Virus record (IMG/VR): IMGVR_UViG_2565956726_000008 | DNA from: a virus | Lineage: Duplodnaviria; Heunggongvirae; Uroviricota; Caudoviricetes | Reading direction: 5' to 3' (one strand) | Length of the DNA: 64,000 bases | Part shown: piece after piece, positions 1-64,000 of the stretch | Layout: each line of letters opens with the position of its first letter | Position numbering within the stretch: the first letter of the stretch is position 1 | The notes under the pieces: generated by a model | The model's database searches: none | The model's input: only the letters and a program-made list of their open reading frames with translations | Told to the model about the DNA's origin: nothing | Program-made: the position numbers and the translations under genes

Positions 1-660
1 GAAAACTTCTGGTTCTGGCAGAATTACGTGAAGGTGGCCTATCAGCGCGGCACGGCACAGGAATATGCCAACCTCGCTAACCAGTCTGTCACGTACTCAA
101 GCGCCTACCCTGATGTATCTGCCGTGTTATCAAGCACAACTTACCGCACCCGCCTTGCCCTGGTACGTACCCGTGTATTTGAGGAAATGCGCGGGCTGAC
201 CGCACAGATCAAAAAGGATATGGCAAGAAGATTAACCGAAGGTATGGCACGCGGTTTAAATCCACTGGAAATAGCGCGCACATTGAATCAGGAGACGCGG
301 TTACCGCTATACAGGTGCAAACGTATTGCCCGAACTGAAATATGCACAGCGTTACGCACAGCGCGTATGGATGAGGCAGAAGCGGCGACAGAAGAATTTA
401 ATCTGCGCACTATGCAAATGCACATTTCGGCATTATCACCGACTACCAGGCTATCGCACGCGCAGCGGCACGGTAAAACATACACCATAGATGAGCAGCG
501 CGAATGGTGGAGTAGATCCCCTAATTCAATTAACTGCAAATGTAGCACGATTACCGTATTAGTTGACGAAGACGGTAACATATTAAACGAACGAATATTA
601 GATCTGGCGCAAGAAAACTATAAAGTTGCGCACGCTAAATATGGCGAAGATTGGGAGTAA
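1..660 (+). CDS. phage head morphogenesis protein (Mu F / SPP1 gp7-like), 5' end outside window
   Basis: Reading frame is open from nt 1; sits immediately upstream of scaffold and capsid genes. Confidence 0.5.
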   Translation, partial: ENFWFWQNYVKVAYQRGTAQEYANLANQSVTYSSAYPDVSAVLSSTTYRTRLALVRTRVFEEMRGLTAQIKKDMARRLTEGMARGLNPLEIARTLNQETRLPLYRCKRIARTEICTALRTARMDEAEAATEEFNLRTMQMHISALSPTTRLSHAQRHGKTYTIDEQREWWSRSPNSINCKCSTITVLVDEDGNILNERILDLAQENYKVAHAKYGEDWE

Positions 661-1934
661 AAACCGTGAGTAAAGAATTAATTCAGGTTAATACCAAATT
701 AACCGCTAATACCATACGCCGGGAAACGTATAACGGGCGGGAACATATTGTTGTTCCGTCCTACACGTTACCCTTTAACATCGTAATGAACCGGGAATAT
801 TACCCGGAAGCTGAAATTATCGCTAATTACCAGTCACTGGAGGGTACGCTTGCCCCGCTGGGCCATCCTACCGTTGACGGTAAATTTGTTTCAGCATTTA
901 GCCCGGAAGGATTAAACACGGGTTTTTGTGGTGCGTGGAACAGAAACGTTGAGTTACGCGGCAACCGTGTTTATGTGGAAAAATGGGTGGATGTGGAAAC
1001 CGCCAGCCATTCAAGCCAGGGCCGCGAATTATTAGCCAGACTGGAAGCACTGGAGAAAGGAGAAAGCAAAGATCCTATCTGGTCGTCCGTCGCTGTATAT
1101 CGCCAGCGTATGCCAGCCACCGAAAAAATGAAAGCCCAGGGTGCTGACCATGTAGTGAAAATCATGTCGATCGACCATGACGCTATCTTGCTGCATGAGC
1201 CGCCAGCCGCTTCGCCGGAACAGGGCGTAGGCTTAATGGTTAATACCGACCAGGCGAAGCCGTTAATGGCGGTGGCAATGAAAGAAAATAGCTATCGCAC
1301 ACTTGAAAAACAGTTAACCGCTGCCGCGCGGGAAATGTTCCCTGACGCTGATTACGTATACGTGGTGGACTTCACTGATAGAGAGGTGACGATCGCCACT
1401 AATGAAAACTGTGCGGAAAGATACAACTACGAAAAACAGGCTGATAAAATTATTCTCAATAATGGCGAGCTTGCAACCAACGAGGAAAGTAAATCATGGT
1501 TTGCTCAGTTCGCTGAACACCTTTCTAATCTTTTCTCCCTGAATGAAAAAATTAAGGCCAATAAATCGGAGGACGATCCCATGCCTTTGACAAAAGAAGA
1601 ACGCGCCGAACTGGTAAAAGAAATTAACGAAGGCTTATCCGCCAATATCGCTAATGCAGTAGCAGAGGCATTAAAACCAGTACAGGCAAGCGTTGAAGAA
1701 TTACAGACCAATCAGAAAGCGATTAAAGAAGAGATCGCAGCAAACGCAAATAAAGAAGAAGCAGAAAAACGCGCCGCAGTAGCAAAAGTACACGGCGAAA
1801 TTGTTGCTAACGCATTAAGCGGTGAAGCATTAGAGGCAATGTTTAAATCCCTGGGTAAAGCAACTCCGCTAGCCGCCAACACAGCAAGTGAAGACAAAAA
1901 AGGTGAAGTCCCTGACTTTAACACTTATTTCTAA
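651..1934 (+). CDS. capsid scaffold / prohead protease-like protein (DUF2213-type) with C-terminal coiled coil
   Basis: 427-aa ORF (probable real start GTG ~666 after GGGAG); Ala/Glu/Lys-rich coiled-coil tail; position before capsid gene. Confidence 0.45.
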   Translation: MGVKTVSKELIQVNTKLTANTIRRETYNGREHIVVPSYTLPFNIVMNREYYPEAEIIANYQSLEGTLAPLGHPTVDGKFVSAFSPEGLNTGFCGAWNRNVELRGNRVYVEKWVDVETASHSSQGRELLARLEALEKGESKDPIWSSVAVYRQRMPATEKMKAQGADHVVKIMSIDHDAILLHEPPAASPEQGVGLMVNTDQAKPLMAVAMKENSYRTLEKQLTAAAREMFPDADYVYVVDFTDREVTIATNENCAERYNYEKQADKIILNNGELATNEESKSWFAQFAEHLSNLFSLNEKIKANKSEDDPMPLTKEERAELVKEINEGLSANIANAVAEALKPVQASVEELQTNQKAIKEEIAANANKEEAEKRAAVAKVHGEIVANALSGEALEAMFKSLGKATPLAANTASEDKKGEVPDFNTYF

Positions 1935-1948
1935 CTGGAGGGAATACA

Positions 1949-2377
1949 ATGTCTCGTTTTTGTCGTGTAAATATTGATGGTAAATCCATTACCGAAACCT
2001 ACACTGCTAAGGTCGCAGTAAAACCAGGTGAACTGGTAAAACTGGACGGAGGTGAGTTTGCAAAAGCAACCAGTGCTGATGTCGGTGCAGCTCAGTTGTA
2101 CATCGTCAACCCGGCATTCCACGAAGGCAAAACCATTACTGATGCAATCGCTGCAAATGAAACTGTTGTTGCTGATTATGTGGAACAGGGCCGAGAGTTT
2201 GCTCTCCTTGTTCCTGCAGCCGCTTATGTTAAGGGTGCAGCTATTGCTCTCGCAGCCGACGGGGTGAAACTGTTTGTTGCGCCAAGTGAACAGGCAGCGC
2301 CAGATCCGATCATCGCATACTGCCAGGAAGACGTAACCCTGGAAGCGGAAGATTTTATCCGCGTTCGCGTTGCTTAA
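1949..2377 (+). CDS. phage head structural protein (decoration-like)
   Basis: 142-aa ORF with GGAGG RBS between scaffold and major capsid genes. Confidence 0.4.
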   Translation: MSRFCRVNIDGKSITETYTAKVAVKPGELVKLDGGEFAKATSADVGAAQLYIVNPAFHEGKTITDAIAANETVVADYVEQGREFALLVPAAAYVKGAAIALAADGVKLFVAPSEQAAPDPIIAYCQEDVTLEAEDFIRVRVA

Positions 2378-2394
2378 TTTAAAAGGGGAAAAAC

Positions 2395-3459
2395 ATGTAC
2401 TTTACAAAAGAAAACCTTGCCACCAACGCCCGTATGCAGGGCCATTGGAAAGAACTGTGGGCGCAACGCAATATCTTCAACGAGCAGCACAACGCCATGA
2501 TTGCAGCAAATCAGGCAAATATGACCGCTGAAATGTTGACCTGTAACGCCGTCGGCGGCTTCGCAAAAGAATTCTGGAAAGAAATCGATAACCAGATTAT
2601 CGAACTGAACACCGAAGAAATCGGTATTGAGATCGTAAACGACCTGATGGGTGTGCAAACCGTGCTGCCAGTCGGTAAAACGCTGAAAATGTACAACGTA
2701 TCCGGTGACATCAATGATGAAGTTGTGATGTCTATGGATGGTCAAGCGCCACACGGCTTTGATCACACCGAATACGATAGCGATGGCGACCCGATCCCGA
2801 TGTTCGCGGCTGGTTACGGTGTTAACTGGCGTCTCGCTCAGGGCTTGAATACTGTAGGCATCGACCTTGCCCTGGATAGTCAGCGCCTGAAACTGAAAAA
2901 ATTCAACAAAGCACGCGTCCAGTTCTACCTGAATGGTAACGATCGCATCGTGGTTGATGGTCATAAAGCTATGGGTATTAAAAACCACAAAAGCACCCAG
3001 CAGCTTAAACTAAAAACCGTCGCAAAAGTCGACCTGACTACTGCGGTTTTCGACAAGATCATTGACTTCTTCACCGTTGGTGAGTTCGGCAAGCTGGCTC
3101 GCGCCAACTTCGTAGCTAAATACGACGTCATGTGGGTATCGCCTGAGATCATGGCTAACCTGGCCCGTCCACACATCGTCAATGGTGCTGTAGTCGGTAG
3201 CGTGCTGAGCGTCATTATGCCGTTCGCTCCGGTTGGTGAGATTCGCCAGAGCTATGCATTGTCCGGCAACGAGTTCATTGCTTATCAGCGCAGCCGTAGC
3301 GTAATTACCCCGCTGGTTGGTATGACTACTGGTGTTGTACCGTTACCGCGCATGATGCCGACTGATAACTACAACTTCCGCATCATGTCCGCTGAGGGTC
3401 TGCAAATCACCCGTGACATGGAAGGTCGTTCAGGAGTGGTCTACGGCAGCAATACCTGA
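2395..3459 (+). CDS. major capsid protein (prophage A)
   Basis: 354-aa ORF with strong RBS, followed by a strong intrinsic terminator; gene order scaffold-decoration-capsid. Confidence 0.6.
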   Translation: MYFTKENLATNARMQGHWKELWAQRNIFNEQHNAMIAANQANMTAEMLTCNAVGGFAKEFWKEIDNQIIELNTEEIGIEIVNDLMGVQTVLPVGKTLKMYNVSGDINDEVVMSMDGQAPHGFDHTEYDSDGDPIPMFAAGYGVNWRLAQGLNTVGIDLALDSQRLKLKKFNKARVQFYLNGNDRIVVDGHKAMGIKNHKSTQQLKLKTVAKVDLTTAVFDKIIDFFTVGEFGKLARANFVAKYDVMWVSPEIMANLARPHIVNGAVVGSVLSVIMPFAPVGEIRQSYALSGNEFIAYQRSRSVITPLVGMTTGVVPLPRMMPTDNYNFRIMSAEGLQITRDMEGRSGVVYGSNT

Positions 3460-3478
3460 TTGATATGTTTCTGTAGCT

Positions 3479-3506
3479 CCCCGGCGCAATGCCGGGGATT
3501 TTTTTT
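3479..3506 (+). terminator. rho-independent terminator after capsid gene
   Basis: GC hairpin ccccggc-gcaat-gccgggg followed by a run of about 8 T. Confidence 0.6.
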
Positions 3507-3524
3507 GTATGTGGAGAAAACAAA

Positions 3525-3911
3525 ATGGTTACCACACAACAGGCGCGGGAATATCTCGAAAGCCAGGGGATTGAAATACCAGACGTGGTTTTATCTTTGC
3601 TGGTGGAGCAGGCAAATAGCGTTAATGAATGCCTTGATGCCAATTATCCGTCCTCCACTGCAACATTGATTCAGCTTTATCTCATTGGCCTGTTAGGACT
3701 CAGCCAGGCTGATAAATACGTTTCCTCGCAGACTGGTCCGAACGGTGCAAGCCAGTCTTACCGCTATGTCGATTTTAATAAGCGATGGAAGGCGGCCTAT
3801 TCGTTGCTTTACTCACTGGACAAACACCATTGTACAGCCGAACTAATTCCACCAGATCCAGAAAACACCGTGCACGCCGGGCTGTGGATTGGTAAGAGCA
3901 GGAGGATGTGA
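3525..3911 (+). CDS. head-tail connector / head completion protein (putative)
   Basis: 128-aa ORF from internal ATG of the track ORF; position after capsid gene. Confidence 0.4.
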   Translation: MVTTQQAREYLESQGIEIPDVVLSLLVEQANSVNECLDANYPSSTATLIQLYLIGLLGLSQADKYVSSQTGPNGASQSYRYVDFNKRWKAAYSLLYSLDKHHCTAELIPPDPENTVHAGLWIGKSRRM

Positions 3912-4099
3912 CAATGTGGAACGACCTGACATTACCAAATCCAGTATTGCCGAAACCATTTACCCGCGTGTGGGTTAAAACGGATAGCGGACGCCAGGTG
4001 GCGGCCTACCTCAATGATGCTGGCTTATGGGTAATTCTTTGCCCGCGCGTGGCGAAAACTCATCCAAAGGTCATTAGCTGGAGTTACGGCTATGAGTAA
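3908..4099 (+). CDS. small phage structural-module protein, hypothetical
   Basis: 63-aa ORF overlapping neighbours at both ends (translational coupling). Confidence 0.3.
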   Translation: MTMWNDLTLPNPVLPKPFTRVWVKTDSGRQVAAYLNDAGLWVILCPRVAKTHPKVISWSYGYE

Positions 4100-4460
4100 G
4101 ATTGCGCGATTCAGTTACAAGGCATTAGCCACCATCTACCCCGTAACGCATGACGACTGGACAAACGCCGACGTATACGGCGCACCATACCTGATTAACT
4201 GCGCATGGGAGCGCACCGACGGCACTGCAACAGACACAAACGGTAATGAGGTTAGCAATACAATAACCGTATTTACCGAACTGCTTCATAATATGCAGCC
4301 AGTGCAGCGCCCGAAAAACGGCTGGATGATTGCCACTGGCGACACCACTAATATTTCCGACCCGCTGGTGGCTGGGGCCAACGTTATTACCGGGATCGTT
4401 GAATGGGATATGAGCATGTTTAACGACACGCCGGATTATAAGATCGTGACAGGGGGTTAA
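4092..4460 (+). CDS. head-tail joining protein (putative)
   Basis: 122-aa ORF in tightly coupled structural operon. Confidence 0.4.
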   Translation: MSKIARFSYKALATIYPVTHDDWTNADVYGAPYLINCAWERTDGTATDTNGNEVSNTITVFTELLHNMQPVQRPKNGWMIATGDTTNISDPLVAGANVITGIVEWDMSMFNDTPDYKIVTGG

Positions 4461-4462
4461 TC

Positions 4463-4927
4463 ATGCCTATCAAGGGGGTTAAACGCGTCCGTGAGAGATT
4501 AAAGCAGGAACTAAAGGAAATCACCGATAAAAAGACGCACGAAGTTTTATGGCGCGTCGGTATGCTGGCTGGTGGCTTCGCGGCTAATATGACGCCAGTC
4601 GATACGGGCTTCTTAATTAACAGTCAGTTCCAGTACATAGGGAACACGGCGGACGGTATGCAATTACGCCTGGGATATACGGCCCGCTACGCTGAATGGG
4701 TGCACAATATGCCGGGTACATTAAAAGGCCAGCCGCGCGAAGATTTCGGCAAAACGAATAACCTTTCAGATTTCGGACCGAAACAGGTAATTAGTTTTGG
4801 TGGTGGTACTGGAAAGGGTAATTATTGGGATCCAAATGCGGAGCCTGGATTCTTGCGTAAGGCATTCGAAGATCCTAACCACGCCGATGATATTTATAAA
4901 GAAATTGTAGAAGGTTACAAAGTATGA
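4463..4927 (+). CDS. HK97 gp10-like tail component protein
   Basis: 154 aa; PVDTGFL motif typical of gp10-family neck proteins. Confidence 0.5.
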   Translation: MPIKGVKRVRERLKQELKEITDKKTHEVLWRVGMLAGGFAANMTPVDTGFLINSQFQYIGNTADGMQLRLGYTARYAEWVHNMPGTLKGQPREDFGKTNNLSDFGPKQVISFGGGTGKGNYWDPNAEPGFLRKAFEDPNHADDIYKEIVEGYKV

Positions 4928-5310
4928 AACGCAGCGAAGTTTACGACGAAATAAGGGATTGGATTCAATCCCACGGATACGATGAAGGCTATATTTTGCA
5001 GGCCCGTTTCTGGAATGAGCGAAGTAATTCGAATAATGACAGATACATCGTGATCCAGCAAAACGGCGGCGCGGCTGGTGAGGAAGCAATAACCCGTGAT
5101 TATTTCCGCATCCTGGTTATTTCAGCGCGTAATGATGCAAATATCAGTGAGGTGGAAGACCTTGCCGATGCCATCCGTCAAAGTATGTTAACAGAATATA
5201 AAACTGATAAAATTACACACATGAAGCCAGTTGGCGCTATTCCTGCAATACAGACAAGAGAAGGGCGCTTTATTTTTACCGTAGCCTTTCAAACCATCAT
5301 ATCAAGATAA
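4924..5310 (+). CDS. tail terminator / tail completion protein (putative)
   Basis: 128-aa ORF overlapping previous stop, immediately before major tail gene. Confidence 0.4.
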   Translation: MKRSEVYDEIRDWIQSHGYDEGYILQARFWNERSNSNNDRYIVIQQNGGAAGEEAITRDYFRILVISARNDANISEVEDLADAIRQSMLTEYKTDKITHMKPVGAIPAIQTREGRFIFTVAFQTIISR

Positions 5311-5323
5311 GAGGTAAATTAAC

Positions 5324-5800
5324 ATGTCTCAGACTTGCGAAAAAGGCACGTTTACAGGCCGTGACGTTGCTGTATTCTTCGCTATCGCTTGTCCAAATGC
5401 GAAGCCGGAAGTTGGAGCGTACAAAGCGTTAGGCATGATGCGTGGTAAAACACTTTCCGTTGAATGGGAAACCGCTGACGCCACCGCCGATAAATCAGCC
5501 GATTACACGAAAGAATCAATGGTTACTTACAAATCCGTTTCTTTCTCCGGCGACGGTGTGTCCCGCACTGAAGAAATCCATAATCAGAAAGCGCTGAAAC
5601 GCCACGTAATTACGCCAGGTGAAACCACCGGATCACAACCTTATGTATGGCTGAAGATCGTTTCTCCTGTAGACGTAACTGAAGGCCCATTCCTTTGCAC
5701 TTCCTTTAAAGAAGAAGATCCGCATGATGATGTTTCCACCTGGTCTATTGAGTGCGAAAGCGCTGGCAAGGTAACGGTAGGCGACGTTCCGCCAGCATAA
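5324..5800 (+). CDS. major tail protein (prophage A)
   Basis: 158-aa ORF followed by intrinsic terminator; position before chaperone and tape measure. Confidence 0.5.
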   Translation: MSQTCEKGTFTGRDVAVFFAIACPNAKPEVGAYKALGMMRGKTLSVEWETADATADKSADYTKESMVTYKSVSFSGDGVSRTEEIHNQKALKRHVITPGETTGSQPYVWLKIVSPVDVTEGPFLCTSFKEEDPHDDVSTWSIECESAGKVTVGDVPPA

Positions 5801-5818
5801 CAGCCAATATTAACAATC

Positions 5819-5843
5819 GGGGCCATTTGGCCCCTTTTCTTTT
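5819..5843 (+). terminator. rho-independent terminator
   Basis: Hairpin ggggcc-attt-ggcccc followed by TTTTCTTTT. Confidence 0.5.
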
Positions 5844-5846
5844 AAG

Positions 5847-6533
5847 GTGAATACTATGATCCATGTTCGTACAGGACAATTTGCTGCCGTGGTGAACGGT
5901 AAGCGCTATGAGTTTAATCCTTGCTTTGCTGCGATGGCTAAAATCGGCAACGATAGTGAGCTTGTCGAATATTTCGCACTTATCCACGGCGGCAAATATC
6001 CATCACGATTGCCAGCAGATCCAGACCTCCGCAATCGCATTATGGCGCGGTGTTATGGTGAGATAGTACAAACGTCAATGCGCATCCTGAAATGTTGCTC
6101 AGACGACGAAATAGCCCCGTTATTGGGTGAATGTAGGTCAACTTCTTCCGGCAAGTTACGACTAAAACCCGGACTGATGCCGACCAGTGACGTTATCACG
6201 CTGGCACAACATTGCATGTACCACGGTTTAATCGGTGACGGGCCAGAAGAAGACGCCGGAGAGATCCGGGAAGGGGAATATAAGCCGACTTTTAACGTGC
6301 TGGAATTCGTTTATTCTGCCGTAGCTCACCTGGGATTATCTGAATCAGAAGCGTGGAATATGACAATGACCGGATATAGGGCCGCTGTACGCGCTAAAAC
6401 GCCGCCAGAAGCAAGAAACAAACAAAAACGCCCAAATGTATTGCTGGATAAAAAGGCTTATGACGATGGAATGAATGGTGCTATGGAGATACTAAAAAGA
6501 ATGAAAAATCGCGAGCAAGAAAAAACCCGGTAG
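5847..6533 (+). CDS. tail assembly chaperone-like protein (putative)
   Basis: 228-aa ORF between major tail and tape measure genes; probable real start ATG ~5856. Confidence 0.35.
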   Translation: MNTMIHVRTGQFAAVVNGKRYEFNPCFAAMAKIGNDSELVEYFALIHGGKYPSRLPADPDLRNRIMARCYGEIVQTSMRILKCCSDDEIAPLLGECRSTSSGKLRLKPGLMPTSDVITLAQHCMYHGLIGDGPEEDAGEIREGEYKPTFNVLEFVYSAVAHLGLSESEAWNMTMTGYRAAVRAKTPPEARNKQKRPNVLLDKKAYDDGMNGAMEILKRMKNREQEKTR

Positions 6534-6558
6534 ATCCGGGCGTTTTTGTTAAGTTCGC

Positions 6559-6879
6559 TTATGCTATTTTTTCGTAAAGCACATTCATCTGGGTGCGAAT
6601 CACTGTTAATATATTGATTGCTGCGTTCTTATTAATGCGTTTATTCGCTACTATTTTTGTTTTCCCATCAATAACAACCAGATCTGCGTGCAATACATGG
6701 TTGAAGTTGACAATGTAATAATACTGTTTATCGCCAACATGTTGAACATATGCACCATTTAGATTTCCTTTATACCCACAATCACGCTCTGCGACACCGA
6801 AGTCAAATTCGCGGTTCATCTTGCGATTATATGCTACTTGTTTATGTTCCCATTTTCTCATCCATTCATCGCGTTTCAT
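6559..6879 (-). CDS. hypothetical protein, cargo gene 2 of lipoprotein pair
   Basis: 106-aa minus-strand ORF in AT-rich insert; 9-nt gap after the lipoprotein gene. Confidence 0.5.
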   Translation of the reverse strand: MKRDEWMRKWEHKQVAYNRKMNREFDFGVAERDCGYKGNLNGAYVQHVGDKQYYYIVNFNHVLHADLVVIDGKTKIVANKRINKNAAINILTVIRTQMNVLYEKIA

Positions 6880-6888
6880 GTTTCACCC

Positions 6889-7548
6889 TTAATTCCAGTT
6901 GCAAGCGTTTTTCACTTTGTCGATGTGGTTATAAAGACCATCAATGTTAAACACTGCTTTCTCAATGTCGCCAGCTTCCGGCACTGCTTCAATGATAAAT
7001 TGTTTTTCGTTAACCAGTTTTTTAATCATTGGGATGGCTTTTTTGCCGTCCCATAATCCAAGAGCTTTATAATTAGTTGACCGCCACCACTCAGTAGCTA
7101 CAGCTTTGTGATCGCCGATCCGGTAGTTAATATAAGTAGTGTCCCCAGCGTCAGTTACATGGTTTGACCATGCTACGAACATTTTTGTTTTATTACCCTG
7201 GCAAGCGATTGTTAATACAGGTTTGTTTTCATCCCGTGCTTTCAGTGTAGGGAAAGCATCAAGACTTCCGCTGAAATGTTCTGCTTTCACGAAAAGGAAC
7301 ACGTTTTTTGTGTCCTGCATATCATCTTTTCTTTCGACCACAAGCCACTGTTTACCAGCTTTTTCTTTTGCTAACTGTGCCTCATATGCGGCTTGTTTTG
7401 CTTGTTGTTCTGCAAGCCATTTAGCATTTTTCTCTGCTAATGCTTGTTGTTCTTGAGTGGTCACTATAGGCGCTTTTTCATTATCCTCATTGCAACCAAC
7501 CAGACCCAATACCGCCGCAATCATTGCCACTTTTGCTAACCGTTTCAT
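6889..7548 (-). CDS. outer-membrane lipoprotein (signal peptide, lipobox LVGC, Asn at +2), cargo gene
   Basis: N-terminus MKRLAKVAMIAAVLGLVGC-N; coiled-coil stretch then globular C-terminal domain; opposite strand to tail genes. Confidence 0.6.
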   Translation of the reverse strand: MKRLAKVAMIAAVLGLVGCNEDNEKAPIVTTQEQQALAEKNAKWLAEQQAKQAAYEAQLAKEKAGKQWLVVERKDDMQDTKNVFLFVKAEHFSGSLDAFPTLKARDENKPVLTIACQGNKTKMFVAWSNHVTDAGDTTYINYRIGDHKAVATEWWRSTNYKALGLWDGKKAIPMIKKLVNEKQFIIEAVPEAGDIEKAVFNIDGLYNHIDKVKNACNWN

Positions 7549-7675
7549 AACCCACCACGCTAACTTGATTTACTGACCATTCCCTTTGGCTTCTTTATAC
7601 AAAATGGAGTCGTTGAAGTAAAGCCATTTTGTATAAAATAGATACACAGATCACATTTTTGCATGAGGTTAAATC

Positions 7676-10018
7676 ATGGATACCAGTGTAGGTACAATTT
7701 ATTACGAAGTTGATGCGAAAACTAGTCAACTTCTCGTTGCACAACGACAGGCAGACCAGGCCTTTGGGCGTATAGAGCGCGGCGCAAAACAGGCTGACCG
7801 CCAGGTAAACACCCTGAAAACATCCATCAAGGCACTGACCAGGGTTATCCATTTGCTAATTGCTGCGGAGGCCGTGCGTCAATTCATGGATATGGCGGAG
7901 CAAGCAAAAATGCTTCGCGTAAAAATCAAAATGCTTACGGGCGATGCGGAGTCCGCCGGACGGGTTTTTGATGGCCTGAAAGCAATATCAAAAGAAACAG
8001 GCCAAAGCATGAAGGATACCGGGGATCTGTGGCAAGGCTTAGCTATCTCACTGAAGAACACGTCCGCCACTGAAGGGCAATTGCTTAACCTGGTAGGTAC
8101 GATTCAGAAAATGGGGGCATTAGGCGGCGCGTCAGCGGAACAGATGTCTAACTCAATGCGTCAATTCCGTCAGTCTATCGACGGCGGTGTTCTTCGTGCC
8201 GAAGAATTTAACAGCCTGCTTGAAAATACGCCGACCATCGTACAAACAATGGCCCGCCATATGGGATTATCAATGGGCCAGTTCCGCGCCGAAATGCTGG
8301 ACGGCAAGATCACGGCTGAAAGGATGGTTAACGCAATACAGGCGGCTACGCAGGAAACAAACGATAAGTTTGCTCAGTTGCCGCGCACATCCGGCATGGC
8401 TATCAATGAGCTTAAAGTAGAAATTATGGGCCTTGTTGAGCAGTTGGATGATCTTTTTGGCGTGTCAGATGGCGTTGTTTCAGCTATCGACTTGATCACG
8501 AAAGGCGTTAAAGGGCTTGGCGATGGCGCTAAATTCGCTAAAACCTGCTTCGACACACTCAAAACGGCTGGTAGCGAATTTATCGACATGTTTGATGATG
8601 TGGCTGTTAAGGCTGGAGAGGTGGCAGAGAAGATCATCGCAATGGTGACGCCAATCAAGGCGCTAATGGATGGCTATAAATGGATGAAGGAGGTAGTAGG
8701 AGAGCAAACCGACGAATATAACAGCAACTACGAGAAGAAATACGGGAAGACCGTTGGCAAGGTCATGCAACTACAGGATGATCTGACCGCAGCAATCCAG
8801 GCTACAGAAGAAGCAAGGAAAAATGAACAGAATGCTGCCAATGACGGAGCGATTACCGGATTCGACAAGCCAGTAGACAAGCCGAAAAAACAGAAAAAAG
8901 AGAAGAAATCGGAAGCTGATCGGCTTGGTGACAAAGGTATAAGCGTTTCTGATCAGTACAACAAAGACGCCGCCGCCATGCGCAAAGCGTTGGAGAACGG
9001 CAAGGCCATTGATGCTGCATTTGCCCAGGGTAAAATCACGCTCCTTGAGTACCGCGCCGCGCAAAAAGGGATCGGCAAGGAACTGAAAGAAGAATTAGCA
9101 CAAATTCCGGTAGATGAATTGCGTGATAAATGGTCACAAATAGTAAGCCCGATGGATCAGCTAAAAGGCGAAGTTGACCCCATCCAGCAGGCGCAAAATG
9201 AATGGGCCATCCGTAAGCAAATGCTTATAGACCTGGGCGCTACTGAAGCGCAACAGAAACAGGAATTGTTAGCCTATGAGCAACAGATCCGCGATCTGAA
9301 ATGGGAACAATGGCAGGCGCAAAGCGACACAAACGGCCTTATCGGTGATTGTGTTAATGGCCTTAAAGGCGGAATGAGTAATGCGCTTGTTGGCCTGTTA
9401 AACGGCACTCAATCATTGAGTGATGTTTTTGCTAACTTAGGAAGCAATATACTCGGCAATATCGGTAACAGACTCTCAGACATAGCTGCAAACTGGATAG
9501 CAGATCAGATCATGATGGAGACACAAAGCAAGGCCACGCAAACAAGTACAACAGCAAGCGCGGTAGCAGCTCAGGGAAGCATTGCTGCGGCGGCGGCCCC
9601 AGCAGCGGCGGCAACTGCGGCGTCAACTGGCGGTAGCTGGGCGGCGGCTGGTTCGGCGGCGCTCACTGCGATCATGTCGCTGGCTACGTCAATTTTCGGC
9701 GGCGGTCGCTTTAATGGTGGTAGCGTCATTGGTGGTAATATGTACCGCGTAGGGGAACACAACAGGCCGGAGCTATTCCAGACATCTAACGGCAATCAAT
9801 ATATGATCCCTGGCGAGAACGGCAGAGTTATTCCGGGCCGTGATATTGGCGGCGGTGGCGGTATTAGTATGCCTGTCAGTATCAGCATTCAGACCACGAA
9901 CGGATTCAGCGACGAAGACAGCCGCAGACTTGAATTAACAATGGAACGTGTAGCCATGAAAATGATAACAAGGGAATCTCAAAGACCAGGCGGAATGTTG
10001 CAACCTCGCCGCAAATAA
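7676..10018 (+). CDS. tail tape measure protein (prophage A)
   Basis: 780 aa, alpha-helical, Gly/Ala-rich C-terminal region; position before M. Confidence 0.8.
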   Translation: MDTSVGTIYYEVDAKTSQLLVAQRQADQAFGRIERGAKQADRQVNTLKTSIKALTRVIHLLIAAEAVRQFMDMAEQAKMLRVKIKMLTGDAESAGRVFDGLKAISKETGQSMKDTGDLWQGLAISLKNTSATEGQLLNLVGTIQKMGALGGASAEQMSNSMRQFRQSIDGGVLRAEEFNSLLENTPTIVQTMARHMGLSMGQFRAEMLDGKITAERMVNAIQAATQETNDKFAQLPRTSGMAINELKVEIMGLVEQLDDLFGVSDGVVSAIDLITKGVKGLGDGAKFAKTCFDTLKTAGSEFIDMFDDVAVKAGEVAEKIIAMVTPIKALMDGYKWMKEVVGEQTDEYNSNYEKKYGKTVGKVMQLQDDLTAAIQATEEARKNEQNAANDGAITGFDKPVDKPKKQKKEKKSEADRLGDKGISVSDQYNKDAAAMRKALENGKAIDAAFAQGKITLLEYRAAQKGIGKELKEELAQIPVDELRDKWSQIVSPMDQLKGEVDPIQQAQNEWAIRKQMLIDLGATEAQQKQELLAYEQQIRDLKWEQWQAQSDTNGLIGDCVNGLKGGMSNALVGLLNGTQSLSDVFANLGSNILGNIGNRLSDIAANWIADQIMMETQSKATQTSTTASAVAAQGSIAAAAAPAAAATAASTGGSWAAAGSAALTAIMSLATSIFGGGRFNGGSVIGGNMYRVGEHNRPELFQTSNGNQYMIPGENGRVIPGRDIGGGGGISMPVSISIQTTNGFSDEDSRRLELTMERVAMKMITRESQRPGGMLQPRRK

Positions 10019-10025
10019 ACTAAAT

Positions 10026-10050
10026 CCCGGTGCAATGCCGGGGTTATTTT
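10026..10050 (+). terminator. rho-independent terminator after tape measure gene
   Basis: Hairpin cccgg-tgcaatg-ccggg plus T-run; near-copy of the 3479 hairpin. Confidence 0.5.
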
Positions 10051-10104
10051 TCGTATTTATAAACGACCATTCCGCGCGATATATCCCCTTTCGAATATCT
10101 CGAC

Positions 10105-10359
10105 TCACTTATGAGTGCCTTTCACGCCACATAACTTGTTATAGGCATGGTGCTCAACAATTAACCAAACCTTCAAATCTTCGCTAAACAGCCTCCAATC
10201 AAGATTGATATCCATTTTGTATCCGTAACCGTCGCGTAACTTTTTGGGGTAAACTTCTTTTCTCAGAAAGGCTTTAAGTAATTCCTTACCTTTCTTGATG
10301 ATCCGGTCCTGTGCGTTTTTCTGTGCTTTCAGATTTCTGTCAATCGCTACCAGTTTCAT
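10105..10359 (-). CDS. RelE/ParE-fold toxin-like protein (candidate)
   Basis: 84 aa, basic; C-terminal pattern DWRLF...VWLIVEHHAY resembles RelE/ParE family; second gene of two-gene operon. Confidence 0.4.
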   Translation of the reverse strand: MKLVAIDRNLKAQKNAQDRIIKKGKELLKAFLRKEVYPKKLRDGYGYKMDINLDWRLFSEDLKVWLIVEHHAYNKLCGVKGTHK

Positions 10360-10376
10360 AACTCACCCCATCATCC

Positions 10377-10532
10377 TTAGTTAAGTGCCTTCAGGAAGAA
10401 GTCCCGGTATTCATCTTCTTTCGCATTCATCATGAATTGACCGTATTTGAATGCGTCGTCGAAACCCTTAACGATTGCTATTTCCACTTGTTCGAATGCG
10501 TTATTTAGCATTACTACTACATAGCGTTTCAT
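10377..10532 (-). CDS. small acidic partner protein (candidate antitoxin)
   Basis: 51-aa ORF below the ORF-track size cut-off; AGGAGG RBS; stop 18 nt before the toxin-like start. Confidence 0.35.
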   Translation of the reverse strand: MKRYVVVMLNNAFEQVEIAIVKGFDDAFKYGQFMMNAKEDEYRDFFLKALN

Positions 10533-10623
10533 TTTGGGCCTCCTTCGTTGGTACTACTTTCTTCTTGCTTTCTATATACATCTTGTTGCGTGCTATGTGA
10601 AGCCATTTTGTAAACTAGCTATA

Positions 10624-10640
10624 ATCATTGTGACAATGAT
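10624..10640. promoter_or_regulatory. 17-bp perfect palindrome ATCATTGTGACAATGAT upstream of the TA-like operon (candidate operator)
   Basis: Read directly from sequence; about 90 bp upstream of the operon start. Confidence 0.4.
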
Positions 10641-10699
10641 CTTATTTTTCGCGTAGAAGCGCGTAAAGATATATACAAAATGTAACTTGTGGGGGTTTT

Positions 10700-11053
10700 A
10701 TGCCGGAAGTGTTCAGATGGACGCCGCAAAGAAGCTACAGCGTGACCAGGAAGCCAGACGTATCTGTTGTTAAGCTGGGCGATGGTTATGAGCAAAGACA
10801 GGTAAAAGGTATCAATCCATTGCTTGATAGCTACACCCTGGTGTTTAAAGGCAGTAGCGCCGGATGTGGTGATGGTGGAAACGTAGCAATCCAGGCGGAA
10901 GCATTCTTGAGGGCGCGCGGCGCGGTCGAGGCTTTTTACTGGTCGCCGTCAATGGATAACGTGCAAAGGCTTTTTGTCTGTCGGCAATGGAGCATGACTA
11001 AAGACGGGCCTTTGTACACGCTAAACGCAACGTTTGAGCAAGTTGTTGGCTAA
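10700..11053 (+). CDS. minor tail protein M (lambda gpM-like)
   Basis: 117 aa; GDGYEQR and C-terminal FEQVV motifs shared with lambda M. Confidence 0.8.
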   Translation: MPEVFRWTPQRSYSVTRKPDVSVVKLGDGYEQRQVKGINPLLDSYTLVFKGSSAGCGDGGNVAIQAEAFLRARGAVEAFYWSPSMDNVQRLFVCRQWSMTKDGPLYTLNATFEQVVG

Positions 11054-11250
11054 TGGGGGTTGTTATGTACGGGACTTGTGTAGTTGACAAAACTTACGCT
11101 TTTACATTGTTTGACGACTATGAGATCAACGACCTTACTGTAAAAGCTGACAACGGCGATATATGGTATCTTCACGACGTTGGTGATGGGTACGTTGGGT
11201 GTAGATCCCGGGAAGGGAAGGAGGTTTTATTTTTGGTTGATGGCGTATAA
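11053..11250 (+). CDS. small hypothetical protein inserted after M
   Basis: 65-aa ORF whose ATG overlaps the M stop. Confidence 0.3.
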   Translation: MGVVMYGTCVVDKTYAFTLFDDYEINDLTVKADNGDIWYLHDVGDGYVGCRSREGKEVLFLVDGV

Positions 11251-11256
11251 ACACGA

Positions 11257-11284
11257 CCCCGCGCGAAGCGGGGTTATTTTTATT
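11257..11284. terminator. intrinsic terminator between convergent genes
   Basis: Hairpin ccccgc-gcgaa-gcgggg followed by TTATTTTTATT. Confidence 0.5.
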
Positions 11285-11406
11285 CTATTTCCATTAATGC
11301 TATATTTTCTGCTATCGTTTTCCAGTCCAGATCTACAGCATGAACGCCAAATACTATCAACCCCATTATTATTAGCGCCAAAACTTCTATTTTTATAATC
11401 AGTCAC

Positions 11407-11655
11407 CTATAAGTTATCACGCAGATAATTAACGCCCTTATCAGTGACGAATGAATGGTTAACCTGGTTTTCATCCGTCATGATGATGAATAACTTTTCA
11501 TGTAGGTATTTCGCTTTCGGGTACAGCGTTAAACAGACCTGGTACAGTATCCCGCGCTCAATCAGCAAATCAATAAATTCGTGTTCATGATAACCGATGA
11601 GGCGGGCGGCCTGTTTCAACGTGTACACATAATCACCGTGATTGCGCCGCCCCAT
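11407..11655 (-). CDS. small HTH protein, gene 3 of M|L cassette
   Basis: 82 aa; helix-turn-helix-like stretch YTLKQAARLIGYHEHEFIDLLIERGIL. Confidence 0.45.
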   Translation of the reverse strand: MGRRNHGDYVYTLKQAARLIGYHEHEFIDLLIERGILYQVCLTLYPKAKYLHEKLFIIMTDENQVNHSFVTDKGVNYLRDNL

Positions 11656-11664
11656 GTTGCCGCC

Positions 11665-12012
11665 TTATTTATCGAATGCTGAAAGGTTATCGATACAGAA
11701 ATCTTTCGCCGCTTTTTCGTATTCGCGTTTTGCTTCTGGATCGTCAGCCGGGAAACCTTTTGCGTGTATTTCACCAGGGCAAGACTGGTCCATAGAATCT
11801 GCATAATAAGCAGTGAAGCTACCATTAATATCTTTCGGGTTCATATCTTCCACCTCATCAACTATCTGTACCGGATTAGCAGCATATTTCACTGGATGGC
11901 CTAAACTACATTCAAGAATCCTGCCTTCTTCCAGGGCTACTTCTTCGCTATCAAATAATCCGAAACACTCCTTGCTACCACTTAACCACACATCAAGACT
12001 GTATTTTTTCAT
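11665..12012 (-). CDS. hypothetical acidic protein, gene 2 of M|L cassette
   Basis: 115 aa from internal ATG with GAGG RBS (track ORF runs to 12114). Confidence 0.45.
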   Translation of the reverse strand: MKKYSLDVWLSGSKECFGLFDSEEVALEEGRILECSLGHPVKYAANPVQIVDEVEDMNPKDINGSFTAYYADSMDQSCPGEIHAKGFPADDPEAKREYEKAAKDFCIDNLSAFDK

Positions 12013-12181
12013 TTTTGTTAGCCTCATATTTGACAGGTTCGATCTGGTATCCCAAAAGGCGGTCATCCTCAGCAAGTAAAAGCGCGTCAACCAATGCTTC
12101 ACCCTCGTCGTCATACAGGGCGATAACCTTTTCCCTACCGTCTGTCATGAATACCGTCAACTTCCATAGCTTTTCAGTCAT
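11993..12181 (-). CDS. hypothetical small protein, gene 1 of M|L cassette
   Basis: 62 aa from ATG MTEKLWK (track ORF runs to 12301 from a TTG). Confidence 0.4.
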   Translation of the reverse strand: MTEKLWKLTVFMTDGREKVIALYDDEGEALVDALLLAEDDRLLGYQIEPVKYEANKNEKIQS

Positions 12182-12310
12182 AACGCACCTCCGCGCCATT
12201 TTGTTAACTATGCTTCCGTTTGAGTAAAATATACATATTGTAAAAACCGCGATCAATCCATTTTGGTATGATTTAGCGTGACGCAGATCACAGAATGACA
12301 AGGTGAGAAA

Positions 12311-13015
12311 ATGCGCAATATTCCGAGAGAAATGATTATTGATTCCGTCGATGCCGGAGTCGGCGCGGTAATTGACTTGTTTGAATTAGACCTCACGCCC
12401 CTGGGTGGCGAGGTTATCCGCTTCCATTCCGGCGTGAATGGCTATTACGGCCCGGTTATCTGGAAGGGGGTGGCTTACAACAGCTACCCTATCGAGGCCA
12501 CTGGCTTCGAAATGAAAAACGAGGGTGTCTATTCACGCCCGCAAATGGTTGTAGCCAACATTGGCGGCCTAATCACCGGGATGAATAACGATTTCAACGA
12601 CCTGCGAGGAATGAAAGTTACACGCCGCCAGGTGGAAGTAAAATACCTGGACGCCATCAACTTCCCCAACGGCAACCCGGATGCAGATCCGTCTATCGAG
12701 GCGGTGTCTTTTTACGTCGTTGAGGCGATGAGCGAAGAAACAGCCGACCAGGTGCAATATGAGCTGTCAACGCCAATTGATGCTGACAAGGCGGTTATCC
12801 CAGGGCGCACAATCCTTGCTGACGTTTGCCAATGGCAATATCGCGGCGACGGTTGCGGATACAGTGGCGGCCCTGTAGCTACTGATAAAGACGAATCGAC
12901 CAGCGATCCAAAGCTGGATAAATGCAGCCACCGCCTGAGCGGTTGCCGTTTACGTTTCCCGCGCCCGAATCCGTTACCAATTTCATGTTTCCCAGGATCG
13001 AGCAAGGTGGGTTGA
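12311..13015 (+). CDS. minor tail protein L (lambda gpL-like)
   Basis: 234 aa; Cys-rich C-terminus as in lambda L. Confidence 0.85.
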   Translation: MRNIPREMIIDSVDAGVGAVIDLFELDLTPLGGEVIRFHSGVNGYYGPVIWKGVAYNSYPIEATGFEMKNEGVYSRPQMVVANIGGLITGMNNDFNDLRGMKVTRRQVEVKYLDAINFPNGNPDADPSIEAVSFYVVEAMSEETADQVQYELSTPIDADKAVIPGRTILADVCQWQYRGDGCGYSGGPVATDKDESTSDPKLDKCSHRLSGCRLRFPRPNPLPISCFPGSSKVG

Positions 13016-13017
13016 TT

Positions 13018-13749
13018 ATGGCACTTGAAGATAAAATGATTCGCTATGCAGCAGCCCACCCGCGCGAGGAAGTGTGCGGGCTGGTGATAGATAACGATTA
13101 TTTTTACCCGTGCGCTAACGTGTCTGAAACGCCGCACAACAGCTTTAAAATCTCGCCTGACGATTATATCAAAGCTGACGAATTGGGCGTTATAACAGCC
13201 GTTTTCCACTCTCACGTTGAAGATATTCCGGTATTGTCGGCACGGGATCGACAACAGCAGGTTATTTCCGGCCTGCCGTGGTTTTTATGTTCCGGTGGCA
13301 GGGTTAGAAAATTCCGCCCGGTAGCGCACCTGTTAGGCCGAAAATTTGAGCACGGGAAAACAGACTGCTACGCGCTTTTCCGCGACGCATATCACCTTTG
13401 TGGCGTGGATCTACCGGACTTCGAGCGCCTTGATGGCTGGTGGCTGCGTGGGGAAAACCTGTACATAAAAAACCTGCCATTGAACGGGTTTTTCATGGTT
13501 GATGCGCAAAGCATTCAGCCTGGTGACGTGATTATTCGCCAGCCGTTCAAGGGTGCTGACCCATGTCACGCGATGATTTACCTGGGCGATAACACTGTTT
13601 TGCATCATGACAATGCCGGACTGCTAAGCCGCCGCGAGCAAATGCGGCCCGCGTATGTTCGACAAACGCATTCAATATGGAGATCTGACAAATGCTCAAA
13701 TTTAGATTTACGGGCAATCTTCGAAGATATTACGGCAAAGTGTGTTTAA
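13018..13749 (+). CDS. tail assembly protein K (JAB/MPN + NlpC/P60-like)
   Basis: Starts MALEDKMIRYAAAHPREEVCG as in lambda K; ATG 2 nt after the L stop. Confidence 0.8.
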   Translation: MALEDKMIRYAAAHPREEVCGLVIDNDYFYPCANVSETPHNSFKISPDDYIKADELGVITAVFHSHVEDIPVLSARDRQQQVISGLPWFLCSGGRVRKFRPVAHLLGRKFEHGKTDCYALFRDAYHLCGVDLPDFERLDGWWLRGENLYIKNLPLNGFFMVDAQSIQPGDVIIRQPFKGADPCHAMIYLGDNTVLHHDNAGLLSRREQMRPAYVRQTHSIWRSDKCSNLDLRAIFEDITAKCV

Positions 13750-14222
13750 ACGTTGATACGCCAGCACAAGGACTTAGCCTATTGACCGCGCAGAATCAGG
13801 AGTTCAAGAAGGCTTTTTTAAATACACCTTTGCGGTTACGGATTGCCGGGAAAGATTATAACGAAAAGACGGCCCCGGCAGCGGTTAATAGTAAATACCC
13901 TGACGGAACTACCGTCATTATTGCGCCAGTAGTTGAAGGCGGTATTGCTGGGATTGGTGTTGTAGGCTGGATCCTGATTGGTGTTTCGGTGGTTAGCGTT
14001 GCGTTCTCAATCTTTATGTCCCGCAACATGAAGATAAAAACATCGGCAGAAAGCGCACAAGATAACACCATAACGAACAACACCTACACCAGCATTGAAA
14101 ACAAGGTGGGCCAGGGTAGACCAGTGCCAATACTATTAGGTGAAATGAAAATAGGTTCAAACGTCGGATCGTTAGGCATAGACACAAGCAACAATAGAGA
14201 CGCCTTAGACGTTGTAAGTTAA
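13692..14222 (+). CDS. tail assembly protein I (lambda gpI-like)
   Basis: 176 aa; Gly-rich hydrophobic middle segment; position between K and J. Confidence 0.75.
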   Translation: MLKFRFTGNLRRYYGKVCLNVDTPAQGLSLLTAQNQEFKKAFLNTPLRLRIAGKDYNEKTAPAAVNSKYPDGTTVIIAPVVEGGIAGIGVVGWILIGVSVVSVAFSIFMSRNMKIKTSAESAQDNTITNNTYTSIENKVGQGRPVPILLGEMKIGSNVGSLGIDTSNNRDALDVVS

Positions 14223-14235
14223 CAGGAGAAAAACC

Positions 14236-17200
14236 ATGAGTAGCGGCGGCGGCAAAGCCAAAACACCAACATTATTGAACGATAACCTGTATCACAAACA
14301 GTTTTATCGTGTTTTAGATATTCTCAGCGAAGGGCCGATATACGGTCCGGTAAACCAGAAAGCGCCATTGAATGACGTGATGCTTAATGACACTCCTGTT
14401 ACTGACGCAAACGGGAATACATCAATTCCGGGGATTAGTATAGCCTGGCGCAACGGCACGGCTGACCAATCGCCGATTAATGGTTTTAACGCCATTGAGT
14501 CAACCGTTATTGTCAACGCAAAGGTAACTCACGACACACCAATAATCAGGACTGTTTCAGATCCAAACGTTACCCGCGTCAGGTTGAATCTTGGTGTTGA
14601 TGCTCTCGTTCAGTCAGATGAAAAGGGCAATCAATATAATACATCCGTCATGTTGATGGTTGATGTTAAACCGTCATCATCTTCTACGTGGTCGCTGATT
14701 AAAGACATACACATTGGCCCTGGTAAACAAAGCGGTGAATACCTGGAAGCTCACATCATTAAAGCGCCGGATGAAAAACCGTTTGATATTCGCGTTCGTC
14801 GCATAACACCAGACAGCAACGGCGATCTATTGCGGAATGATACGCGGTGGAGTAGTTACAGCGAAATAATAGATGATAATCTGTCTTATCCTCATACCGC
14901 TGTAGCTGGCGCCGTAATTGACCATGATCAGTATACTGATACGCCTACCCGCACCTATCACCTTCGCGGCCTGATTGTTGATGTGCCTGACAACTACAAC
15001 CCTGAAACGCGCACATATTCAGGTTTATGGCTTGGTGGATTTAAAAAGGCGTATACCAATAACCCTGCATGGCTTTTCCGGTATCTGGTTAAAAACGAGC
15101 GCTTTGGACTTGCTCGACATGCTGGTTACATTGATGTTGATGATGGCGCTTTGTACGTGCTTTCTCAATACTGCGATCAGTTGGTTGATGATGGCTATGG
15201 TGGCCTTGAACCTCGCATGACGCTTAACGCTTACATTACGGAGCAAATGAGCGCCCGCGACCTACTGGATAACATCGCAGGTATGTTCCGTGGTATCGCG
15301 TTATGGGACGGACAACGTCTTACCGTGATGATTGATGCGCCACAAGATCCAATCGCCACCATCACAAATGCAAACGTCGTTGATGGCGCGTTTACTCGTT
15401 CAAGTATCGCACGCGCAGAATGCTACAACGCCGTGATCGTATCCTGGACTGACCCTGAAAACGGCTGGGAGCAATCAAAAGAATATGTCGCAGATGATAA
15501 ACTAATCGCCCGTGATGGTTATAACGAAACCACGTTGGAGGCGTTCGGTTGCACTTCACGCGGGCAAGCGCACCGCGCTGGTAAATGGCTGATCGAAACA
15601 GCGAAACGCGAGCCGTCAAAATTCACATTTAAAATGGCCCGTGACGCCATTCACTTTACGCCGGGGGATATAATCGAGATCCTCGATAATAATCGCGCAG
15701 GCGCTCGTTTAGGCGGTCGCATCGTGGCGAACAATGGCAGAGCGATCACGGTCGACAAGGTTGATTCTGAATATATCGCGGCTGGCGACACCATCAGCTT
15801 ACTTGATAGCGATGGTAAATTTAAAAAACACCAGATCATCGGAGTTAACGGGAACATTATCACCCTTGCAGCCGCCCCGGCGTGGATTCGTAACGGCACT
15901 GTTTTTGCTGTATCAACCAACGCAGCAAAACCCGTTTTATGTCGAATCACCAGTGTAGCAGAAACAGAAAATAACAGCGTATACACCATCGAGGCCGCAC
16001 AGCATGATCCACATAAGCAGGCCGTAGTCGATAATGGCGCAATCTTCGAGATCAATAACGACACGCTTAATCACTTCCGCGTGCCGAACATTGAAAATCT
16101 GAAGGTGTTAAACGTTGGATCTGAAACGGTTCAATGTCGCGCAACATGGGAAACACAGACGACAACGCGTCGCCTGACCTTTGAGATTCGCGTGTATAAC
16201 GCCGAAGGCGCTGTAGTTAAAAGCTACGAAACCACGAATTACAGTTATGATTTTTATGGCATTGATGCTGGCAACTACTCATTAGGCATTCGTGGCAGAA
16301 ATGACACGGGCATGAAGGGTGCGGAAAGCATTGTCGATCTGGTTATTGGCGCACCAGCGGCCCCAGTTGGCGTTAATTGGGTTCCCGGTGTATTCCAGGC
16401 TACAGTTTACCCGATCAGCAGAACAACGCTCACCACTGATACCAGTTACGAGTTTTATTACTCAGGTGAAACGCAGATCACTGATCCGGCATCAATAACC
16501 ACTAAAGCACAATATACCGGGCGTGGTCATCAGTGGACGTTTGGCGGCATGAATACAGGTCACACATATTACGTTTATGTGCGCGCGCGTAACGCTTTTG
16601 GTGTGTCTGACTTTGTGGAAGCGTCAGGTAAGCCAACAGAAAACTTTGATGAAATTACCGATTACGTCACCAAAGACGTAATGAATTCCAAACAATTTAA
16701 AGAAATGGTTGGTGACATTAAAGATCTAGGCGACCGCACTGATCTTATCGAAAGCGCTACGAATGACCTTAAAACTGCTACTGACAACCTCAAAACTGCA
16801 ACTGATAATCTGACCAACATAACTGACGATTTAAGGACTGAAACTGACAACCTAACCATAGAAACAGGATCAATAAAAGCTGATACTGATACGCTCAAAA
16901 AAGAAACGGAAGATCTTTATAAAAAAGTTAAGGAAAACGCCGATGATATTGGACAGCATGAGTCGAGAATCGACTCGCTGGAGGTGTCTAGCGAAAAAGT
17001 TGGCAGCGAACTGGCGCAAGCAAAAGCAAGTCTGCAAAACGCCTCACTTGCTCTTATTAATAACTCGCTTGCACAGACTAACACTCGCGTAACTCTTACC
17101 GCTCAGTACAAGAAAGGCAGGACAGAGACGAAAGCGGAAATTGACCGCATTGACAACGTTATCGCTGAAGAGAAAAAAGCGACAGCGGAATCACTGGAAA

Positions 17201-19098
17201 CCATCACGGCAGAAATGAATGTGATGGACACAAACCTTAAAGGTCAGATCTCTAATGTGCAACGCGCAGTAGCTGACGAGGCCAGCGCCCGCGCTGAAGC
17301 TATTAACGGTGTAAATGCCTCAATAAGCAATCTTGACAAGAAAACTGACGCCAGCGTAAACCGTCTTGATCAGGCAATTGCAGACGAAACAAGTGCGCGT
17401 ACTCAGGCTATCAGCGACGTGAACGCAAGTATCTCAACACTTGACAAGAAAACTGACGCCAGCGTTAAGCGCCTCGATAATGCAATATCAGATGAAACGC
17501 AGGCAAGAAGCGACGCAATAACAGTGGTTAAAGCTGATTTAACAACGCTTGAAAATAACACAAATGCCAGTGTTAGCCGTCTTGATCAAGCTATCGCTGA
17601 TGAATCAAGCGCACGTGCTCAGGCGATATCAGGTATCAGCGCGACGCTTGGCGGCGTTAAAAGTGAGGTTGATAAAAACAGCGACGAGATAGATCAGGCG
17701 AAAGCAAGTCTGCAAAACGCATCTCTGGCGCTTATTAATAACTCAATGGCGCAAAGCAAGATGAGCACTGTTATTGAGGCGAAATACAGGAAAGGACAAA
17801 CAAAAACAAAAGCGGAAATAGCAAGGGTAGACACAGCAATCGCAGATGAGGCGAGCGCACGCGCAGAAGCTATTAGCGGGGTTAATGCGTCAATTTCCAC
17901 GCTCGATAGCAAGGTGACAAGCAACGTAACCAGGATGGATAAAGCGATCGCAGATGAGAAGAATGCACGCACTGACGCAATCAGCAGCCTTAACTCATCG
18001 CTTACCAGTACGATTAATTCGAAAGTATCCGAAGTGTCAACTGCACTTTCTACGCATGAAACATCAAGCGCGGAAAAATTTGGCCAGATCTCGGCATCTT
18101 TCGACGATGTAAACTCAAGCATCACGGAATGGTCACAGGCTATGGCAACGGCAGACGAGGCATTGTCAACCAGAATCGACCAGTTGAAAGTAACTATTAA
18201 CGGAAACACAACGGCGATAGAAACGACATCAAAAGCACTGACTGACTTCAAAGGTAACGTTGATGCGTCATATTCAATTAAGATTGCCACTGATAAAAAC
18301 GGTATGAAATACGCTACAGGAATGTCGCTCGGCCTTACTGGTAGCGGGACTAACGTTCAATCGCAGTGTATTTTCCTCGTTGACCGTTTCGTGCTTATGA
18401 CTGCGGCAGGTGGCTCCTATCAGACCCCGTTCTATGTTACTAACGGTGCTTGCTACATCCGTGATGCGTGGATCAGAGACGCATCAATCACTACCGCGAA
18501 GATTGCGCAGCAAATTCAGTCAACCAACTATAAAGCTGGTTCGGCTGGCTGGATGCTAAATAAAAACGGCAATGCGGAGTTCAACAACGTCACTGTACGC
18601 GGTACGGTGTACGCAACATCTGGTAAATTCACTGGTGAGATTCAGGCCACAAGCGGGAAGTTTAAAGGTACAGTAGAGGCAAAGTCATTTGTCGGTGACG
18701 TTGCTAACATGGGGGTTGGTCCAGATCGAGTGCTTGGGCATAACGGAAGTTATAGCGCAACCATCACATATAAAGACAGCACGGATAATGCATTGACGAA
18801 ATCAGTTATGCTTATGGCGACTATTTCATTAATGTCTGGTGAATATAGATCCACTTATAACGTAACGTTTAGTTGCGGAGATAAAAACAAAACAATTTCA
18901 TATTACGTGCCTTATGGTGGATGCACATTAACAGTGCAATGCGCTTTTTCTGGTTTAAAAGCATCAGATATTATCGGGAAAATATATTGTCCTCAAACAT
19001 CATCATCTGAAGGATACGCATATTGTACCGCGTTGTATTCTCCAACAATGATAGTAGCAAGAGGCACCGGATCATTTAGAACATCAACGACAGCATAA
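14236..19098 (+). CDS. host specificity / tail tip protein J with expanded repeat region
   Basis: 1620 aa; N-terminal ~990 aa collinear with lambda J (ISEGPIYGPV, FGCTSRGQAHRAGKWLIETA); central coiled-coil tandem repeats; distinct C-terminal domain. Confidence 0.85.
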   Translation: MSSGGGKAKTPTLLNDNLYHKQFYRVLDILSEGPIYGPVNQKAPLNDVMLNDTPVTDANGNTSIPGISIAWRNGTADQSPINGFNAIESTVIVNAKVTHDTPIIRTVSDPNVTRVRLNLGVDALVQSDEKGNQYNTSVMLMVDVKPSSSSTWSLIKDIHIGPGKQSGEYLEAHIIKAPDEKPFDIRVRRITPDSNGDLLRNDTRWSSYSEIIDDNLSYPHTAVAGAVIDHDQYTDTPTRTYHLRGLIVDVPDNYNPETRTYSGLWLGGFKKAYTNNPAWLFRYLVKNERFGLARHAGYIDVDDGALYVLSQYCDQLVDDGYGGLEPRMTLNAYITEQMSARDLLDNIAGMFRGIALWDGQRLTVMIDAPQDPIATITNANVVDGAFTRSSIARAECYNAVIVSWTDPENGWEQSKEYVADDKLIARDGYNETTLEAFGCTSRGQAHRAGKWLIETAKREPSKFTFKMARDAIHFTPGDIIEILDNNRAGARLGGRIVANNGRAITVDKVDSEYIAAGDTISLLDSDGKFKKHQIIGVNGNIITLAAAPAWIRNGTVFAVSTNAAKPVLCRITSVAETENNSVYTIEAAQHDPHKQAVVDNGAIFEINNDTLNHFRVPNIENLKVLNVGSETVQCRATWETQTTTRRLTFEIRVYNAEGAVVKSYETTNYSYDFYGIDAGNYSLGIRGRNDTGMKGAESIVDLVIGAPAAPVGVNWVPGVFQATVYPISRTTLTTDTSYEFYYSGETQITDPASITTKAQYTGRGHQWTFGGMNTGHTYYVYVRARNAFGVSDFVEASGKPTENFDEITDYVTKDVMNSKQFKEMVGDIKDLGDRTDLIESATNDLKTATDNLKTATDNLTNITDDLRTETDNLTIETGSIKADTDTLKKETEDLYKKVKENADDIGQHESRIDSLEVSSEKVGSELAQAKASLQNASLALINNSLAQTNTRVTLTAQYKKGRTETKAEIDRIDNVIAEEKKATAESLETITAEMNVMDTNLKGQISNVQRAVADEASARAEAINGVNASISNLDKKTDASVNRLDQAIADETSARTQAISDVNASISTLDKKTDASVKRLDNAISDETQARSDAITVVKADLTTLENNTNASVSRLDQAIADESSARAQAISGISATLGGVKSEVDKNSDEIDQAKASLQNASLALINNSMAQSKMSTVIEAKYRKGQTKTKAEIARVDTAIADEASARAEAISGVNASISTLDSKVTSNVTRMDKAIADEKNARTDAISSLNSSLTSTINSKVSEVSTALSTHETSSAEKFGQISASFDDVNSSITEWSQAMATADEALSTRIDQLKVTINGNTTAIETTSKALTDFKGNVDASYSIKIATDKNGMKYATGMSLGLTGSGTNVQSQCIFLVDRFVLMTAAGGSYQTPFYVTNGACYIRDAWIRDASITTAKIAQQIQSTNYKAGSAGWMLNKNGNAEFNNVTVRGTVYATSGKFTGEIQATSGKFKGTVEAKSFVGDVANMGVGPDRVLGHNGSYSATITYKDSTDNALTKSVMLMATISLMSGEYRSTYNVTFSCGDKNKTISYYVPYGGCTLTVQCAFSGLKASDIIGKIYCPQTSSSEGYAYCTALYSPTMIVARGTGSFRTSTTA

Positions 19099-19127
19099 AA
19101 AACGGGGCATAAGCCCCGTTTTTTTTT
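19097..19127. terminator. bidirectional intrinsic terminator
   Basis: AAAAA-cggggc-ataa-gccccg-TTTTTTTTT between convergent J and small secreted-protein gene. Confidence 0.55.
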
Positions 19128-19138
19128 ATGCATTGTTT

Positions 19139-19384
19139 TTATTTTTTACACCCATCATTTACACCAGAAAAATGGATAGGTAAATTACATTCACTGTCAA
19201 TAATTTTACCTTGTAGTTGTTTTTCTTTCCATGAGTCAGTATTGAAATAACTCGAACGTTGGTTATCAAGGCCAGTATCACCATATTGAGCAGTGCCAGC
19301 ATCACTCTTATCTGTCGAATTTACAGAAGCAAAAGCACCAAAAGACAGAGCTGATAAGATGCAAGCAACAATTAGTTTTTTCAT
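19139..19384 (-). CDS. small secreted protein (signal peptide, two Cys), cargo at lom-equivalent position
   Basis: 81 aa from MKKLIVACILSALSFGAFA; AT-rich; between J and tail fibre. Confidence 0.5.
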   Translation of the reverse strand: MKKLIVACILSALSFGAFASVNSTDKSDAGTAQYGDTGLDNQRSSYFNTDSWKEKQLQGKIIDSECNLPIHFSGVNDGCKK

Positions 19385-19581
19385 TGTATTCACCTTACTG
19401 TTTGTTTTACTGTCATTTGTTGTTCGTGATGATCCACCCATCCGATGAGCAAATCACCGCAGAAGCTATCATTTCGTATGTTGATATAGATCAAAAAATA
19501 CACTATGTATAAGCCCAAAGTGTAACACAGATCACAAAATGGTAGAATTGTTTAGTTAATTAACAAAACGGAGTTATTGCG

Positions 19582-21378
19582 ATGATTTACACAACAGGCA
19601 CTATAGCTGTTAGCGGAAACACAGTTACCGGGGCAGGGACTGAATTCAACGCCGCATTATCTCTGATCAGAGTGGGTTGCACTCTTATTGCCATTAGCGA
19701 TCCGGTGCAGATTTTTTCAATCACAAAGGTAAAAAGCGCAACAAGTTTGTCGGTAACTCCTGCGGCAAGTCCGGCTATTCCGGCTGGAACTAAATTTAGC
19801 ATCCTGCTTTCAGATTCGATCTCTGTGGATGGTCTTGCTCAGGATGTTGCCGAAACACTGCGTTACTACCAGGGCAAAGAATCAGAAATAGCTGACGCTG
19901 TGGAGTTTTTCAGCGACAACAAAGATGTGATTTCAGCATCAAAATTAGCATTAGCATCAGCTACCACTGCAACCAATGCGGCAACAACAGCGACAAGCGC
20001 CGCCGATTCAGCCAAGACATACAGAGACGAAGCCCACGAATACGCCAATCAGACCGCACAGCCTTACGCGTATGTTTTGCAACCGCTGCCGGACGTATGG
20101 ATACCGTTTAACGATTCTCTCGATATGATCACGGGCTACGGCCCTGGTACTAAAAAAGTAACCATTAATGGGGAAGAAAAAACAATATCATCAGATAAAG
20201 TTGTTTCTTTCTCACGCGCAAGCACTGCTACTTACATTAACAAATCAGGTGTTTTAACTGTGGCTGGTATTAATGAGCCACGTTTTGAACGCGAAGGATT
20301 ACTGATTGAGGGGACGCGCACAAACCTGTTAATAAACAGTACAGACCCTTCGAAGTGGAATAAGTCAACTTCACTGGACGTTACAGAAACAGGCACAGAT
20401 AGTTTTGGGTTTAATTATGGCCGGTTTGTCGTACAGGATTCGATTGTTGGTACAAGTAAAGCGCATACCATTATCGGACTGTATTCGAGTGCCGGAGGGG
20501 TTGATACTTCAGGGGACGAAAAGCATGTAACTATATCCTGTCGGGTAAAAAGTGAAGTTGATAATATCGCCGTTCGTATTTTATTTGAACATTATGATGG
20601 GGAGGTAAGGACATCAATAGGAGCAGCAAACCTGAACCTTACCACCCGCATAATTAGCAAGACAGGTCAGACAAGCCGTGTTACAGCAAGGTCTGTTAAG
20701 GATGATGCAACTGGCTGGATATTTTTTGAGGCTACATTAAAAGCAGATACAACAGAAAATACGGTTGGTGGTTTCGTCCAGTATTCTCCGGATACAGGTC
20801 AGATGGTGGCATCAGGGGATTGTCTCGATGTAACCACTCCACAGATTGAGGCTGGTGCAGGCGCATCATCTTTTATTGTTACGGGGTCGGCACCAGCAAC
20901 GCGGGCAAGCGATATGGTGACAGTCCCAATCAAGAATAACCTTTATAATCTTCCTTTTACGGTTCTTTGTGAGGTACATAAGAACTGGTATAAAACGCCA
21001 AATGCAGCGCCGCGTGTTTTTGATACCGGCGGTCATCAAACCGGAGCGGCGATCGTAATGGGGTTTGGTTCATCAGGTGGGTACGACGGTTTTCCGTATT
21101 GTGATATAGGTGGTTCAAACCGACGAATAAATGAAAATGCCGGGCTGGAAAAAATACTTATTGGTATGCGGGTAAAGTCCGAACGGTCCACATGTGTAGT
21201 CAGTAACGGTAAGTTAAGCAGCGAAACAAAAACAACCTGGACTTATATTCAAAGCTCCGCAACTATTCGTATCGGTGGTCAGACAACGACAGGACAACGT
21301 CATTTATTTGGTCATGTTAGAAATTTTCGAGTATGGCATAAGGCATTAACTGATGCGCAATTAAGCGAAATTGTTTAA
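19582..21378 (+). CDS. tail fibre protein (prophage A)
   Basis: 598 aa, Ser/Thr/Ala-rich fibrous N-terminal part, position after J. Confidence 0.65.
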   Translation: MIYTTGTIAVSGNTVTGAGTEFNAALSLIRVGCTLIAISDPVQIFSITKVKSATSLSVTPAASPAIPAGTKFSILLSDSISVDGLAQDVAETLRYYQGKESEIADAVEFFSDNKDVISASKLALASATTATNAATTATSAADSAKTYRDEAHEYANQTAQPYAYVLQPLPDVWIPFNDSLDMITGYGPGTKKVTINGEEKTISSDKVVSFSRASTATYINKSGVLTVAGINEPRFEREGLLIEGTRTNLLINSTDPSKWNKSTSLDVTETGTDSFGFNYGRFVVQDSIVGTSKAHTIIGLYSSAGGVDTSGDEKHVTISCRVKSEVDNIAVRILFEHYDGEVRTSIGAANLNLTTRIISKTGQTSRVTARSVKDDATGWIFFEATLKADTTENTVGGFVQYSPDTGQMVASGDCLDVTTPQIEAGAGASSFIVTGSAPATRASDMVTVPIKNNLYNLPFTVLCEVHKNWYKTPNAAPRVFDTGGHQTGAAIVMGFGSSGGYDGFPYCDIGGSNRRINENAGLEKILIGMRVKSERSTCVVSNGKLSSETKTTWTYIQSSATIRIGGQTTTGQRHLFGHVRNFRVWHKALTDAQLSEIV

Positions 21379-21388
21379 GGTGGTTAAC

Positions 21389-21655
21389 ATGAAAGACGTT
21401 AGCTTGCAATTTACTGACAAACAGCAATACAACGACATTGTGATTAATAGCGGCTGGCTGGATGCCAATTGGTCAACCGTGTTTATTGATGATATCGGTT
21501 TTGTCCTTGTATTCGACGATCCAGAAAGCGAGACACCTGTACTTATTGGGAAAAAAGGTTATTACGTCAACGTGCGTATAACTGGTGACGATGTTGATAT
21601 TTCTCAGCTTGAGCCTTTCATCGTTCCAGATCCAGGCGTCCGCGCATGGGCTTAA
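21389..21655 (+). CDS. small protein downstream of tail fibre (possible fibre assembly/accessory protein)
   Basis: 89 aa from ATG MKDVSLQF with GGTGG RBS; overlaps tail-fibre stop region. Confidence 0.3.
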   Translation: MKDVSLQFTDKQQYNDIVINSGWLDANWSTVFIDDIGFVLVFDDPESETPVLIGKKGYYVNVRITGDDVDISQLEPFIVPDPGVRAWA

Positions 21656-21697
21656 TGATGCGGCAGTGATAGCATGGTGATGTTGAAAGCATCGCCG

Positions 21698-21727
21698 AGA
21701 AACGAGGCTAACGCCTCGTTTCTTTTT
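21698..21727 (+). terminator. intrinsic terminator at end of prophage A tail operon
   Basis: Hairpin aacgaggc-taac-gcctcgtt followed by TCTTTTTGTG. Confidence 0.5.
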
Positions 21728-22102
21728 GTGTACCAAATAGTGACCAAATATCAAAAACTAAAATCAAAAACAACATAACATTATGTTTTATAAATGATTA
21801 TTCGTTACACTAATCATTCCAGACAGGACTGGTGAGTAAGTCCAGGGTATTGAAGTTGTGCGTAATCATTGAGATCCCGTTATTTTTATCAATTTTTGTT
21901 GCTATCCGATCGCAAAAAAGCCACGTCATATGATCAGATAATTCTGATAATGATAGACGCTATTTAACACTTCACACGGTTTGTATATGGAAAAGCATTT
22001 TGCTTTTTGTATTCAATTTAGACAGAATTTTATTAATCATTTCAGGGTAATGGGGTGATGAGATGTTGCGTAACAGGGCCAGAAGGCTAGACTACAAAAT
22101 AA

Positions 22103-23107
<1,005 letters not shown>

Positions 23108-23153
23108 CAAAAGCAATTTTTCCGGCTATCTGTATACAAAAACGCCGCAAAGT

Positions 23154-23167
23154 TTGAGCGAAGTCAA
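23154..23167 (+). promoter_or_regulatory. FNR box TTGAGCGAAGTCAA centred about -42 from FnrS start
   Basis: Matches TTGAT-N4-ATCAA consensus; class II spacing to the sRNA 5' end. Confidence 0.5.
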
Positions 23168-23202
23168 TAAACTCTCTACCCATTCAGGGCAATATCTCTC
23201 TT

Positions 23203-23324
23203 GCAGGTGAATGCAACGTCAAGCGATGGGCGTTGCGCTCCATATTGTCTTACTTCCTTTTTTGAATTACTGCATAGCACAATTGATTCGTACGACGCCG
23301 ACTTTGATGAGTCGGCTTTTTTTT
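23203..23324 (+). ncRNA. fnrS: FnrS small RNA
   Basis: Sequence GCAGGTGAATGCAACGTCAAGCGATGGG...GCCGACTTTGATGAGTCGGCTTTTTTTT matches FnrS as recalled; zntB-dbpA intergenic location; terminal hairpin plus U-run. Confidence 0.75.
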
Positions 23325-23381
23325 GCCTGTTATTTATCAGCGTCTACCCTTTAAGAGTCCACCCAATGACCGGAGGGAAAT

Positions 23382-23555
23382 ATGACGACACTTATTTATT
23401 TGCAAATTCCTGTCCCTGAACCGATTCCTGGCGATCCTGTTCCAGTGCCCGATCCGATCCCTCGCCCGCAACCCATGCCTGACCCACCACCCGATGAAGA
23501 ACCGATTAAATTGTCGCATCGTGAGCGTAGATCTGCGAGGATACGCGCCTGCTAA
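23382..23555 (+). CDS. proline-rich small protein (57 aa), putative
   Basis: ATG with GGAGGG RBS; PxP-repeat sequence; below the ORF-track size cut-off. Confidence 0.3.
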   Translation: MTTLIYLQIPVPEPIPGDPVPVPDPIPRPQPMPDPPPDEEPIKLSHRERRSARIRAC

Positions 23556-23584
23556 CTTTGCGTCGATGACCACGAGAATAGATT

Positions 23585-24958
23585 GTGACCGCTTTTTCTA
23601 CCCTGAATGTTTTGCCTCCCGCCCAACTCACGAACCTTAATGAGTTGGGTTATTTAACCATGACGCCGGTGCAGGCCGCCGCGCTTCCGGCGATCCTTGC
23701 CGGAAAAGATGTTCGCGTGCAGGCGAAAACCGGCAGCGGCAAAACGGCGGCTTTTGGCCTCGGCTTGTTACAGCAAATTGATGCGTCGCTATTTCAAACC
23801 CAGGCTTTAGTGCTGTGTCCTACGCGTGAACTGGCGGATCAGGTGGCAGGTGAATTGCGTCGGCTGGCGCGTTTTCTACCAAATACCAAAATTTTGACGT
23901 TGTGCGGTGGTCAACCGTTCGGTATGCAGCGTGATTCGTTGCAACATGCGCCGCATATTATCGTGGCAACGCCGGGCCGTTTGTTGGATCATCTGCAAAA
24001 AGGCACGGTATCACTGGATGCGTTGAATACGCTGGTGATGGATGAGGCCGACCGCATGCTGGATATGGGATTTAGCGACGCCATTGATGATGTCATCCGT
24101 TTTGCGCCAGCATCTCGACAGACGCTTCTGTTTTCGGCAACCTGGCCGGAAGCCATCGCCGCAATCAGCGGACGAGTGCAACGCGATCCTTTAGCGATTG
24201 AAATTGACTCAACAGATGCTCTGCCACCTATTGAACAACAATTTTATGAGACATCCAGCAAAGGCAAAATTCCGTTGTTGCAACGGTTATTAAGTTTACA
24301 TCAGCCATCCTCTTGCGTGGTGTTTTGCAATACCAAAAAAGATTGCCAGGCTGTCTGCGACGCGCTGAATGAAGTAGGGCAAAGTGCATTGTCGTTACAC
24401 GGCGATCTGGAGCAACGTGATCGCGATCAGACCCTGGTACGTTTTGCTAACGGTAGCGCCCGTGTACTGGTTGCGACTGATGTTGCTGCGCGAGGTCTGG
24501 ATATTAAATCGCTTGAGCTGGTGGTGAACTTTGAGCTGGCGTGGGATCCTGAAGTTCATGTACATCGCATCGGTCGTACAGCGCGTGCAGGAAATAGCGG
24601 TCTGGCGATCAGTTTCTGTGCCCCGGAAGAAGCACAGCGGGCCAATATCATTTCTGACATGTTGCAGATAAAACTTAACTGGCAAACGCCGCCAGTTAAT
24701 AGTTCCATTGTGCCGCTGGAAGCCGAAATGGCAACGTTATGTATCGATGGCGGGAAAAAAGCCAAAATGCGCCCGGGTGATGTATTAGGTGCGCTGACAG
24801 GAGATATCGGGCTTGATGGCGCAGATATTGGCAAAATCGCCGTGCATCCGGCGCATGTCTATGTCGCGGTGCGTCAGGCTGTTGCTCATAAAGCATGGAA
24901 ACAGTTACAGGGCGGGAAGATTAAAGGAAAAACGTGCCGGGTGCGGTTATTAAAATAA
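23585..24958 (+). CDS. dbpA: ATP-dependent RNA helicase DbpA
   Basis: 457 aa; DEAD-box motifs (AKTGSGKT, DEAD, SAT, HRIGRTAR); matches E. coli DbpA. Confidence 0.9.
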   Translation: MTAFSTLNVLPPAQLTNLNELGYLTMTPVQAAALPAILAGKDVRVQAKTGSGKTAAFGLGLLQQIDASLFQTQALVLCPTRELADQVAGELRRLARFLPNTKILTLCGGQPFGMQRDSLQHAPHIIVATPGRLLDHLQKGTVSLDALNTLVMDEADRMLDMGFSDAIDDVIRFAPASRQTLLFSATWPEAIAAISGRVQRDPLAIEIDSTDALPPIEQQFYETSSKGKIPLLQRLLSLHQPSSCVVFCNTKKDCQAVCDALNEVGQSALSLHGDLEQRDRDQTLVRFANGSARVLVATDVAARGLDIKSLELVVNFELAWDPEVHVHRIGRTARAGNSGLAISFCAPEEAQRANIISDMLQIKLNWQTPPVNSSIVPLEAEMATLCIDGGKKAKMRPGDVLGALTGDIGLDGADIGKIAVHPAHVYVAVRQAVAHKAWKQLQGGKIKGKTCRVRLLK

Positions 24959-25004
24959 TGAAATGTTGAATCGCAGGGTGCAAGAGTAAACATCTTATTC
25001 GGGA

Positions 25005-25085
25005 TTGCCGGATGCGACGCTGGCCGCGTCTTATCCGGCCTCCATAAGAGTAGCCCGATAAGCTTGCGCATCGGGCGCTATCCGG
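25005..25085. repeat. REP / BIME-type extragenic palindromes
   Basis: Two GCCGGATG...TTATCCGGCC-type imperfect palindromes between convergent dbpA and ttcA. Confidence 0.5.
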
Positions 25086-25086
25086 G

Positions 25087-26022
25087 TTATTTCACTTCAA
25101 CCACATTCAGTCGTAACTCATCCAACTGATTTTCATCTTCTTCAGGCTGCCAACCCGCCGGTTGTAGAGGGAGCTCTTCGCGATCAAACGCCAGATCACC
25201 CCCGTTAACCACTTCAGAACCGTGGGTAATGCCTTTGAAATCGAACAGGTTGGTATCGCACAGATGCGACGGCACCACATTCTGCATCGCGCTGAACATC
25301 GTCTCGATACGCCCTGGATAACGTTTATCCCAGTCACGCAACATGTCAGCAATCACCTGACGTTGCAGGTTAGGCTGTGAACCGCACAGATTGCACGGAA
25401 TAATCGGGAATGCTTTTGCATCGGCAAAGCGCTGAATATCTTTCTCGCGGCAGTAGGCCAGCGGACGAATCACAATATGTTTGCCATCATCGCTCATCAG
25501 TTTCGGAGGCATACCTTTCATCTTGCCGCCGTAGAACATATTTAAGAACAACGTTTGCAGGATATCGTCACGATGGTGACCCAGCGCGATCTTCGTCGCT
25601 CCCAGTTCCGTTGCGGTACGGTAAAGAATTCCGCGACGAAGACGAGAACACAGTGAGCAAGTGGTTTTGCCCTCCGGAATCTTCTCTTTCACGATACCGT
25701 AAGTGTTCTCTTCCACAATCTTGTACTCAACGCCCAGCTTTTCAAGATACTCGGGCAGAACGTGTTCCGGGAAGCCCGGTTGTTTTTGATCGAGGTTGAC
25801 AGCCACCAGCGAAAAATTGATTGGCGCGCTTTGCTGCAAATTGCGCAGAATTTCCAGCATGGTATAGCTGTCTTTACCCCCGGAGAGGCAAACCATGATG
25901 CGATCGCCTTCTTCAATCATATTGAAGTCAGCAATGGCTTCGCCCACGTTACGACGCAGACGTTTTTGTAATTTGTTCAGGTTGTATTGTTCTTTCTTTG
26001 TAATTTGTTGATTTTCTTGCAT
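25087..26022 (-). CDS. ttcA: tRNA 2-thiocytidine biosynthesis protein TtcA
   Basis: 311 aa; PP-loop SGGKDS and CxxC motifs; matches E. coli TtcA. Confidence 0.9.
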
Positions 26023-26073
26023 TATTTCAGTTCTCTGGTACTAAATGGGGCAAATTGGGGGCAAACTTTGCAA

Positions 26074-27309
26074 CTACGATAACCGCGCATTCAACATGGC
26101 TATCTGTTCGTCGTTCATGTCATCAATCCACATACCGTAAATTTCATACACCATCTGCGCAGTTTCATGCCCCATTTGGCTGGCTATAAATGCCGGGTTC
26201 GCTCCTGCCGTCAACAGCCAGCAGGCAAAAGTATGCCGCGTATGGTACGGATTACGGCGGCGAATACCAGCACGTTTTACTGCTGCATTCCACCTTGCCC
26301 CCAAACTGCTTACCGAGTAATAAGGTTTTTGTTTTCCGTTACACACCCTGGGCATGAAAACAAAATGCAGTTTTTGCTTTTCGGTTCTGCCGTACTCCCG
26401 ATGATAAAAGGTGATTTCGCTTTTGCGATGATGCCCGGTCAGTTTGTATTGCTCCTTCAGTGCTTCAAGAGCAGGCTGCAGTAGTGTTACTGTTCGGATC
26501 CCGGCATTTGTTTTTGGGGGACCGAACATATCAAGTATCGTCAGGTTTCTTCTGACATTCACTATTCCCTTTTCGAGATCCACATCCTCCCACGCCAGAG
26601 CTGCCAGTTCCCCGTGACGAAGTCCTGAGTAAACGGCAAATTTCCACAAGTTCTGGCTCTGTCCTTTTTCACTTTCCATTAATGCATTGAATTCTGTTTT
26701 AGATAACGGATCAGGCTTTATTCTGTTTCGCTGTAATTTTTTTACTCCTTCAAATGGTTTGGTTGATATAAATCCCGACTGATACGCAAAACGCAACAGC
26801 GAACAGAGCAGGGCGATATAGTTATCAACTGTGCGCACGGTTCTTCCTTTTTTGTTGGATCTTGGATTATCCAGGTAAAGCGTTTCTCCATGCAGCAGTT
26901 CATTCCGGTAGTTTAAGATATCGCTATAACGAATATGTGATATCGGGGTACTTTCACAAATTATTATTCTGAGTGTTTTTAATTGTGATTTCGTTTTCTT
27001 CATTGTGTTTGTTGTTAACTCTGTCTCTTTAATTTTTGTCCAGATATCACAAAGCTCTCCGAACGTTTTTATGACTCTCGTTGTCACCATTTTTGCCCCA
27101 GTGCTGGACTGGGGAAAACGTCTTAAATACTCAAATTCACCGGAGTTTATTTCATGAACTATCAGCGCTCTTAAATTTCCGGCCTTTTTAATATTACTGT
27201 TTGTAATCTCCCAGCCTTTTAATGTTTCCCGACATCGTTTTCCTCGAAACATGAACCAGATGCGAATGTATCTACCTCTAATCTCGACACCTGTTGGTAA
27301 TTTAGACAT
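26074..27309 (-). CDS. intR: Rac prophage tyrosine integrase
   Basis: 411 aa; C-terminal R...HxxR...Y catalytic region; adjacent to ttcA as in K-12 Rac. Confidence 0.9.
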   Translation of the reverse strand: MSKLPTGVEIRGRYIRIWFMFRGKRCRETLKGWEITNSNIKKAGNLRALIVHEINSGEFEYLRRFPQSSTGAKMVTTRVIKTFGELCDIWTKIKETELTTNTMKKTKSQLKTLRIIICESTPISHIRYSDILNYRNELLHGETLYLDNPRSNKKGRTVRTVDNYIALLCSLLRFAYQSGFISTKPFEGVKKLQRNRIKPDPLSKTEFNALMESEKGQSQNLWKFAVYSGLRHGELAALAWEDVDLEKGIVNVRRNLTILDMFGPPKTNAGIRTVTLLQPALEALKEQYKLTGHHRKSEITFYHREYGRTEKQKLHFVFMPRVCNGKQKPYYSVSSLGARWNAAVKRAGIRRRNPYHTRHTFACWLLTAGANPAFIASQMGHETAQMVYEIYGMWIDDMNDEQIAMLNARLS

Positions 27310-27310
27310 A

Positions 27311-27526
27311 TCATGAGTCTTTGATAAACTGATTTATCTTTGGATAGTTGTACCAGATAATCCCTCGTTTGCTGTCTGGCTTACCTAAAGGAGATACTCG
27401 TTTGAAGTGGAAGCCCTCCACCCAACAGTTCTGGCGGTATGCTTCAATTTGTCTGGCCCCCAGACCAGTGCGAAGCATCAGGCCGTATTCAACCATCCAC
27501 TCTTCATTAAAGATTACTTGTGCCAT
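27311..27526 (-). CDS. xisR: Rac excisionase
   Basis: 71 aa from [10 protein letters not shown]; immediately upstream of intR. Confidence 0.7.
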
Positions 27527-27604
27527 CGCATCACCTCTGGCAGGCGCCAATGTTAGACTGAAATTGACGCCCGATGTTGATTATTAATAATCAGCTATGA
27601 AGTT

Positions 27605-27886
27605 TTAATTTGAATACAATGCAATTCTCGAGGACTGAAGTTTCTCGCAATTAAAATTTATCAGTTTTACTTTCTGCTCTCTGGAAACGCCTGCTTCTTT
27701 TTTACCTGAGAGCATTTTTTCGCATTCTGATTTCGTTAGTTTAGATTTTGAATATCTTGTCCAGTTAGTAGGAGTGCCACCTTCCTTTTCAATAGTGGCG
27801 GTAATTTTATACATGAACACCTCCATTATTATTTCCAGTGGTTCGTTTATTCCATCTTTCGAGTGCTTCTTTTTCACTTCCACCAT
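27605..27886 (-). CDS. ydaC: Rac small protein YdaC-like
   Basis: ORF overlapping ralR 3' region; gene order as in Rac; true start may be an internal ATG. Confidence 0.5.
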   Translation of the reverse strand: MVEVKKKHSKDGINEPLEIIMEVFMYKITATIEKEGGTPTNWTRYSKSKLTKSECEKMLSGKKEAGVSREQKVKLINFNCEKLQSSRIALYSN

Positions 27887-28001
27887 AACCGGTTCGGGAT
27901 TCGCATCCGTTACACTTCGCTCGGTAATATCCTGAAATGGCTTTCACCGTTACTGATGGACAACCACAAAATGGACATGGTTTAACATTGTCATATCTCA
28001 T
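27807..28001 (-). CDS. ralR: RalR/Lar restriction-alleviation protein (type I toxin, nonspecific DNase)
   Basis: 64 aa from MRYDNVKPCPFCGCPS with two CxxC pairs. Confidence 0.8.
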   Translation of the reverse strand: MRYDNVKPCPFCGCPSVTVKAISGYYRAKCNGCESRTGYGGSEKEALERWNKRTTGNNNGGVHV

Positions 28002-28057
28002 AATTTTTCTCATAAAAAATATTTCAAGTTGGCGGTGCATTACACCGCCAGGCTGAA

Positions 28058-28867
28058 TTATTCCTCTGAATTATCGATTACACTGTATTCCCCGGTTAAT
28101 ACAGAGGAATCTGCAGGATCGATTGTCAGTGGTTCCTTTTCATCCATTGATACTGCACGCTGGATCTCAATTGATACGGGCAGATATTTGAACAGGCGAC
28201 GAATAGCCGTTTTCTTTGCCATTTCTTCCCAGTGAGTTACCCACGGCCCGTTATTACCAGCTTTACTCAGGCTGCGCACCAGCTCAATCTGTTTGCGCGT
28301 CATAACTTCAAACTGAGTACCTCCGTCTTTCAGTCTTGCGACAGCATAGACGTGGGTAACCGGGGCATCTTCGTTTTCTCCCGGGCGGTGTATTAACTTT
28401 TCATCAAGGCCAAATTCGAAGCTAAACTCGTCACCTTCACGGACAACACGGGCTGACAGGCTGGCGATTTGACCAGAACGGCGAGCCAGATCAATCATGC
28501 CGCGATAGCCAATGATTAGCTGAACGTTCTTTTTACCGCTCTTTTCGTTTTTATTACCAAAAGGCAGTAAATATGCATGACCGAGGGCGCTACCTGGCTC
28601 AAGTCCGAGCTGTGAACACTGTACGATCGCACTGACAAAACTCATAGTGTCACAGTTTCCTAACGCCGGAACTTTACGAATTTCTGTAGTGGCGATACGG
28701 ATCATACGTTCAGCCGTCATATGGCGTGGAAGAGCTGCTGCCAGTTGCTCTTTCATTGATGGCTGGTTAATAAAACTAATCACGTCGCTATTTTTAACTG
28801 CTGCTGGTGCACGGTTTCCCTGAGTTTTTTGCAGATCGGCTTTTGCGATTGGTGGTTGCTTAGTCAT
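28058..28867 (-). CDS. recT: recombinase RecT (single-strand annealing protein)
   Basis: 269 aa from MTKQPPIAK; overlaps the recE stop by 8 nt. Confidence 0.9.
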
Positions 28868-31460
28868 TTGCATATTCCTTAGCCCAGCGGGGCAGTGATA
28901 ATGTCTTAATAGCTGGCCATTCATCGGTATTCAGGCAGTCAGACAGGGTTCGCAGATTGCGGTGATATTCCTGTTGACCTGCCAGTTTTGCTTCTTCGCC
29001 CATCATGAAAATTTCAACCGGATAACGTCCGCATTCAATAGTTGTGCTGGCAACCAGAAAAACGAAAGTTGGCTGCACTCCAAACAGTGCTTCATAACCG
29101 TCACTGTAGAATGCATCCTGAACGTGATAGCGGTAGTCGTAATAAGCGGTTTTGAATCGTTGAATATCCGCCGTAGTTTTCACGTCCATGATCCAGTGAA
29201 ATTCAGGGATAATTTTGTCCGGACGGCACCGACACAAAATTCCTGTTTCAGGATCTTCCCAGTAAATTGATGATTCAGCGTGTCCGGCGCTTTCAACAAG
29301 CCATTGCCCCAGCGGCAAAGCCATAACGCTTTGATACATGAGTTCAATTTTCCGGCCTTCTTCCGCAGTGATAACCGTTTTTCCTGTGCTTGCGCATTCC
29401 ATCAGAAACGCTTTCTCTTCTTCTTTTCCGGCGTTTGTACGGCGGTTAAATTCAGGTGCTACGATAAAGCGGTTACTGAATTCTTCCGGTTCAAGTACCC
29501 GGCAGTGGAAAGCAGTTCCTAAATCGAGCGTTTTTGTCTTTGTGGTGTCCACGGGGGCATTTTTACGCCACAAATATAGTGCCGGAGTATCAGCAATGTC
29601 ATCGAGCTGAGACTTACTGATACCGGGACCCGCGTGGTAATTCTCATTCGAAATTCCGTAATAAATACCTGGCTCTATGTCTTCTACGATTACGGGATCT
29701 GCGACTTCGCCAGTTTCATCACTGCAATCGTGATGCGGATCGCTGCCAGCATTCTCATTGTGCGGATGTTCAGCGCCTTCCATTTCCTCCGGATCATTTT
29801 CCTTAGCTTCAACCTGACTCTCTTCATCGAATGTTTCCTGGTATGTTGCGTCGCCCATCACCGCACCACAGTCAGGGCAGTTATCCCCGCCAGTCTGGCC
29901 GCAGGCATTGCAGGCTATTTCCGGTTCCTGTTGCACTACTGGCTCAGGTTGATTCATATCTGGGCTGGTTTTTTCCGTTTCTGGCTGGTTCTGGTACACA
30001 CAATCGCGAGTCTGGATCCCCTTTACCCATTTCGGATCGTTCGGGTCGCTAATTCCGTCAACAAATTCACCACGTGATGCAGCAAGCAATTTATCGGCAT
30101 CGACAGGATTTTTTGATGGAATGTTTTTCCGGGCTTCATGGAGTTCTGCCCGCAGTTCCTGATATTTCGCATCAACAGAATTTACCTGTGACTGAGCATC
30201 CAGCGGCTGCGTGTCCTGATGATGTTCAGTTGCGTCCGGTTCCATTGTTTCAGCCTCTCCCTGTTCAACTGCCGTTGTTCCAGATGGTTGCGGTTTTTCT
30301 TCATCATCCTGTTTTCCTTCTTCTGTTACTCGCTGCGGCATCGGGGCAGAGGAGCGACTGCAGGCAATATCCACGATTTCCGGATCAGGGTTGGCATGAT
30401 CGGTTTCAGTCAGTACTTTGTTCAGATATTCAGTGACGTGCGCGGGGATGACCTCGATCCCAATTGGTGCTTCTTTTACGGACGCAACCACGATGGCGCG
30501 GGAATAATCCAGCCCGCCAGGCATGGTGATGAATTTGTCGCGGAAAACAGAAAAGGGCGGTTTATTTTCAGCGATAATTTCCTCAATGCGTTTAGCGTGT
30601 GCCGGATGAAGGTTATAGATGTCCAGATCCATTGAACGGGCCAGTACGCCAGTGGCTACGTCGCGCGCCAGTGACGTCAGATCGTGTACGAAACCTTCGC
30701 CGCGATCGGTGAGGTTTCCGCCGCCAGCATTAGCACCGGAAGCCGTGCGAGTGATGTGTGAAACACGATTACCCTTCATCCACTCTTTTGTCAGCAGTCC
30801 TCGATCGGTGTAGTCAGCGTTCAGGTATGCTTCGAAAAAAGCAGTTATCAGTCCCAGGTTTGAATTACCAGGATTAGGGAAAACTTTGTCAGTGTCACGA
30901 ACCAGTTTGTGGAGTTCGCGAATTTCCAGCGGGTCGAGCAGGCTGGTTTTGTGGGAAACAGCCAGGGCAGTAACAGCCGGTAGTTCTTCAGCCCGAGCAA
31001 TGTGTAATGCCTGGAGTCCGTCGCGTGAAACGTGCGTTACCGGTTTTTCGCTGCCGTGTTGAGCAAGCCAACGAATGGGCAGTTCCTGGCCAGAAATTGG
31101 GAGTAGCATATTCTCCTCAATCTCAGTCATGTCTTCGCCGTTGACGTTGGTATTGCCTTGATAATGAGCGTTGTCTGGTGCTGCTCCCGGTTTTAGTTCC
31201 CATGTCATGGAGTCTTTGCTGAGTTGATAGCGTTCACTCCAGGTAAAATCGATCTCACCTTCAGCGGGCAGGTCATTAACGACAGGAAAATTCGTGGCAA
31301 CAGCTTTAAAATAGCTGCTCAGTTTTTTACCTGACTTAACGATCAGGTAGTCCAGAGTGGCACAGGTCGATTCAAAATCGTTGCTTGCCCACAGGACGAC
31401 GTCAGGTTCACCGGATGATTTTTTCGCTTTCCGTAACAGGAAGAGTGGTTTTGTGCTCAT
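28860..31460 (-). CDS. recE: exonuclease VIII RecE
   Basis: 866 aa; acidic linker; C-terminal nuclease domain; same length as K-12 RecE. Confidence 0.9.
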
Positions 31461-31561
31461 TGTTTTTTAACCTCAACTCAGATTAAAATTCGTTTTGTTC
31501 AGTGAATGATCTTGCCGGATACACACTGTTCATAGCCTGCGCCATACGCAGGCTATTTCTT

Positions 31562-31837
31562 TCAGATTTCACCTTTTAATTTCATTGCAATTAGAGTTGC
31601 CAGAAATTCGGCTTTTTTTTCTGCGGGCAGATTCTTTCCGATATGCACCAGGCACATTTTTTTGACACCTTCATCAAGTGTTTTTACGTTGCCTGATGGA
31701 CCATCGATATCAACCACAGTGAATGGGGTTTCTTTATTTTCTGTTTTAATTACGTAGCCAATGCGCTTTCCTTCCAGATTCACCTCGTGAACAATGTCAT
31801 CGGTAGTTACAACAGTGGCTTCATAATTGGTAATCAT
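31562..31837 (-). CDS. racC: Rac protein RacC
   Basis: 91 aa from MITNYEATVV; position upstream of recE. Confidence 0.7.
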   Translation of the reverse strand: MITNYEATVVTTDDIVHEVNLEGKRIGYVIKTENKETPFTVVDIDGPSGNVKTLDEGVKKMCLVHIGKNLPAEKKAEFLATLIAMKLKGEI

Positions 31838-31911
31838 GTTTTTCTCCTTAATTAAGGTTGAGCGAATACCTGCCATTTCTGGCATAAATTCAGTTTCGAA
31901 TAGTCAATTAA

Positions 31912-32088
31912 TTAAAGTTCATGTGCCATCTGGTCTTTTTCGGCACAAGCTTCACTGCAATATTTTCTCGGTTCGTCTTTTGATAAAATCCCGTGCATGA
32001 AGTGAAGCATTCTTTCAATAGCTTTGCTTTCTTCAACGTCTTTTTTGCAAAGGTGGTAAGCACATTTTATTTTCTTAGTCATCACCAT
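31912..32088 (-). CDS. ydaE: small zinc-ribbon protein YdaE-like (coordinates approximate)
   Basis: About 58-aa minus-strand ORF ([14 protein letters not shown]...CSEAC...) between racC and kilR; below track size cut-off. Confidence 0.45.
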
Positions 32089-32303
32089 GACTCCGCCTTT
32101 ACAGGTAAACCATCACAACCGAGGAAGACTTTAATCATGCGGTCAGTAATGCATGTTTTTGTGGTCAGGTTACGAATATATAGTTTTCGCTTTTTAATAT
32201 TGTTTGCCGAGGCAATATATGTCCGGCCTTCATGAAGAACATAATCGCCAGGAGTCACACACTGACGTGGTATTTCATCAGTTCCGAAGTGATGTGCAAT
32301 CAT
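32082..32303 (-). CDS. kilR: FtsZ-inhibiting killing protein KilR
   Basis: 73 aa from [15 protein letters not shown]; matches KilR as recalled. Confidence 0.8.
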
Positions 32304-32744
32304 AATTATCTCCATTTTTACAAATGAATTTTGTTGATGCGGTGCCTGGTGCCTCCAGGTGACTGCAACCAGTTAACAATTACAGTCGGCTTTCCCACCC
32401 AAACCAATAAGGACTAACATGACTTTTAACTGTGCCACGTGCGCTTAGCCGCATTCACCGCATCACAAAATTCACTTTAAAAAGGGCGGACATCAGCCGA
32501 ACTTCAAGAAAAAAACTGATGCCGCCAGGACTACACACAGCAATGTCGTTATTTACAACCGGAGGCGCACTCCCACCATTTAAATTTAACAGACAAGACC
32601 GACTCTTTATGGATATCGGAAATGCGCCTTCGTGTTGTGCCCGGTTTTATTTCACCACCTCCGGGCTTCGGTGGTCTCGGCTATACCCCTACAGCGAGAG
32701 CTTGTGTTAACATTTCAATACCCTTACAGTTGAGAGTTATTGAT

Positions 32745-33233
32745 ATGTTGGATGTATTTACTCCATTGTTGAAACTTTTTGCTAACGAGCCACTCGAAAG
32801 ACTTATGTATACGATTATCATTTTTGGTCTCACTCTCTGGCTGATACCGAAAGAGTTTGCTGTCGCATTCAATGCTTATACTGAAATACCCTGGCTCTTT
32901 CAGATTATCGTTTTTGCCTTTTCTTTCGTGGTCGCTATTTCCTTCTCAAGATTGCGAGCACATATTCAAAAGCATTATTCATTGCTACCAGAGCAACGAG
33001 TATTGCTTCGTTTATCTGAGAAAGAAATCGCTGTATTTAAAGATTTCCTTAAAACAGGAAATCTTATTATCACTTCTCCTTGCCGTAACCCGGTTATGAA
33101 AAAATTAGAACGGAAGGGCATCATTCAACATCAGAGTGATAGCGCAAACTGTTCTTATTATCTCGTCACCGAAAAATACTCCCACTTTATGAAGTTATTC
33201 TGGAACAGCAGGAGCAGGCGTTTTAATCGTTAG
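32745..33233 (+). CDS. sieB: superinfection exclusion protein B
   Basis: 162 aa from MLDVFTPLLKLF with two TM segments; track ORF extends upstream from a non-ATG start. Confidence 0.8.
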   Translation: MLDVFTPLLKLFANEPLERLMYTIIIFGLTLWLIPKEFAVAFNAYTEIPWLFQIIVFAFSFVVAISFSRLRAHIQKHYSLLPEQRVLLRLSEKEIAVFKDFLKTGNLIITSPCRNPVMKKLERKGIIQHQSDSANCSYYLVTEKYSHFMKLFWNSRSRRFNR

Positions 33234-33234
33234 C

Positions 33235-33387
33235 TTACTGTGTGCTTCTCCAACCATCGTCGTGCGCCAGCTTCGGTTTTAAACGTTTTGCTTTTGGTAT
33301 ACGTCATGGCAGTGAACGTTCCATCCTGGTTGGGGAACACGCCGCACACCAGGGATTCGTTATTGCCGAGGTCGATTTTTTGCATTT
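33235..33387 (-). CDS. small protein YdaG-like (approximate, uncertain reading)
   Basis: Minus-strand ORF beginning MQKIDLGN between sieB and racR; I could not read this stretch consistently. Confidence 0.25.
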
Positions 33388-33395
33388 TTCGCACC

Positions 33396-33578
33396 TCACA
33401 TCTTGTTGTTGCGGATAGAGGCTTCTGCCTGCCAGAGATCCCAGTCGTTGCTGCGTAGAGCCTGTACAGCCTGGCTGTAAGTGATATCGCAACAATCCAT
33501 CAAATACTGAACTACTTCGTAATGCACCATCTTATCTCTCCCCTTAACGCCGGGTGGCGGAACTGAAACCTGCTGCAC
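33396..33578 (-). CDS. small protein YdaF-like
   Basis: 60-aa track ORF (likely shorter from MVHYEVVQYL) in the sieB-racR interval. Confidence 0.35.
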   Translation of the reverse strand: MQQVSVPPPGVKGRDKMVHYEVVQYLMDCCDITYSQAVQALRSNDWDLWQAEASIRNNKM

Positions 33579-33820
33579 TGCAAAATCTGAACCCTGCCGT
33601 CATGTTCATACGCCTCGGGCTGGCTACTTAACCCCTGACCACTGCCTGGTAACTCGAAGTATTGCCCTGCGTTCTGTGGGGCGGGGTGGGTTGGTAGGTA
33701 TATGATGTACTTTGTGTTCATTGATGTAAAGTACTTTAAGTACATTTTGTGTGTAAAAAAATGAGATGGGATAAAGTGAAGCACAAACCCGGAGGGGGGA
33801 GCTACCGGATTTATGCTGGT

Positions 33821-34240
33821 TTAAGAGGCTTTTTGTTTTTTCTTTCGTGCTAACTCTTCGTAAATTGCATTGTACTTCTGTTTTTTCTCCTCAAGAGTTT
33901 TTAAAAGTTCATCTGTCTCACTGTCAGGGAGCTCGTCCAGAAGGTCAATGATGATTTTTTGTCTTGGATTTAACTCCTGATAGAAACGTACCTGTCCACT
34001 TTCTTCTGTATCCTCTCCCAAAAGATAGGTTGGTGTTGTTCCAATGAGTGTTGCTAATTCCCTTAATTTCTCTCGGCGAGGAATTGTTTCGCCATTAAAC
34101 CATTTGCTAACCGCTTTTGGTGTTAATTTCATTCGACGGGCAATTTCTGCCTGCCTTCCATGTTGTTCATAACCAGCGTTTTCACAGGCTAGCGCAAGCC
34201 TACTGGCGAACTCTTTACGCGCTTTATCTTCATGAACCAT
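33821..34240 (-). CDS. racR: Rac prophage repressor RacR
   Basis: 139 aa with N-terminal HTH; divergent from ydaS. Confidence 0.8.
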   Translation of the reverse strand: MVHEDKARKEFASRLALACENAGYEQHGRQAEIARRMKLTPKAVSKWFNGETIPRREKLRELATLIGTTPTYLLGEDTEESGQVRFYQELNPRQKIIIDLLDELPDSETDELLKTLEEKKQKYNAIYEELARKKKQKAS

Positions 34241-34319
34241 AAGTTCAATGATATTCGCTCTTGAATGTACTGTCAGTTCTGTTATAGCATGTACTCAAAG
34301 TTCACATTGTGAGGGTGAT

Positions 34320-34574
34320 ATGAACCAGAAAACACTTGAAGATGTAATCAAAACTGTTCGCGTTTCTGTTGTGGCCGACGTTTGTGGTGTCAGCCAAAGA
34401 GCAATCTACAAATGGATGGATAACGGAAAATTGCCTCGCACAGAATATACCGGCGAAACAAATTACGCTGAAAAAATCGCTCATGCATCAAACGGATTAT
34501 TTTCTGCCGATGTAATTTTAACTATTGGCAGAAATAAAACTACTACGAAAAAGCTGATGGGAGTTGATTCATGA
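34320..34574 (+). CDS. ydaS: Cro-like HTH protein YdaS (toxic when derepressed)
   Basis: 84 aa from MNQKTLED with GAGGG RBS; HTH GVSQRAIYKW. Confidence 0.75.
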   Translation: MNQKTLEDVIKTVRVSVVADVCGVSQRAIYKWMDNGKLPRTEYTGETNYAEKIAHASNGLFSADVILTIGRNKTTTKKLMGVDS

Positions 34575-34993
34575 AAATCAAGCATGAGCACATCGAGTCA
34601 GTGTTGTTAGCCCTGGCAGCCGAAAAAGGGCAGGCATGGGTAGCCAATGCCATTACTGAAGAATATCTGCGCCAGGGGGGCGGCGAATTGCCCCTGGTAC
34701 CAGGCAAGGACTGGAATAATCAGCAGAACATCTATCACCGTTGGTTAAAAGGTGAAACGGAAGCGCAAAGGGAAAAAATTCAGAAACTGATCCCTGCAAT
34801 TCTGGCAATCCTTCCGCGCGAGCTGCGTCACCGACTCTGCATCTTCGATACCCTGGAACGCCGTGCATTACTGGCGGCGCAGGAAGCGTTAAGTACGGCA
34901 ATTGATGCGCATGATGATGCAGTCCAGGCCGTTTACCGGAAAGCGCATTTCAGCGGCGGCGGGTCTTCCGACGATTCTGTCATTGTTCATTAA
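34571..34993 (+). CDS. ydaT: YdaT toxin-like protein
   Basis: 140 aa; start overlaps ydaS stop. Confidence 0.75.
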   Translation: MKIKHEHIESVLLALAAEKGQAWVANAITEEYLRQGGGELPLVPGKDWNNQQNIYHRWLKGETEAQREKIQKLIPAILAILPRELRHRLCIFDTLERRALLAAQEALSTAIDAHDDAVQAVYRKAHFSGGGSSDDSVIVH

Positions 34994-35056
34994 GCAAAAG
35001 TTTCCATGCTGTTTGTGCTTATTCTAAGCAACCGGGCAGCATCATACGGGGCAATT

Positions 35057-35863
35057 ATGGCCGCATTACCATACATGCAACTGTACATAGCTGATTACCT
35101 GGCTGACACCATGCATTTGTCAGCAGAGGAGCATGGTGCGTATTTGTTGCTGATGTTCAATTACTGGCAAACAGGAAAGCCAATACCTAAAAACAGGCTG
35201 GCAAAAATTGCCCGTCTGACTAACGAGCGATGGGCTGATGTTGAACCATCCTTGCAGGAGTTTTTTTGCGATAACGGCGAGGAATGGGTGCATCTTCGGA
35301 TTGAGGAAGATCTGGCATCAGTCAGGGAAAAATTAACCAAAAAATCAGCCGCAGGAAAAGCATCTGTTCAGGCCAGAAGAAGCAGAAAGGAAGCAGATGT
35401 TCAAACAAAACAAGAGAGAAATTTAACAGGTGTTCAAACAGATGTTGAAGTGGTGTTTGAACATGATGTCAACACAAAGGCAACTAATAAAGATACAGAT
35501 AAAGATCTAAAAACAGATCCCCCCCTAAATCCCCCCCGGGGGAATCGAGGTGTCAAAAAGTTTGACCCTCTGGATATTGCTTTGCCGAACTGGATTTCTG
35601 TCTCGCTTTGGCGTGAGTGGGTTGAATTTCGCCAGGCATTGCGAAAACCGATTCGAACGGAGCAGGGCGCTAACGGGGCGATACGGGAGCTGGAAAAATT
35701 CCGCCAGCAGGGTTTTTCACCTGAGCAGGTGATTCGACACAGCATCGCCAATGAATACCAGGGCTTGTTCGCGCCGAAAGGTGTTCGACCTGAGACGTTA
35801 CTCCGACAGGTTAACACCGTCTCGTTACCGGATAGTGCGATCCCGCCAGGCTTCAGGGGGTAA
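35057..35863 (+). CDS. ydaU: replication initiation protein YdaU (DUF1376-type)
   Basis: Starts MAALPYMQLYIADYLADT; directly upstream of the DnaC-like gene. Confidence 0.7.
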   Translation: MAALPYMQLYIADYLADTMHLSAEEHGAYLLLMFNYWQTGKPIPKNRLAKIARLTNERWADVEPSLQEFFCDNGEEWVHLRIEEDLASVREKLTKKSAAGKASVQARRSRKEADVQTKQERNLTGVQTDVEVVFEHDVNTKATNKDTDKDLKTDPPLNPPRGNRGVKKFDPLDIALPNWISVSLWREWVEFRQALRKPIRTEQGANGAIRELEKFRQQGFSPEQVIRHSIANEYQGLFAPKGVRPETLLRQVNTVSLPDSAIPPGFRG

Positions 35864-35869
35864 CTGACC

Positions 35870-36616
35870 ATGAAAAATATTGCGACAGGCGATGTTCTTG
35901 AACGTATCCGCAGACTGGCCCCGTCACATGTAACCGCGCCATTCAAGACGGTAGCGGAGTGGCGCGAGTGGCAACTTTCCGAAGGCCAGAAACGTTGTGA
36001 GGAGATCAACCGTCAGAATCGTCAGTTGCGGGTGGAAAAAATTCTGAATCGCTCTGGCATCCAGCCATTGCACCGCAAATGCTCGTTTTCGAATTACCAG
36101 GTGCAGAACGAAGGGCAGCGATACGCGTTGAGTCAGGCGAAATCCATCGCTGATGAACTGATGACCGGGTGTACAAATTTTGCGTTCAGCGGAAAACCTG
36201 GTACCGGGAAGAACCACTTAGCGGCAGCTATCGGGAATCGCCTGCTGAAAGACGGTCAGACAGTGATTGTGGTTACCGTGGCTGATGTTATGAGTGCCCT
36301 GCACGCCAGCTATGACGATGGGCAGTCAGGCGAAAAATTTTTGCGGGAACTGTGCGAAGTGGATCTGCTGGTTCTTGATGAAATTGGCATTCAGCGCGAG
36401 ACGAAAAACGAGCAGGTGGTACTGCACCAGATTGTTGATCGCCGGACAGCGTCGATGCGCAGCGTGGGGATGCTGACAAACCTGAACTATGAGGCCATGA
36501 AAACATTGCTCGGCGAGCGGATTATGGATCGCATGACCATGAACGGCGGGCGATGGGTGAATTTTAACTGGGAGAGCTGGCGTCCGAATGTCGTCCAGCC
36601 AGGAATTGCGAAGTAA
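35870..36616 (+). CDS. ydaV: DnaC/IstB-like replicative helicase loader
   Basis: 248 aa; Walker [11 protein letters not shown] and Walker B LLVLDEIG. Confidence 0.8.
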
Positions 36617-36638
36617 TTTTTACCGGGAGAAAAATTTA

Positions 36639-37400
36639 ATGGAGACTGTTTTTGACGCACTGAAAGCAATGGGAAAAGCCACATCCATAGAACTTGCTGC
36701 GCGACTTGATATCAGTCGTGAAGAAGTGCTGAACGAACTATGGGAACTGAAAAAGGCTGGTTTTGTTGATAAAAGCGCGTACACCTGGCGTGTGGCTGAT
36801 AACAACGTTCAGCAGGAACAGCCAGCGCAGGCAGAACTGCCGGAAGAAATCACCACAGCAACAGTAGCGAAAATCTCAGAGTGCGATTTAACCGCGACGA
36901 TTGAACAACGAGGACCACAAACGGCTGATGAGCTGGCTACATTGTTTGGTACCACATCACGCAAAGTGGCTTCAACGCTGGCAATGGCAATCAGCAAAGG
37001 TCGTCTGATTCGCGTAAATCAGGGCGGTAAATTTCGTTACTGCATACCGGGCGATAATTTACCAGCAGAGCCGAAAGCAGCATCGGTAGCGGAAACTGAT
37101 GGTAAGGCCTTTCCTCAGACCGCAGGTGTTGCGTTACCAGTACAGGAGGCTGCAACACAGGAAGATATTAAAACAGAAACTGTGGCGGACATTGTGCAGT
37201 CGCTGCCATCGTTTACTGAAACGCGAGCGGATGACCTGGTTTTACCATCACTGCATATGGCAAACCGCGAACTGCGTCGGGCGAAAAATCATGTCCAGAA
37301 GTGGGAGCGTGTCTGCGCCGCGCTGCGTGAGTTGAACAAGCACAGGGATATTGTACGACAGATTACTGATTCTTCCCGCCATGTTGCATCGGAAAAGTGA
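36639..37400 (+). CDS. hypothetical protein with winged-helix-like motifs (YdaW region)
   Basis: 253 aa from METVFDALK. Confidence 0.45.
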
Positions 37401-37415
37401 TTGCCGGAGGCACCT

Positions 37416-37838
37416 ATGGCAAAAGTATTTACACCAGAAGAGCGAGAAAAAATTAAAGGACAGGTTGTTGAACTTGTACCTCTGAGCGGTCGCGAGACGT
37501 TACGGCAACTGGAAGCCAAGACAGGTGAGACAAGATATCTGATGAGTGTTCTCGCCAGTGAGCTGGTTGCCAGTGGCGATGTATACAACTCTGGTTACGG
37601 GTTATTCCCGTCTGAACAGGCGCGTAAAGACTGGCAAAACGCCCGCAAAAAACTATCGAGGGCAAAGGTGAAGAAACCTGCTGTAGTTGATCCGGACCTT
37701 ATCTGGTCATTACCAGACGGAGAAATACGCCGCTATGACAGGCGTCTGAATATAATCTGTCGCGAGTGCCGGAAGAGCGAAGTCATGCAGCGTGTACTGG
37801 CGTTCTATCAGGGTAATTTTCAGGATGTGCTGTTGTGA
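37416..37838 (+). CDS. hypothetical protein (nin-region)
   Basis: 140 aa from MAKVFTPEE; C-terminal CxxC. Confidence 0.4.
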   Translation: MAKVFTPEEREKIKGQVVELVPLSGRETLRQLEAKTGETRYLMSVLASELVASGDVYNSGYGLFPSEQARKDWQNARKKLSRAKVKKPAVVDPDLIWSLPDGEIRRYDRRLNIICRECRKSEVMQRVLAFYQGNFQDVLL

Positions 37839-37999
37839 GCCAAATTAACAATCAGGGAACTGCGTGAACTGAAAGAGAAATCATAATCCAAATCTGAATA
37901 ATTAAATTTAGCACTGTAAATAAAATTTAATCCTTAACCGGAGGGGGGGGCTGCACCCTCAAAATATTAGGAGGCGGCCCGAAAGGGCGGTAATGAAAA

Positions 38000-38503
38000 A
38001 TGACTGAATTAACCAAAAAGCAATTAATCGAAGAAGCTAAATTAAAAATAGCGATTGAGAAATGCCACCCCAATTCAGGGATGGCACGGGTAGAGGGCGA
38101 ATTATTCAAAATTGCTCTGGCATCGCTGGAAGCAGAGCCAGTTGGTGATTTTTATGAATACAAACCGGATGACTGGTATCAGCGTTCGGCTGGAGATAAA
38201 GCGCCAAAATGGACGCCACCCTATGCCGTTTTTCCAGCGCCCGTAGTGCCGGAAGAAATGGATTTGCTTACATGCCATCTCGATGGTGTAACTGAAACAT
38301 ATGCTGAGGGATGGAACGCTTGCCGCGCTGCCCTGCTTCAGGGCAAAGGGGAGCCCGGGAAACAAGTTCGCGAATTGACAATGCTGGTTAAACAATTGGT
38401 TAGTCAACTGAAGAAACCGAAACCGGGCTGCAAATTGCCGGATAAAGTGATGGACTACCTGGAGCGAAGCGGACTTATAAGCGTGGAGGATGTTTTACGA
38501 TGA
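38000..38503 (+). CDS. hypothetical protein (nin-region)
   Basis: 167-aa ORF with GGAGG RBS. Confidence 0.4.
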   Translation: MTELTKKQLIEEAKLKIAIEKCHPNSGMARVEGELFKIALASLEAEPVGDFYEYKPDDWYQRSAGDKAPKWTPPYAVFPAPVVPEEMDLLTCHLDGVTETYAEGWNACRAALLQGKGEPGKQVRELTMLVKQLVSQLKKPKPGCKLPDKVMDYLERSGLISVEDVLR

Positions 38504-38583
38504 CCTGGCCTGAAGCATTCACAACGGTAGGAATTGCGATGGCGGTGGCGCTGGTGGTGTATTCGATTTGCCGCTGGGGTTGA
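38500..38583 (+). CDS. 27-aa hydrophobic peptide overlapping upstream stop
   Basis: MTWPEAFTTVGIAMAVALVVYSICRWG; ATGA overlap; single TM helix. Confidence 0.3.
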   Translation: MTWPEAFTTVGIAMAVALVVYSICRWG

Positions 38584-38623
38584 TAATACTAAATAACCAG
38601 CCCTTATGGGGCTGGCTAATCAT

Positions 38624-39397
38624 TTAGAACTGTTCATTGCCATCGAGGTTAGGTAGCATAATTTTTTCAATCAAGGCGAGAGCCTTTTTGTCCCGGTCAG
38701 CGAAGTATTTCGGGGCATATTGCGGCAACCAAATATTGTTAAAATGTTCTTTGAAATCTGCTAAATATTCATTTGGGTACAGCCTTGCAGGGTATACGCG
38801 ACCATCGGGATATTCATGGTCATAGGTAGGGAATGTTTTGGGTTCTACGTTTCTATTATCTCTTAACCATTGTGAAAATACTCTTCCTTGTGAAATGTCA
38901 GGAACCATTTTTTCTGGGAGTGTGTACCCTGCTTGTTCAAGAGGTGCAACCAAGTTGAATGTCAGTTCATTAAGAATAGAAAAGTGCGTGTGAGGAATTC
39001 TACTACGATTAACCATGTACCGTTTTAAATGTACAGGCATTTCTGCTGTAGTTCTTTCCCCTGACATCCATTCACGAACCCATCTTGAAACCTGGACTGC
39101 AAATTTGGGCGATAGCCACTGCGCTAGATTAATAGCGATGTCAGGATGCACCCATGTCCCTTGGTTTTCAGGTCTTCCACCTTTAAATGATTGAATTAAC
39201 TCCGATATGGGAATTCCCATATCGCGTGATAATTCGTCAAAAAACTCTTGAGTAGTTTTGAGTCTAGTGTAATCAGAGAGCAGTTTGCCCGCAGTTCTAC
39301 ACATTGATGTGGCGTTTATGTAACCATCTTTGGCACGTAAATGTATTATTTCGCCGTCAATTTCACGAGAAATCAAAGATAATTGAAAGGATGTCAT
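38624..39397 (-). CDS. KilA-N domain protein (antirepressor-like)
   Basis: 257 aa; N-terminal KilA-N-like region (GEIIHLRAKDGYINATSMCR). Confidence 0.55.
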   Translation of the reverse strand: MTSFQLSLISREIDGEIIHLRAKDGYINATSMCRTAGKLLSDYTRLKTTQEFFDELSRDMGIPISELIQSFKGGRPENQGTWVHPDIAINLAQWLSPKFAVQVSRWVREWMSGERTTAEMPVHLKRYMVNRSRIPHTHFSILNELTFNLVAPLEQAGYTLPEKMVPDISQGRVFSQWLRDNRNVEPKTFPTYDHEYPDGRVYPARLYPNEYLADFKEHFNNIWLPQYAPKYFADRDKKALALIEKIMLPNLDGNEQF

Positions 39398-39919
39398 TGA
39401 AAATTCCTCAAGTTGGAGAGTTCTGGAACATTAAGGCGAGGTGGCAGTAATGCACCATCTGTAATCTTTTGATACTGACGTAATCGGGCCTGATGTGCAA
39501 CGCCTTGCAAGTATGTAACTCATTGAAAACGATCATTTTTATCTATTGACATCAAATGGCAAACTGTCATTGTGCGGCTATGGCAAGTGGCAAATGCTTA
39601 TAAATCATATGGATATAAATAGTACAGAAAGAGTTGTTTTCTCTAGGATATGAGTATACGCCCAATGCTGATTGGTTGAATTTTGTTCTTGTTTTAAAGG
39701 GTAAGAGTTTAAAGTGTTGGCAGTGATGTATTGGATAGTTAGAATTGCTGTGGGTGCTTGAGGCTATCTGCCTCGGGCATGAACACCAAAGGTAGATAGA
39801 GAAAAGCCCCAGTTAACATTACGCGTCCTGCAAGACGTTTAACATTAATCTGAGGCCATATCTATGCGACACATAGAGATTAGCCTCTTACGGACCGAAA
39901 GGTCAAGGAGAAGCAGGCT

Positions 39920-40045
39920 ATGAAGCAGCAAAAGGCGATGTTAATCGCCCTGATCGTCATCTGTTTAACCGTCATAGTGACGGCACTGGTAACGAGGAAA
40001 GACCTCTGCGAGGTACGAATCCGAACTGGCAGACGGAGGCTCTGA
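39920..40045 (+). pseudogene. hok/gef-family type I toxin remnant (frameshift and nonsense)
   Basis: Translation MKQQKAMLIALIVICLTVIVTALVTRKDLCEVRIRTG then out-of-frame RRRL-stop; 3' end still shows ...TAC TAA TCT GAG TAA as in hok ...YESE. Confidence 0.5.
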
Positions 40046-40127
40046 TTCGTAGACTACTAATCTGAGTAAAAGACCCAGCGGGGAAAGAACCACGCCGGGA
40101 CTAGTTAATAAGATATTTATAGCGTGG

Positions 40128-40469
40128 CTATTCTTTTTTTGCGGTATAGACTTTTTCGCCTGAGAAGTCTGGAGCTACCCAAAAGTTAATATTAAACTGA
40201 GCATCATCGCTTAGTTCAACACGGTGCCAGTATTGTGGTGGGCTTGTTGCAAAAGCGCCAGCATTAATGACTACTTTTATCTCCGGTTCAGTAGCATTCT
40301 CATCAGCAAAACCATAATATGTTACAGTACCTTCCATCACGCATAACTGTCCAAAAACACCTGCTGCTGTATTATGATGTGTTAATAACGCTGAAGGTAC
40401 GTTCTCTTTTGTGAAGAACGGAGTTGAGCGTTTGATTACCCAGTCTTTAGGAATTCTCTTGTGTGTCAT
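40128..40469 (-). CDS. cupin-fold protein (DUF1971-like), cargo gene
   Basis: 113 aa from MTHKRIPKDW; beta-rich composition; isolated minus-strand gene flanked by AT-rich DNA. Confidence 0.45.
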   Translation of the reverse strand: MTHKRIPKDWVIKRSTPFFTKENVPSALLTHHNTAAGVFGQLCVMEGTVTYYGFADENATEPEIKVVINAGAFATSPPQYWHRVELSDDAQFNINFWVAPDFSGEKVYTAKKE

Positions 40470-41336
40470 AACCACCTCCCATAAAACATGCATTATAAAT
40501 GCACCTTTTTGAGGGTTATGTCAAGCTGTTATGAAACACATAATTGATATGTTGATTAGAGGAGAAGATAGAATCAATATGGTTGTTTTTCGTATAACTA
40601 TTTGTTTTACTTTTAGTTTGTGCATTCTGTGTGTTAGGAATAACTTATTAAAGTTTAACTAAAAAATCTCGATATAGTCCGCATAGATTACTGTTACTGA
40701 ATCTTATTGTGTGCATTAGTTGTGTTCTGAAATTTCAATTTAATTACTTATGATATATTTTTAACGATAAATGTTTTCCGGGTGAAAGACAGTGGGGGAT
40801 GAGATAAGCAATATATCATTAATCTTGATTATTTCCAGGATGCCTTTACTGTGCATATAAATAAATCATATACGCATCAAATAATGTAAAGGCATCCTTT
40901 TAGATATATCTTATCAAATGTTAATGATTTGAGTGGGAAACATGATTCCAGAAACTAATCATGCGGCTACTTTATAAAAATAATGCCCATATAAAACAGC
41001 CAGCGAAAAGGATTACGGATAAAAAAGGAGCGAGATGTGCATAGTTGTTATTTTCCATGTTTAACCACCTTAAATAATTGATGATGACGGGATGTGCATC
41101 TGTAATGCTTTTGTTGAAATGTTATGATAAAAAAGAACTTTTTCATAACATTAAAATGTAATTTATCTAATCGTTTTTAATAATAAGTGTTGTATTTCTA
41201 TCCTTGTATCAGCTATTTGATATGTAGTGTTTGTTCATGTTATGTGGAGCTTTACACCATAGCCAGTTTATTTATACTTTATTCGTCAGCCTGAACAACT
41301 GGCATCTGCTGCACTGCGCCATCGAGAGATTGAGAA

Positions 41337-41936
41337 ATGGCGCATATACAACTGGTCAAACAAACCTCTTCTGGACTACTTCTCCCGGCGACGCCGGAGA
41401 GTTGCGATTTTTTGCATCAAATCAAAATAGGCGAGTGGATACACGCAGACTTTAAGCGTGTGCGTAACTACGCATTCCACAAGCGTTTTTTCAAACTCCT
41501 GCAACTGGGATTCGATTACTGGACTCCGGTCGGTGGGGCGATCACGCCTCGCGAACGAAAGCTGGTTTCAGGATTCGTTGATTACCTATGTGAATCAGTA
41601 GGCCGGGAACATACGCCAGCTCTGAGCGAAGCCGCAGAGCAATATCTGAATACAGTTGCGACACGCAGAACCCGGGATACGGCATTGCTAAAGTCGTTTG
41701 AGGCTTTCCGCGAGTGGGTAACCATTCAGGCCGGATTTTACACCGAGCATCTTTATCCTGATGGTAGCCATGGGCGTCGGGCGAAATCCATCGCTTTTGC
41801 GAATATGGACGAAACCGAGTTTCAGCAGGTTTATAAATCTGTTCTGAATGTGCTGTGGAACTGGATTCTGTTCCGTAAATTTTCCTCTCCGGAACAAGTC
41901 GAAAATGTGACCGCGCAGCTGCTGGAGTTTGCGTAA
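41337..41936 (+). CDS. DUF1367-type lambdoid late-region protein
   Basis: 199 aa; position upstream of Q as ydfU-like genes in other lambdoid prophages. Confidence 0.45.
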   Translation: MAHIQLVKQTSSGLLLPATPESCDFLHQIKIGEWIHADFKRVRNYAFHKRFFKLLQLGFDYWTPVGGAITPRERKLVSGFVDYLCESVGREHTPALSEAAEQYLNTVATRRTRDTALLKSFEAFREWVTIQAGFYTEHLYPDGSHGRRAKSIAFANMDETEFQQVYKSVLNVLWNWILFRKFSSPEQVENVTAQLLEFA

Positions 41937-42226
41937 TGGTGGATTTACGTAAAGCGGCGCGGGGGCAGATGTGCACCGTCAGAATTCCTGGCTACTGCAA
42001 TCACGATCCGGAAACGTCTGTGCTGGCGCATTACCGACTGGCGGGAACGTGCGGAACAGCGACAAAACCACACGATATGCAGGCGGCGATTGCCTGTAGC
42101 TCATGCCACGATCTAATCGACGGGCGGGTAAAAACCAGCGATTACACCAAAGAAGAATTACGCCTGATGCATGCAGAAGGTGTTTTTCGCACACAAGAAA
42201 TCTGGAGAAAGGAGGGATATTTGTGA
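41936..42226 (+). CDS. small Cys-rich zinc-binding protein (DUF1364-like)
   Basis: 96 aa with CxxxxxxC and CxxC pairs; ATG overlaps previous stop. Confidence 0.45.
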   Translation: MVDLRKAARGQMCTVRIPGYCNHDPETSVLAHYRLAGTCGTATKPHDMQAAIACSSCHDLIDGRVKTSDYTKEELRLMHAEGVFRTQEIWRKEGYL

Positions 42227-42765
42227 TTTACCCAACGAATACAGGAAAAAGCGGAGAACACCTTCGTCTCGCCACGCTGGAAAGTGTCTGGATTCAGGGC
42301 AAACTGCGTATGTGGGGGCGCTGGTCGTATATTGGCGGTGGCAGGTCAGGAAATATGTTCAATCAGTTGTTGGCATCCAAAAAATTGACGAAAACAGCCA
42401 TCAATGAAGCCCTGCGCAGAATGAAAAAAGCGGGAATAGAGAAAGCTGAGCTGGAAGCGTTTTTGCGAGAGATGATCAACGGCAAGCAAAAGAGCTGGCT
42501 GGCGCATTGTACTGATGCAGAGGCGTTATGTATTGATCGAGTCATAAGTGAGGTGCTGGCAGAGCATCCTGGATTGATTAGTGTCCTCCGGCAACGGTAT
42601 GAAGGACGGGGGATGACTAAGCGCAAAATGGCTGAATTGCTAAATGATGCACATCCTGAGTGGTGTTTTAGCACATGCGAAAAGCGAATTGCTAATTGGT
42701 TGGCTGTTGCTGAGTATGCCCTATATATTCCCATGCGAGAATCATTTGCTCAAAAAATAGCTTGA
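42223..42765 (+). CDS. late-gene antiterminator Q-like protein
   Basis: 180 aa from GTG overlapping upstream stop (GTGA); followed by promoter-plus-terminator arrangement typical of P_R'-tR'. Confidence 0.55.
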   Translation: MIYPTNTGKSGEHLRLATLESVWIQGKLRMWGRWSYIGGGRSGNMFNQLLASKKLTKTAINEALRRMKKAGIEKAELEAFLREMINGKQKSWLAHCTDAEALCIDRVISEVLAEHPGLISVLRQRYEGRGMTKRKMAELLNDAHPEWCFSTCEKRIANWLAVAEYALYIPMRESFAQKIA

Positions 42766-42850
42766 TTTTTTACGCATAAACTGCTTCAATTCCGGTATGC
42801 TTCGCAAAGCTGTATCGCGAGGCGAACCAAGCGCATGAACTTTACCAGAA
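42766..42850 (+). promoter_or_regulatory. candidate late promoter P_R' / qut region
   Basis: Inferred from position between Q stop and tR'-like terminator; hexamers not confidently assigned. Confidence 0.35.
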
Positions 42851-42877
42851 CCCGCCATTGAGCGGGTTTTGTTGTTT
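42851..42877 (+). terminator. tR'-like intrinsic terminator
   Basis: Hairpin cccgc-cattga-gcggg followed by TTTTGTTGTTT. Confidence 0.5.
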
Positions 42878-42986
42878 CTGGTACTGGTGAACCTGATGTT
42901 TCATTTCTGGAGCGCGATTCCTGGCGGAATACCTAGAATCGAGACATTCTGGTAAAATTGTTTTCAGTACAGGATGTGGAGGTGAG

Positions 42987-43556
42987 ATGAGAGAACTACC
43001 TAAAGATTATTTTTTAGGAGTAGATGATGAGCTCGTCGATTATCTTGAAAAACAAGGGGAAGAGACGATACGAGAGATTCATCTTTCTAACAAAACCAAT
43101 GTTGAGAATGGATACAAACTTCTGAACATTCAGATTGTTGGAATTGGTTCATCTTTTTTATTGCTGACACAGAAAACTAATTTCGATTTTCTCACCGCCG
43201 GAATTACCACATTTACATTACTATGGACATGGTGCGCCATTTACTTGGTATGTACTGGTTTATCTGTGAAGGTTAGGGGCCTGATCAATGCCCCTCCTGA
43301 TCATATATATCATGAAAAATATAAGGATATGGAGCCCTCGAGCTTTAAAATATTCGCTGATGCAGGATATTTAGGACCTGATAAGTTATTGCCGCTTATA
43401 CGAAGGTATCGCCTTGTTGACTTGAGTGATACAGCAAGAGAGTTACTGTTGGAAAATGAGAAAATCCGCACGAGTCTCGATAAAGCAAGGATGTATACCA
43501 TCCTTGCTCCGGTAGCGGCGATGTTTATCTCGGCTGTTTTTTTATATGTTCAATGA
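42987..43556 (+). CDS. membrane protein of unknown function (moron between Q and holin)
   Basis: 189 aa; GGAGG RBS; two central hydrophobic helices and a C-terminal TM. Confidence 0.5.
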   Translation: MRELPKDYFLGVDDELVDYLEKQGEETIREIHLSNKTNVENGYKLLNIQIVGIGSSFLLLTQKTNFDFLTAGITTFTLLWTWCAIYLVCTGLSVKVRGLINAPPDHIYHEKYKDMEPSSFKIFADAGYLGPDKLLPLIRRYRLVDLSDTARELLLENEKIRTSLDKARMYTILAPVAAMFISAVFLYVQ

Positions 43557-43686
43557 CTGAGTCGGCAGAATCTCCAACAAAAACACGACGTGTAGCAAAG
43601 TCTGTAGTACTTTGTGTTGGAGTTGGTTTTGGTGCCACGGGTTGCTGAGGTTTATTTTCACCTTGTGGTTTGTTTTTTTCAGACAT
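43525..43686 (-). CDS. small Pro/Gln-rich protein convergent with the membrane-protein gene
   Basis: 53 aa from MSEKNKPQGENKPQQPVAPKP; AGAGGA RBS 5 nt upstream; overlaps the 3' end of 42987..43556. Confidence 0.35.
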   Translation of the reverse strand: MSEKNKPQGENKPQQPVAPKPTPTQSTTDFATRRVFVGDSADSVIEHIKKQPR

Positions 43687-43903
43687 AAAAATCCTCTTTG
43701 TTTGAATTGTTACTTTTGGCGATTTAACGATATCAAACACGAGTATATACCGCCAGAAGCTTAATCTGGCACTCCATCTGGCCCCGGCATGTCCCGGGGC
43801 TTTTTCGTTGTTAGGCTCTGGAAACATCCTCGACTTCTTGTTAGCAAGCCTGAGAGCCTGAATCTTACACTTAGCACCATCCGAACTCTCGGAGGTGAGG
43901 CTT

Positions 43904-44245
43904 ATGAAAATGCACAATGCCCCTCATTCCTGGCCTGACTTACTGGAACTCTTACAAAGTTGGTGGCGTGGAGATACGCCGCTGGGTGCAGTGGTTATGT
44001 CAATTATTATGGCTGGTTTGCGCATTGCCTATTTTGGCGGTGGCGGCGGCTGGAAACGAAAAACGCTTGAGATTCTGCTTTGTGGTGCTCTGACGCTGAC
44101 CTTTGCATCCGCGCTTGAGTATGTCGGATGGCCTAAATCACTTTCTGTTGCCATTGGTGGTGGGGTGGGGCTGATTGGTGTTGATGCTATTCGTGGTGCG
44201 GCAATGAGGGTCATCGGTAACAAGTTCGGTGCCCATAAGGAGTAA
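43904..44245 (+). CDS. holin with dual-start motif (Met-Lys-Met)
   Basis: 113 aa from MKMHNAP; TM segments; immediately upstream of endolysin. Confidence 0.75.
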   Translation: MKMHNAPHSWPDLLELLQSWWRGDTPLGAVVMSIIMAGLRIAYFGGGGGWKRKTLEILLCGALTLTFASALEYVGWPKSLSVAIGGGVGLIGVDAIRGAAMRVIGNKFGAHKE

Positions 44246-44248
44246 TTA

Positions 44249-44725
44249 ATGCAGACACTTAATTCCCAGCGTAAAGCTTTCCTTGATATGGTGGCATGGT
44301 CAGAAGGAACAGATAACGGACGGCAGAAAACCAGAAATCACGGTTATGATGTTATTGTCGGTGGCGAACTGTTCACTGATTACTCCGATCACCCCCGCAA
44401 ACTTGTCACGCTAAATCCGAAACTCAAATCAACAGCCGCTGGACGTTACCAGCTTCTTTCACGCTGGTGGGATGCCTACCGCAAGCAACTTGGCCTGAAA
44501 GATTTTTCTCCAGAAAGTCAGGATGCTGTAGCGCTGCAGCAGATTAAAGAGCGTGGCGCTTTGCCGATGATTGATCGCGGTGATATCCGTCAGGCTATCG
44601 ACCGTTGCAGCAATATATGGGCTTCACTGCCGGGCGCTGGTTATGGTCAGTTCGAGCATAAGGCTGACAGTCTGATTGCAAAATTCAAAGAAGCTGGCGG
44701 AACGGTCAGAGAGATTGAGGTATGA
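44249..44725 (+). CDS. R: endolysin, lambda R-type lytic transglycosylase
   Basis: 158 aa, near-identical to lambda R as recalled ([32 protein letters not shown]). Confidence 0.9.
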
Positions 44726-45186
44726 GCAGAGTAACCGCGATTATCTCCGCTCTGGTTATCTGCATCGTCGTCTGCCTGTCATGGGGTGTTAATCATTACC
44801 GTGATAACGCCATCGCCTACAAAGAACAGCGCGACAAAAATGCCAGAGAACTGAAGCTGGCGAACGCGGCAATTACTGACATGCAGATGCGTCAGCGTGA
44901 TGTTGCTGCGCTCGATGCAAAATACACGAAGGAGTTAGCTGATGCGAAAGCTGAAAATGATGCTCTGCGTGATGATGTTGCCGCTGGTCGTCGTCGGTTG
45001 CACATCAAAGCAGTCTGTCAGTCAGTGCGTGAAGCCACCACCGCCTCCGGCGTGGATAATGCAGCCTCCCCCCGACTGGCAGACACCGCTGAACGGGATT
45101 ATTTCACCCTCCGGGAACGACTGGTAATGATGCAGGCCCAACTTGAAGGTGCTCAGCAATACATAACCGAGCAGTGTTTAAAGTAA
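44722..45186 (+). CDS. Rz: i-spanin Rz
   Basis: 154 aa; N-terminal TM and coiled coil; overlaps R stop. Confidence 0.9.
44942..45127 (+). CDS. Rz1: o-spanin Rz1 (embedded in Rz, +1 frame)
   Basis: 61-aa lipoprotein [20 protein letters not shown] with PPPPP tract, entirely inside Rz. Confidence 0.85.
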
Positions 45187-45323
45187 AATCTTAACTACAA
45201 TATGATTCATTTTGATGATTGTTTCATAAGGAACAGTGAAGTAAGATCTAAGAGGAGTTAAATTTTATACAGTATAATCATAATATTGCAGCAAGGTGGT
45301 TATAATTGAAAGAATATTTAGAT

Positions 45324-46781
45324 ATGAATACATCTCATGTAAGAGTTGTTACTCATATGTGTGGGTTCCTGGTTTGGCTCTATAGTCTTTCAATGTTGCC
45401 ACCAATGGTTGTAGCATTGTTTTATAAAGAAAAAAGCCTGTTCGTTTTCTTTATAACTTTCGTTATATTTTTTTGCATTGGTGGCGGAGCGTGGTATACA
45501 ACTAAGAAATCTGGCATTCAATTACGTACCCGTGATGGGTTTATTATAATTGTAATGTTTTGGATTTTGTTTTCTGTTATTAGTGCATTCCCTTTATGGA
45601 TTGACTCAGAACTTAATTTAACGTTCATTGATGCTCTGTTTGAAGGGGTTTCTGGAATAACAACAACAGGAGCAACTGTAATTGATGATGTTAGTTCATT
45701 ACCTCGGGCATATTTGTACTATCGGTCACAGTTAAATTTTATAGGTGGTTTAGGAGTTATTGTTCTGGCGGTTGCTGTATTGCCATTATTGGGTATTGGT
45801 GGTGCAAAGCTTTATCAGTCAGAAATGCCGGGGCCATTTAAGGATGACAAACTCACTCCCCGCCTGGCCGATACGTCACGGACACTGTGGATAACTTATT
45901 CTTTATTAGGTATTGCTTGTATTGTCTGTTATAGACTTGCAGGAATGCCTTTGTTTGATGCTATTTGTCACGGGATTTCCACAGTTTCGCTTGGTGGTTT
46001 CTCAACTCATAGCGAGAGTATCGGATATTTTAATAACTATTTGGTTGAGCTGGTGGCTGGTTCTTTTTCCCTGCTATCGGCTTTCAACTTCACTCTTTGG
46101 TATATTGTTATTAGCAGGAAAACGATAAAACCTTTAATCAGAGATATTGAACTTCGTTTCTTTCTGTTAATAGCCTTAGGGGTGATCATTGTTACCTCTT
46201 TCCAGGTCTGGCATATAGGTATGTATGACTTGCATGGAAGTTTTATTCATTCGTTTTTTCTTGCCAGCTCCATGCTCACTGATAATGGTTTAGCTACGCA
46301 GGATTATGCAAGTTGGCCCACGCACACGATAGTGTTTTTGCTGTTGTCAAGTTTCTTTGGGGGATGTATAGGTTCAACTTGTGGTGGAATTAAGTCACTT
46401 CGATTTCTTATACTTTTCAAACAAAGCAAACACGAGATAAATCAGCTTTCTCATCCCAGAGCGTTGTTGAGTGTAAATGTAGGAGGGAAGATAGTTACAG
46501 ATCGTGTAATGAGGTCTGTATGGAGTTTCTTTTTTCTTTATACTCTCTTCACGGTGTTTTTTATACTGGTGTTAAATGGTATGGGATATGATTTTCTTAC
46601 ATCATTTGCAACAGTGGCTGCATGTATTAATAATATGGGATTAGGTTTTGGGGCTACTGCATCGTCATTCGGAGTGCTTAATGACATTGCAAAATGTTTA
46701 ATGTGCATAGCTATGATTCTTGGTCGCCTTGAAATTTATCCTGTTATTATATTGTTTTCAGGTTTTTTTTGGCGCTCCTAA
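45324..46781 (+). CDS. trkG: potassium uptake protein TrkG
   Basis: 485 aa from MNTSHVRVV; multi-TM; AT-rich gene as in Rac. Confidence 0.9.
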   Translation: MNTSHVRVVTHMCGFLVWLYSLSMLPPMVVALFYKEKSLFVFFITFVIFFCIGGGAWYTTKKSGIQLRTRDGFIIIVMFWILFSVISAFPLWIDSELNLTFIDALFEGVSGITTTGATVIDDVSSLPRAYLYYRSQLNFIGGLGVIVLAVAVLPLLGIGGAKLYQSEMPGPFKDDKLTPRLADTSRTLWITYSLLGIACIVCYRLAGMPLFDAICHGISTVSLGGFSTHSESIGYFNNYLVELVAGSFSLLSAFNFTLWYIVISRKTIKPLIRDIELRFFLLIALGVIIVTSFQVWHIGMYDLHGSFIHSFFLASSMLTDNGLATQDYASWPTHTIVFLLLSSFFGGCIGSTCGGIKSLRFLILFKQSKHEINQLSHPRALLSVNVGGKIVTDRVMRSVWSFFFLYTLFTVFFILVLNGMGYDFLTSFATVAACINNMGLGFGATASSFGVLNDIAKCLMCIAMILGRLEIYPVIILFSGFFWRS

Positions 46782-46918
46782 TATATGGCTGATTTATAAT
46801 TGTGAGTTTAATATTATGTTGACTCACTCATTGATCCAATACCTAACTTTACCAGCAACACCTCCGTCCCCAGTAGCACTGGCTGCTGGGGTGCGTTTTA
46901 TTCATAAAGCAAGGCTGT

Positions 46919-47710
46919 ATGAGCGAGAAATTAAAGATAGTCTATCGCCCATTACAAGAATTGTCACCGTATGCGCACAACGCCAGGACGCACAGTACTG
47001 AGCAGGTGGCACAACTGGTAGAAAGTATTAAGCAATTCGGCTGGACTAATCCGGTGCTGATTGACGAAAAGGGCGAAATTATTGCGGGTCACGGTCGTGT
47101 TATGGCGGCTGAAATGCTCAAAATGGATTCTGTTCCGGTCATTGTTCTGTCTGGCCTGACGGATGAGCAGAAAAAGGCGTACCGCCTGGCAGATAATCGC
47201 CTGCCGATGAATGCTGGCTGGGATGAAGATCTGTTGCGGATGGAGCTGTCGGACCTAATCAATGCTGATTTTGATGTCTCCCTGACAGGCTTCATCCCGA
47301 CAGAAATTGATGAACTGTTGACGGATGTTTTGCCCGGTACAGGAAATGAGGAGGAGCCGTATACGACGAAAATTGATACGCCTGTTTATGAGCCGTCGGG
47401 CGGTAAACCGGATATCAGTGAACTGTACGACGATACGAAAACTCAGGAGCTGATCAGCCGGATACGTTCGGCGTCCCTTGAGCCTGATATTGAGAAATTC
47501 CTCCTGTGTGCGGCAGAACGTCACACGGTGTTTAATTTCAGCAGAATTGCGGACTATTACGCTCACGCCCCCTCTGAAATTCAGTGTTTTTTCGAGGAGT
47601 CGGCGCTGGTGATCATTGATTATCAGCAGGCTATTGAAAATGGATTTGTCCGGATGACGCAGCGCATGGTGGAGATCATGCATGGTGGTGAGGAGGAGGA
47701 ATATGCGTGA
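46919..47710 (+). CDS. ynaK: ParB-like nuclease domain protein (full-length ynaK-like)
   Basis: 263 aa; N-terminal ParB/Srx motif region (IIAGHGRVMAA); K-12 carries a short version. Confidence 0.65.
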   Translation: MSEKLKIVYRPLQELSPYAHNARTHSTEQVAQLVESIKQFGWTNPVLIDEKGEIIAGHGRVMAAEMLKMDSVPVIVLSGLTDEQKKAYRLADNRLPMNAGWDEDLLRMELSDLINADFDVSLTGFIPTEIDELLTDVLPGTGNEEEPYTTKIDTPVYEPSGGKPDISELYDDTKTQELISRIRSASLEPDIEKFLLCAAERHTVFNFSRIADYYAHAPSEIQCFFEESALVIIDYQQAIENGFVRMTQRMVEIMHGGEEEEYA

Positions 47711-48635
47711 TGATTTTTGCGCCTTTATTCTGACTCACGGGCGACCGGACAAAGTTCTGACTTACCGGACGTTGCGTCGTGCTGGCTATACCGGGAAAAT
47801 TTTTATCGTTGTTGATGATGAAGATAAGACACGGCATCAGTACATGGCTGAATTTGGTGAACAGGTGCTGGTGTTTTCCAAAGCCGATATCGCCAGTCGT
47901 TTTGACGAAGCCGATAATTTCTGTGACCGCCGCTCAATTTTTTACGCCCGTAATGCCTGTTTCGACCTGGCAAAACTGGTCGGGTGTAAATACTTCATTC
48001 AGCTCGATGATGATTATCACGAGTTCCAGTTTCGGGTGGATCGCAACTATGACCAGGCCTATTTTCCGATAAGGAAACTGGATGCGATCCTTTCTGAAAT
48101 GCTGGCGTACTACGAATCAATACCTGCTCTTTCCATCGCTATGTCGCAGGGCGGGGATTTTCTTGGTGACAATGGCGGCCATGCTTCGTGGGTGAAACGC
48201 AAGGCAATGAACAGCTTTATCTGTTCGGTTGATCGACCGTTCTCATTCATGGGGCGCATTAACGAGGATGTGAATACGTACACGAATCTCGGTCGCTGTG
48301 GTGAATTGTTTATGACGATCGGTGCTGTCCAGTTAGGGCAGAAACAGACGCAGAAAAACAGCGGCGGAATGACCGAGCTGTATCTGGATTCCGGAACCTA
48401 CGTTAAAAGTTTTTACTCCGTCATGTATGCGCCGTCGTGCGTAAAAATCTCACTGATGGGTGCCAGCCATAAACGCATTCACCATCAGGTCACCTGGAAC
48501 AACGCTGCAGTAAAAATCCTTCACGAAAAATACAGGAAGAAGACACCCTGCATATCAATGGGGGTGACAAATGATTCCGTATTCGAAAGTCGAGTCTCTG
48601 GCAGCGTGCCGGATGACTGCACAACAAATCGCTGA
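47703..48635 (+). CDS. hypothetical protein with DxD motif (possible GT-A-like nucleotide-sugar transferase; ydaY-like)
   Basis: 310 aa from MRDDFCAF; IFIVVDDEDK and QLDDDYHEF acidic motifs; overlaps ynaK end. Confidence 0.35.
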   Translation: MRDDFCAFILTHGRPDKVLTYRTLRRAGYTGKIFIVVDDEDKTRHQYMAEFGEQVLVFSKADIASRFDEADNFCDRRSIFYARNACFDLAKLVGCKYFIQLDDDYHEFQFRVDRNYDQAYFPIRKLDAILSEMLAYYESIPALSIAMSQGGDFLGDNGGHASWVKRKAMNSFICSVDRPFSFMGRINEDVNTYTNLGRCGELFMTIGAVQLGQKQTQKNSGGMTELYLDSGTYVKSFYSVMYAPSCVKISLMGASHKRIHHQVTWNNAAVKILHEKYRKKTPCISMGVTNDSVFESRVSGSVPDDCTTNR

Positions 48636-48822
48636 CGTTCTGGATGTTGATCTGAACCGACTGAAAGAAAATCGGGAAGCAATGACAGATTTTTATGCGG
48701 CCATCCGTAAGGGCAGAGCGAAAGGTGAAGCCGAGTTACGAGCGGCATTGTTTAAGCTTGCCAGAAAAGGGGATGCCTTTGCTCTGCGCGAACTACTCAG
48801 GGTGGATAAAAATCAGGACTAA
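48571..48822 (+). CDS. small HTH DNA-binding protein (packaging-region)
   Basis: 83-aa ORF overlapping the previous gene end. Confidence 0.3.
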   Translation: MIPYSKVESLAACRMTAQQIADVLDVDLNRLKENREAMTDFYAAIRKGRAKGEAELRAALFKLARKGDAFALRELLRVDKNQD

Positions 48823-48825
48823 CTG

Positions 48826-49920
48826 ATGAGCAGACCGGACTGGGGGGCGTTGCAGCAGGAGTATATTGCTGAATACACCCGCTCCGGTATATCTCCGGTG
48901 GCATGGTGTGAAGCAAGGGGACTGAATTACGCAACAGCCCGTCGTTACATCAAAAAAACTCCGAAAAATGCGCAGACAGAAATGTGCAAAACTGCGCAAA
49001 AAAGTGCGCAGAAAAAATCTGCGCAGACTGCACAAAAGCGGAACGAAAAATCTCAGGAAAAAAAGCCAGTATTCGATGCGGGCCTGAATGAGGGCGACGC
49101 GGAGGAATTTTCGTTCTGTCCCGATGAATTCGGCATTTCTGACCAGCAGGCTAAGTTTGCGATGCTTGTTGCTCAGGGTAAAAAGCCGACAGAGGCGTAC
49201 CGACTAGCCGGTTATGAGGGGCAAGGTGCGACAGCTAATAGCAACGCCAGTCGTATGCTTAGAAATGCCAGGGTTTTTCGCGCTATCAGCTACTTCCGCA
49301 ATCAGTACCAGAAACGCTATACCGCAGACCTGGATTTACTAGTGAGTCAGTTGATGGCCATTGTCCTGGCCGACCCCAATCAGCTTGCACAATTTCGCCG
49401 TGTTAACTGCCGTTATTGCTGGGGCGAGAATCATCTCTACCAGTGGCGCGATATAGCAGAATTCGACAAGGCAGCGGCGCAGGCTTCCAGAGATGGCAAA
49501 CCCGAACCGGAATATGGAGGCCTCGGCTTTGTTGATAACGCCATACCCAATCCGGACTGCCCGAAGTGCTGCGGTGAGGGAACGGGACAGCTTTATATGG
49601 CTGATACCACTCTGCTTGATGGGGATGCGCGGCAATTATATGCAGGGGCAAAATTCGGAAAATTCGGCGTTGAGATCCTGCTGGAGGATAAGGCTGCCGC
49701 CCGGCGTGAATTGTTGCGTTTGCTTTCTGCTGGCGGGGCTTTATGTGCAGATAAGCGGCTACAGGAACTGGAAATTGAACGGCGCAGAATGGAAAACCAG
49801 AAGCTGCGCAAAGAGATCGAAACGGTGGAAGATAATGAACATCCCCAGCCTGTGGCGATCAATATTAATGTGGTTGATGCCAGAGTAAGGAGTGATGAAG
49901 ATGATCTCTCCGACGCTTAA
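48826..49920 (+). CDS. terminase small subunit-like protein (N-terminal HTH, Cys-rich zinc-ribbon-like region)
   Basis: 364 aa; immediately upstream of and overlapping the large terminase gene; CxxC...CPKCC motifs. Confidence 0.45.
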   Translation: MSRPDWGALQQEYIAEYTRSGISPVAWCEARGLNYATARRYIKKTPKNAQTEMCKTAQKSAQKKSAQTAQKRNEKSQEKKPVFDAGLNEGDAEEFSFCPDEFGISDQQAKFAMLVAQGKKPTEAYRLAGYEGQGATANSNASRMLRNARVFRAISYFRNQYQKRYTADLDLLVSQLMAIVLADPNQLAQFRRVNCRYCWGENHLYQWRDIAEFDKAAAQASRDGKPEPEYGGLGFVDNAIPNPDCPKCCGEGTGQLYMADTTLLDGDARQLYAGAKFGKFGVEILLEDKAAARRELLRLLSAGGALCADKRLQELEIERRRMENQKLRKEIETVEDNEHPQPVAININVVDARVRSDEDDLSDA

Positions 49921-51202
49921 TGTGCCTCAGGCGCGATTTCTTTCAATGCCCCATAAATTTAAAGCCTATATTGCTGGTTTTGGCTCGGGCAAAACATGGG
50001 TTGGGTGTGGCGGCATATGCAAGGGGATTTGGGAGCATCCAGGTATAAATCAGGGATATTTTGCGCCAACGTATCCCCAAATTCGCGATATTTTTTACCC
50101 TACAGTGGAAGAAGTTGCTGCTGACTGGGGATTGAACGTAAAAATTAATGAGGGAAATAAAGAGGTTCACTTTTATTACGGACGCCAGTATCGGGGAACC
50201 ACTATCTGCAGATCGATGGAGAAGCCACAAACGATCGTCGGTTTCAAAATTGGTAATGCGTTGGTGGATGAACTGGACATTTTGCCGAAGGAAAAAGCCA
50301 GAACGGCGTGGCGCAAGATAATTGCACGTATGCGTTATAAGATTGATGGACTTCGCAACGGTATTGACGTTACAACCACGCCGGAAGGATTCAAATTTGT
50401 CTACGAGCAGTTTGTTAAAGCCGTGCGTGAAAAAACAGAGCTGGCCTCACTGTATGGTCTGGTGCAGGCATCTACTTTCGATAATGAAAAGAACCTGCCA
50501 GCAGATTACATTCCTTCGCTTCTTGAATCATACCCTCCAGAGCTGATTAAAGCCTATCTTCGAGGACAGTTTACTAACCTGACAAGTGGTACTGTTTACC
50601 ATCAGTTTGACCGGAAACTGAATAATTGCGAAGAAGTGGAGCAGCCAGGGGAGCCGATTTATATTGGGATGGATTTTAACGTTGGAAAGATGGCGGGAAT
50701 CGTCCATGTGCTGCGTTTGGGGCTTCCATGTGCGGTAACTGAAATCATCAATGCCTACGATACGCCGGATATGATCCGCATCATTAAAGAACGCTTCTGG
50801 CTGTATGATGGGAATGATTACCGGAAAGTGAGGGAAATTTATATTTATCCAGATGCTTCCGGGGATTCCAGAAAATCAAGTAACGCAAGTACGACGGATA
50901 TAGCCCAGCTTAAGCAGGCTGGTTTTAACGTTGTGGTGAACAGCTCGAACCCGCCAGTAAAAGATCGCGTTAACTCAATGAATGCAATGTTCTGCAATGC
51001 CAATGGTGAGCGTCGCTATAAAGTTAATGTGAAGCGTTGCCCGTTATATGCCGAATCTCTGGAGCAACAGGTCTGGGATGAGAAGGGGGAGCCTGATAAA
51101 AAATCTGGCAATGATCACCCGAATGATGCCGGAGGTTATTTCATCGTTAAGCAATTCCCTATTGTCAAACCGACCGGAAGAGTCACATCACTTCGGATTT
51201 AA
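49892..51202 (+). CDS. terminase large subunit
   Basis: 436 aa; Walker A GFGSGKT; position before portal. Confidence 0.8.
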   Translation: MMKMISPTLNVPQARFLSMPHKFKAYIAGFGSGKTWVGCGGICKGIWEHPGINQGYFAPTYPQIRDIFYPTVEEVAADWGLNVKINEGNKEVHFYYGRQYRGTTICRSMEKPQTIVGFKIGNALVDELDILPKEKARTAWRKIIARMRYKIDGLRNGIDVTTTPEGFKFVYEQFVKAVREKTELASLYGLVQASTFDNEKNLPADYIPSLLESYPPELIKAYLRGQFTNLTSGTVYHQFDRKLNNCEEVEQPGEPIYIGMDFNVGKMAGIVHVLRLGLPCAVTEIINAYDTPDMIRIIKERFWLYDGNDYRKVREIYIYPDASGDSRKSSNASTTDIAQLKQAGFNVVVNSSNPPVKDRVNSMNAMFCNANGERRYKVNVKRCPLYAESLEQQVWDEKGEPDKKSGNDHPNDAGGYFIVKQFPIVKPTGRVTSLRI

Positions 51203-51204
51203 TT

Positions 51205-52611
51205 ATGGCTGATATATCAACACCCAACCTCGACTATAACGATATGCTGGAGGCGTGGGATATTAACGACGCACTGATGGGCGGTACGCTTGAAATGCGC
51301 AGGCAGGGGGAAAATTATCTCCCAAAATGGCCTAACGAAGATGAAGACGCTTATAAAAAACGCCTGTCTGTGGCTACGCTACTTCCTGTGTATGAAGAAA
51401 GCATCAAGCAAAATATTGGGCGCATATTTGCAGAGCCGACAGTATTGAGTGAGGAAACGCCGGCAAAAATCAGGGAATATGCAGAAAATATCGACATGGA
51501 GGGGAGCCGACTGGATGTGTGGGCGCAGCAATTTTTCAGCCTCGCATTTCAGTATGGTGTGGCACATGCGCTGGTGGACTATCCACGAACGGATATGAAA
51601 GAGATTCGGACAAAAGCCGATGAAAACGCGGCCGGTGGTCGTCCGTACGTTACGATGCTGAATCCACGCCAGGTTATTGGATGGAAATCGAAAGTTGAAA
51701 AAGGGAAAGTTGTTCTCACTGATTTGCGTATAAAAGAGGTCATCATTATTGATGGTGATGATTTCGGGCAGAAGAAGGTGGAGCAGATCCGCCATATTAT
51801 GCCCCGTCGAGTTGAAATTTATCGACGTAGCGAAGGCACTAATGGCGAATCTGTCTGGACGCTTCATGAGTCATGGAATACCAGCCGTGATGATATTCCT
51901 CTGGTAACACTGTACACGAAGAAAACAGGATTTATGCGTGGTACACCGCCATTGCTTAATCTTGGCTTGCTGAATATCAAGCACTGGCAAAGCCAGAGCG
52001 AGCAGGACAATATTCTTCATGTTGCCCGCGTTCCATTGCTGGTGGCCTACGGGCTGGACAGGAATGAAGAACTGACGGTTGGTGCATCCACCGCTACGAT
52101 TTTTGAGGACAGAACAAAAAATGGCCTCGAATATGTTGAACATAGTGGCGCAGCGATAGAATCTGGCGAAACATCACTTGAGAAGCTGGAAAATCAGATG
52201 CGTCATGCCGGCGCTAAACTTCTGCGTGCTGAAAATACATCCACCAAATCTGTTGATCAGACTAATGAAGAGCGAATGCAGGAAAACTCGCCGCTTTATA
52301 CAATGGCGAACTCCCTCGAAGATGCCCTCGATAATATTCTCCAGATAATGGCGGAATGGATCGGAGAGAGTTGCGGTGGCAATGTGGATGTGCGCACTGA
52401 ACTGGATGTATCTGCCCAGGTGTTTGACTCATCCTCCGCGCTGGCTGTTCAGTCATTGCGTCAGGGCGGTGATATACGTCAGATTGATGCGGTTCGGGTG
52501 TTGCAGGCGTTGAAATTTATCGATCAGGATTCCCGTCCAGAGGAAGTGATCGATGAATTAAAAAATCAGAGTGTAATGCTGATGGAAATCAATGATGCAA
52601 ACCGTGAATGA
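51205..52611 (+). CDS. portal protein
   Basis: 468 aa immediately after the large terminase gene. Confidence 0.7.
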   Translation: MADISTPNLDYNDMLEAWDINDALMGGTLEMRRQGENYLPKWPNEDEDAYKKRLSVATLLPVYEESIKQNIGRIFAEPTVLSEETPAKIREYAENIDMEGSRLDVWAQQFFSLAFQYGVAHALVDYPRTDMKEIRTKADENAAGGRPYVTMLNPRQVIGWKSKVEKGKVVLTDLRIKEVIIIDGDDFGQKKVEQIRHIMPRRVEIYRRSEGTNGESVWTLHESWNTSRDDIPLVTLYTKKTGFMRGTPPLLNLGLLNIKHWQSQSEQDNILHVARVPLLVAYGLDRNEELTVGASTATIFEDRTKNGLEYVEHSGAAIESGETSLEKLENQMRHAGAKLLRAENTSTKSVDQTNEERMQENSPLYTMANSLEDALDNILQIMAEWIGESCGGNVDVRTELDVSAQVFDSSSALAVQSLRQGGDIRQIDAVRVLQALKFIDQDSRPEEVIDELKNQSVMLMEINDANRE

Positions 52612-53707
52612 ACGGCTGCGTGATGAATCAATTGCTCATGCAGTCTGGATATCCCGCTATAGCACTGGCGTGGCTGCCAGAATGGTGAAAATACTGAATG
52701 ACAGCGATGCGGAACTTACTGCTCGCCTGCTGATAGCACTGGACAGCCTCGATCCAGGTAGTTTTACCGTTAAGCGCCTGGAGTCACTTCTGGCGAGCGT
52801 CAGAGAGGTTAACCGCACTGCTATTAACAGCATGTTTACCAGTCTCTCCGGAGAGCTGAACGAGCTGGCAATTTATGAGGCTGGTTATCAGTTAAGTCTG
52901 TTTGATTCTATGCTACCTGATTTTGTTGCTGATGTTCACCCTCTGGTTGGTATCTCTCCTGATGCACTTTATGCCGCTGCAATGGCGCGACCATTCCAGG
53001 GACGACTGCTCAGTGAGTGGGCCTCAGATCTTGAAGCGGATCGGCTCAGACGCATAACAAATACAGTGCGTCAGGGTTTTTTGCTGGGGGATACCAATGA
53101 GCAGATCGCAAGAAAAATTCGGGGACATGTCAGTAAGGGATTTCAGGATGGTGCATTGCAGATGAGCCGGGCTAATGCGGCCAGCATTGCAAAAACAGCG
53201 GTTGGACATCTTGCTGCTACTGCCCGTGAGAGTTTTGCCAGCGCGAATAATGATTTGATTAAGGGTAAGCAATGGTTATCAACGCTTGATAATCGTACTA
53301 CGCCACAATGTCGAATCAGGGATCGCCTCAAATATACGCTGAATAATAAACCTGTAGGTCACAGCGTGCCTTATTTGCAGGGGCCGGGAAAAATTCATTT
53401 CTGCTGCCGCTCAACGGAAACGTTCATTCTGAAATCAGCGAAGGAACTGGGTATTGATGTTCGCGATATTTCCCCGGCTGAGCGGGCCAGCATGGATGGC
53501 GTGGTGGCCGGAGATACAACCTACAGGGAATGGTTTTTGCGTCAGCCTTACACCAGACAAAAACAGATTGTGGGGGAAACCCGAGCAAAGCTGATTCGGG
53601 ATGGTGGTATGTCGCCAGATGAATTTTACACCGATAAAGGCGAATGGCTGACGCTGAAGCAGCTCCGTGAGCGTGATGCACAGGTATTCAGAAAAGCAGG
53701 GATTTAA
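52592..53707 (+). CDS. head morphogenesis protein (Mu F-like)
   Basis: 371 aa after portal; overlaps portal 3' end. Confidence 0.65.
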   Translation: MMQTVNERLRDESIAHAVWISRYSTGVAARMVKILNDSDAELTARLLIALDSLDPGSFTVKRLESLLASVREVNRTAINSMFTSLSGELNELAIYEAGYQLSLFDSMLPDFVADVHPLVGISPDALYAAAMARPFQGRLLSEWASDLEADRLRRITNTVRQGFLLGDTNEQIARKIRGHVSKGFQDGALQMSRANAASIAKTAVGHLAATARESFASANNDLIKGKQWLSTLDNRTTPQCRIRDRLKYTLNNKPVGHSVPYLQGPGKIHFCCRSTETFILKSAKELGIDVRDISPAERASMDGVVAGDTTYREWFLRQPYTRQKQIVGETRAKLIRDGGMSPDEFYTDKGEWLTLKQLRERDAQVFRKAGI

Positions 53708-53727
53708 ATAAATCATTTATTACAACA

Positions 53728-53753
53728 GGCTACCTTCGGGTGGCCTTTTTTAT
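53728..53753 (+). terminator. intrinsic terminator-like hairpin
   Basis: ggctacc-ttcg-ggtggcc followed by TTTTTTATT. Confidence 0.4.
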
Positions 53754-53811
53754 TGCTGCGATCCGGATGGTGAGCAGCGTAACTGTCGGAAGACTTAAAC
53801 CAGGTACTAAT

Positions 53812-54576
53812 ATGAAACTGAAAACGGTCGAGATTAACGGAAAACAATACGCAGAAATTGATACTGCTGGCCTGCCAGTTTATGTGCACGACGATGGTAA
53901 AGAAATTGGCTTCGATGCACCGCTGGCGACAAAAAAAATTACAGAGCTTAATGGCGAGGCAAAAAATCATCGCCTGGCTAAAGAAGCTGCAGAGGAAAAA
54001 CTGGCTAAGTTTGCCGCTATCGAAGACCCGAAGAAGGCGATCGAGGCACTGGAAATGCTGTCAAAAATCGACCAGAAAAAGCTGCTCGATGCGGGACAGG
54101 TTGACCAGGTTAAGGCAGAAATTACGAAAAATTTTCAGCAGCAATTAGATGAAGAAAAGCAACGCTCTCAGATGCTGGAGAAGCAGCTTTACGATTCTAT
54201 GATTGGCGGTAGTTTTGCGGGTTCAAAATATATTGCCGATAAAATTGCGATCCCGGCAGATTTATTACAAGCCCGCTTCGGGCAGGCATTCAAAGTGGAA
54301 GAAGGGAGGATCGTTGCTTATGACGCTTCCGGCAACAAAATTTATTCCCGCGCGAAGCCTGGCGAACTGGCGCAGTTTGATGAGGCGCTGGAGTTCCTTG
54401 TCGAAAATTACCCTCAGAAAGACTACATCCTGAAAGCCAGTGGCAACAATGGCGGCGGCTCCCGTCCGACACAGCATGATATTGGTCAGAAAACGATGAA
54501 ACGCTCTGCTTTTGATGCACTGGATGTTGCAGGTAAGCAAAACGCATTGAAAGACGGTATCACAATCGTTGATTAA
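53812..54576 (+). CDS. capsid scaffolding protein
   Basis: 254 aa from MKLKTVEINGK; charged alpha-helical; position before capsid gene. Confidence 0.55.
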   Translation: MKLKTVEINGKQYAEIDTAGLPVYVHDDGKEIGFDAPLATKKITELNGEAKNHRLAKEAAEEKLAKFAAIEDPKKAIEALEMLSKIDQKKLLDAGQVDQVKAEITKNFQQQLDEEKQRSQMLEKQLYDSMIGGSFAGSKYIADKIAIPADLLQARFGQAFKVEEGRIVAYDASGNKIYSRAKPGELAQFDEALEFLVENYPQKDYILKASGNNGGGSRPTQHDIGQKTMKRSAFDALDVAGKQNALKDGITIVD

Positions 54577-54674
54577 CACATTTGTCAGCTTCCGGATGGG
54601 AGCTGGTGTCAGGGCTGGATAGCTCATTACTCCATCTATTCACAATTACGCAAATTTTTAAGGAATATTTAATT

Positions 54675-55814
54675 ATGGCTGGAAATACCCTGACCGGGTT
54701 GATCCCGACTATTTATACCGCCCTGGATGTTGTATCCCGTGAGCAGGTAGGTTTTATCCCTGCGGTAGCAAAAAACGCAAAAGCTGACGCCGCAGCAAAA
54801 GATCAGACGGTAACCGCGCCAGTTGCGCCTGAGGCGAAAACCGAAGATATCGTACCGGGGCCGTCAGCTCCGAATACCGGTGATCAAAATATTGGCACTG
54901 TTGATGTAAAAATTACTAAATCCAAAATGGCACCGGTTAAATGGAATGGTGAAGAACAACTGGCTCTTGGCCCTTCAGGGACTTACAACACCATTCTGGC
55001 TGATCAGTTCAAGCAGGCTTTTCGCGCCCTTGCAAACGAGGTTGAGGCTGATCTTGGTGCGTTGTATTTCGGTGCTTCCCGCGCCGTGGGAACCGCAGGG
55101 ACAACGCCGTTTGGTGTTAAAGATGATCTTTCTGATGCTGCTCTGGCTCGTCAGGTTCTGGAGGATAACGGCGCACCGACAACCGATCTGCAGATGGTGC
55201 TTGGCTCCACTGCCATTGCTAATTTGCGCGGAAAACAGTCTGTATTGTTTAAAGTGAATGAATCCGGCACTGAACAGCTACTGCGTGAGGGCGTGTTGGG
55301 GCGTCTGGAGGGATTCAATATTCACAGTTCGGCAGGTGTGAAACGAGCGCCAAAGGTTGCTGCAACTGGTTATCTCGTGAATGGAGAGAAAAAAGAAGGC
55401 GATGTTCTTATTTCCATTGATACTGGTTCGGGGAGTATTTCTGCAGGTCAGATTGTTACGTTCGCTGGTGATCCGAATCAGTATGTTGTGGCAGCAGCGA
55501 CCAGCAATCTGATTACTCTTGCAGCGCCCGGACTGCGTCAGGATCTGGCCGATGATACTGCCATCACAGTTGTTGGGGCCTTTACTGCAAATATGGCGTT
55601 TGATCGCAACGCGTTTCTGCTGGCATCCCGTACTCCGGCAATGCCGGAAGGTGGCGATAATGCTGATGATGTAATGAATGTTACGGACCCGATTTCAGGG
55701 ATTACGTTCCAGATTGCACTGTATCGTCAGTATCGCCAGGTGCGCTATGAAGTTGGACTGGCATGGGGTGTTTCATCAGTGAAGCCGGCACATGGTTGTC
55801 TGATTCTTGGTTAA
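54675..55814 (+). CDS. major capsid protein (prophage B)
   Basis: 379 aa from MAGNTLTGLIP; followed by terminator hairpin. Confidence 0.7.
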   Translation: MAGNTLTGLIPTIYTALDVVSREQVGFIPAVAKNAKADAAAKDQTVTAPVAPEAKTEDIVPGPSAPNTGDQNIGTVDVKITKSKMAPVKWNGEEQLALGPSGTYNTILADQFKQAFRALANEVEADLGALYFGASRAVGTAGTTPFGVKDDLSDAALARQVLEDNGAPTTDLQMVLGSTAIANLRGKQSVLFKVNESGTEQLLREGVLGRLEGFNIHSSAGVKRAPKVAATGYLVNGEKKEGDVLISIDTGSGSISAGQIVTFAGDPNQYVVAAATSNLITLAAPGLRQDLADDTAITVVGAFTANMAFDRNAFLLASRTPAMPEGGDNADDVMNVTDPISGITFQIALYRQYRQVRYEVGLAWGVSSVKPAHGCLILG

Positions 55815-55823
55815 ACATTCAAA

Positions 55824-55845
55824 CGGGGCTTCGGCCCCATTTTTA
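55824..55845 (+). terminator. intrinsic terminator after capsid gene
   Basis: ggggc-ttcg-gcccc followed by ATTTTT. Confidence 0.5.
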
Positions 55846-55856
55846 ATGGGGGGCAT

Positions 55857-56033
55857 ATGGCCGGATTAACTAAAGAGCAAAGAGCACAGCGTGAAGCCGC
55901 ACAAAAAACGCAAATTGAGTTAGTGGTTATGGTGACCGATTATCAGATGTTTCCCGGCGCACCAACTATCGCTAATGTTCATCCTGATGAAGTTGACAAC
56001 TGGAAGGCTATGGGCTGGAAAACTCAGGAGTAA
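55857..56033 (+). CDS. small hypothetical protein (58 aa) between capsid and connector genes
   Basis: ATG after G-rich RBS; below ORF-track size cut-off. Confidence 0.3.
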   Translation: MAGLTKEQRAQREAAQKTQIELVVMVTDYQMFPGAPTIANVHPDEVDNWKAMGWKTQE

Positions 56034-56036
56034 CAC

Positions 56037-56432
56037 ATGATCACTTACGTGACCTGTGATGACGTTGATAATGCGTTTGGGAACGCCTGGACGAGTGAGA
56101 ACGCTAAAAATAAAGCTGTTTTAATGGCTAATGCCTGGCTTAATGGCTTCAACCTGAAAATTAACCCATCCCGTATTCCGGAAGAGGTAAAACTTGCGGG
56201 AGCATATGCAGCCAGAATTGCCTCATTCGGTAAGTTGTTTCAGCAGAAAAATGATTCTGGCGTTGTTATCAGTAAAGCCGTGTCGGCTGACGGGGTCAGT
56301 GTATCGAAATCATTTTCTGAGTTGCCAGCAAACAGCACTGCATTGCTTGAACCCGATTTACAGCTTGCGATAGCACTGCTGAAACAGTACGGACTTAGTC
56401 GCTCACAAGTCAGGGTTGTGAGGGGGGGATAA
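56037..56432 (+). CDS. head-tail connector protein
   Basis: 131 aa; first of four coupled small structural genes. Confidence 0.5.
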   Translation: MITYVTCDDVDNAFGNAWTSENAKNKAVLMANAWLNGFNLKINPSRIPEEVKLAGAYAARIASFGKLFQQKNDSGVVISKAVSADGVSVSKSFSELPANSTALLEPDLQLAIALLKQYGLSRSQVRVVRGG

Positions 56433-56815
56433 TGGGGCTTCGTGAAGAGATTCAGTCAGAGGTTGCCGCTGCTTTTGATGAGGATTTAGCGGACGCCGTG
56501 AGTGATTTTTCTGGTTCTTACGTTACGCACCGGCACTGGGATCCTGTGACGGAAACTGGCGGCGAATCCACCGCAATCTATACCGGGCGAGGCGTGTTGA
56601 CACGTTATAAGCTGGGCAGAATTGATGGGATTAATATTTTGCATGGTGACCTTAAATTAACCGCTCTGGTATGCGAGGTTACGGATAAACCAGCTGTCGA
56701 CCATATTATTGAGATTTATGATCCTGTATCAAGGCAGTTACAACGATACGAGGTAATTACAGCAAGTGTAGATCCTTCCGCATCAGTTTACTCTATCCAG
56801 TTAAGGAGAGCGTAA
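56432..56815 (+). CDS. head-tail joining protein
   Basis: 127 aa; ATG overlaps previous stop. Confidence 0.45.
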   Translation: MGLREEIQSEVAAAFDEDLADAVSDFSGSYVTHRHWDPVTETGGESTAIYTGRGVLTRYKLGRIDGINILHGDLKLTALVCEVTDKPAVDHIIEIYDPVSRQLQRYEVITASVDPSASVYSIQLRRA

Positions 56816-57196
56816 ATGGCAAAGGCATGGGATATAGAACCGTCAATATTTGCCGGGATGATTGAGGAAGATGTAGGGCTGAAGATTCGCTACATCGCTA
56901 TTCAGATTCTTACTGCTATTGATATTGCTGCTCCGGTTGATACCGGACGTTTCAGAAATAACAACCTGGTGTCGTTACAGCATCCCGATTTTGGTATATC
57001 TGATAACGTGGATCCGAACGGTACGATTGCTGTTCAGCGTGGGATCGGGGTTATTTCGAAAGCTGCAAATTACGGGGTTATTTATATCCAGAATAACCTT
57101 CCTTATGCAGAGGCTCTTGAAAACGGTCATTCACAACAAGCGCCAACTGGCGTGTATGCCAACGCTTTTCATGGTGTTTTACAGGCTTACAAATGA
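56816..57196 (+). CDS. HK97 gp10-like tail component protein
   Basis: 126 aa with PVDTGRFR motif. Confidence 0.5.
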   Translation: MAKAWDIEPSIFAGMIEEDVGLKIRYIAIQILTAIDIAAPVDTGRFRNNNLVSLQHPDFGISDNVDPNGTIAVQRGIGVISKAANYGVIYIQNNLPYAEALENGHSQQAPTGVYANAFHGVLQAYK

Positions 57197-57585
57197 AGTT
57201 TACTGAAATCAGAAATACGGTTATTTCCAGAATGACGGCACAGACGATTATTGATGGAAAAGACGTATTGTATCCGAACGGGCCAACGTTCGATCCTTCC
57301 GGTAAGTTAATCTGGGCGCGGTTAAGTAATATTCCCGGGCAAGCTGGAGTTAATGAAATTGGCGCGGGGCCGGTTGTTTATCGCACGGGGATAATCATTA
57401 TTCAGTTATTTGTCCCCGCAGGTTCTGGTTCAAAACTCATTACTGAGACAGCCGATAAATTGCGGGAACTGTTTGAGTTTCAGGATGACGATCGTCTCAG
57501 TTACCAGGCTGTTTCCTCAATAGCCGTCGGCGAAAAGAATGGCTGGTTCCAGCTTAATCTTCAAATTCCATATCGCGCGCTCTAG
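57193..57585 (+). CDS. tail terminator-like protein
   Basis: 130 aa; position before major tail gene. Confidence 0.45.
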   Translation: MKFTEIRNTVISRMTAQTIIDGKDVLYPNGPTFDPSGKLIWARLSNIPGQAGVNEIGAGPVVYRTGIIIIQLFVPAGSGSKLITETADKLRELFEFQDDDRLSYQAVSSIAVGEKNGWFQLNLQIPYRAL

Positions 57586-57611
57586 CGCAATTAATGACAT
57601 AGGAGGCTCCT

Positions 57612-58574
57612 GTGAGTTCAGGTGCAAAGGTTATCTCGGCATTTATCCGGGAGACAGTTGCAGGCACTACGCCAGCAAGTGGTGACTGGAGTTTATTAAA
57701 ACGCACAAGCTGGGGAGTAAAACCCACCCAGAATAAAGGCGAAAATAATGAGATTGGTGGCTCCCGGATGGCTCAGGGGGCGACGCCTGGCACTGTGGAT
57801 GTCGGCGGTGATGTTGGTACCAAATTTCGCTGGGGTCAACATGATGATTTTCTTGCATCCTGTTTCGGCGCGGAATGGTCAGGCGATTCTCTGACAATGG
57901 GGAATGAGCGAATAACATTTTCTCTGGCGACCTATGCGTCCGATGTCGGAATTGCCTCTGTCGTCAGAGGAGCGCAGGTTGGCTCATGGAAAATGCAGAT
58001 CCCTAACGACGGCGATATTACAGCGACCGTAACCTTTGCCGGGCTGGGCTGGGAATCAAAGGCCGATGATACGAATTTTATCAAAGGCGAACCTGTGGAT
58101 AGTGCAGGAAAGTTACGCTATTCGTTTAAGGCGGTTTCAGCAGTAAGCCTGAATGGTGTTGCCGGAGGTAACGGTTTTTGTATCGACAGTTTTGATATTC
58201 AGTTCGATAACAAACTCCAGACACAGCGTTGTATCGGGACTGGCTCGCCTTATGCAGGAGCAAATATTCCGACTACTTTTACACCGTCCGGTACGGTGAC
58301 GCTTTCATGGTCTAAAGCCGCGTGGGAAATCTGGAGTAAAACACTGACTGGAGAAACAGTTCCGTTCAGCTTCACGCTTTCGAATGGAGAGGGGGCATAC
58401 ACTTTCAGTTTCCCGAAGGTTCAGGTGTCAGGTGAATGGCCTGATGGGGGTAATACTGACATTATCCAGGTTCAATTGAGCATTACCGCAGCAGATGAAG
58501 CACCTACGATAACCAGAAAAAAATGCTCCCCGACTGCCGTGATCGCAAAAGCCAGTGCTGATGCGATTAGTTGA
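57612..58574 (+). CDS. major tail protein (prophage B)
   Basis: 320 aa, beta-rich; position before chaperone G/GT. Confidence 0.7.
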   Translation: MSSGAKVISAFIRETVAGTTPASGDWSLLKRTSWGVKPTQNKGENNEIGGSRMAQGATPGTVDVGGDVGTKFRWGQHDDFLASCFGAEWSGDSLTMGNERITFSLATYASDVGIASVVRGAQVGSWKMQIPNDGDITATVTFAGLGWESKADDTNFIKGEPVDSAGKLRYSFKAVSAVSLNGVAGGNGFCIDSFDIQFDNKLQTQRCIGTGSPYAGANIPTTFTPSGTVTLSWSKAAWEIWSKTLTGETVPFSFTLSNGEGAYTFSFPKVQVSGEWPDGGNTDIIQVQLSITAADEAPTITRKKCSPTAVIAKASADAIS

Positions 58575-58622
58575 TTTTCCGTTATTCCCCCTGTGGTACT
58601 GCACTACAGGGGGACGCATTGA

Positions 58623-59084
58623 ATGAGGTTATGGATGTTTATTCTTAATCAGAAAATTATCATCGGTGGAGAACGCTGGTTTACGCCAATGAAGGACTTA
58701 AAACCTATAGACGGGTTAAAACTGTTGGTGGCAAGCAGCGATAACGATCAGTATCGCTCCCGTAATGCATTAATCCGTCGTCACATTGAGAAAATGGATG
58801 CCAGTTTGCACGTCGGAACGAAGGAGTTTGATATTTCAAAGGTTTCCGAGGTAGATTCTGTTGATGATTTACTCATTGATAATGCTGCTCGTTATCTGCT
58901 GAAAGACTGGAAAGGGGTTGGTGAACTGGTTAATGGTGCTGAGGTTGCACTGGAATATACGCCAGAACGAGGGATCGCGCTGCTTAAGCAGAATCCAGAG
59001 TTGTACTGGCAGATCCTTGCAGAAGCAGCCAGCATCGCCCAGGGTAAAGAGCAGCAGAAGCAGGATACGATAAAAAAGCCATAG
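58623..59084 (+). CDS. tail assembly chaperone G
   Basis: 153 aa ending ...DTIKKP; slippery A_AAA_AAG 7 nt before stop. Confidence 0.7.
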   Translation: MRLWMFILNQKIIIGGERWFTPMKDLKPIDGLKLLVASSDNDQYRSRNALIRRHIEKMDASLHVGTKEFDISKVSEVDSVDDLLIDNAARYLLKDWKGVGELVNGAEVALEYTPERGIALLKQNPELYWQILAEAASIAQGKEQQKQDTIKKP

Positions 59085-59392
59085 CCGCCCAGCGGTGGTT
59101 ATCGGAGTTCGGGGGAGAAAGGGGGGAAAAGGCAAGATGGAAGCGAGAAAAACTCAGGTTGCCACCGATACCGGAACCAGAAATAGACCCGGTGCTTAAG
59201 GAATTGTTGTACGCCTATTCGGTAATATCCCGTGCCCGACGTTATGCTGGAATGACCGGGGTGCCTTTGCCTTTATCTCTGACAGAGATAAATGAATATT
59301 TAGCCACTCATCCGGTATTGATTGAGCGCGATGAGTTTGAAGCAGTGATCTTTGCACTGGATGACCAGTATTTTCAGGAGCAGTGTGTGTAG
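59048..59392 (+). CDS. T-domain reading frame of G-T fusion reached by -1 frameshift
   Basis: -1 frame is open from ~59048 through 59392 and overlaps the G 3' end; lambda G/GT analogy. Confidence 0.55.
   Translation, partial: RAAEAGYDKKAIAAQRWLSEFGGERGEKARWKREKLRLPPIPEPEIDPVLKELLYAYSVISRARRYAGMTGVPLPLSLTEINEYLATHPVLIERDEFEAVIFALDDQYFQEQCV
59072..59078 (+). other. programmed -1 ribosomal frameshift heptamer A_AAA_AAG
   Basis: Heptamer sits in the G frame as A AAA AAG, the same slippery sequence as in dnaX. Confidence 0.5.
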
Positions 59393-59555
59393 TTGTTAAT
59401 TACGTACACTCTGTTACAGAGATGTGATGGTGTCTTTAATTAAATCGATGATGCTCCTGGAGAAAAGCATTGCGTGGCCTCGTAATCGCTATATCTACTA
59501 TTATGTCGCCTGAAACCCACTTCGGTGGGCTTTTTGTTGTCTGGAGTTTTAATAA

Positions 59556-62500
59556 ATGGCAGAGCAAACCTCGCGTCTCGCAATAATTATTGATAGCACT
59601 GGAGCAAAAAATAATGCTGACAATCTGACCTCCTCATTAGTCAAAATGACGCAGGCCGGGGAAACTGCTGCAAATAGCGCAGGGAAAGTGACTAAGGCAA
59701 CAGAAGATGAGAAGAACGCGCTCGCAAAATTAAAAGCAGCTATTGATCCAGTTGGTGCCGCAATTGATACTGTCGGTCGACGCTATTCTGAATTAAAGAA
59801 ATTTTTCGATAAAGGGCTTATTGATAAAGAAGAATATGAATTTCTTGTCCGTAAACTTAATGAAACCACAGAGGAATTGAGCGGGGTTGCGCAAGCGCAG
59901 AGAGAAGCCGAGAAGGCCGGAAAACTTGCTGCCGCCCAGCAGGAAGCGCAGACTCAGGCCTTTCAAAGAATGCTGGACAAGATCGACCCTCTGGCTGCGG
60001 CGCTAAGAAATCTTGAACAACAGCAGGATGAACTTAATGCTGCGTTTGCATCCGGGAAAATAAATGGTTCTCAGTTTGAGAATTATAGCCGAAAAATACA
60101 GGAAACACGGCGAGAGCTTACCGGAGAGGCTCAGGCAGAGCGAGAAGCAGCAAAAGCGCATGATGAACAGGTTGCTGCTTTGCAACGTCTGATTGCTCAA
60201 CTTGACCCTGTCGGAACTGCTTTTAATCGTCTGGTAGAACAACAGAAACAGCTCAATGAAGCAAAAGCTAAGGGGATGCTCTCTCCTGAAATGTATGAGG
60301 AACTTTCTGGAAAACTTCGTGCTATGCGGAGTGAGCTTGAGGTTACTCAATCTCAATTAAGCAAAACCGGAATGTCGGCAAAACAAACGGCTTTTGCTAT
60401 GCGCATGTTGCCTGCACAAATGACGGATATTGTTGTTGGGTTGTCCACTGGTCAGTCGCCTTTTATGGTGTTAATGCAGCAGGGCGGCCAGCTAAAAGAT
60501 ATGTTCGGTGGGATTGGCCCGGCGATCAAAGGTGTTGGTTCTTATGTGCTGGGATTAATTAATCCTTTTACCCTGGCCGCAGCAGCCGTTGGCGTCTTAG
60601 GGCTGGCTTACTATAAAGGCTCTCAGGAGCAGGACGAATTTAATAAGTCTCTTATTCTTACCGGAAATCAGTTGGGGACAACCAGCGGGCAATTGGCCGA
60701 TATAGTTCAACGTGCCGGGAATGCGGCTGATTCGACAACTGGCGCTGCGGCGGCAGTATTAAACCAGCTTGTGCGTTCGGGAAAGGTAGCGAGCAGTTCG
60801 CTGGAGCAAGTGACGACAGCGATAGTAAAAACGAGCGAAGTAACAGGAATATCAACCGAACAACTGGTTAATGACTTCAATGAAATTGCAAAGGATCCTG
60901 TCAGTGCCATATCAAAACTTAATGATCAGTACCATTTTCTGACAATTGCGACTTATAACCAGATTAAGGCGCTACAGGATGAAGGGAACCAGCAGGAGGC
61001 CGCCCGCATTGCGACAGAAGCATACTCATCCTCAATGATCCAGCGCACCAACCAGATTAAAGAAAATCTTGGTTATCTTGAGACTGCATGGAAAGCTGTC
61101 GCAGACTCCGCAAAATGGGCATGGGATTCCATGCTGGATATTGGCCGTGAGGCCTCCCTTGATCAAAAAATCTCAGATGTTCTCCGTCAAATTGATGAAA
61201 TAGAAAAAAATACCCGACCCGGAGTTTTCGGGTTAGGTGGCATTGGAGATGGCGGAGCTCAAAATAAAAGGCTGGCACGATTAAAGCAGCAATTGGGCGT
61301 ACTTCAAGCAGAAAAAATTGCTCAGGACGTACTAAATTCATCAATAAACGATTACAACAAGCGACAACAGGAAGGAATTGAACTCAGACAGAGAGCAGAT
61401 GCCTTTTCAAAACAATATCAGACCCGGGAGCAGCAGAGAGCTAGTGAACTTGCAAAACTGGAAAAACTAAAGAGTCAGTATTCAAAGGAAGAATATAATA
61501 ATCTTATCGCTCAAATAAATGAGCGTTATAAAGATCCAAAGCAACCAAAGGCGAAAGGTTATTCGGATGATGCTGCCCAACGAATGATTGATCATCTGAA
61601 TCAACAGAATGCGTTACTAAGTTCACAAACTGAATTAACCGTTAAATTAAGTTCCTCTGAACAGGAACTGGTTAAGTGGCGTCAGCAGATTGCCGACCTG
61701 GAGTCACGACCGTCATCGAAATTAACCAAGGATCAGAAATCGCTTCTCTTACACCGGGAAGAAATAACCGCGTTGATGGAGAAAAATGTTGCGATTGAAA
61801 AAAATAACAGGCTAATCAAGGAATCCGCCGAAATAGCTGCATGGCGTGATTCATTGCAGGCTTCGATTGATAATCGTCAACAGGGGTATGATATTCAGAT
61901 TGCTGGTTATGGGGTTGGCGATAAAAATCAGCAACGCCAGCAGGAATTACTGCGGATTGAACGTGAATATAACAATCAGCGTCTGCAACTTGAACGTGAC
62001 TATGCAGATAAATCCCGTGGGATGTCAAATCATGTTTTTCAGGAGAAAATGCAGGCTCTGAATGATGCTCTGGAACGAGAAAAAGAAATTGTCAGACAGA
62101 AAAACGAGCAGCTCGATATTCAGGCAGGAGACTGGGTTAGTGGTGCCTCCCAGGGATTCAATAACTGGCTGGATGACACTAAGGATATCAGTGAGCAGAT
62201 AAAATCAACCACGACTCAGATGTTTGATGGAATGACCGATGCGCTGGGTGATTTTGTCACGACAGGCAAAGCAAATTTTCGTTCTTTCGCTACTTCCGTG
62301 ATTTCGGATCTTAGTCGAATAGCATTAAAGGCTTCAATTACTGGGATTTTCGACAGCATTAGTAACAGTTCTTCTGGGGGGATTTTAGGAACTATCGGGA
62401 GTGCTATTAGTAAATTTATTCCGAATGCAAAGGGCGGTGTTTATGAGTCTCCGTCATTGAACACGTATTCGAACGGTATTTATGATTCCCCGCAATTTTT

Positions 62501-62789
62501 TGCTTTTGCAAGAGGGGCTGGTGTTTTTGGTGAGGCTGGTCCGGAAGCCATTATGCCATTAACACGAACTTCCGATGGTTCTCTTGGTGTCAGAGCTGTT
62601 AATAGTAAAAGTGGTAATGGAGGCGGAGATATTACCTATGCCCCTGTATACCAAATCACTATTCAAAATGACGGCCAGAATGGAGAGATTGGCCCTCAGG
62701 CAATAAAAGCACTTATGGGGATGGTTGATCAGCGGGTGCAGGGCAATCTGTTAAATATGCGACGTGATGGGGGAATGTTAAGTGGCTAA
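59556..62789 (+). CDS. tail tape measure protein (prophage B)
   Basis: 1077 aa, alpha-helical, Gln/Ala-rich; followed directly by M. Confidence 0.85.
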
Positions 62790-63120
62790 TACGGAAGAAT
62801 TTCACTGGTTACCAGAGGATGGAATGAAAACAGAAAATAAACCATCGATAAAAACTGTAAGATTTGGCGATGGTTATGAGCAACGAAGTCCAAATGGACT
62901 TAATCATTCTCTGCGCGTTTTCACCTGTGATTTCAAAGTTGAGGCGAATGAACGTGATTCATTTGAAAAATTTTTAGCCCGGCATGAAGGCTATAAATCT
63001 TTTTTTTGGCGCCCGCCGGGTATTAACAGAAAAATCAGAGTGGTGTGTCGAACGTGGTCAGCGACAGAACATATCACCTATACCGATTTTTCGTGTCAGT
63101 TTGACGAAGTGGTGATCTGA
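62782..63120 (+). CDS. minor tail protein M (lambda gpM-like)
   Basis: 112 aa; FGDGYEQR motif. Confidence 0.85.
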
Positions 63121-63818
63121 TGCAGGACATACAACAGGAAACACTGAATGAATGCATTCGTGCGGAGCAGTCGGCCAGCGTGGTGCTCTGGGAAATCGAC
63201 CTGACCGAGGTAGGCGGGGATCGCTACTTTTTCTGTAATGAGCAGAACGAAAAAGGTGAGTCTGTCACCTGGCAGAGTCGGCAGTATCAGGCCTATCCCA
63301 TTCAGGGGAGTGGATTTGAGATGAACGGCAAGGGCAGTGCTGCCCGTCCGACACTGGCGGTCTCTAACCTGCACGGCATGATCACCGGGATGGCGGAAGA
63401 TCTGCAGAGTCTGGTCGGCGGAACGGTGGTCCGGCGTAAGGTTTACGCCCGCTTTCTGGATGCGGTGAACTTCGTCAACGGAAACAGCGAAGCCGATCCG
63501 GAGCAGGAGGTGATCAGCCGCTGGCGCATCGAGCAGTGCAGCGAACTGAGCGCGGTCAGTGCCTCTTTTGTACTGTCCACGCCGACTGAAACGGATGGCG
63601 CTGTTTTTCCGGGACGTATCATGCTGGCCAACACCTGCACCTGGACCTATCGCGGCGATGAGTGCGGTTATAGCGGTCCGGCGGTCGCGGATGAATATGA
63701 CCAGCCGACGTCCGATATCACGAAGGATAAATGCAGCAAATGCCTGAGTGGCTGTAAGTTTCGCAATAATGTCGGCAACTTTGGCAGCTTCCTTTCCATT
63801 AACAAACTTTCGCAGTAA
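63120..63818 (+). CDS. minor tail protein L (lambda gpL-like)
   Basis: 232 aa, collinear with prophage A L and lambda L. Confidence 0.85.
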   Translation: MQDIQQETLNECIRAEQSASVVLWEIDLTEVGGDRYFFCNEQNEKGESVTWQSRQYQAYPIQGSGFEMNGKGSAARPTLAVSNLHGMITGMAEDLQSLVGGTVVRRKVYARFLDAVNFVNGNSEADPEQEVISRWRIEQCSELSAVSASFVLSTPTETDGAVFPGRIMLANTCTWTYRGDECGYSGPAVADEYDQPTSDITKDKCSKCLSGCKFRNNVGNFGSFLSINKLSQ

Positions 63819-63823
63819 ATCCC

Positions 63824-64000
63824 ATGACAGAGACAGAATCAGCGATTCTGGCGCACGCCCGGCGATGTGCGCCAGCGGAGTCGTGCGGCTTCGTGGTGAG
63901 AACGCCGGAGGAGGAAAGATATTTTCCCTGCGTGAATATCTCCGGTGAGCCGGAGGAGTATTTCCGGATGTCGCCGGAGGACTGGCTGAGTGCAGAAATG
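63824..64000 (+). CDS. tail assembly protein K, 3' end outside window
   Basis: Starts MTETESAILAHARRCAPAESCGFVV as in lambda K; runs off window. Confidence 0.75.
   Translation, partial: MTETESAILAHARRCAPAESCGFVVRTPEEERYFPCVNISGEPEEYFRMSPEDWLSAEM

Follow-up and report, generated by a model that had tools for sequence, protein, structure and literature searches.

YnaL, a proline-rich small protein encoded between fnrS and dbpA: a conserved X-Pro core and near-invariant codons at the 3' end of its gene

The ynaL locus and its annotation

The stretch of DNA analysed here (the window) comprises 64,000 nucleotides of the IMG/VR record IMGVR_UViG_2565956726_000008 and contains a short proline-rich open reading frame (ORF) between the small RNA gene fnrS and the helicase gene dbpA. 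The features of this region, in window coordinates, are:

Ends at 23107: zntB, upstream of fnrS (ORF list)
23203..23320, plus strand: fnrS sRNA gene (Rfam RF01796, 134.8 bits; gathering score 60)
23297..23325, plus strand: fnrS intrinsic terminator, an 8-bp stem with a T-run (terminator scan)
23344..23350, plus strand: CTACCCT block, 3' of the fnrS terminator and 5' of the ynaL Shine-Dalgarno (SD) sequence, invariant in a 13-genus alignment
23372..23377, plus strand: SD sequence GGAGGG of ynaL, 4 nt 5' of the ATG (read in the sequence)
23382..23555, plus strand: ynaL coding sequence, ATG at 23382 and TAA at 23553-23555, 57 aa (ORF list, sequence, RefSeq, Pfam)
23556..23584, plus strand: 29-nt spacer from the ynaL stop to the GTG of dbpA, holding a weak SD sequence, CGAGA, at 23573-23577
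23585..24958, plus strand: dbpA, encoding an ATP-dependent RNA helicase, with a GTG start (ORF list, RefSeq)

The preliminary description of this DNA reported a 57-aa ORF at 23382-23555, preceded by GGAGGG and lying downstream of FnrS, and these statements agree exactly with the sequence, the ORF list and the Rfam match at 23203-23320. The translation, also quoted correctly there, is MTTLIYLQIPVPEPIPGDPVPVPDPIPRPQPMPDPPPDEEPIKLSHRERRSARIRAC; proline accounts for 16 of its 57 residues and stands at alternate positions over residues 19-37. The GGAGG(G) motif before the start codon is kept in nearly all genera, with Klebsiella as the exception. RefSeq names the ORF "proline-rich small protein YnaL" (WP_001296046.1, strain WP8-S18-CRE-02), and its counterpart in MG1655 is b4743 (YP_009518775.1; 1409308-1409481), flanked by fnrS (b4699) and dbpA (b1343). 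The product matches the Pfam family PF23677 (YnaL) with E=2.1e-40 and 136.9 bits against a cut-off of 27, and the match runs from end to end, residues 1-57 corresponding to profile positions 1-57.

The ORF had also been assigned to the host backbone, and the distribution of the locus bears this out. A 601-nt query (23100-23700) gave one match each in 5393 of 5426 complete E. coli genomes, with ynaL as a single copy between zntB and dbpA, and a search for plasmid copies of the gene found none. The annotation beneath the match reads "ynaL: protein YnaL" or "proline-rich small protein YnaL" in 30 out of 30 evenly spaced rows listed. One match, in E. coli EC190329 (NZ_CP142949.1), is split by an IS200C insertion near ynaL and the dbpA start, and the features beneath it are tnpA, ynaL, "RNA helicase" and dbpA.

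The suggestion that this protein had been missed by size cut-offs is outdated, as ynaL was named after its detection by epitope tagging in 2018 and is now present in RefSeq and Pfam. VanOrsdel et al. (2018, Proteomics 18:1700064; PMC6001520) gave the same 57-aa sequence at the same position under the name ynaL, saw the protein by immunoblot with a chromosomal SPA tag, and placed the tagged form in a group of small proteins mostly seen at high levels. The gene is noted there as positive in a tetracycline-arrested ribosome-profiling screen as well, and a ynaL-dbpA operon was suggested as possible. Both of the experimental checks proposed for the ORF, ribosome profiling and epitope tagging, had already been reported positive in that study. 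Our literature search of one searchable library found no mention of ynaL beyond PMC6001520. The ORF at 23382-23555 is an already named and already detected small protein of E. coli, YnaL, and the earlier finding is correct and not new. YnaL is one among many validated E. coli small proteins, and the gene in itself carries no discovery value; three handles on it are its fixed partnership with fnrS, an anaerobic sRNA gene, and not with dbpA, the selection on its (X-Pro)10 rod and the frozen 3' stretch of its gene.

Two further ORFs were noted in the vicinity. An antisense ORF of 78 codons (23337-23573, minus strand) overlaps ynaL; the abundance of Gly, Arg and Trp in its product is what codons complementary to CCN would give, and we treat this ORF as a by-product and not as a gene. 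An ORF of 15 codons at 22063-22110 (plus strand), 13 nt upstream of zntB, is annotated in RefSeq as "protein YnaN" (b4773) and is possibly a leader ORF of zntB, a gene for a zinc transporter of the CorA family.

Conservation of the X-Pro core and of the last codons

Searching 5.8 billion proteins gave 164 relatives of YnaL, all carrying PF23677, from Escherichia, Salmonella, Citrobacter, Enterobacter, Klebsiella, Raoultella, Kosakonia, Leclercia, Lelliottia, Pseudocitrobacter and others. The family is narrow, since an HMM search of 1.84 billion cluster representatives gave 33 matches only. Two public records, a 336-bp contig of Alkalicoccobacillus porphyridii and the chromosome of Enterobacter hormaechei B17-3, carry a YnaL that is 100% identical to that of E. 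coli, and these records are likely contaminated or mislabelled. In an alignment of 28 sequences the first ~15 residues vary freely, and from D18 onward the protein is near-fixed as DPVPxPDPIPRPQPMPDPPPDEEPIKLSH..RSARIRAC.

We fetched 45 genomic loci and made codon alignments on 39 non-redundant loci, drawn from Escherichia, Salmonella, Citrobacter, Enterobacter, Leclercia, Pseudocitrobacter and Klebsiella. The ynaL reading frame is intact in all 39. The pooled pN/pS over codons 18-56 is 0.21 in frame and 2.07 and 2.28 in the two shifted frames; the same analysis gave 0.088 for the first 150 codons of dbpA. Conservation and dN/dS had been named as the means of checking the ORF, and the Pfam family, the retained frame and the purifying selection in frame sustain its description as a conserved small protein. 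Within the gene we distinguish three segments:

23433..23495, plus strand: (X-Pro)10 core, codons 18-38, DPVPVPDPIPRPQPMPDPPPD; amino acids invariant or nearly so in the 39 loci
23496..23519, plus strand: block 1, codons 39-46 (EEPIKLSH), GAAGAACCGATTAAATTGTCGCAT; almost identical in the 39 loci
23529..23549, plus strand: block 2, codons 50-56 (RSARIRA), AGATCTGCGAGGATACGCGCC; identical in 37-39 of the 39 loci

Each proline column of the core uses 3-5 synonymous codons while the amino acid stays constant across the 39 loci, and the synonymous heterozygosity of codons 18-38 (0.475) is similar to that of dbpA (0.44). Because the synonymous sites vary as they do in dbpA and the residues are fixed, the core is conserved as peptide and not as RNA or DNA, and the codon alignments indicate that it is under purifying selection at the peptide level. 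The central proline of the PPP triplet is replaced by serine (PSP) in E. albertii (one locus) and in the Citrobacter youngae group (four loci), apparently through two independent CCN-to-TCN changes. This replacement weakens a strict polyproline-stalling model, and the invariant feature of YnaL, as judged from these alignments, is a proline at every second position and not the PPP triplet. In a 70-aa YnaL from Salmonella enterica the PDPRPHPQPM unit is duplicated internally and in frame, a demonstration that the X-Pro repeat is able to expand. We regard it as firmly supported that ynaL is a real and translated small-protein gene, inherited vertically, and that selection acts on the sequence of its peptide; synthesis of the protein has been reported by others.

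The AlphaFold2 model obtained with the family alignment contains no helix or strand (no DSSP elements), with a pLDDT of about 90 for residues 21-40 and a pTM of 0.23. Such a model is what one would predict for a chain extended as a polyproline-II rod and floppy at both ends. The proline-rich part carries a net acidic charge of about -6 (residues 10-41); the tail is basic. The protein would be laid out as ~15 poorly conserved N-terminal residues, a rigid acidic (X-Pro)10 rod and, in the clade from Escherichia to Klebsiella, the basic tail EEPIKLSH..RSARIRAC.

The two 3' blocks show a pattern of variation different from that of the core. The codons of block 1 (GAA GAA CCG ATT AAA TTG TCG CAT) have a synonymous heterozygosity of 0.061 and those of block 2 (AGA TCT GCG AGG ATA CGC GCC) of 0.007, and for the two blocks together the difference is strong against both the PxP core (Mann-Whitney, p=7e-7) and dbpA (p=2e-9). 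Codons 47-49, between the blocks, are free to vary. Fixed within block 2 are AGA, AGG and ATA, three of the rarest codons in E. coli. The near-frozen state of the last ~18 codons points to a second constraint, acting at the nucleotide level beside the start of dbpA. Part of the apparent protein conservation of the tail sits at the nucleotide level, as the loss of synonymous variation shows, and the tail may be less important as a peptide than its conservation implies.

Several candidate causes of the frozen blocks were considered and rejected. An overlapping ORF in the +1 frame (23494-23640) loses its ATG wherever codon 38 is GAC (10 of the 39 loci) and lacks a conserved end; the +2 frame contains stops. 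DbpA binds hairpin 92 of 23S rRNA, and mimicry of this site in an autoregulatory circuit was examined by local alignment of 23470-23600 with 23S nt 2440-2620 and with the whole 23S rRNA, where the alignment scored below the mean of shuffled controls. The blocks as general regulators of dbpA were rejected as well, being absent upstream of dbpA in Erwinia. A consensus promoter, considered as a further cause of the freeze, was found on neither strand. Two resemblances are speculation: the GCG-AGGAUA-CGC of block 2 could recall a CsrA-type GGA loop, and a stem between block 1 and block 2 (UCGCAUC with GAU..GCGA) could be drawn around the variable codons 47-49, its bases being invariant and covariation uninformative. 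The likeliest classes of answer are an RNA-level element tied to dbpA expression and a selected slow decoding before the stop codon.

Neighbours of ynaL and the junction with dbpA

Of 45 Escherichia-type loci, 44 have fnrS, the gene of an FNR-activated sRNA, upstream of ynaL; the one exception is a decayed Shigella flexneri pseudogene locus. The same order, fnrS and then ynaL, is seen in Phytobacter, Erwinia and Mixta. Only about 56 nt separate the fnrS terminator from the ynaL ATG in the window, and the distance from the terminator end to the likely ynaL start is about 56-71 nt when E. coli, Phytobacter, Erwinia and Mixta are taken together. Across Enterobacteriaceae and Erwiniaceae, the gene orders compared here indicate that the conserved neighbour of ynaL is fnrS upstream and not dbpA downstream. 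At the exceptional locus, in S. flexneri SFBU1023, ynaL is a pseudogene whose frame is interrupted twice, once ahead of the PxP core and once within the tail, and there is no fnrS match at the Rfam threshold, which fits the decay of Shigella genomes.

A strict sigma-70 promoter scan of 23000-23800 gave no match on either strand. The CTACCCT block could be part of a weak promoter, as a -10 element in the arrangement TTGCCT-16 nt-TACCCT, or could act as an anti-SD sequence, with UACCCU opposite the AGGGUA of the ynaL ribosome-binding site. By eye, the spacing of this sub-threshold TTGCCT-16-TACCCT pair is kept in E. coli, Salmonella and Phytobacter, weaker -35/-10-like pairs are seen between fnrS and ynaL in Erwinia and Mixta, and a 9-nt deletion breaks the TTGCCT/TACCCT spacing in one Citrobacter. 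Given the constant place of ynaL, about 60-70 nt downstream of fnrS, its transcript probably arises from a weak promoter overlapping the T-run of the fnrS terminator or from read-through of that terminator.

Gene order on the other side of ynaL differs among genera. In Phytobacter diazotrophicus and Mixta mediterraneensis, ynaL keeps its PxP core and an AGGAG-type SD sequence. Behind it come a hairpin terminator of its own and then ttcA in convergent orientation, and the 2.5 kb fetched downstream contain no dbpA. In Erwinia psidii (three loci) ttcA lies between ynaL and dbpA, and the Erwinia dbpA leader contains neither a proline-rich upstream ORF nor blocks 1 and 2. YnaL of Phytobacter, Erwinia and Mixta ends in DPPP[HY]R (...DPPPHR in Phytobacter and Mixta), with a conserved AGA-stop. 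The basic tail is missing in members from Kosakonia, Phytobacter, Erwinia and Mixta, and follows the core in the clade from Escherichia to Klebsiella. On the evidence of these gene orders, the EEPIKLSH..RSARIRAC tail and its frozen nucleotides go with the derived juxtaposition of ynaL and dbpA.

At loci of the Escherichia type the gap between ynaL and dbpA is 14-33 nt in 42 of 43 cases, with a mode of 27-29, and the start codon of dbpA is GTG every time, after a weak CGAGA. The ynaL stop codon is TGA in 32 and TAA in 11 of these 43 loci, and TAG in none. From the RIRA codons to the dbpA GTG the distance is 33-35 nt, as checked by hand in E. coli, Klebsiella and two Enterobacter, and it holds despite a moved stop, for example in Klebsiella, where point mutations have produced ...RIRACRLSAF. 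This geometry of the junction fits translational coupling. In the minimum free energy (MFE) fold of the E. coli sequence, GUCGCAUCGUG (codons 44-48) pairs with the CACGA...UGUGAC of dbpA (z = -1.9), and this pairing covers the dbpA SD sequence and GUG; the same pairing is not clearly traceable in other genera. The RNAalifold consensus for the 3' end of ynaL and the 5' end of dbpA is -12.6 kcal/mol with 4 covarying pairs. This consensus is weak and shows little covariation. It does not support a conserved RNA switch that would join the 3' end of ynaL to the translation initiation region of dbpA, nor coupling through the melting of structure across genera.

Function of YnaL and comparison with known systems

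We consider it highly probable that ynaL is a genuine translated small-protein gene of Enterobacteriaceae and Erwiniaceae, whose peptide is likely functional and which, from Escherichia to Klebsiella, may also serve as the upstream cistron of dbpA. The functional product, to judge from the pattern of substitutions, is most likely the peptide itself. Because the chain is without a fold or a catalytic site, it should act by partner binding, and YnaL would do so as a short, rigid, acidic rod. Within the clade from Escherichia to Klebsiella, ynaL would be the first gene of a ynaL-dbpA bicistron in which terminating ribosomes aid the poor start of dbpA, and the nucleotide-invariant last third of ynaL would form part of this arrangement. 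That the upstream cistron helps dbpA initiation in this way is a tentative proposal, to which we give close to an even chance and not more.

Three other explanations bear on the same observations. If ynaL were purely a cis-acting leader ORF of dbpA, the nascent chain rich in proline and acidic residues would stall or abort translation, the level of dbpA translation would follow from where the ribosome stands, and the peptide, once released, would do nothing; the route could be EF-P-dependent stalling at DPPPD or an intrinsic ribosome destabilisation (IRD) like that of MgtL and YagN, sensing EF-P or Mg2+. DPPPD, which is present in YnaL, is a strongly stalling context in the EF-P literature, and the conserved part of the protein is its last ~40 residues, roughly the content of the exit tunnel, behind a variable N-terminus. 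The short gap to the weak GTG of dbpA, the suppressed synonymous variation and fixed rare codons of the last 18 codons, and the E. coli fold that hides the dbpA SD sequence and GUG by means of ynaL codons 44-48 all agree with such a leader, as does the D/E-Pro alternation, which resembles the IRD motifs DPDPEPE (yagN) and EPDPTP (mgtL) (PMC11162784). The leader reading is attractive for E. coli. However, Phytobacter and Mixta retain the PxP core in a ynaL that has a terminator of its own and no dbpA beside it, and in Erwinia, where ttcA intervenes, dbpA has no such upstream ORF and no blocks. The central proline of PPP is serine in E. albertii and the C. youngae group, a conserved alternative RNA structure was not found, and the tagged protein was grouped with small proteins mostly seen at high levels (PMC6001520). 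A pure leader-peptide role is disfavoured, and we judge it improbable.

The other two explanations deny the peptide. The region might be an RNA or DNA element, such as a 3' extension of FnrS or the promoter or 5' UTR of dbpA, that is open in one frame by accident; codons 39-46 and 50-56 are indeed invariant at the nucleotide level including third positions, and a conserved non-coding CTACCCT lies upstream. For the PxP core this explanation is refuted, as in codons 18-38 the third positions vary and the residues are fixed, pN/pS is 0.21 against more than 2 out of frame, the start codon and SD sequence are conserved, and the protein has been detected (PMC6001520). It is tenable for the last third of the gene only, as an overlapping element, and as an account of the whole we find it very unlikely. 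A chance ORF in a GC- and CCN-rich intergenic stretch could be imagined, as ORFs of 57 codons are common by chance and the antisense strand itself carries the 78-codon ORF at 23337-23573, but conservation, selection, annotation and published detection refute it and leave it a negligible probability.

A further reading can be formulated for the Escherichia-Klebsiella clade, in which ynaL could secondarily have become a sensor that reports translation capacity to dbpA through its nascent chain. EF-P, Mg2+ and the stability of the ribosome would decide how well the acidic, Pro-rich DPxP...DPPPDEE stretch is passed, and more time would be lost at the invariant rare codons of AGA-UCU-GCG-AGG-AUA. 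Both effects together would set the number of ribosomes that reach a stop codon 14-33 nt before the weak GUG of dbpA, and the lost synonymous variation in codons 39-56 would be the RNA part of the device. DbpA is a helicase that remodels the region of the peptidyl-transferase centre of 23S rRNA during 50S assembly. If true, the sensor would tie the output of DbpA to the way in which existing ribosomes handle difficult peptide-bond chemistry; we regard this reading as a long shot. The 50-nt stretch at the 3' end of ynaL, whose synonymous sites are frozen across genera, stands beside the start of a gene for a ribosome-assembly helicase.

YnaL shares features with four groups of known peptides and proteins. 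Apidaecin, oncocin and Bac7 are short, PxP-rich peptides as YnaL is, and apidaecin IPQPRPP loosely resembles the IPRPQPMP of YnaL. These antimicrobial peptides are cationic, secreted and of animal origin, whereas YnaL has a net acidic proline-rich part and is cytoplasmic, bacterial and without a signal sequence.

SecM (...GIRAGP, of the RAPP/RAGP class) and TnaC are, like YnaL, C-terminally conserved peptides encoded upstream of a weak-start gene, and the YnaL tail ...ARIRAC resembles the IRA of the SecM arrest motif. For a peptide of that kind an invariant arrest motif at a fixed distance from the arrest or stop codon would be expected; in YnaL the stop varies and the tail is absent in distant members. 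The stop after RIRAC is not fixed, with the extensions CRLSAF (Klebsiella), ICLQR, CYR and CL; some Citrobacter and Enterobacter genomes read on as well. No hairpin sequestering the SD sequence is conserved.

MgtL, the 17-aa proline-rich leader peptide of mgtA, and the YagN motif are intrinsic ribosome destabilisation sequences with alternating acidic residues and prolines (EPDPTP, DPDPEPE; PMC11162784). YnaL is like them in its EP/DP repeats, including DPPPDEEP, and in its location, in E. coli, just upstream of another gene. The motif of MgtL is at the extreme N-terminus, whereas that of YnaL begins after ~12-17 residues, and MgtL controls a transcription attenuator, whereas for YnaL we found no attenuator or conserved switch structure. 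A basic tail is present in MgtL as it is in YnaL. A leader ORF of this type would be expected to lie, in every member, within the 5' leader of the gene it regulates, and for ynaL this is true only at Escherichia-type loci; YnaL persists in other genera without an adjacent downstream gene.

The remaining profile matches of YnaL, all far below threshold, are only to the TonB polyproline spacer (PF16031 with 11 bits against a cut-off of 33; NF008084 with 20.8 bits against 315) and to proline-rich surface proteins, and these matches are compositional. YnaL differs from TonB in having no membrane anchor, no TonB C-terminal domain and no other domains. The likeness lies in the (X-Pro)n repeat, which in the TonB spacer, as in YnaL, would be expected to form a rigid polyproline-II rod.

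Follow-up and report, generated by a model that had tools for sequence, protein, structure and literature searches.

Is the Rac-type prophage in this stretch of DNA complete where the K-12 copy is defective, and could it be an inducible ancestor of that copy? Both possibilities were raised in the initial annotation of the stretch (64,000 nucleotides, referred to below as the window). We find that the sequence from position 25973 to the window end very probably belongs to a full-length Rac-lineage prophage, that of a temperate lambdoid siphovirus, and covers its left 38 kb. The host replicon is the E. coli chromosome, and the insertion is in ttcA.

The att core had been expected between positions 26023 and 26073. 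It was located instead at 25973–25998, inside the 5′ end of ttcA (25087–26022, minus strand); the left boundary of the “cryptic prophage Rac” feature of K-12 falls at the same place. The prophage therefore begins some 100 bp to the left of the previously assigned start, 26074, which is the stop codon of intR. The attR site lies beyond the window and is present at the expected place in K-12 and in TUM1226 (NZ_CP135719.1, 536.6–590.9 kb; ST405-type and other E. coli group). On the right, the window cuts the prophage inside gene K (63824 onward), so that J and the fibres of the source strain are out of view. The distance between attL and attR is ca. 53.1 kb in relatives because of the presence of sitABCD. 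IntR would integrate the phage at the 26-bp core in the ttcA 5′ end, with a replacement 5′ end of ttcA supplied by the phage; the K-12 IntR and XisR proteins were shown to excise Rac (PMC4632033). The features of the left arm are as follows:

25973–25998, no strand: attL core, 26-bp TTGTTCAGGTTGTATTGTTCTTTCTT, identical to attR, with imperfect similarity on to 26015
26074–27309, minus: intR, integrase, 0 amino acid differences from K-12 in 411 residues
27311–27526, minus: xisR, excisionase, 0 amino acid differences from K-12 in 71 residues
27605–28001, minus: rcbA and ralR
27630–27808, plus: RalA antitoxin sRNA (Rfam RF02694, 225 bits)
28058–28867, minus: recT, recombination gene
28860–31460, minus: recE, recombination gene
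within 31562–33530, minus: racC, ydaE and kilR; also ydaF and a ydaG-like gene
32745–33233, plus: sieB
33698–34574, repressor on minus, cro-like gene on plus: immunity region
33821–34240, minus: HTH repressor, 139 aa, matching Pfam HTH families
34320–34574, plus: cro-like HTH protein, 84 aa
34571–36616, plus: ydaT, ydaU (replication organiser-like) and ydaV (DnaC-like ATPase)

As had been proposed, genes from intR through ydaV follow the Rac order and are colinear with K-12 Rac; the ralR-recT-recE-racC-kilR-sieB arm is 99.2% identical over 8.7 kb, with 0–4 amino acid changes per protein. The Rac-type assignment is borne out by the IntR, XisR, RecT, RalR, YdaV, TrkG and RzoR proteins, which are 100% identical to those of K-12, and by the K-12 late remnants rzpR/rzoR, trkG, ynaK, ydaY and ynaA/tmpR, which align in order, at 98.6–99.9% identity, onto full-length genes. 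The immunity region differs. The sequence 33697–34564 is not homologous to K-12 racR/ydaS, positions 8720–9778 of the K-12 Rac reference (NC_000913.3, 1411899–1434958) have no match in the window, and an HTH pair different from RacR/YdaS is encoded. The prophage is an immunity variant of the Rac lineage. A 15-nt ATGTACT-N5-GTTC motif is present to the left of the repressor gene (33705–33719), and a related 23-nt direct repeat (33724–33746) lies 24 bp on from this copy. The motif occurs twice more between the repressor and cro-like genes (34265–34279 and 34289–34303, 24 bp apart). These repeated motifs are operator-like and flank the repressor/cro pair.

The middle region, the late control genes and the lysis cassette follow:

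36639–38503, plus: full-length DUF1627 gene, DUF977 (Ren-like) gene and the gene of a 167-aa protein of no assigned role
38624–39397, minus: KilA-N protein, 257 aa, BstA-like (Pfam KilA-N, 4e-27)
39752–39922: sok RNA match, part of a hok/sok remnant
39920–40045: truncated Hok, 41 aa, part of the same remnant
40128–40493, minus: DUF1971 (TehB-type) gene, initially annotated as a cupin gene
41337–42871, plus: DUF1367 gene, YbcO-type nuclease, Q-like antiterminator and promoter- and terminator-like sites
42223–42765, plus: Q-like antiterminator
42987–43556, plus: 189-aa protein, two hydrophobic segments, located at the Q–S moron position
43904–44245, plus: holin of the lambda S family, beginning MKM
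44249–44725, plus: endolysin, GH24
44722–45186, plus: Rz
44942–45127, plus: Rz1, embedded in Rz, with a lipobox
45324–46781, plus: trkG, potassium transporter identical in amino acid sequence to K-12 TrkG; cargo within the late operon
46919–47710, plus: ParB_N protein (ynaK-type), 263 aa
46919–48635 together with the ParB_N gene, plus: TET-associated-glycosyltransferase-family protein, 310 aa

The predicted Q-like antiterminator was recovered by matches to DUF1133 (E value 1e-107) and Phage_antitermQ (27.4 bits, cut-off 26). It is accompanied by a promoter-like site (42700–42729) and a terminator-like hairpin (42846–42871) in a pR′/tR′ arrangement, both being consensus matches only. The S-R-Rz/Rz1 cassette is intact, with all four genes open between 43904 and 45186. 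The extra cargo that had been noticed in the late region, i.e., the hok remnant, the DUF1971 gene and the Q–S membrane protein, is all present. Along the map, cargo comprises RalR/RalA, KilR, SieB, the BstA-like gene, the hok/sok remnant, DUF1971, the Q–S membrane protein, TrkG and the ParB-glycosyltransferase pair. The product of 38624–39397 combines an N-terminal KilA-N domain with a BstA-type C-terminal domain and matches BstA in phrog_6287 (2.7e-89, over the full length) and in PADLOC (3e-21); it resembles the BstA abortive-infection protein.

The ynaK-like gene is full-length, as suggested, and forms with the glycosyltransferase-family gene a pair just upstream of the terminase genes. Phages of Lactobacillus, Nocardia, Vibrio and Haloarcula have homologues with 40–47% identity. 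The match overlaps or adjoins an annotated ParB-like gene in some of these phages (Lactobacillus phi jlb1 and Ld25A, Haloarcula HHTV-2), and in several it is near the start of the genome record. One may speculate, as a long shot, that the two genes constitute a conserved module that could glycosylate phage DNA or mark DNA for packaging without a 5-hydroxymethylcytosine pathway.

The head and tail genes are all on the plus strand:

48613–55814, plus: packaging and head module, opening with a 69-aa protein
within 48826–55814, plus: terS, 364 aa (phrog_51, 1–261 of 261)
within 48826–55814, plus: terL, 433 aa (Terminase_6N, 3–213 of 215; 6C, 1–154 of 155)
within 48826–55814, plus: portal, 468 aa, DUF4055 (phrog_145, 7–481 of 493)
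within 48826–55814, plus: Mu-F-like minor head protein and scaffold-like DUF6651 protein
within 48826–55814, plus: P22-type major capsid protein, 379 aa (phrog_283, 2–383 of 385)
55857–58574, plus: 58-aa protein, head-tail adaptor, head closure, neck/tail completion, tail terminator and tail tube (connectors and tail tube proper, 56037–58574)
57612–58574, plus: tail tube
58623–59084, plus: tail chaperone G, 153 aa
58623–59392, plus: GT, 256 aa, by −1 frameshift
59556–62789, plus: tape measure, 1077 aa
62782–63120, plus: gpM-like
63120–63818, plus: gpL-like
63824 onward, plus: start of gpK-like C40 peptidase, cut at 64000

As can be seen, every item in the initial gene list was found at or near its given place, the head genes (terS, terL, portal, Mu-F-like, scaffold-like and P22-type coat) spanning 48826–55814. 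The proposed G/GT frameshift and the 1077-aa tape measure are both confirmed; the slippery heptamer A AAA AAG at 59072–59078 yields G of 153 and GT of 256 amino acids. The terminase is headful-type, with a large subunit of the T4-like family, and the tail, with its G/GT frameshift, tape measure, M and L, is lambda-type. The gene set includes intR/xisR, recET, an immunity pair, ydaTUV, a Q-like gene, S-R-Rz/Rz1, trkG, terminase, portal, capsid, connectors and tail.

The view that this prophage is complete, unlike its K-12 counterpart, holds up to the window end. All 53 genes mapped from a near-identical public copy have open frames in the window, interrupted genes among the annotated set number 0 in 38 kb, and terL, portal, coat, terS and tape measure match their profiles over full length. 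Lesions in terminase or portal, which would have spoken against completeness, are absent. The source strain's window ends in K, and its genome is absent from the complete-genome set, where the flank finds at best a 96.9% match; truncation of J or the fibres was checked in the near-identical TUM1226 copy, where K, I, J (1159 aa), Lom, a 791-aa fibre and a 346-aa fibre are open. One fibre gene is split in the PGAP annotation of TUM1226 but forms a single 791-aa frame (phrog_1419 match, 1–793 of 793).

The TUM1226 copy is 99.85–99.98% identical over the window's prophage and has the same gene order and cargo in a different chromosomal background. In the 4.2 kb flank 46 mismatches were counted, compared with 11 substitutions plus two 1-bp indels, both intergenic, in the 38 kb prophage, i.e., divergence switches at attL from 1.1% to 0.03%, ca. 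30-fold less. TUM1226 and five relatives carry IS5 at the equivalent of window positions 38589–38592; it is absent from the window. GenBank records ON470614, ON470616 and ON470590 (vB_EcoS-666R9 and relatives) are 98.9–99.9% identical, with gene order and cargo alike. The ON4705xx–ON4706xx “phage” records were predicted by PHASTER in draft genomes and do not represent isolated phages; among records of the phage collection at least 99% identical, none is a plaque-purified phage. At least 80% of the 44000–64000 region is present in 694 of 5426 complete genomes (ca. 13% of complete E. coli genomes), and copies 99.9–100% identical exist. Other carriers swap rcbA and ydaU.

Six IMG/VR contigs contain attP junctions; one of them, a 50,494-bp metagenome contig, reads sitABCD-attP-intR...sieB. 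These junctions represent excised or tandem forms of this phage type. Tandem lysogens, from which such junctions can also arise, were reported for KingRac. Since the prophage is ca. 30-fold less diverged than its flanks, with the switch at attL, and public attP junctions exist, we infer that it can move as a phage or could do so until very recently. The trkG gene, and sitABCD in relatives, would then be carried on a phage that recently moved between E. coli lineages.

Whether it can be induced is a separate matter. In Pfam searches the 139-aa repressor matched HTH families only, with no match to a cleavage domain. The LexA box CTGT-N8-ACAG was not found in the window, where one-mismatch sites occur at chance frequency, or near the dinI-side genes in TUM1226. 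Neither an S24 autocleavage repressor nor a LexA-boxed antirepressor was seen, and no SOS pathway by which the prophage could be induced is apparent. Induction by mitomycin C is, therefore, doubtful. Mitomycin C does not induce excision of Rac or of Sp10 (PMC4632033), and KingRac is induced by it weakly (PMC6731689).

These observations bear on a rival reading that has perhaps one chance in five: the prophage would be gene-complete and yet no longer viable in the source strain. It would be cryptic and retained because of its cargo (trkG, sitABCD and defence genes), having been disabled by a lesion beyond the window, by faulty regulation or by a length that leaves no room for terminal redundancy on packaging. 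The right end does lie outside the window, the att-to-att distance of ca. 53.1 kb in relatives exceeds what one would expect of a T=7-type head, no connection to the SOS response is seen, mitomycin C leaves Rac/Sp10 excision unaffected (PMC4632033), and the closest complete genomes have a frameshifted DinI-like gene and IS5. However, that IS5 is missing from the window and not one gene is interrupted in 38 kb; phages with related terminases span 40–59 kb. Also against this reading are the prophage divergence of 0.03% between two lineages that are 1.1% apart in their flanks, and the attP junctions in public contigs. We favour a full-length prophage of a phage type that is or recently was mobile.

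The alignment to K-12 Rac that had been called for placed the deletion endpoints. K-12 positions 3–8719 correspond to window 24976–33696 (99.2%), 9779–12302 to 34565–37088 (99.3%), 12301–14731 to 44742–47172 (99.9%) and 14730–16489 to 58733–60490 (98.6%). Exactly three blocks are missing from K-12, each closed at a 2-bp microhomology:

37089–44741: block 1, 7.65 kb, fusing ydaW to Rz codon ~7, microhomology TA
47173–58732: block 2, 11.56 kb, starting within ParB and ending within G, microhomology AA
60491–64000, the start of the block: block 3, ca. 8.5 kb, from inside the tape measure to inside lom, past the window, microhomology CA

K-12 Rac is this phage type shortened by three illegitimate deletions, which account for the orphan K-12 genes ydaW, rzpR, ynaK, ydaY and ynaA: ydaW is the 5′ part of the DUF1627 gene, ynaK the first ~85 codons of the 263-aa ParB_N gene, ydaY the 3′ part of G, and ynaA/tmpR the first ~311 codons of the tape measure. 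That the prophage is a mere lambdoid mosaic sharing the integration site and left 8 kb with Rac, like Sp10/CP-933R, and uninformative on the past of K-12 Rac, is highly improbable: lambdoid phages are generally mosaic, the immunity pair and fibre region are unlike those of K-12, and rcbA and ydaU are swapped in other carriers, but rzpR/rzoR, trkG, ynaK, ydaY and ynaA lie in one shared order at 98.6–99.9% identity and every K-12 fusion point is one clean breakpoint pair in the window.

The suggestion of an ancestor-like Rac thus stands for structure, given the three clean deletion junctions, and fails for a literal ancestor, since the immunity pair, the lom/fibre region and the right end differ. 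Because its immunity pair and right end are not those of K-12 Rac, the prophage is a sister of it. The arm at 26–32 kb differs from K-12 by 0.1%, the flanks by 2.1%. On a second, milder reading, K-12 Rac may have decayed recently from a phage that still circulates, and not be a 4.5-million-year-old fossil.

Among known systems, K-12 Rac shares with this copy the ttcA att site, IntR/XisR, the recET-kilR-sieB arm, ydaTUV, Rz1, trkG and the 5′ parts of ydaW, ynaK and tmpR (98.6–99.9% nucleotide identity). It differs by racR/ydaS in place of the HTH pair, by IS5 in lomR, and by a right end of stfR/tfaR/pinR/ynaE; at that end, relatives of this copy carry different fibres together with dinI and sitABCD. 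Active Rac-like prophages have been described (PMC6731689, PMC12251178, PMC4632033); Rac-type prophages that are complete, and in some cases active, are often met with and already published, nothing in this one is novel, and current understanding is unchanged by it. Escherichia phage Rac-SA53 (KU052037, 52,291 bp) shares intR, recET and ydaU-type early genes (41% of 26074–46900 at 91.8%); it is absent among the matches listed for the late region 46900–64000, and its late module therefore looks different. KingRac, compared by description only, is a complete Rac-related prophage at ttcA that takes the place of K-12 Rac; it produces tailed particles, is transferred in the mouse gut and transduces adjoining DNA (Frazao et al. 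2019, PMC6731689; PMC12251178; bioRxiv 10.64898/2026.05.27.728231). Its reported length is 46,834 bp, whereas the type described here measures ca. 53.1 kb from att to att. Sp10 (Sakai) and CP-933R (EDL933), O157:H7 Rac-like prophages at ttcA, are excision-proficient, reportedly keep their replication machinery and, once excised, can infect other strains including K-12 (PMC4632033). Their 99% identity to K-12 Rac is confined to the leftmost ca. 8 kb (PMC4632033), whereas the present prophage is colinear with every K-12 remnant, those of the late region among them, and offers a base-by-base template of K-12 Rac decay.

The window comes from an E. coli chromosome, and the Rac-type lambdoid prophage in it begins within ttcA and runs to the window end, inside gene K. 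The neighboring features are as follows:

23585-24958, plus strand, dbpA
25087-26022, minus strand, ttcA
26074-27309, minus strand, intR, the next gene after ttcA

No tRNA gene was found in the window. The duplicated att core is 26 bp long (TTGTTCAGGTTGTATTGTTCTTTCTT, 25973-25998, within ttcA), with imperfect similarity reaching 26015; the location near 26023-26073 suggested in the initial annotation was not borne out. An attR core of the same sequence is present in K-12, at the ttcC pseudogene, and, between sitA and uspF, in TUM1226 (NZ_CP135719.1), an E. coli strain with a near-identical prophage. In TUM1226, the attL-attR distance is 54.27 kb with an IS5 element and ca. 53.07 kb without it. 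The idea that a 53.1-kb genome is too long to package was dropped as a strong argument, since related large terminases are found in phages of 40 to 59 kb.

We mapped 53 TUM1226-annotated genes onto the window. Every one was open and unchanged in length, and the prophage genes differed from those of TUM1226 by at most three amino acids; the TUM1226 IS5 is missing, its target being 38589-38592. Family scans recovered a DUF1133 Q-like protein (with a marginal Phage_antitermQ match), a lambda-S-type holin, a YbcO-type nuclease, DUF1367, KilA-N, DUF1971 and ParB_N proteins, the small terminase, a T4-type large terminase with both domains complete, a DUF4055 portal, a Mu-F-like protein, DUF6651, a P22-type coat, the tail tube, a tape measure with three tape-measure domains, and the head-tail adaptor, head closure, neck, tail terminator and tail chaperone. 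Profile coverage was full-length for the portal, coat and small terminase. Rz1 (61 aa, with a lipobox) is identical to K-12 RzoR. Hok is a truncated 41-aa form with a sok RNA match before it, and the RalA sRNA was also found. The description of a Rac-type prophage with a Q-like antiterminator, lysis, terminase, portal, capsid, tail and cargo genes was thus confirmed. A 69-aa open reading frame (48613-48822), kept in all copies, closely precedes the small terminase gene (364 aa) and matches the middle part of another small-terminase profile (phrog_309, 157-218/319).

The G frame ends in ...ACG ATA AAA AAG CCA TAG, and contains a slippery heptamer, A AAA AAG, at 59072-59078, with the -1 frame open to 59392. 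G would be 153 aa long and GT, reached via the -1 frame, 256 aa. We consider this predicted frameshift, already proposed in the initial annotation, to be real.

The K, I, J, lom and fibre genes lie to the right of position 64000 and were read in TUM1226 only, the strain's own right end being unseen. Truncated J or tail-fibre genes, which would speak against a complete phage, were not found in this closest genome: K, I, J (1159 aa), Lom, the fibre and a second fibre (346 aa) are all open. PGAP/RefSeq splits the first fibre (positions 6183-8558 of TUM1226 locus L004) into a partial pseudogene followed by another gene. We rejected this "incomplete tail fibre" as a lesion: since both pieces lie in one frame, forming a continuous 791-aa open reading frame that matches phrog_1419 end to end (1-793/793), the split is an annotation artefact.

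The K-12 Rac locus (NC_000913.3 1410900-1436000, L003) was aligned with the window by blastn, as the initial annotation had proposed for mapping deletion endpoints. Four colinear blocks were obtained.

Blocks of the K-12 locus colinear with the window, with percent identity
L003 3-8719, window 24976-33696, 99.2%
L003 9779-12302, window 34565-37088, 99.3%
L003 12301-14731, window 44742-47172, 99.9%
L003 14730-16489, window 58733-60490, 98.6%

K-12 Rac therefore lacks three blocks that are present here.

Blocks missing from K-12 Rac, in window positions
37089-44741 (7.65 kb), rest of ydaW, DUF977, BstA-like gene, hok, DUF1971, nin-type genes, Q, S, R and the first ca. 7 codons of Rz
47173-58732 (11.56 kb), rest of ParB and onward through most of G
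60491 to lom (ca. 8.5 kb), rest of the tape measure, M, L, K, I, J and the start of lom

The deletion junctions in K-12 are simple fusions with 2-bp microhomology (TA, AA and CA), which accounts for the K-12 orphan genes ydaW, rzpR, ynaK, ydaY and ynaA. The suggestion of an "ancestor-like" Rac stands as far as colinearity and the three simple deletions are concerned. However, K-12 racR/ydaS have no counterpart here, window 33697-34564 encoding a different HTH repressor and a cro-like gene, and the lom/fibre region and right end also differ. We therefore regard this copy as a sister of the K-12 progenitor rather than the progenitor itself. While the zntB-dbpA-ttcA flank (compared from 23074) is ca. 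2.1% divergent from K-12, the int-recE arm (26-32 kb) and the rz-trkG-ynaK region (44.7-47.2 kb) are only ca. 0.1% divergent. Such a contrast would fit poorly with a Rac fossil inherited anciently and vertically, unless recombination is frequent.

A contrast is also seen with TUM1226. Over the 4.2 kb of flank at 21818-25972 we counted 46 mismatches (1.1%), of which the rightmost, at 25852, lies just before the att core; the 38 kb of prophage (25973-64000) showed 11 substitutions plus two 1-bp indels, both intergenic (0.03%). An exact search of IMG/VR for the attP junction, composed of the right end, core and intR side (...GCCCTTAC-TTGTTCAGGTTGTATTGTTCTTTCTT-TGTAATTTG...), retrieved six contigs. 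One, a 50,494-bp metagenome contig, runs from sitABCD through attP into intR...sieB at 98.4-99.6% identity; at ca. 50.5 of 53.1 kb it is, by arithmetic, not a closed circle. The junctions are not proof of free circles, since tandem lysogens, reported for KingRac, give the same junction. Taken together, the divergence contrasts and the attP junctions are consistent with one circulating phage having been acquired site-specifically by different lineages. In TUM1226, sitABCD, an operon for an iron/manganese transporter, belongs to the att-bounded element, where it separates the fibre/dinI end from attR (L004 12038-15889), and in metagenome contig L010 (1611-5661) sitABCD is joined via attP to intR; the operon therefore appears to travel with the phage.

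Copies were sought with megablast among 5,426 complete E. coli genomes. Window 24000-46000 was matched at 99.8% in six genomes including TUM1226, with one extra IS5, and 44000-64000 at 100.0%; at least 80% of these segments was present in 191 and 694 (13%) genomes, respectively. For the left 25 kb of the window, the highest identity in any complete genome was 96.9%. GenBank records ON470614, ON470616, ON470590 and others, which are PHASTER "intact" predictions from carbapenemase-producing isolates, show 98.9-99.9% identity to the prophage. Another carrier, NZ_CP163451.1 (L006), has mosaic swaps within the same backbone: DUF1187 replaces rcbA, another gene replaces ydaU, and ynaK is annotated as partial. 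TUM1226 also has an IS200C between zntB and ynaL (L005 24219-24921) that is missing at window 23317-23326.

A second tailed prophage, unrelated to the first, occupies positions 1-21817 of the window with its right part; its end lies in dgcM, 52 nt into the 5' end of that gene and ca. 4.2 kb from the Rac-type prophage. The features of this second prophage include:

7676-10018, tape measure, 780 aa
14236-19098, tail tip protein, 1620 aa
19582-21378, fibre, 598 aa

Its top public matches are at most 96.9% (strains 2017C-4173W12 and M1/5), and over 20865-21356 its fibre DNA shares 80% identity with the TUM1226 Rac-type fibre.

In Pfam, the 139-aa repressor has matches to HTH families only. A 15-nt motif, ATGTACT-N5-GTTC, is present in two copies, 24 bp from each other, in the intergenic region of repressor and cro. 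A third copy flanks the repressor gene on its other side and is accompanied, 24 bp further on, by a related direct repeat; this arrangement fits OR and OL. A promoter-like site at the Q end and a hairpin at 42846-42871, both consensus matches only, would fit a pR'/tR' arrangement. Other terminator-like hairpins lie within the late operon at 43780-43801 (before the holin), 46868-46891 (after trkG) and 59513-59537 (in the gap between the T frame and tape measure). Presumably, they are read through by Q-modified polymerase, and the first two may insulate cargo genes. SOS induction through a LexA box was considered and rejected: the window contained no exact site, one-mismatch sites occurred at chance level, and none was found before the dinI-side genes of TUM1226. 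Liu et al. (PMC4632033) reported that mitomycin C does not induce excision of Rac or Sp10, which responds to RpoS and H-NS via XisR, and KingRac is weakly induced (PMC6731689); a live phage might thus still give a negative result in a mitomycin C test.

The KilA-N protein encoded at 38624-39397 (minus strand), absent from the initial gene list, has a full-length BstA-family match (phrog_6287, 2.7e-89; PADLOC BstA, 3e-21) and is likely the product of a prophage-borne defence gene. In TUM1226 and its relatives, IS5 lies 32 bp beyond the 3' end of this gene. Just upstream of the terminase, 46919-48635 encodes a full-length ynaK-type ParB_N protein followed by a TET-associated-glycosyltransferase-family protein (PF20691, 3e-35; phrog_842), with no TET/5hmC genes nearby. 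Phages of Lactobacillus, Nocardia, Vibrio and Haloarcula carry homologues with 40-47% identity; in some of them a ParB-like gene is annotated next to the match, and in several the match is close to the record start. Among solved structures, only Spo0J/ParB N-terminal domains matched the ParB_N protein, and none matched the glycosyltransferase-family protein.

Within the window, the reading of the element as a complete Rac-type prophage is supported, and the prophage may be inducible. Precedents exist. Lawrence et al. 2001, in the citation given by PMC6379469, described Rac as incomplete in K-12 and intact in EDL933. In the mouse gut, K-12 Rac is displaced by KingRac, a complete Rac-related prophage of 46,834 bp that forms particles (Frazao et al., PMC6731689) and also transduces neighboring DNA (PMC12251178; bioRxiv 10.64898/2026.05.27.728231). 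Rac-SA53 has only part of the early region in common with our prophage. The element is of an already known kind, and its identical form is present in public data.

Follow-up and report, generated by a model that had tools for sequence, protein, structure and literature searches.

Does the 27-codon frame that opens on the stop codon of an E. coli prophage gene encode a protein, and if so, what might such a short product do? The frame lies in the window, a stretch of 64,000 nucleotides of tailed-phage DNA (IMG/VR record IMGVR_UViG_2565956726_000008), which is here 100% identical to a Rac-like lambdoid prophage of E. coli strain 7/2. The prophage carries, in order, a repressor, cro-like genes, ydaT, replication genes and DnaC-like ydaV, then DUF1627, DUF977, the gene for a 167-aa protein and the small ORF, which PGAP leaves unannotated. 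Beyond it come a KilA-N gene on the opposite strand, hok, DUF1971 (also on the opposite strand), DUF1367, DUF1364, the Q-like DUF1133 and the lysis genes. The features around the small ORF are collected in Table 1.

Table 1. Features at and around the small ORF, in positions of the window.
Feature	Position	Strand	Remarks
Intergenic stretch before the upstream gene	37900-38000	+	about 100 nt, containing ..ccggaggggggggctgcaccctcaaaatattaggaggcggcccgaaagggcgg..
Upstream gene, 167 aa	38000..38503	+	matches phrog_660, no Pfam domain
Shine-Dalgarno core GGAGG	38485..38489	+	10 nt before the ATG of the small ORF, inside codons V-E-D of the upstream gene
Small ORF	38500..38583	+	27 codons plus stop, product MTWPEAFTTVGIAMAVALVVYSICRWG; member of the proposed WPEAF phage micropeptide family
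ATG of the small ORF	38500-38502	+
TGA of the upstream gene	38501-38503	+	overlaps the ATG as ATGA
TGA of the small ORF	38581-38583	+
1.15-kb segment with the KilA-N/BstA-like gene	38580..39735		insertion relative to 933W and the EDL933 prophage
Hairpin	38594..38618		10 base pairs, 6 G-C pairs; 10 nt past the stop of the small ORF
KilA-N/BstA-like gene	38624..39397	-	PADLOC BstA model match, E=3.2e-21, residues 119-238
hok/sok locus	39717..40045	+	promoter-like site, Rfam sok match, hok CDS
hok promoter-like site	39717-39745	+	TTGGCA-17-TAGAAT
sok	39752-39922		Rfam match, 101.5 bits
hok CDS	39920..40045	+

The coordinates and the translation bear out the first-pass annotation, which had described a 27-codon frame overlapping the preceding stop as ATGA. 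No in-frame start lies farther upstream, and the last codons of the upstream gene hold the Shine-Dalgarno (SD) sequence. The existence of such a frame proves nothing alone, because the surrounding 5.5 kb contains 90 ORFs of at least 20 aa.

The peptide consists of an N-terminal M-x-WPEAF, a hydrophobic helix at residues 6-24, and R25. Residues 6-24 are 19 uncharged residues between E5 and R25, with a mean Kyte-Doolittle hydropathy of 2.11, which supports a membrane helix; the approximate free energy of membrane insertion, about +0.2 kcal/mol on the Hessa scale, is borderline. A homologue folded with its alignment gives one continuous predicted helix (H3-31, mean pLDDT 94). The single transmembrane-type helix claimed at first pass thus agrees with the hydropathy and with the helix predicted for the homologue. 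A lipoprotein or a cleaved signal peptide was rejected: the window peptide shows no basic n-region, lipobox (L-[AS]-[GA]-C) or AXA site, its N-terminus is acidic (E5), Y-S-I precede C24, and C24 occurs in only 9 of 67 members of the family described below.

The first-pass annotation had made the frame stand or fall with its conservation in homologous regions, and there we find it conserved. Viral contigs of IMG/VR were scanned with a pattern fixing the first seven codons only (ATGAMNTGGCCNGARGCNTTY), the rest of the ORF being unconstrained by the search. The scan returned 120 loci, 119 of which were used for locus comparison. Continuations past codon 7 nearly all give a total of 27 codons; among the 119 loci, one departs by an in-frame 6-nt deletion, two by a premature stop and one by loss of the stop. 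Frame, length, start and SD are kept across the 119 phage contigs, and the identical peptide is encoded by 13 different DNA sequences.

For codons 8-27 of 52 unique E. coli-type coding sequences, we obtain a pN/pS of 0.44 in this frame; the two alternative frames give 0.65 and 1.89. When changes are counted on a minimum spanning tree built from the codons observed, 38 are synonymous and 50 nonsynonymous (omega 0.48), and the excess of synonymous changes is significant solely in the frame of the small ORF (P=6e-4). Replacements are nearly all among hydrophobic or small residues, with Y21 and W26 invariant in the E. coli-type sequences. Judged from these codons, an omega of about 0.45 indicates moderate constraint only.

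Eleven matches to the pattern are divergent, their DNA after codon 7 being unrelated to the E. coli type. Ten of the eleven are nevertheless 23-34-aa ORFs with a hydrophobic stretch, against a background for short hydrophobic ORFs of 1.8% of ATG positions in the same contigs (P=4e-17). The contigs of these members range in GC from 0.40 to 0.66. A chance ORF without function might be suspected where short ORFs are so plentiful and PGAP makes no call, but this reading is extremely improbable, being effectively refuted by the kept frame, the pN/pS values, the SD, the relatives recovered by profile and the excess of hydrophobic continuations. The frame is not due to chance because it is kept after at least 83 upstream proteins and before many unrelated sequences, with the synonymous excess in-frame only. 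Comparison of sequences thus makes it almost certainly a real, conserved and usually unannotated protein-coding gene.

The variety of the upstream genes is considerable. At least 83 distinct full-length proteins precede the small ORF in related phage loci, among them DUF551-containing proteins, Ea22-like coiled-coil proteins and proteins ending, as in the window, in the ..LPDKAMDYLKRNGLISVEDVLR module. In a 301-aa example, the DUF551 domain occupies residues 173-231. The C-terminal ~50 aa of the window's upstream protein (..ELTMLVKQL..LPDKVMDYLERSGLISVEDVLR) form a module common to many mosaic upstream genes, which accompanies the small ORF in many genomes (megablast matches over query 506-680). 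The junction itself is uniform: stop and start overlap as ATGA in 97 of 126 matches and as TGATG in 16, and in 97 of the 119 loci the spacing from GGAGG to the ATG is 7 or 10 nt, the motif falling within the last codons of whichever gene is upstream.

Given this arrangement, the peptide could be an anchor or partner subunit, a coupled product made at about 1:1 that tethers or regulates the Ea22-, DUF551- or VEDVLR-type upstream protein at the inner membrane. The small ORF always comes directly after a gene of this mosaic class, with stop and start overlapping; the C-terminal module travels with it; and rare in-frame fusions, P0123 (143 aa) and P0130 (78 aa, start Met lost), carry the peptide at the C-terminus of the upstream protein, which hints at a different role, that of an anchor. 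However, the upstream C-termini belong to at least three unrelated classes, and remote members of the family follow unrelated small proteins. Frameshift errors or pseudogenes could account for the few fusions, and most longer 'fusions' (P0022, P0100) are gene-caller extensions in the frame of the peptide across the upstream gene. We therefore regard the anchor as unlikely.

Two ways of attaching the peptide to DUF551 were considered and dropped. It has no match to DUF551 (PF04448), a domain that sits in the upstream protein, and the 'DUF551 ... partial' names of 25-39-aa NCBI copies look like annotation carry-over. Fusion of the peptide to DUF551 by a programmed frameshift was rejected, as no slippery heptamer of the X XXY YYZ type occurs at ..AAT CAA TGA.

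Separately, at least 12 of 30 sampled megablast rows (query 1-99 or 1-118) show the intergenic stretch before the 167-aa gene in other E. coli genomes too, where it precedes different genes, DUF7167 among them. The stretch has no match in an Rfam scan and may be a conserved leader or a mosaic junction.

On the downstream side, homology among the loci stops at the stop codon of the small ORF. What follows is a hok/sok locus starting no more than 50 nt from the stop in 32 of the 119 loci, a DUF4222 gene in 18, another ORF in 12, hairpins or canonical terminators in about 28 and a scatter of other sequences in the remainder. At some loci other than that of the window, the small ORF is immediately followed by a canonical plus-strand terminator. 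In the window, the 1.15-kb segment is inserted exactly between the stop of the small ORF and the hok promoter, as compared with 933W and the EDL933 prophage. Its KilA-N gene matches the PADLOC BstA model and is therefore a BstA-like abortive-infection defence gene. The hairpin is part of the same insertion; its score is that of an intrinsic terminator of the BstA-like gene on the minus strand, and with its weak plus-strand T-tract it may act as a partial stop on the early plus-strand transcript.

A segment lying exactly at a mosaic junction, with unrelated sequence on either side, and often forming the last cistron before a terminator or the hok promoter, might matter as DNA or through its mere translation. 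Its 80 nt could be a recombination linker, or translation to the end of the operon could serve mRNA protection or termination control, with the peptide irrelevant. Against this, members without alignable DNA past codon 7 keep the helix, the small-residue register and the basic position 25, and the synonymous excess is confined to one frame. The local RNA fold is no more stable than that of shuffled sequence (z=-0.94), and the Rfam scan finds nothing over the small ORF, its sole match being the sok that belongs to hok. An RNA element was rejected on these last two grounds, and a purely cis-acting role is in our view very improbable.

How widely is the gene distributed? Of 5426 complete E. coli genomes, 1616 (~30%) give a blastn match to a 171-nt query spanning the ORF; a genome has up to 7 matching places, and 164 places are on plasmids. 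Many matches cover query 31-110 alone, that is, the small ORF itself, and they lie under varied annotations (DUF551, pyrophosphohydrolase, methyltransferase and hypothetical proteins). By tblastn, 94 phage records carry it, including 933W, VT2-Sakai, VT1-Sakai, BP-4795 and Min27; lambda is absent among the phage matches listed. In 933W it lies after L0139 and before sokW/hokW, in VT1-Sakai after H0068 (whose equivalent is annotated DUF551 in related phages) and before xis, and in the EDL933 Rac-like prophage after an 81-aa gene. In 933W, VT2-Sakai, P22, P32 and ST2-8624 it directly follows the last ea22 variant of the exo-xis region.

These positions qualify the 'nin-like region' in which the ORF was placed at first pass. 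The term suits the present Rac-like prophage, in which replication genes precede the ORF and the Q-like antiterminator follows it, but not the gene's general home: more commonly it stands at the end of the ea22/DUF551 genes in the exo-xis (pL) region, in Stx phages as in other lambdoid phages.

A six-frame motif and HMM scan detects no WPEAF homologue in the Rac, Qin, DLP12 and e14 prophages of MG1655. The lack of the peptide in these four K-12 lambdoid cryptic prophages is the probable reason why K-12 small-protein surveys did not come across the family. Among species-representative genomes, pattern matches are limited to E. coli, Shigella, one metagenome-assembled genome (a 65-aa variant), a contaminated contig and a chance match in Streptomyces; they are so few that the taxonomic breadth of the family rests on metagenomic and viral contigs.

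Two database records deserve a remark. NZ_JPLE01000323.1 ('Xanthomonas pisi', 431 nt, GC 0.50) holds a 933W-type small ORF followed by a 933W-like hok-promoter region; this assembly has almost certainly been contaminated with E. coli phage DNA. In PP818812.1, 'Actinobacillus phage vB_Apl-pPE4', positions 12655-13205 are 88% identical in DNA to the window prophage region, small ORF included; the recorded host, Actinobacillus pleuropneumoniae, is an unexpected attribution.

Phage 24B, the phage of the ea22 deletion work (PMC7093339), is without the small ORF, and an involvement of the peptide in the delta-ea22 phenotype published for that phage was accordingly dismissed. In the 24B record (HM208303, 2682-2911), a DUF551-type Ea22 (vb_24B_6c) ends in ..PLPEPPQEVNRG* and the next gene is a different, overlapping one with a GTG start. 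Within the 3' end of ea22, this record has a further annotated ORF, vb_24B_5c, of 23 aa.

From sequence, the small ORF of the window belongs to a new family of putative phage membrane micropeptides, a kind already known. The family design is M-[T/N/S]-W-P-E-A-F, followed by a 17-residue hydrophobic stretch with G11, A13, A15 and A17, and K/R at about position 25. We propose to define the family by this design, a total length of 23-40 aa and coupling to an upstream early gene; the window peptide fits at every position. Relatives whose DNA cannot be aligned with that of the window past the first seven codons keep the design. Remote members occur in tightly packed runs of small overlapping early genes, at one locus downstream of a YqaJ exonuclease and RecT.

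A word-indexed search, for which the alignment was headed by a 40-aa read-through variant, returned 99 clusters, all named 'hypothetical', 'bacteriophage protein' or 'DUF551 ... partial'. A HMMER profile search of 1.84 billion representatives gave 80 clusters (50% identity representatives) at E<1e-3. No anchor was used in the HMMER search; since the family search, by contrast, started from the N-terminal motif, part of that motif's invariance reflects how the members were ascertained.

The 67 representatives below 70% identity all have M1, W3, P4 and A6, while position 2 is T in 30, N in 25 and S in 12, E5 is found in 61 and F7 in 64. Along the helix, position 10 is V or A in 60 of the 67; G11 is present in 46, A13 in 37, A15 in 54 and A17 in 48. 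W or L occupies position 18 in 39, and K or R position 25 in 41. Some members, P0001 among them, have in-frame duplications or expansions in the helix, for example MTWPEAFTTVGIAMA twice, or IAMAMAMAMAMAVAL, which suggests slippage on the GCGATGGCG repeat.

No model in Pfam, PHROGs, NCBIfam or PADLOC covers the family; DUF883_C, PTR2, phrog_4612, KdpF and phrog_38566 give sub-threshold chance matches only. A literature search with peptide strings retrieved no relevant paper, none that names the family and no ribosome-profiling or proteomic record of it; the peptide also has no match in the supplementary files of the Sakai ribosome-profiling paper. Keyword searches of a structure paper and a review on the exo-xis region (PMC10834534, PMC8614690) found no mention of a transmembrane segment or of a small ORF after ea22. 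The proteins of that region are described as soluble, whereas the WPEAF peptide from the same region has a predicted membrane helix.

Small single-helix peptides of prophages are often toxic membrane effectors or regulators of membrane proteins, as the first-pass annotation remarked, and the first of these roles brings Hok to mind. Like the WPEAF peptide, the Hok/Gef type I toxins (PF01848, RF01794) are small, prophage-borne and built on one transmembrane helix. The two genes are adjacent in many phages, and in the window only the inserted defence gene separates them. An autonomous toxin, oligomerizing into a pore through its small-residue faces, would depolarize the membrane and arrest growth or kill, in the manner of type I toxins or pinholins. 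Its single hydrophobic 27-aa helix, the G/A-x-A-x-A-x-A pattern and a weak, sub-threshold likeness to the glycine-zipper Pfam model DUF883_C (E=0.042) are compatible with this, as are the neighbouring hok/sok loci and a natural chimera, the E. coli protein P0097. In the latter, the N-terminal half of the peptide (its first 15 residues) is fused to the C-terminal part of Hok (MTWPEAFTTVGIAMA joined to LVTRKDLCEVRSRTGQTEVAVFTAYESEE), under the NCBI name Hok family toxin; the chimera probably arose by deletion between two neighbouring helix-coding segments.

The small one-helix hydrophobic build is, however, the only type I property that we find. The peptide has no sequence similarity to Hok and no match to the Hok (PF01848), Ldr, TisB, Ibs, Fst or other toxin families in Pfam and NCBIfam at E up to 10. 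No antisense RNA covers the small ORF, and no promoter-like site lies antisense to 38400-38700; where type I toxins typically have a promoter of their own and a folded, silent, translationally repressed mRNA, the small ORF has a strong SD and ordinary early-gene coupling. The charge polarity is also opposite: Hok starts MKQQK, with a basic N-terminus, whereas the peptide has E5 near its N-terminus and R25 near its C-terminus, so that the predicted topology is inverted. Intact copies persist, with up to 7 matching places per genome and a match in 1616 of the 5426 complete E. coli genomes, defective prophages included, and early depolarization would be expected to harm phage replication and to trigger holins prematurely. 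A Hok-type toxin is disfavoured because of the strong SD, the ordinary coupling, the lack of antisense RNA or own promoter and the many intact copies; we consider an autonomous toxin of any such kind improbable, and a binder or regulator in the membrane the better guess.

The Hok of the window is itself unusual, with 41 aa ending in ..RIRTGRRRL, compared with 51 codons for the hokW CDS of 933W, and looks like a C-terminal frameshift variant. Membership among holins or pinholins was likewise rejected: the small ORF lies in the early region, away from the lysis cassette and late control. In the identical prophage, a holin and a glycoside hydrolase family 24 protein (lysozyme type) are encoded ~5.4 kb downstream, past the Q-like gene.

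Regulators of membrane proteins offer closer parallels. KdpF, AcrZ, MgtS and CydX are single-helix proteins of 25-50 aa, often encoded by a short coupled cistron, that bind a larger membrane protein. The WPEAF peptide is of similar build, but it shows no homology to them and is phage-encoded; against the KdpF model (TIGR02115) it scores 14.7 bits, below the cutoff of 26.85.

Phages offer two further comparisons. PfsE of the Pseudomonas filamentous phage Pf4 is located in the inner membrane; to our knowledge, its sequence and motif are unrelated to those of the WPEAF peptide. It is a ~30-aa micropeptide that acts through binding of host proteins (PMC11323111). PfsE is the product of a filamentous phage, whereas the WPEAF peptide is encoded in delayed-early operons of tailed temperate phages. 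The Qin prophage protein DicB has 62 aa and no transmembrane helix, and we know of no sequence relation between it and the WPEAF peptide. The product of an early-left-type operon of a lambdoid prophage, DicB acts on phage infection by altering inner-membrane proteins (PMC6832061), and so provides a precedent for the type of role that we propose for the WPEAF peptide.

On balance, we are inclined to see here a genuine micropeptide gene, translated early by coupling, whose product forms a single inner-membrane helix and acts by helix packing. The loci keep the ORF together with its start codon, length and ribosome-binding site as a block, between flanking genes that are exchanged from one locus to the next. 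On reaching the end of the upstream accessory gene (Ea22-, DUF551- or ..VEDVLR-type), ribosomes would re-initiate or initiate at the ATGA, aided by GGAGG. The peptide would thus be made with the delayed-early transcripts, from pR here and from pL/exo-xis in Stx phages, minutes after infection or induction. In Stx phages, ea22 is the most highly transcribed early gene (PMC10834534). By its position just downstream of ea22, the small ORF of 933W-type Stx phages would share this early expression.

Once made, the peptide would insert in the inner membrane as a single helix, with its N-terminus out and its C-terminus in. This topology is predicted from the positive-inside rule and from determinants like those of the Pf3 coat protein: position 5 is conserved as acidic, the 19-residue helix is uncharged and position 25 is conserved as K/R. 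The invariant WPEAF end would then face the periplasm, with the basic end in the cytoplasm. G11/A15 and A13/A17 might provide two smooth helix faces for packing against another transmembrane helix, of a host inner-membrane protein or perhaps of further copies of the peptide. Such packing could change the activity of a host protein in the phage's favour, for example in the DNA entry of a second phage, in transport or in proteolysis. The peptide would not be an autonomous killer.

A bolder extension, which we offer as a doubtful one, is that the WPEAF ends and the helix faces dock on one conserved inner-membrane machine, such as a channel for phage-DNA entry (with immediate superinfection exclusion), FtsH or a transporter, and so shift the lysis-lysogeny balance. 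The peptide would then be an overlooked exo-xis player in Stx phages, possibly together with Hok.

The gene is matched in about 30% of complete E. coli genomes and in the reference Stx phages 933W and VT2-Sakai, yet PGAP skips it and no family library covers it. It can be removed by a single base change, 38500 A>C, which turns its ATG into CTG and the upstream CGA into CGC, a silent change, with the upstream stop kept. The sharp signature, tiny size and silent knockout make it an easy test case for the roles of phage membrane micropeptides. Within the exo-xis region of 933W-type Stx phages, the small ORF has gone unrecognised. Variants of the ea22 type influence the lysis-lysogeny decision in these phages; since the small ORF is coupled to such genes, constructs that delete or over-express them may also remove the peptide, or fail to supply it.

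What the first reader, a model, noticed from the sequence alone, without database searches (positions are those of the whole stretch)
39800..40100. Disrupted hok/gef-family toxin locus in the prophage late region
The ORF starting near 39920 encodes the canonical Hok N-terminus (MKQQKAMLIALIVICLTVIVTALVTRKDLCEVRIRTG) but then goes out of frame and stops. The 3' end still reads ...TAC TAA TCT GAG TAA, like hok ...YESE with a GAA to TAA change, so there is at least one indel plus a nonsense lesion. This points to selection against an active toxin here; residual mok/sok elements may persist.
Basis: partly seen in the sequence, partly recalled or inferred. Interest (0 to 1): 0.4.

Follow-up and report, generated by a model that had tools for sequence, protein, structure and literature searches.

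The report
Decayed hok/sok toxin locus in prophage
This is a broken copy of a well-known small membrane-toxin/antisense-RNA "addiction" module (hok/sok) in a Rac-type E. coli prophage: the toxin gene is truncated and its regulatory 3' end is missing, while the antitoxin half is intact in sequence. It is an ordinary gene relic, already annotated in about a hundred complete E. coli genomes.

Summary
ORF 39920..40045 (+) encodes 41 aa whose first 37 residues equal HokD, followed by RRRL-stop. Alignment with intact prophage hokD/hokW loci shows these lesions:
- a 1-nt deletion at 40029/40030;
- a scrambled 6-nt stretch at 40040..40045 (net -2), which creates an in-frame TGA;
- a second in-frame stop (GAA>TAA at 40058).

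The fold-back (fbi) element and the terminator are replaced, across a hairpin at 40071..40102, by a convergent DUF1971 gene.

The 5' half is intact in sequence and nearly identical to intact loci:
- hok promoter;
- tac 5' hairpin;
- 19-codon mok ORF whose TGA overlaps the hok ATG;
- sok promoter and antisense hairpin.

Rfam sok scores 101.5 bits over its full length.

The same allele with the same junction is in 104 of 5,426 complete E. coli genomes, 3 phage records and 7 IMG/VR contigs, with no intermediates. It is therefore real and inherited, not a sequencing error.

The locus lies upstream of the Q-like antiterminator, so it is in the early, nin-like region, not the late region. "Selection against the toxin" is plausible but not shown.

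Verdict: ordinary relic of a known type I toxin-antitoxin system, low interest.

The parts
39717..39745 (+). hok mRNA promoter-like site, TTGGCA-17 nt-TAGAAT. The -10 hexamer is shared with intact loci. The -35 hexamer lies in the flank specific to this prophage.
   Evidence: 10 of 12 matches; alignment; upstream flanks
39752..39922 (+). hok mRNA 5' leader (tac 5' hairpin, mok ribosome-binding site, Sok target, hok SD AAGGAG at 39906..39911). It matches the full length of the Rfam sok model.
   Evidence: RF01794, 101.5 bits against a gathering score of 59, model 1-157/157, E=2.3e-23
39864..39923 (+). mok-like leader ORF of 19 codons (MRHIEISLLRTERSRRSRL). Its TGA overlaps the hok ATG (ATGA), an arrangement typical of translational coupling. 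It is identical in the intact hokD-type loci.
39802..39870 (-). Sok-like antisense RNA: a 5' single-stranded tail, then a long hairpin followed by CUUUUCU. The ends are inferred from the sokW annotation of phage 933W.
   Evidence: -26 kcal/mol, z=-4.2; sokW misc_RNA; 1 difference from intact hokD-type loci
39877..39906 (-). Presumed sok promoter: TTGACC (39906..39901), 18 nt, TAATCT (39882..39877). It is identical to the intact hokD-type loci.
   Evidence: read. The strict scan does not list it because the -10 is weak.
39920..40045 (+). Truncated hok ORF, 41 aa. Residues 1-37 equal HokD, followed by RRRL and TGA.
   Evidence: annotated by PGAP as WP_001445775.1 Hok/Gef family protein
40029..40030 (+). 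Site of the 1-nt deletion (intact GGY CAG; here GG^CAG). It shifts the frame after Gly37.
40040..40045 (+). Scrambled stretch: CTCTGA in place of TCGCTGTC (two substitutions, net -2). It creates the premature TGA and restores the original frame downstream.
40046..40069 (+). Untranslated remnant of the last hok codons in the original frame: TTC GTA GAC TAC TAA TCT GAG TAA (hokW-like FVDY-E-SE). It carries the GAA>TAA change at 40058..40060.
40071..40102 (.). Imperfect hairpin AGACCCAGCGGGG..CCACGCCGGGACT. Its 5' arm resembles the hok post-stop hairpin and its 3' arm the DUF1971 terminator seen in strain ET896. It is the probable recombination junction, and on the minus strand a plausible terminator for DUF1971 (followed by UCUUUUA). 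The hok fbi element and terminator, which should follow, are absent.
40128..40493 (-). Convergent DUF1971/TehB-like gene (PGAP start at 40469). With the roughly 850 nt of 30% G+C DNA that follows (40494..41336) it forms a low-G+C insert replacing the hok 3' end.

Best explanation
[quoted passage not shown] It sits in the nin-like early region of a Rac-type lambdoid prophage.

In an intact locus, a stable hok mRNA is kept silent by pairing of its 5' end (tac) with a 3' element (fbi). Slow 3' trimming activates it. Translation of the mok leader then drives translation of hok, a roughly 50-aa inner-membrane toxin whose C-terminus is periplasmic. The unstable antisense Sok RNA blocks this and triggers RNase III cleavage.

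Here the right half of that machine is destroyed:
- The toxin ORF stops after residue 41 and has lost the last 14 residues of the periplasmic part, including the conserved Tyr codon near the end.
- The 3' UTR with fbi and the terminator has been swapped for a convergent DUF1971 gene. This probably happened by recombination inside a hairpin that both sequences share (GAGACCCGNCGGGG).

The left half is intact in sequence: hok promoter, tac hairpin, mok ORF, sok promoter and Sok hairpin. The locus can therefore probably still make Sok RNA and an unregulated, fbi-less hok transcript, but no active toxin. It cannot work as a killing or addiction module.

Shown: the anatomy, the lesions, the loss of end-pairing in predicted folds, and the inheritance as one fixed allele.
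Inferred: loss of toxicity, continued transcription, and the order and cause of the lesions.

The very uneven divergence (1.4% in the left part, 36% in the right) is best explained by an old decayed right end whose left part was later replaced by homologous recombination with an intact hok locus. IMG/VR contig L014 shows such an exchange.
For: - Family assignment: Pfam HOK_GEF E=3.2e-16; Rfam sok at full length, 101.5 bits.
- Lesions against five intact loci: A1; A3. Translations.
- End pairing: predicted minimum-energy folds of intact loci pair nt 1-14 with the fbi element (CCTCAAYGCACCCGC) about 380 nt downstream. The window transcript has no such partner and folds its 5' end into the local tac hairpin.
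- Left half intact: promoter, mok ORF, Sok hairpin, identity to intact loci.
- Fixed allele: 104 of 5,426 genomes, all at 99% identity or more, no intermediates. It also occurs in 3 phage records and 7 IMG/VR contigs, one with a further 92-nt deletion that removes the mok and hok starts and the sok promoter.
- Divergence step: 4 differences in 276 columns against 28 in 78. L014 carries the same 3' lesions with a different leader variant and a different upstream flank.
- Literature on the C-terminus:
  - For R1 hok, 18 of the 20 codons that one substitution can turn into a stop were recovered as loss-of-function premature stops.
  - In the same study M46I and Y48N, C-terminal tags and read-through extensions also abolish toxicity (PMC9841398).
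  - The periplasmic C-terminal part of Gef/HokC was proposed as the toxic domain (PMC8509063, citing Poulsen 1991).
  - A disulfide involving a C-terminal Cys, produced by editing of a Tyr codon, is essential for HokB toxicity and similar editing is observed in hokC/D/E mRNAs (bioRxiv 10.1101/2025.08.07.668861).
- Degenerate hok CDSs are a recognised minority (5.1% short, 2.6% with internal stops) and hok is enriched in prophages (same preprint).
Against: - Toxicity of the 41-aa product was not tested. It keeps the whole transmembrane helix and the RKDLCEVRIRTG motif. In R1 Hok, alanine substitutions of single conserved residues (C31A, E41A, E49A) did not abolish toxicity on overexpression (bioRxiv 10.1101/2025.08.07.668861). 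HokC work argues that the N-terminal domain also matters (PMC8509063).
- PGAP annotates it as a protein, not a pseudogene.
- No expression data exist for either strand.
- The recombination history is inferred from short alignments. Similarity of the ET896 spacer to hok is not significant.
Confidence: 0.85

Rival explanations
1. The 41-aa peptide is still a working toxin, perhaps attenuated, or a membrane-active small protein. On this reading the locus is a functional short-form hok/sok system rather than a relic.
For: The transmembrane segment and the conserved Cys motif are retained and are 100% identical to HokD. The Pfam score is strong. PGAP calls it a protein. The exact peptide is on at least 1000 contigs. 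The full 5' regulatory half is conserved.
Against: - There are two further in-frame stops and scrambled sequence downstream, and the fbi element and terminator are lost. That is the pattern of decay, not of a remodelled gene.
- One descendant has deleted the start codon altogether (L016).
- In R1 Hok, premature stops and C-terminal changes abolish toxicity (PMC9841398).
- All copies are one clonal allele, so their number says nothing about selection.
Confidence: 0.08
2. The locus is kept as an orphan antitoxin. Sok RNA from the toxin-less locus neutralises hokD-type mRNAs of co-resident or incoming prophages or plasmids (anti-addiction). Alternatively, the unregulated hok leader transcript titrates Sok from other loci.
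For: The sok promoter is identical to that of intact hokD-type loci. The Sok-complementary stretch differs at 1 of 69 positions, and the target of the Sok 5' tail at 0 of 21. The Sok hairpin folds well. Genomes carrying the allele have 3-5 hok-like places each. The anti-addiction idea for chromosomal toxin-antitoxin systems is raised in the literature (bioRxiv 10.1101/2025.08.07.668861, discussion).
Against: Conservation of the left half needs no selection, because the copies are clonal and the left half may be a recent recombinational import. L016 has lost the sok promoter. There are 8 differences from the hokW type, concentrated in the recognition tail. No expression data exist.
Confidence: 0.1
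3. The frameshift is a sequencing or assembly artefact and the real gene is intact.
For: The first lesion is a single-base deletion.
Against: The identical sequence is found in 104 independently sequenced complete genomes, 3 phage records and 7 metagenomic viral contigs. The lesions are multiple and include substitutions and loss of the 3' UTR.
Confidence: 0.01

Closest known systems
hokW/mokW/sokW of Stx2 phage 933W (annotated in AF125520) and the Hok/Gef loci of O157 prophages
   Same: A prophage-borne hok/sok locus with the same leader architecture. Identity is 91.8% over 39740..40083. The remnant C-terminal codons here (FVDY-E-SE) are of the hokW type.
   Different: hokW is intact (51 aa...QTEVAVFVDYESEK) and keeps the fbi element. 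Its mok is fused in frame to hok (70 aa), whereas here mok is 19 codons ending in ATGA. hokW lies near the right end of the phage genome, not in the nin region. There are 8 differences in the Sok-complementary stretch.
Intact prophage 'hokD' loci with leader (E. coli PS_131_S11, KKa014, EM10-18-28)
   Same: Identity is 97% over the leader and codons 1-36. The mok ORF, the sok promoter and the target of the Sok 5' tail are identical. These loci are also in the nin-like region of lambdoid prophages, upstream of a DUF968 gene.
   Different: Those loci have a 51-aa ORF, a 3' UTR with fbi (GCACCCGC) and a GC-rich terminator. Their predicted folds close the 5' and 3' ends. Here all of that is lost.
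hokD (relF) of the Qin prophage, E. coli K-12
   Same: Identical first 37 residues, with only 1 synonymous nucleotide difference in codons 1-36.
   Different: K-12 hokD has the opposite defect. Its ORF and 3' UTR are intact, but the leader, mok and sok are missing because relBE lies directly upstream.
hok/sok (parB) of plasmid R1, the reference system
   Same: Same parts list and logic: promoter, tac, mok, sokT, Sok, hok (Rfam and Pfam matches; mechanism as summarised in PMC9841398).
   Different: R1 mok is 70 codons and overlaps all of hok. The R1 locus is functional in post-segregational killing. The window locus lacks fbi and a full-length toxin.

Membership tests
[quoted passage not shown] | ORF with the Hok/Gef domain (PF01848) | tested here: met
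   E=3.2e-16, 59.1 bits against a cut-off of 22, but only profile positions 1-34 of 42 are covered
[quoted passage not shown] | Full-length toxin of about 50 aa with the periplasmic C-terminal part | tested here: not met
   41 aa, with the last 14 residues of HokD replaced by RRRL; two further in-frame stops downstream
[quoted passage not shown] | hok leader and antisense sok RNA gene | tested here: met
   RF01794, 101.5 bits, full length; Sok hairpin, z=-4.2; promoter identical to intact loci. Expression could not be tested.
[quoted passage not shown] | mok leader ORF translationally coupled to hok | tested here: met
   19-codon ORF at 39864..39923 whose TGA overlaps the hok ATG; the same sequence is in intact hokD-type loci. 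Coupling itself is inferred.
[quoted passage not shown] | tac-fbi pairing of the mRNA 5' and 3' ends, and a 3' terminator | tested here: not met
   tac is present; the fbi sequence and terminator are absent; the 5' end folds locally in the window but pairs with fbi in intact loci
[quoted passage not shown] | Toxicity of the peptide and post-segregational killing | not testable with these tools
   Requires expression and plasmid-loss or rifampicin assays
Rac-type lambdoid prophage (context) | Integration at ttcA with intR/xisR, ralR-RalA, recET, kilR, sieB, ydaT/ydaV and trkG | tested here: met
   annotation of the collinear strain 7/2 region, same coordinates; RalA at 27630..27808; 99.4% identity over 35606..46130

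The most novel reading that the evidence does not exclude
The toxin-less locus is maintained as an orphan Sok antitoxin, or as a Sok sponge through its fbi-less leader transcript. In that role it would modulate the intact hokD-type loci of other lambdoid prophages in the same cell. This would give the Rac-type prophage or its host immunity to hok-mediated addiction or exclusion.
Probability: 0.08. Interest if true: 0.45.

Novelty: already known. Interest (0 to 1): 0.12.

Why it matters
It matters little. Hok loci inactivated by mutation or rearrangement have been known in E. coli since the chromosomal hok genes were described, and recent surveys set aside several percent of hok CDSs as degenerate.

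Three modest points are useful:
- RefSeq/PGAP lists this 41-aa product (WP_001445775.1) as an ordinary Hok/Gef family protein, although it is truncated and its mRNA lacks the fbi element. Counts of 'functional' hok genes that use a 40-aa cut-off would include it.
- The locus is the mirror image of K-12 hokD (leader kept, tail lost). That makes it a natural construct for asking what a fold-back-less hok leader and an orphan Sok do.
- It shows a hok locus acting as a recombination joint between lambdoid phage modules.

Tried and rejected
1. Sequencing error. Rejected: the allele is identical in 104 genomes, phage records and viral contigs.
2. The divergent 3' piece comes from another intact hok homologue. 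Distant blastn of 40020/40026..40131 against E. coli genomes, PLSDB plasmids and phages found nothing closer than hokW, at about 83% over 54-64 nt. No donor was found.
3. Intermediate alleles that would order the lesions:
   - Exact-pattern scans of one genome per species for the full lesion and for the -1 deletion alone both gave 0 hits.
   - No E. coli match falls between 90% and 99% identity.
4. A decayed hok in the hok-less DUF1971 context (ET896, L007). There was no Rfam sok hit. Local alignment to the window locus is not above shuffles (131 of 500), and to an intact locus only marginally so (6 of 500). I left this as unproven.
5. Recoding. A +1 shift at the deletion site would give ...TGQTEALIRRLLI*, which is unlike any Hok C-terminus (read). 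Rejected.
6. My first mok translation was off by one base. It is corrected.
7. The strict terminator scan found none in 39500..40300 or 40100..41400. The hairpins I describe are weaker than its thresholds.
8. The supplementary table of PMC9841398, which lists which stop codons were recovered, is not held.

Full report
**Observation.** ORF 39920..40045 on the + strand encodes MKQQKAMLIALIVICLTVIVTALVTRKDLCEVRIRTGRRRL, 41 aa. It matches Pfam HOK_GEF at E=3.2e-16, but only over profile positions 1-34 of 42. Translating on in the same frame gives ...RRRL*FVDY*SE*.

**What it is.** The Rfam search of 39000..41000 gives a full-length match to the sok family (RF01794): 39752..39922, + strand, 101.5 bits against a gathering score of 59, E=2.3e-23. 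This is the only sok hit in the 64-kb window.

Megablast against 5,426 complete E. coli genomes finds hok-like DNA in 4,718 of them. The closest intact relatives are prophage loci that PGAP names hokD or Hok/Gef family protein. Among phages, the closest is the annotated hokW/mokW/sokW locus of 933W and other Stx phages.

**Lesions.** I aligned the window with four intact loci that have a leader, plus K-12 hokD (A1). From the transcription start to codon 36 the window is almost identical to intact loci. After that it is not:
- One base is missing between 40029 and 40030 (intact GGY CAG; here GG^CAG).
- TCGCTGTC is replaced by CTCTGA at 40040..40045. This removes two more bases, creates the TGA that ends the ORF, and puts the downstream text back in frame.
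- GAA has become TAA at 40058..40060.
- There is one codon fewer before the last TAA.
- The GC-rich hairpin after the stop is degraded.

Homology to hok loci ends at about 40083-40097.

Intact loci continue for about 60 nt more. That stretch contains ...CCTCAAYGCACCCGC..., followed in the hokD-type loci by a GC-rich terminator. In the predicted minimum-energy folds of two intact hokD-type mRNAs (EM10-18-28 and PS_131_S11), nt 1-14 (GCGGGTGCTTGAGG) pair with exactly this stretch about 380 nt away. This is the classical tac-fbi end pairing that keeps full-length hok mRNA silent (mechanism as summarised in PMC9841398). The window has no such partner, and its 5' end folds into the local tac hairpin instead.

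**What replaced the 3' end.**
- A convergent gene at 40128..40493 (-) encodes a DUF1971/TehB-like protein (Pfam E=3.5e-26). It is followed by about 850 nt of 30% G+C DNA.
- In strain ET896 the same DUF1971 module occurs without hok. There it ends in a terminator hairpin, AGACCCGGCAGGG..CCCCGACGGGTCT plus a T-run on the minus strand.
- The window hairpin at 40071..40102 has a hok-like 5' arm and an ET896-like 3' arm.
- I therefore infer that the junction formed inside this shared GAGACCCGNCGGGG hairpin. On the minus strand the hairpin is followed by UCUUUUA and may now terminate DUF1971.

**What survives.** These parts are intact in sequence:
- The hok promoter, TTGGCA-17-TAGAAT, at 39717..39745.
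- The leader.
- A 19-codon mok-like ORF at 39864..39923 whose TGA overlaps the hok ATG.
- The hok SD.
- On the minus strand, TTGACC-18-TAATCT at 39906..39877.
- A Sok-like RNA at about 39870 to 39802, which folds into a long hairpin followed by CUUUUCU (-26 kcal/mol, z=-4.2). Its ends are placed by analogy with the sokW annotation.

Against intact hokD-type loci, the sok promoter is identical, the Sok-complementary stretch differs at 1 of 69 positions, and the target of the Sok 5' tail is identical. Against the hokW type there are 8 differences.

**Distribution.** The exact allele with the DUF1971 junction is in 104 of 5,426 complete E. coli genomes, all at 99% identity or more. No match falls between 90% and 99%. 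It is also present elsewhere:
- Three phage records, vB_EcoS-666R9, -673R7 and -613R10.
- Seven IMG/VR contigs, all with the same lesions.
  - One of them (L016) has a further 92-nt deletion equivalent to 39844..39935. It removes the sok promoter and the mok and hok starts.
  - Another (L014) has the identical right part but a different leader variant and a different upstream flank.

Species-representative genomes hold neither the full lesion nor the -1 deletion alone. The exact 41-aa sequence is on at least 1000 contigs and is named Hok/Gef family protein. PGAP lists it as WP_001445775.1, not as a pseudogene. It is therefore not a sequencing error. It is one inherited allele.

**Context.** The window is collinear with E. 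coli 7/2: ycjG...ttcA, then a Rac-type prophage carrying intR, xisR, ralR, recT, recE, kilR, sieB, ydaT, ydaV and more (99.4% identity over 35606..46130).

The hok relic lies between a KilA-N gene (38624..39397, -) and DUF1971. It is upstream of DUF1367, DUF1364, the Q-like DUF1133 gene (42223..42765), holin, lysozyme, Rz and trkG. That is the early-right, nin-like region, not the late region.

**Uneven divergence.** Against the closest intact locus there are 4 differences in 276 columns (39752..40027) but 28 in 78 columns (40028..40097). I found no divergent donor for the right piece in E. coli genomes, plasmids or phages.

My inference is that the right piece is an old, decayed end that travels with the DUF1971 module, and that the left piece was renewed by homologous recombination with an intact hok locus. 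L014 shows that such exchanges of the left part occur. A single messy repair event at the junction is the alternative. I cannot tell the two apart.

**Function.** The locus most likely no longer works as a toxin or addiction module. Several published results point to the missing C-terminal part as necessary for toxicity:
- In R1 hok, 18 of the 20 codons that a single substitution can turn into a stop were recovered as loss-of-function premature stops. M46I, Y48N, C-terminal tags and read-through extensions also abolish toxicity (PMC9841398).
- The periplasmic C-terminal part of Gef/HokC was proposed as the toxic domain, because replacing it with PhoA gave a non-toxic protein (PMC8509063, citing earlier work).
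- A disulfide involving a C-terminal Cys, made by A-to-I editing of a Tyr codon, is essential for HokB. [quoted passage not shown] That Tyr codon (TAC at 40055..40057) lies beyond the stop here, and the following G has become T.

Evidence on the other side is limited. Single alanine substitutions of conserved residues did not abolish R1 Hok toxicity on overexpression (same preprint). The N-terminal domain also contributes in HokC (PMC8509063). Residual activity of the 41-aa peptide is therefore unlikely but not excluded. Whether Sok and the leader are still transcribed, and whether that matters, is untested.

**Cause.** Removing fbi should give an mRNA that is constitutively open to translation and to Sok (the mechanism in PMC9841398). 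Inactivation of the toxin after the 3' swap could therefore have been selected. Equally, the toxin may have died first and the rest decayed neutrally.

**Novelty and score.** Decayed hok loci are well known:
- Chromosomal loci of K-12 are regarded as inactive.
- 5.1% of unique hok CDSs are short and 2.6% have internal stops in a recent survey.
- hok is enriched in prophages (all three from bioRxiv 10.1101/2025.08.07.668861).

This allele is already in RefSeq. Interest is low, about 0.12. The only mildly interesting reading is an orphan-Sok or Sok-sponge role, which I put at about 8%.

Noticed in passing
window 39752..40027 versus 40028..40097: There is a sharp step in divergence from the closest intact hok loci: 1.4% on the left and 36% on the right. 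No donor for the right piece turned up in E. coli genomes, plasmids or phages. This suggests a recombination breakpoint inside the hok ORF, or a single messy repair event.
   Followed up: partly
L016 (IMGVR_UViG_3300007747_000074) 2402; equivalent to window 39844..39935: A descendant of the same allele carries a further 92-nt deletion between short TTAA repeats. It removes the sok promoter, mok, and the hok SD and start, so decay is continuing.
   Followed up: partly
L014 (IMGVR_UViG_2718218453_000005) 2963..3900: This contig has the same 3' lesion set and the DUF1971 module, but another leader variant. Its upstream flank is also different: a 382-aa ORF instead of KilA-N. The left boundary of hok homology (window 39740) is thus a mosaic joint between phage modules.
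   Followed up: partly
L007 (E. coli ET896) 2790..3001: This locus has the L014-type upstream flank and the DUF1971 module, with about 150 nt in between instead of the hok relic. Similarity of that spacer to hok is at most marginal (6 of 500 shuffles score as well). It could be an even older remnant or unrelated DNA.
   Followed up: partly
L003/L009 1625..1837 (O157 prophage and 933W) versus window 39864..39923: In the hokW type, mok is in frame with hok, giving a 70-aa N-terminally extended Hok. In the hokD type here it is a separate 19-codon ORF ending in ATGA. A 2-nt insertion and a 1-nt deletion in the leader make the difference.
   Followed up: no
window 27630..27808 (+): RalA sRNA, the antitoxin of the RalR type I system (Rfam 225 bits). 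ralR is annotated next to it in the collinear genome. This is a second, apparently intact type I toxin-antitoxin system in the same prophage.
   Followed up: no
window 23203..23320 (+): FnrS sRNA (Rfam 134.8 bits) in the chromosomal part of the window. This is an expected core-genome feature.
   Followed up: no
window 40494..41336: An intergenic stretch of about 850 nt at roughly 30% G+C lies between DUF1971 and DUF1367. It has no annotated gene in RefSeq; one phage record calls a 43-aa ORF at 40531..40662. Together with DUF1971 it looks like a foreign low-G+C insert (a moron).
   Followed up: no
window 33696..35606: Against strain 7/2 the window is 96.8% identical over 33696..34991 and has no match over about 34992..35605. 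Elsewhere identity is 99.4%. The immunity and replication-initiator segment of this Rac-type prophage is a different mosaic variant.
   Followed up: no
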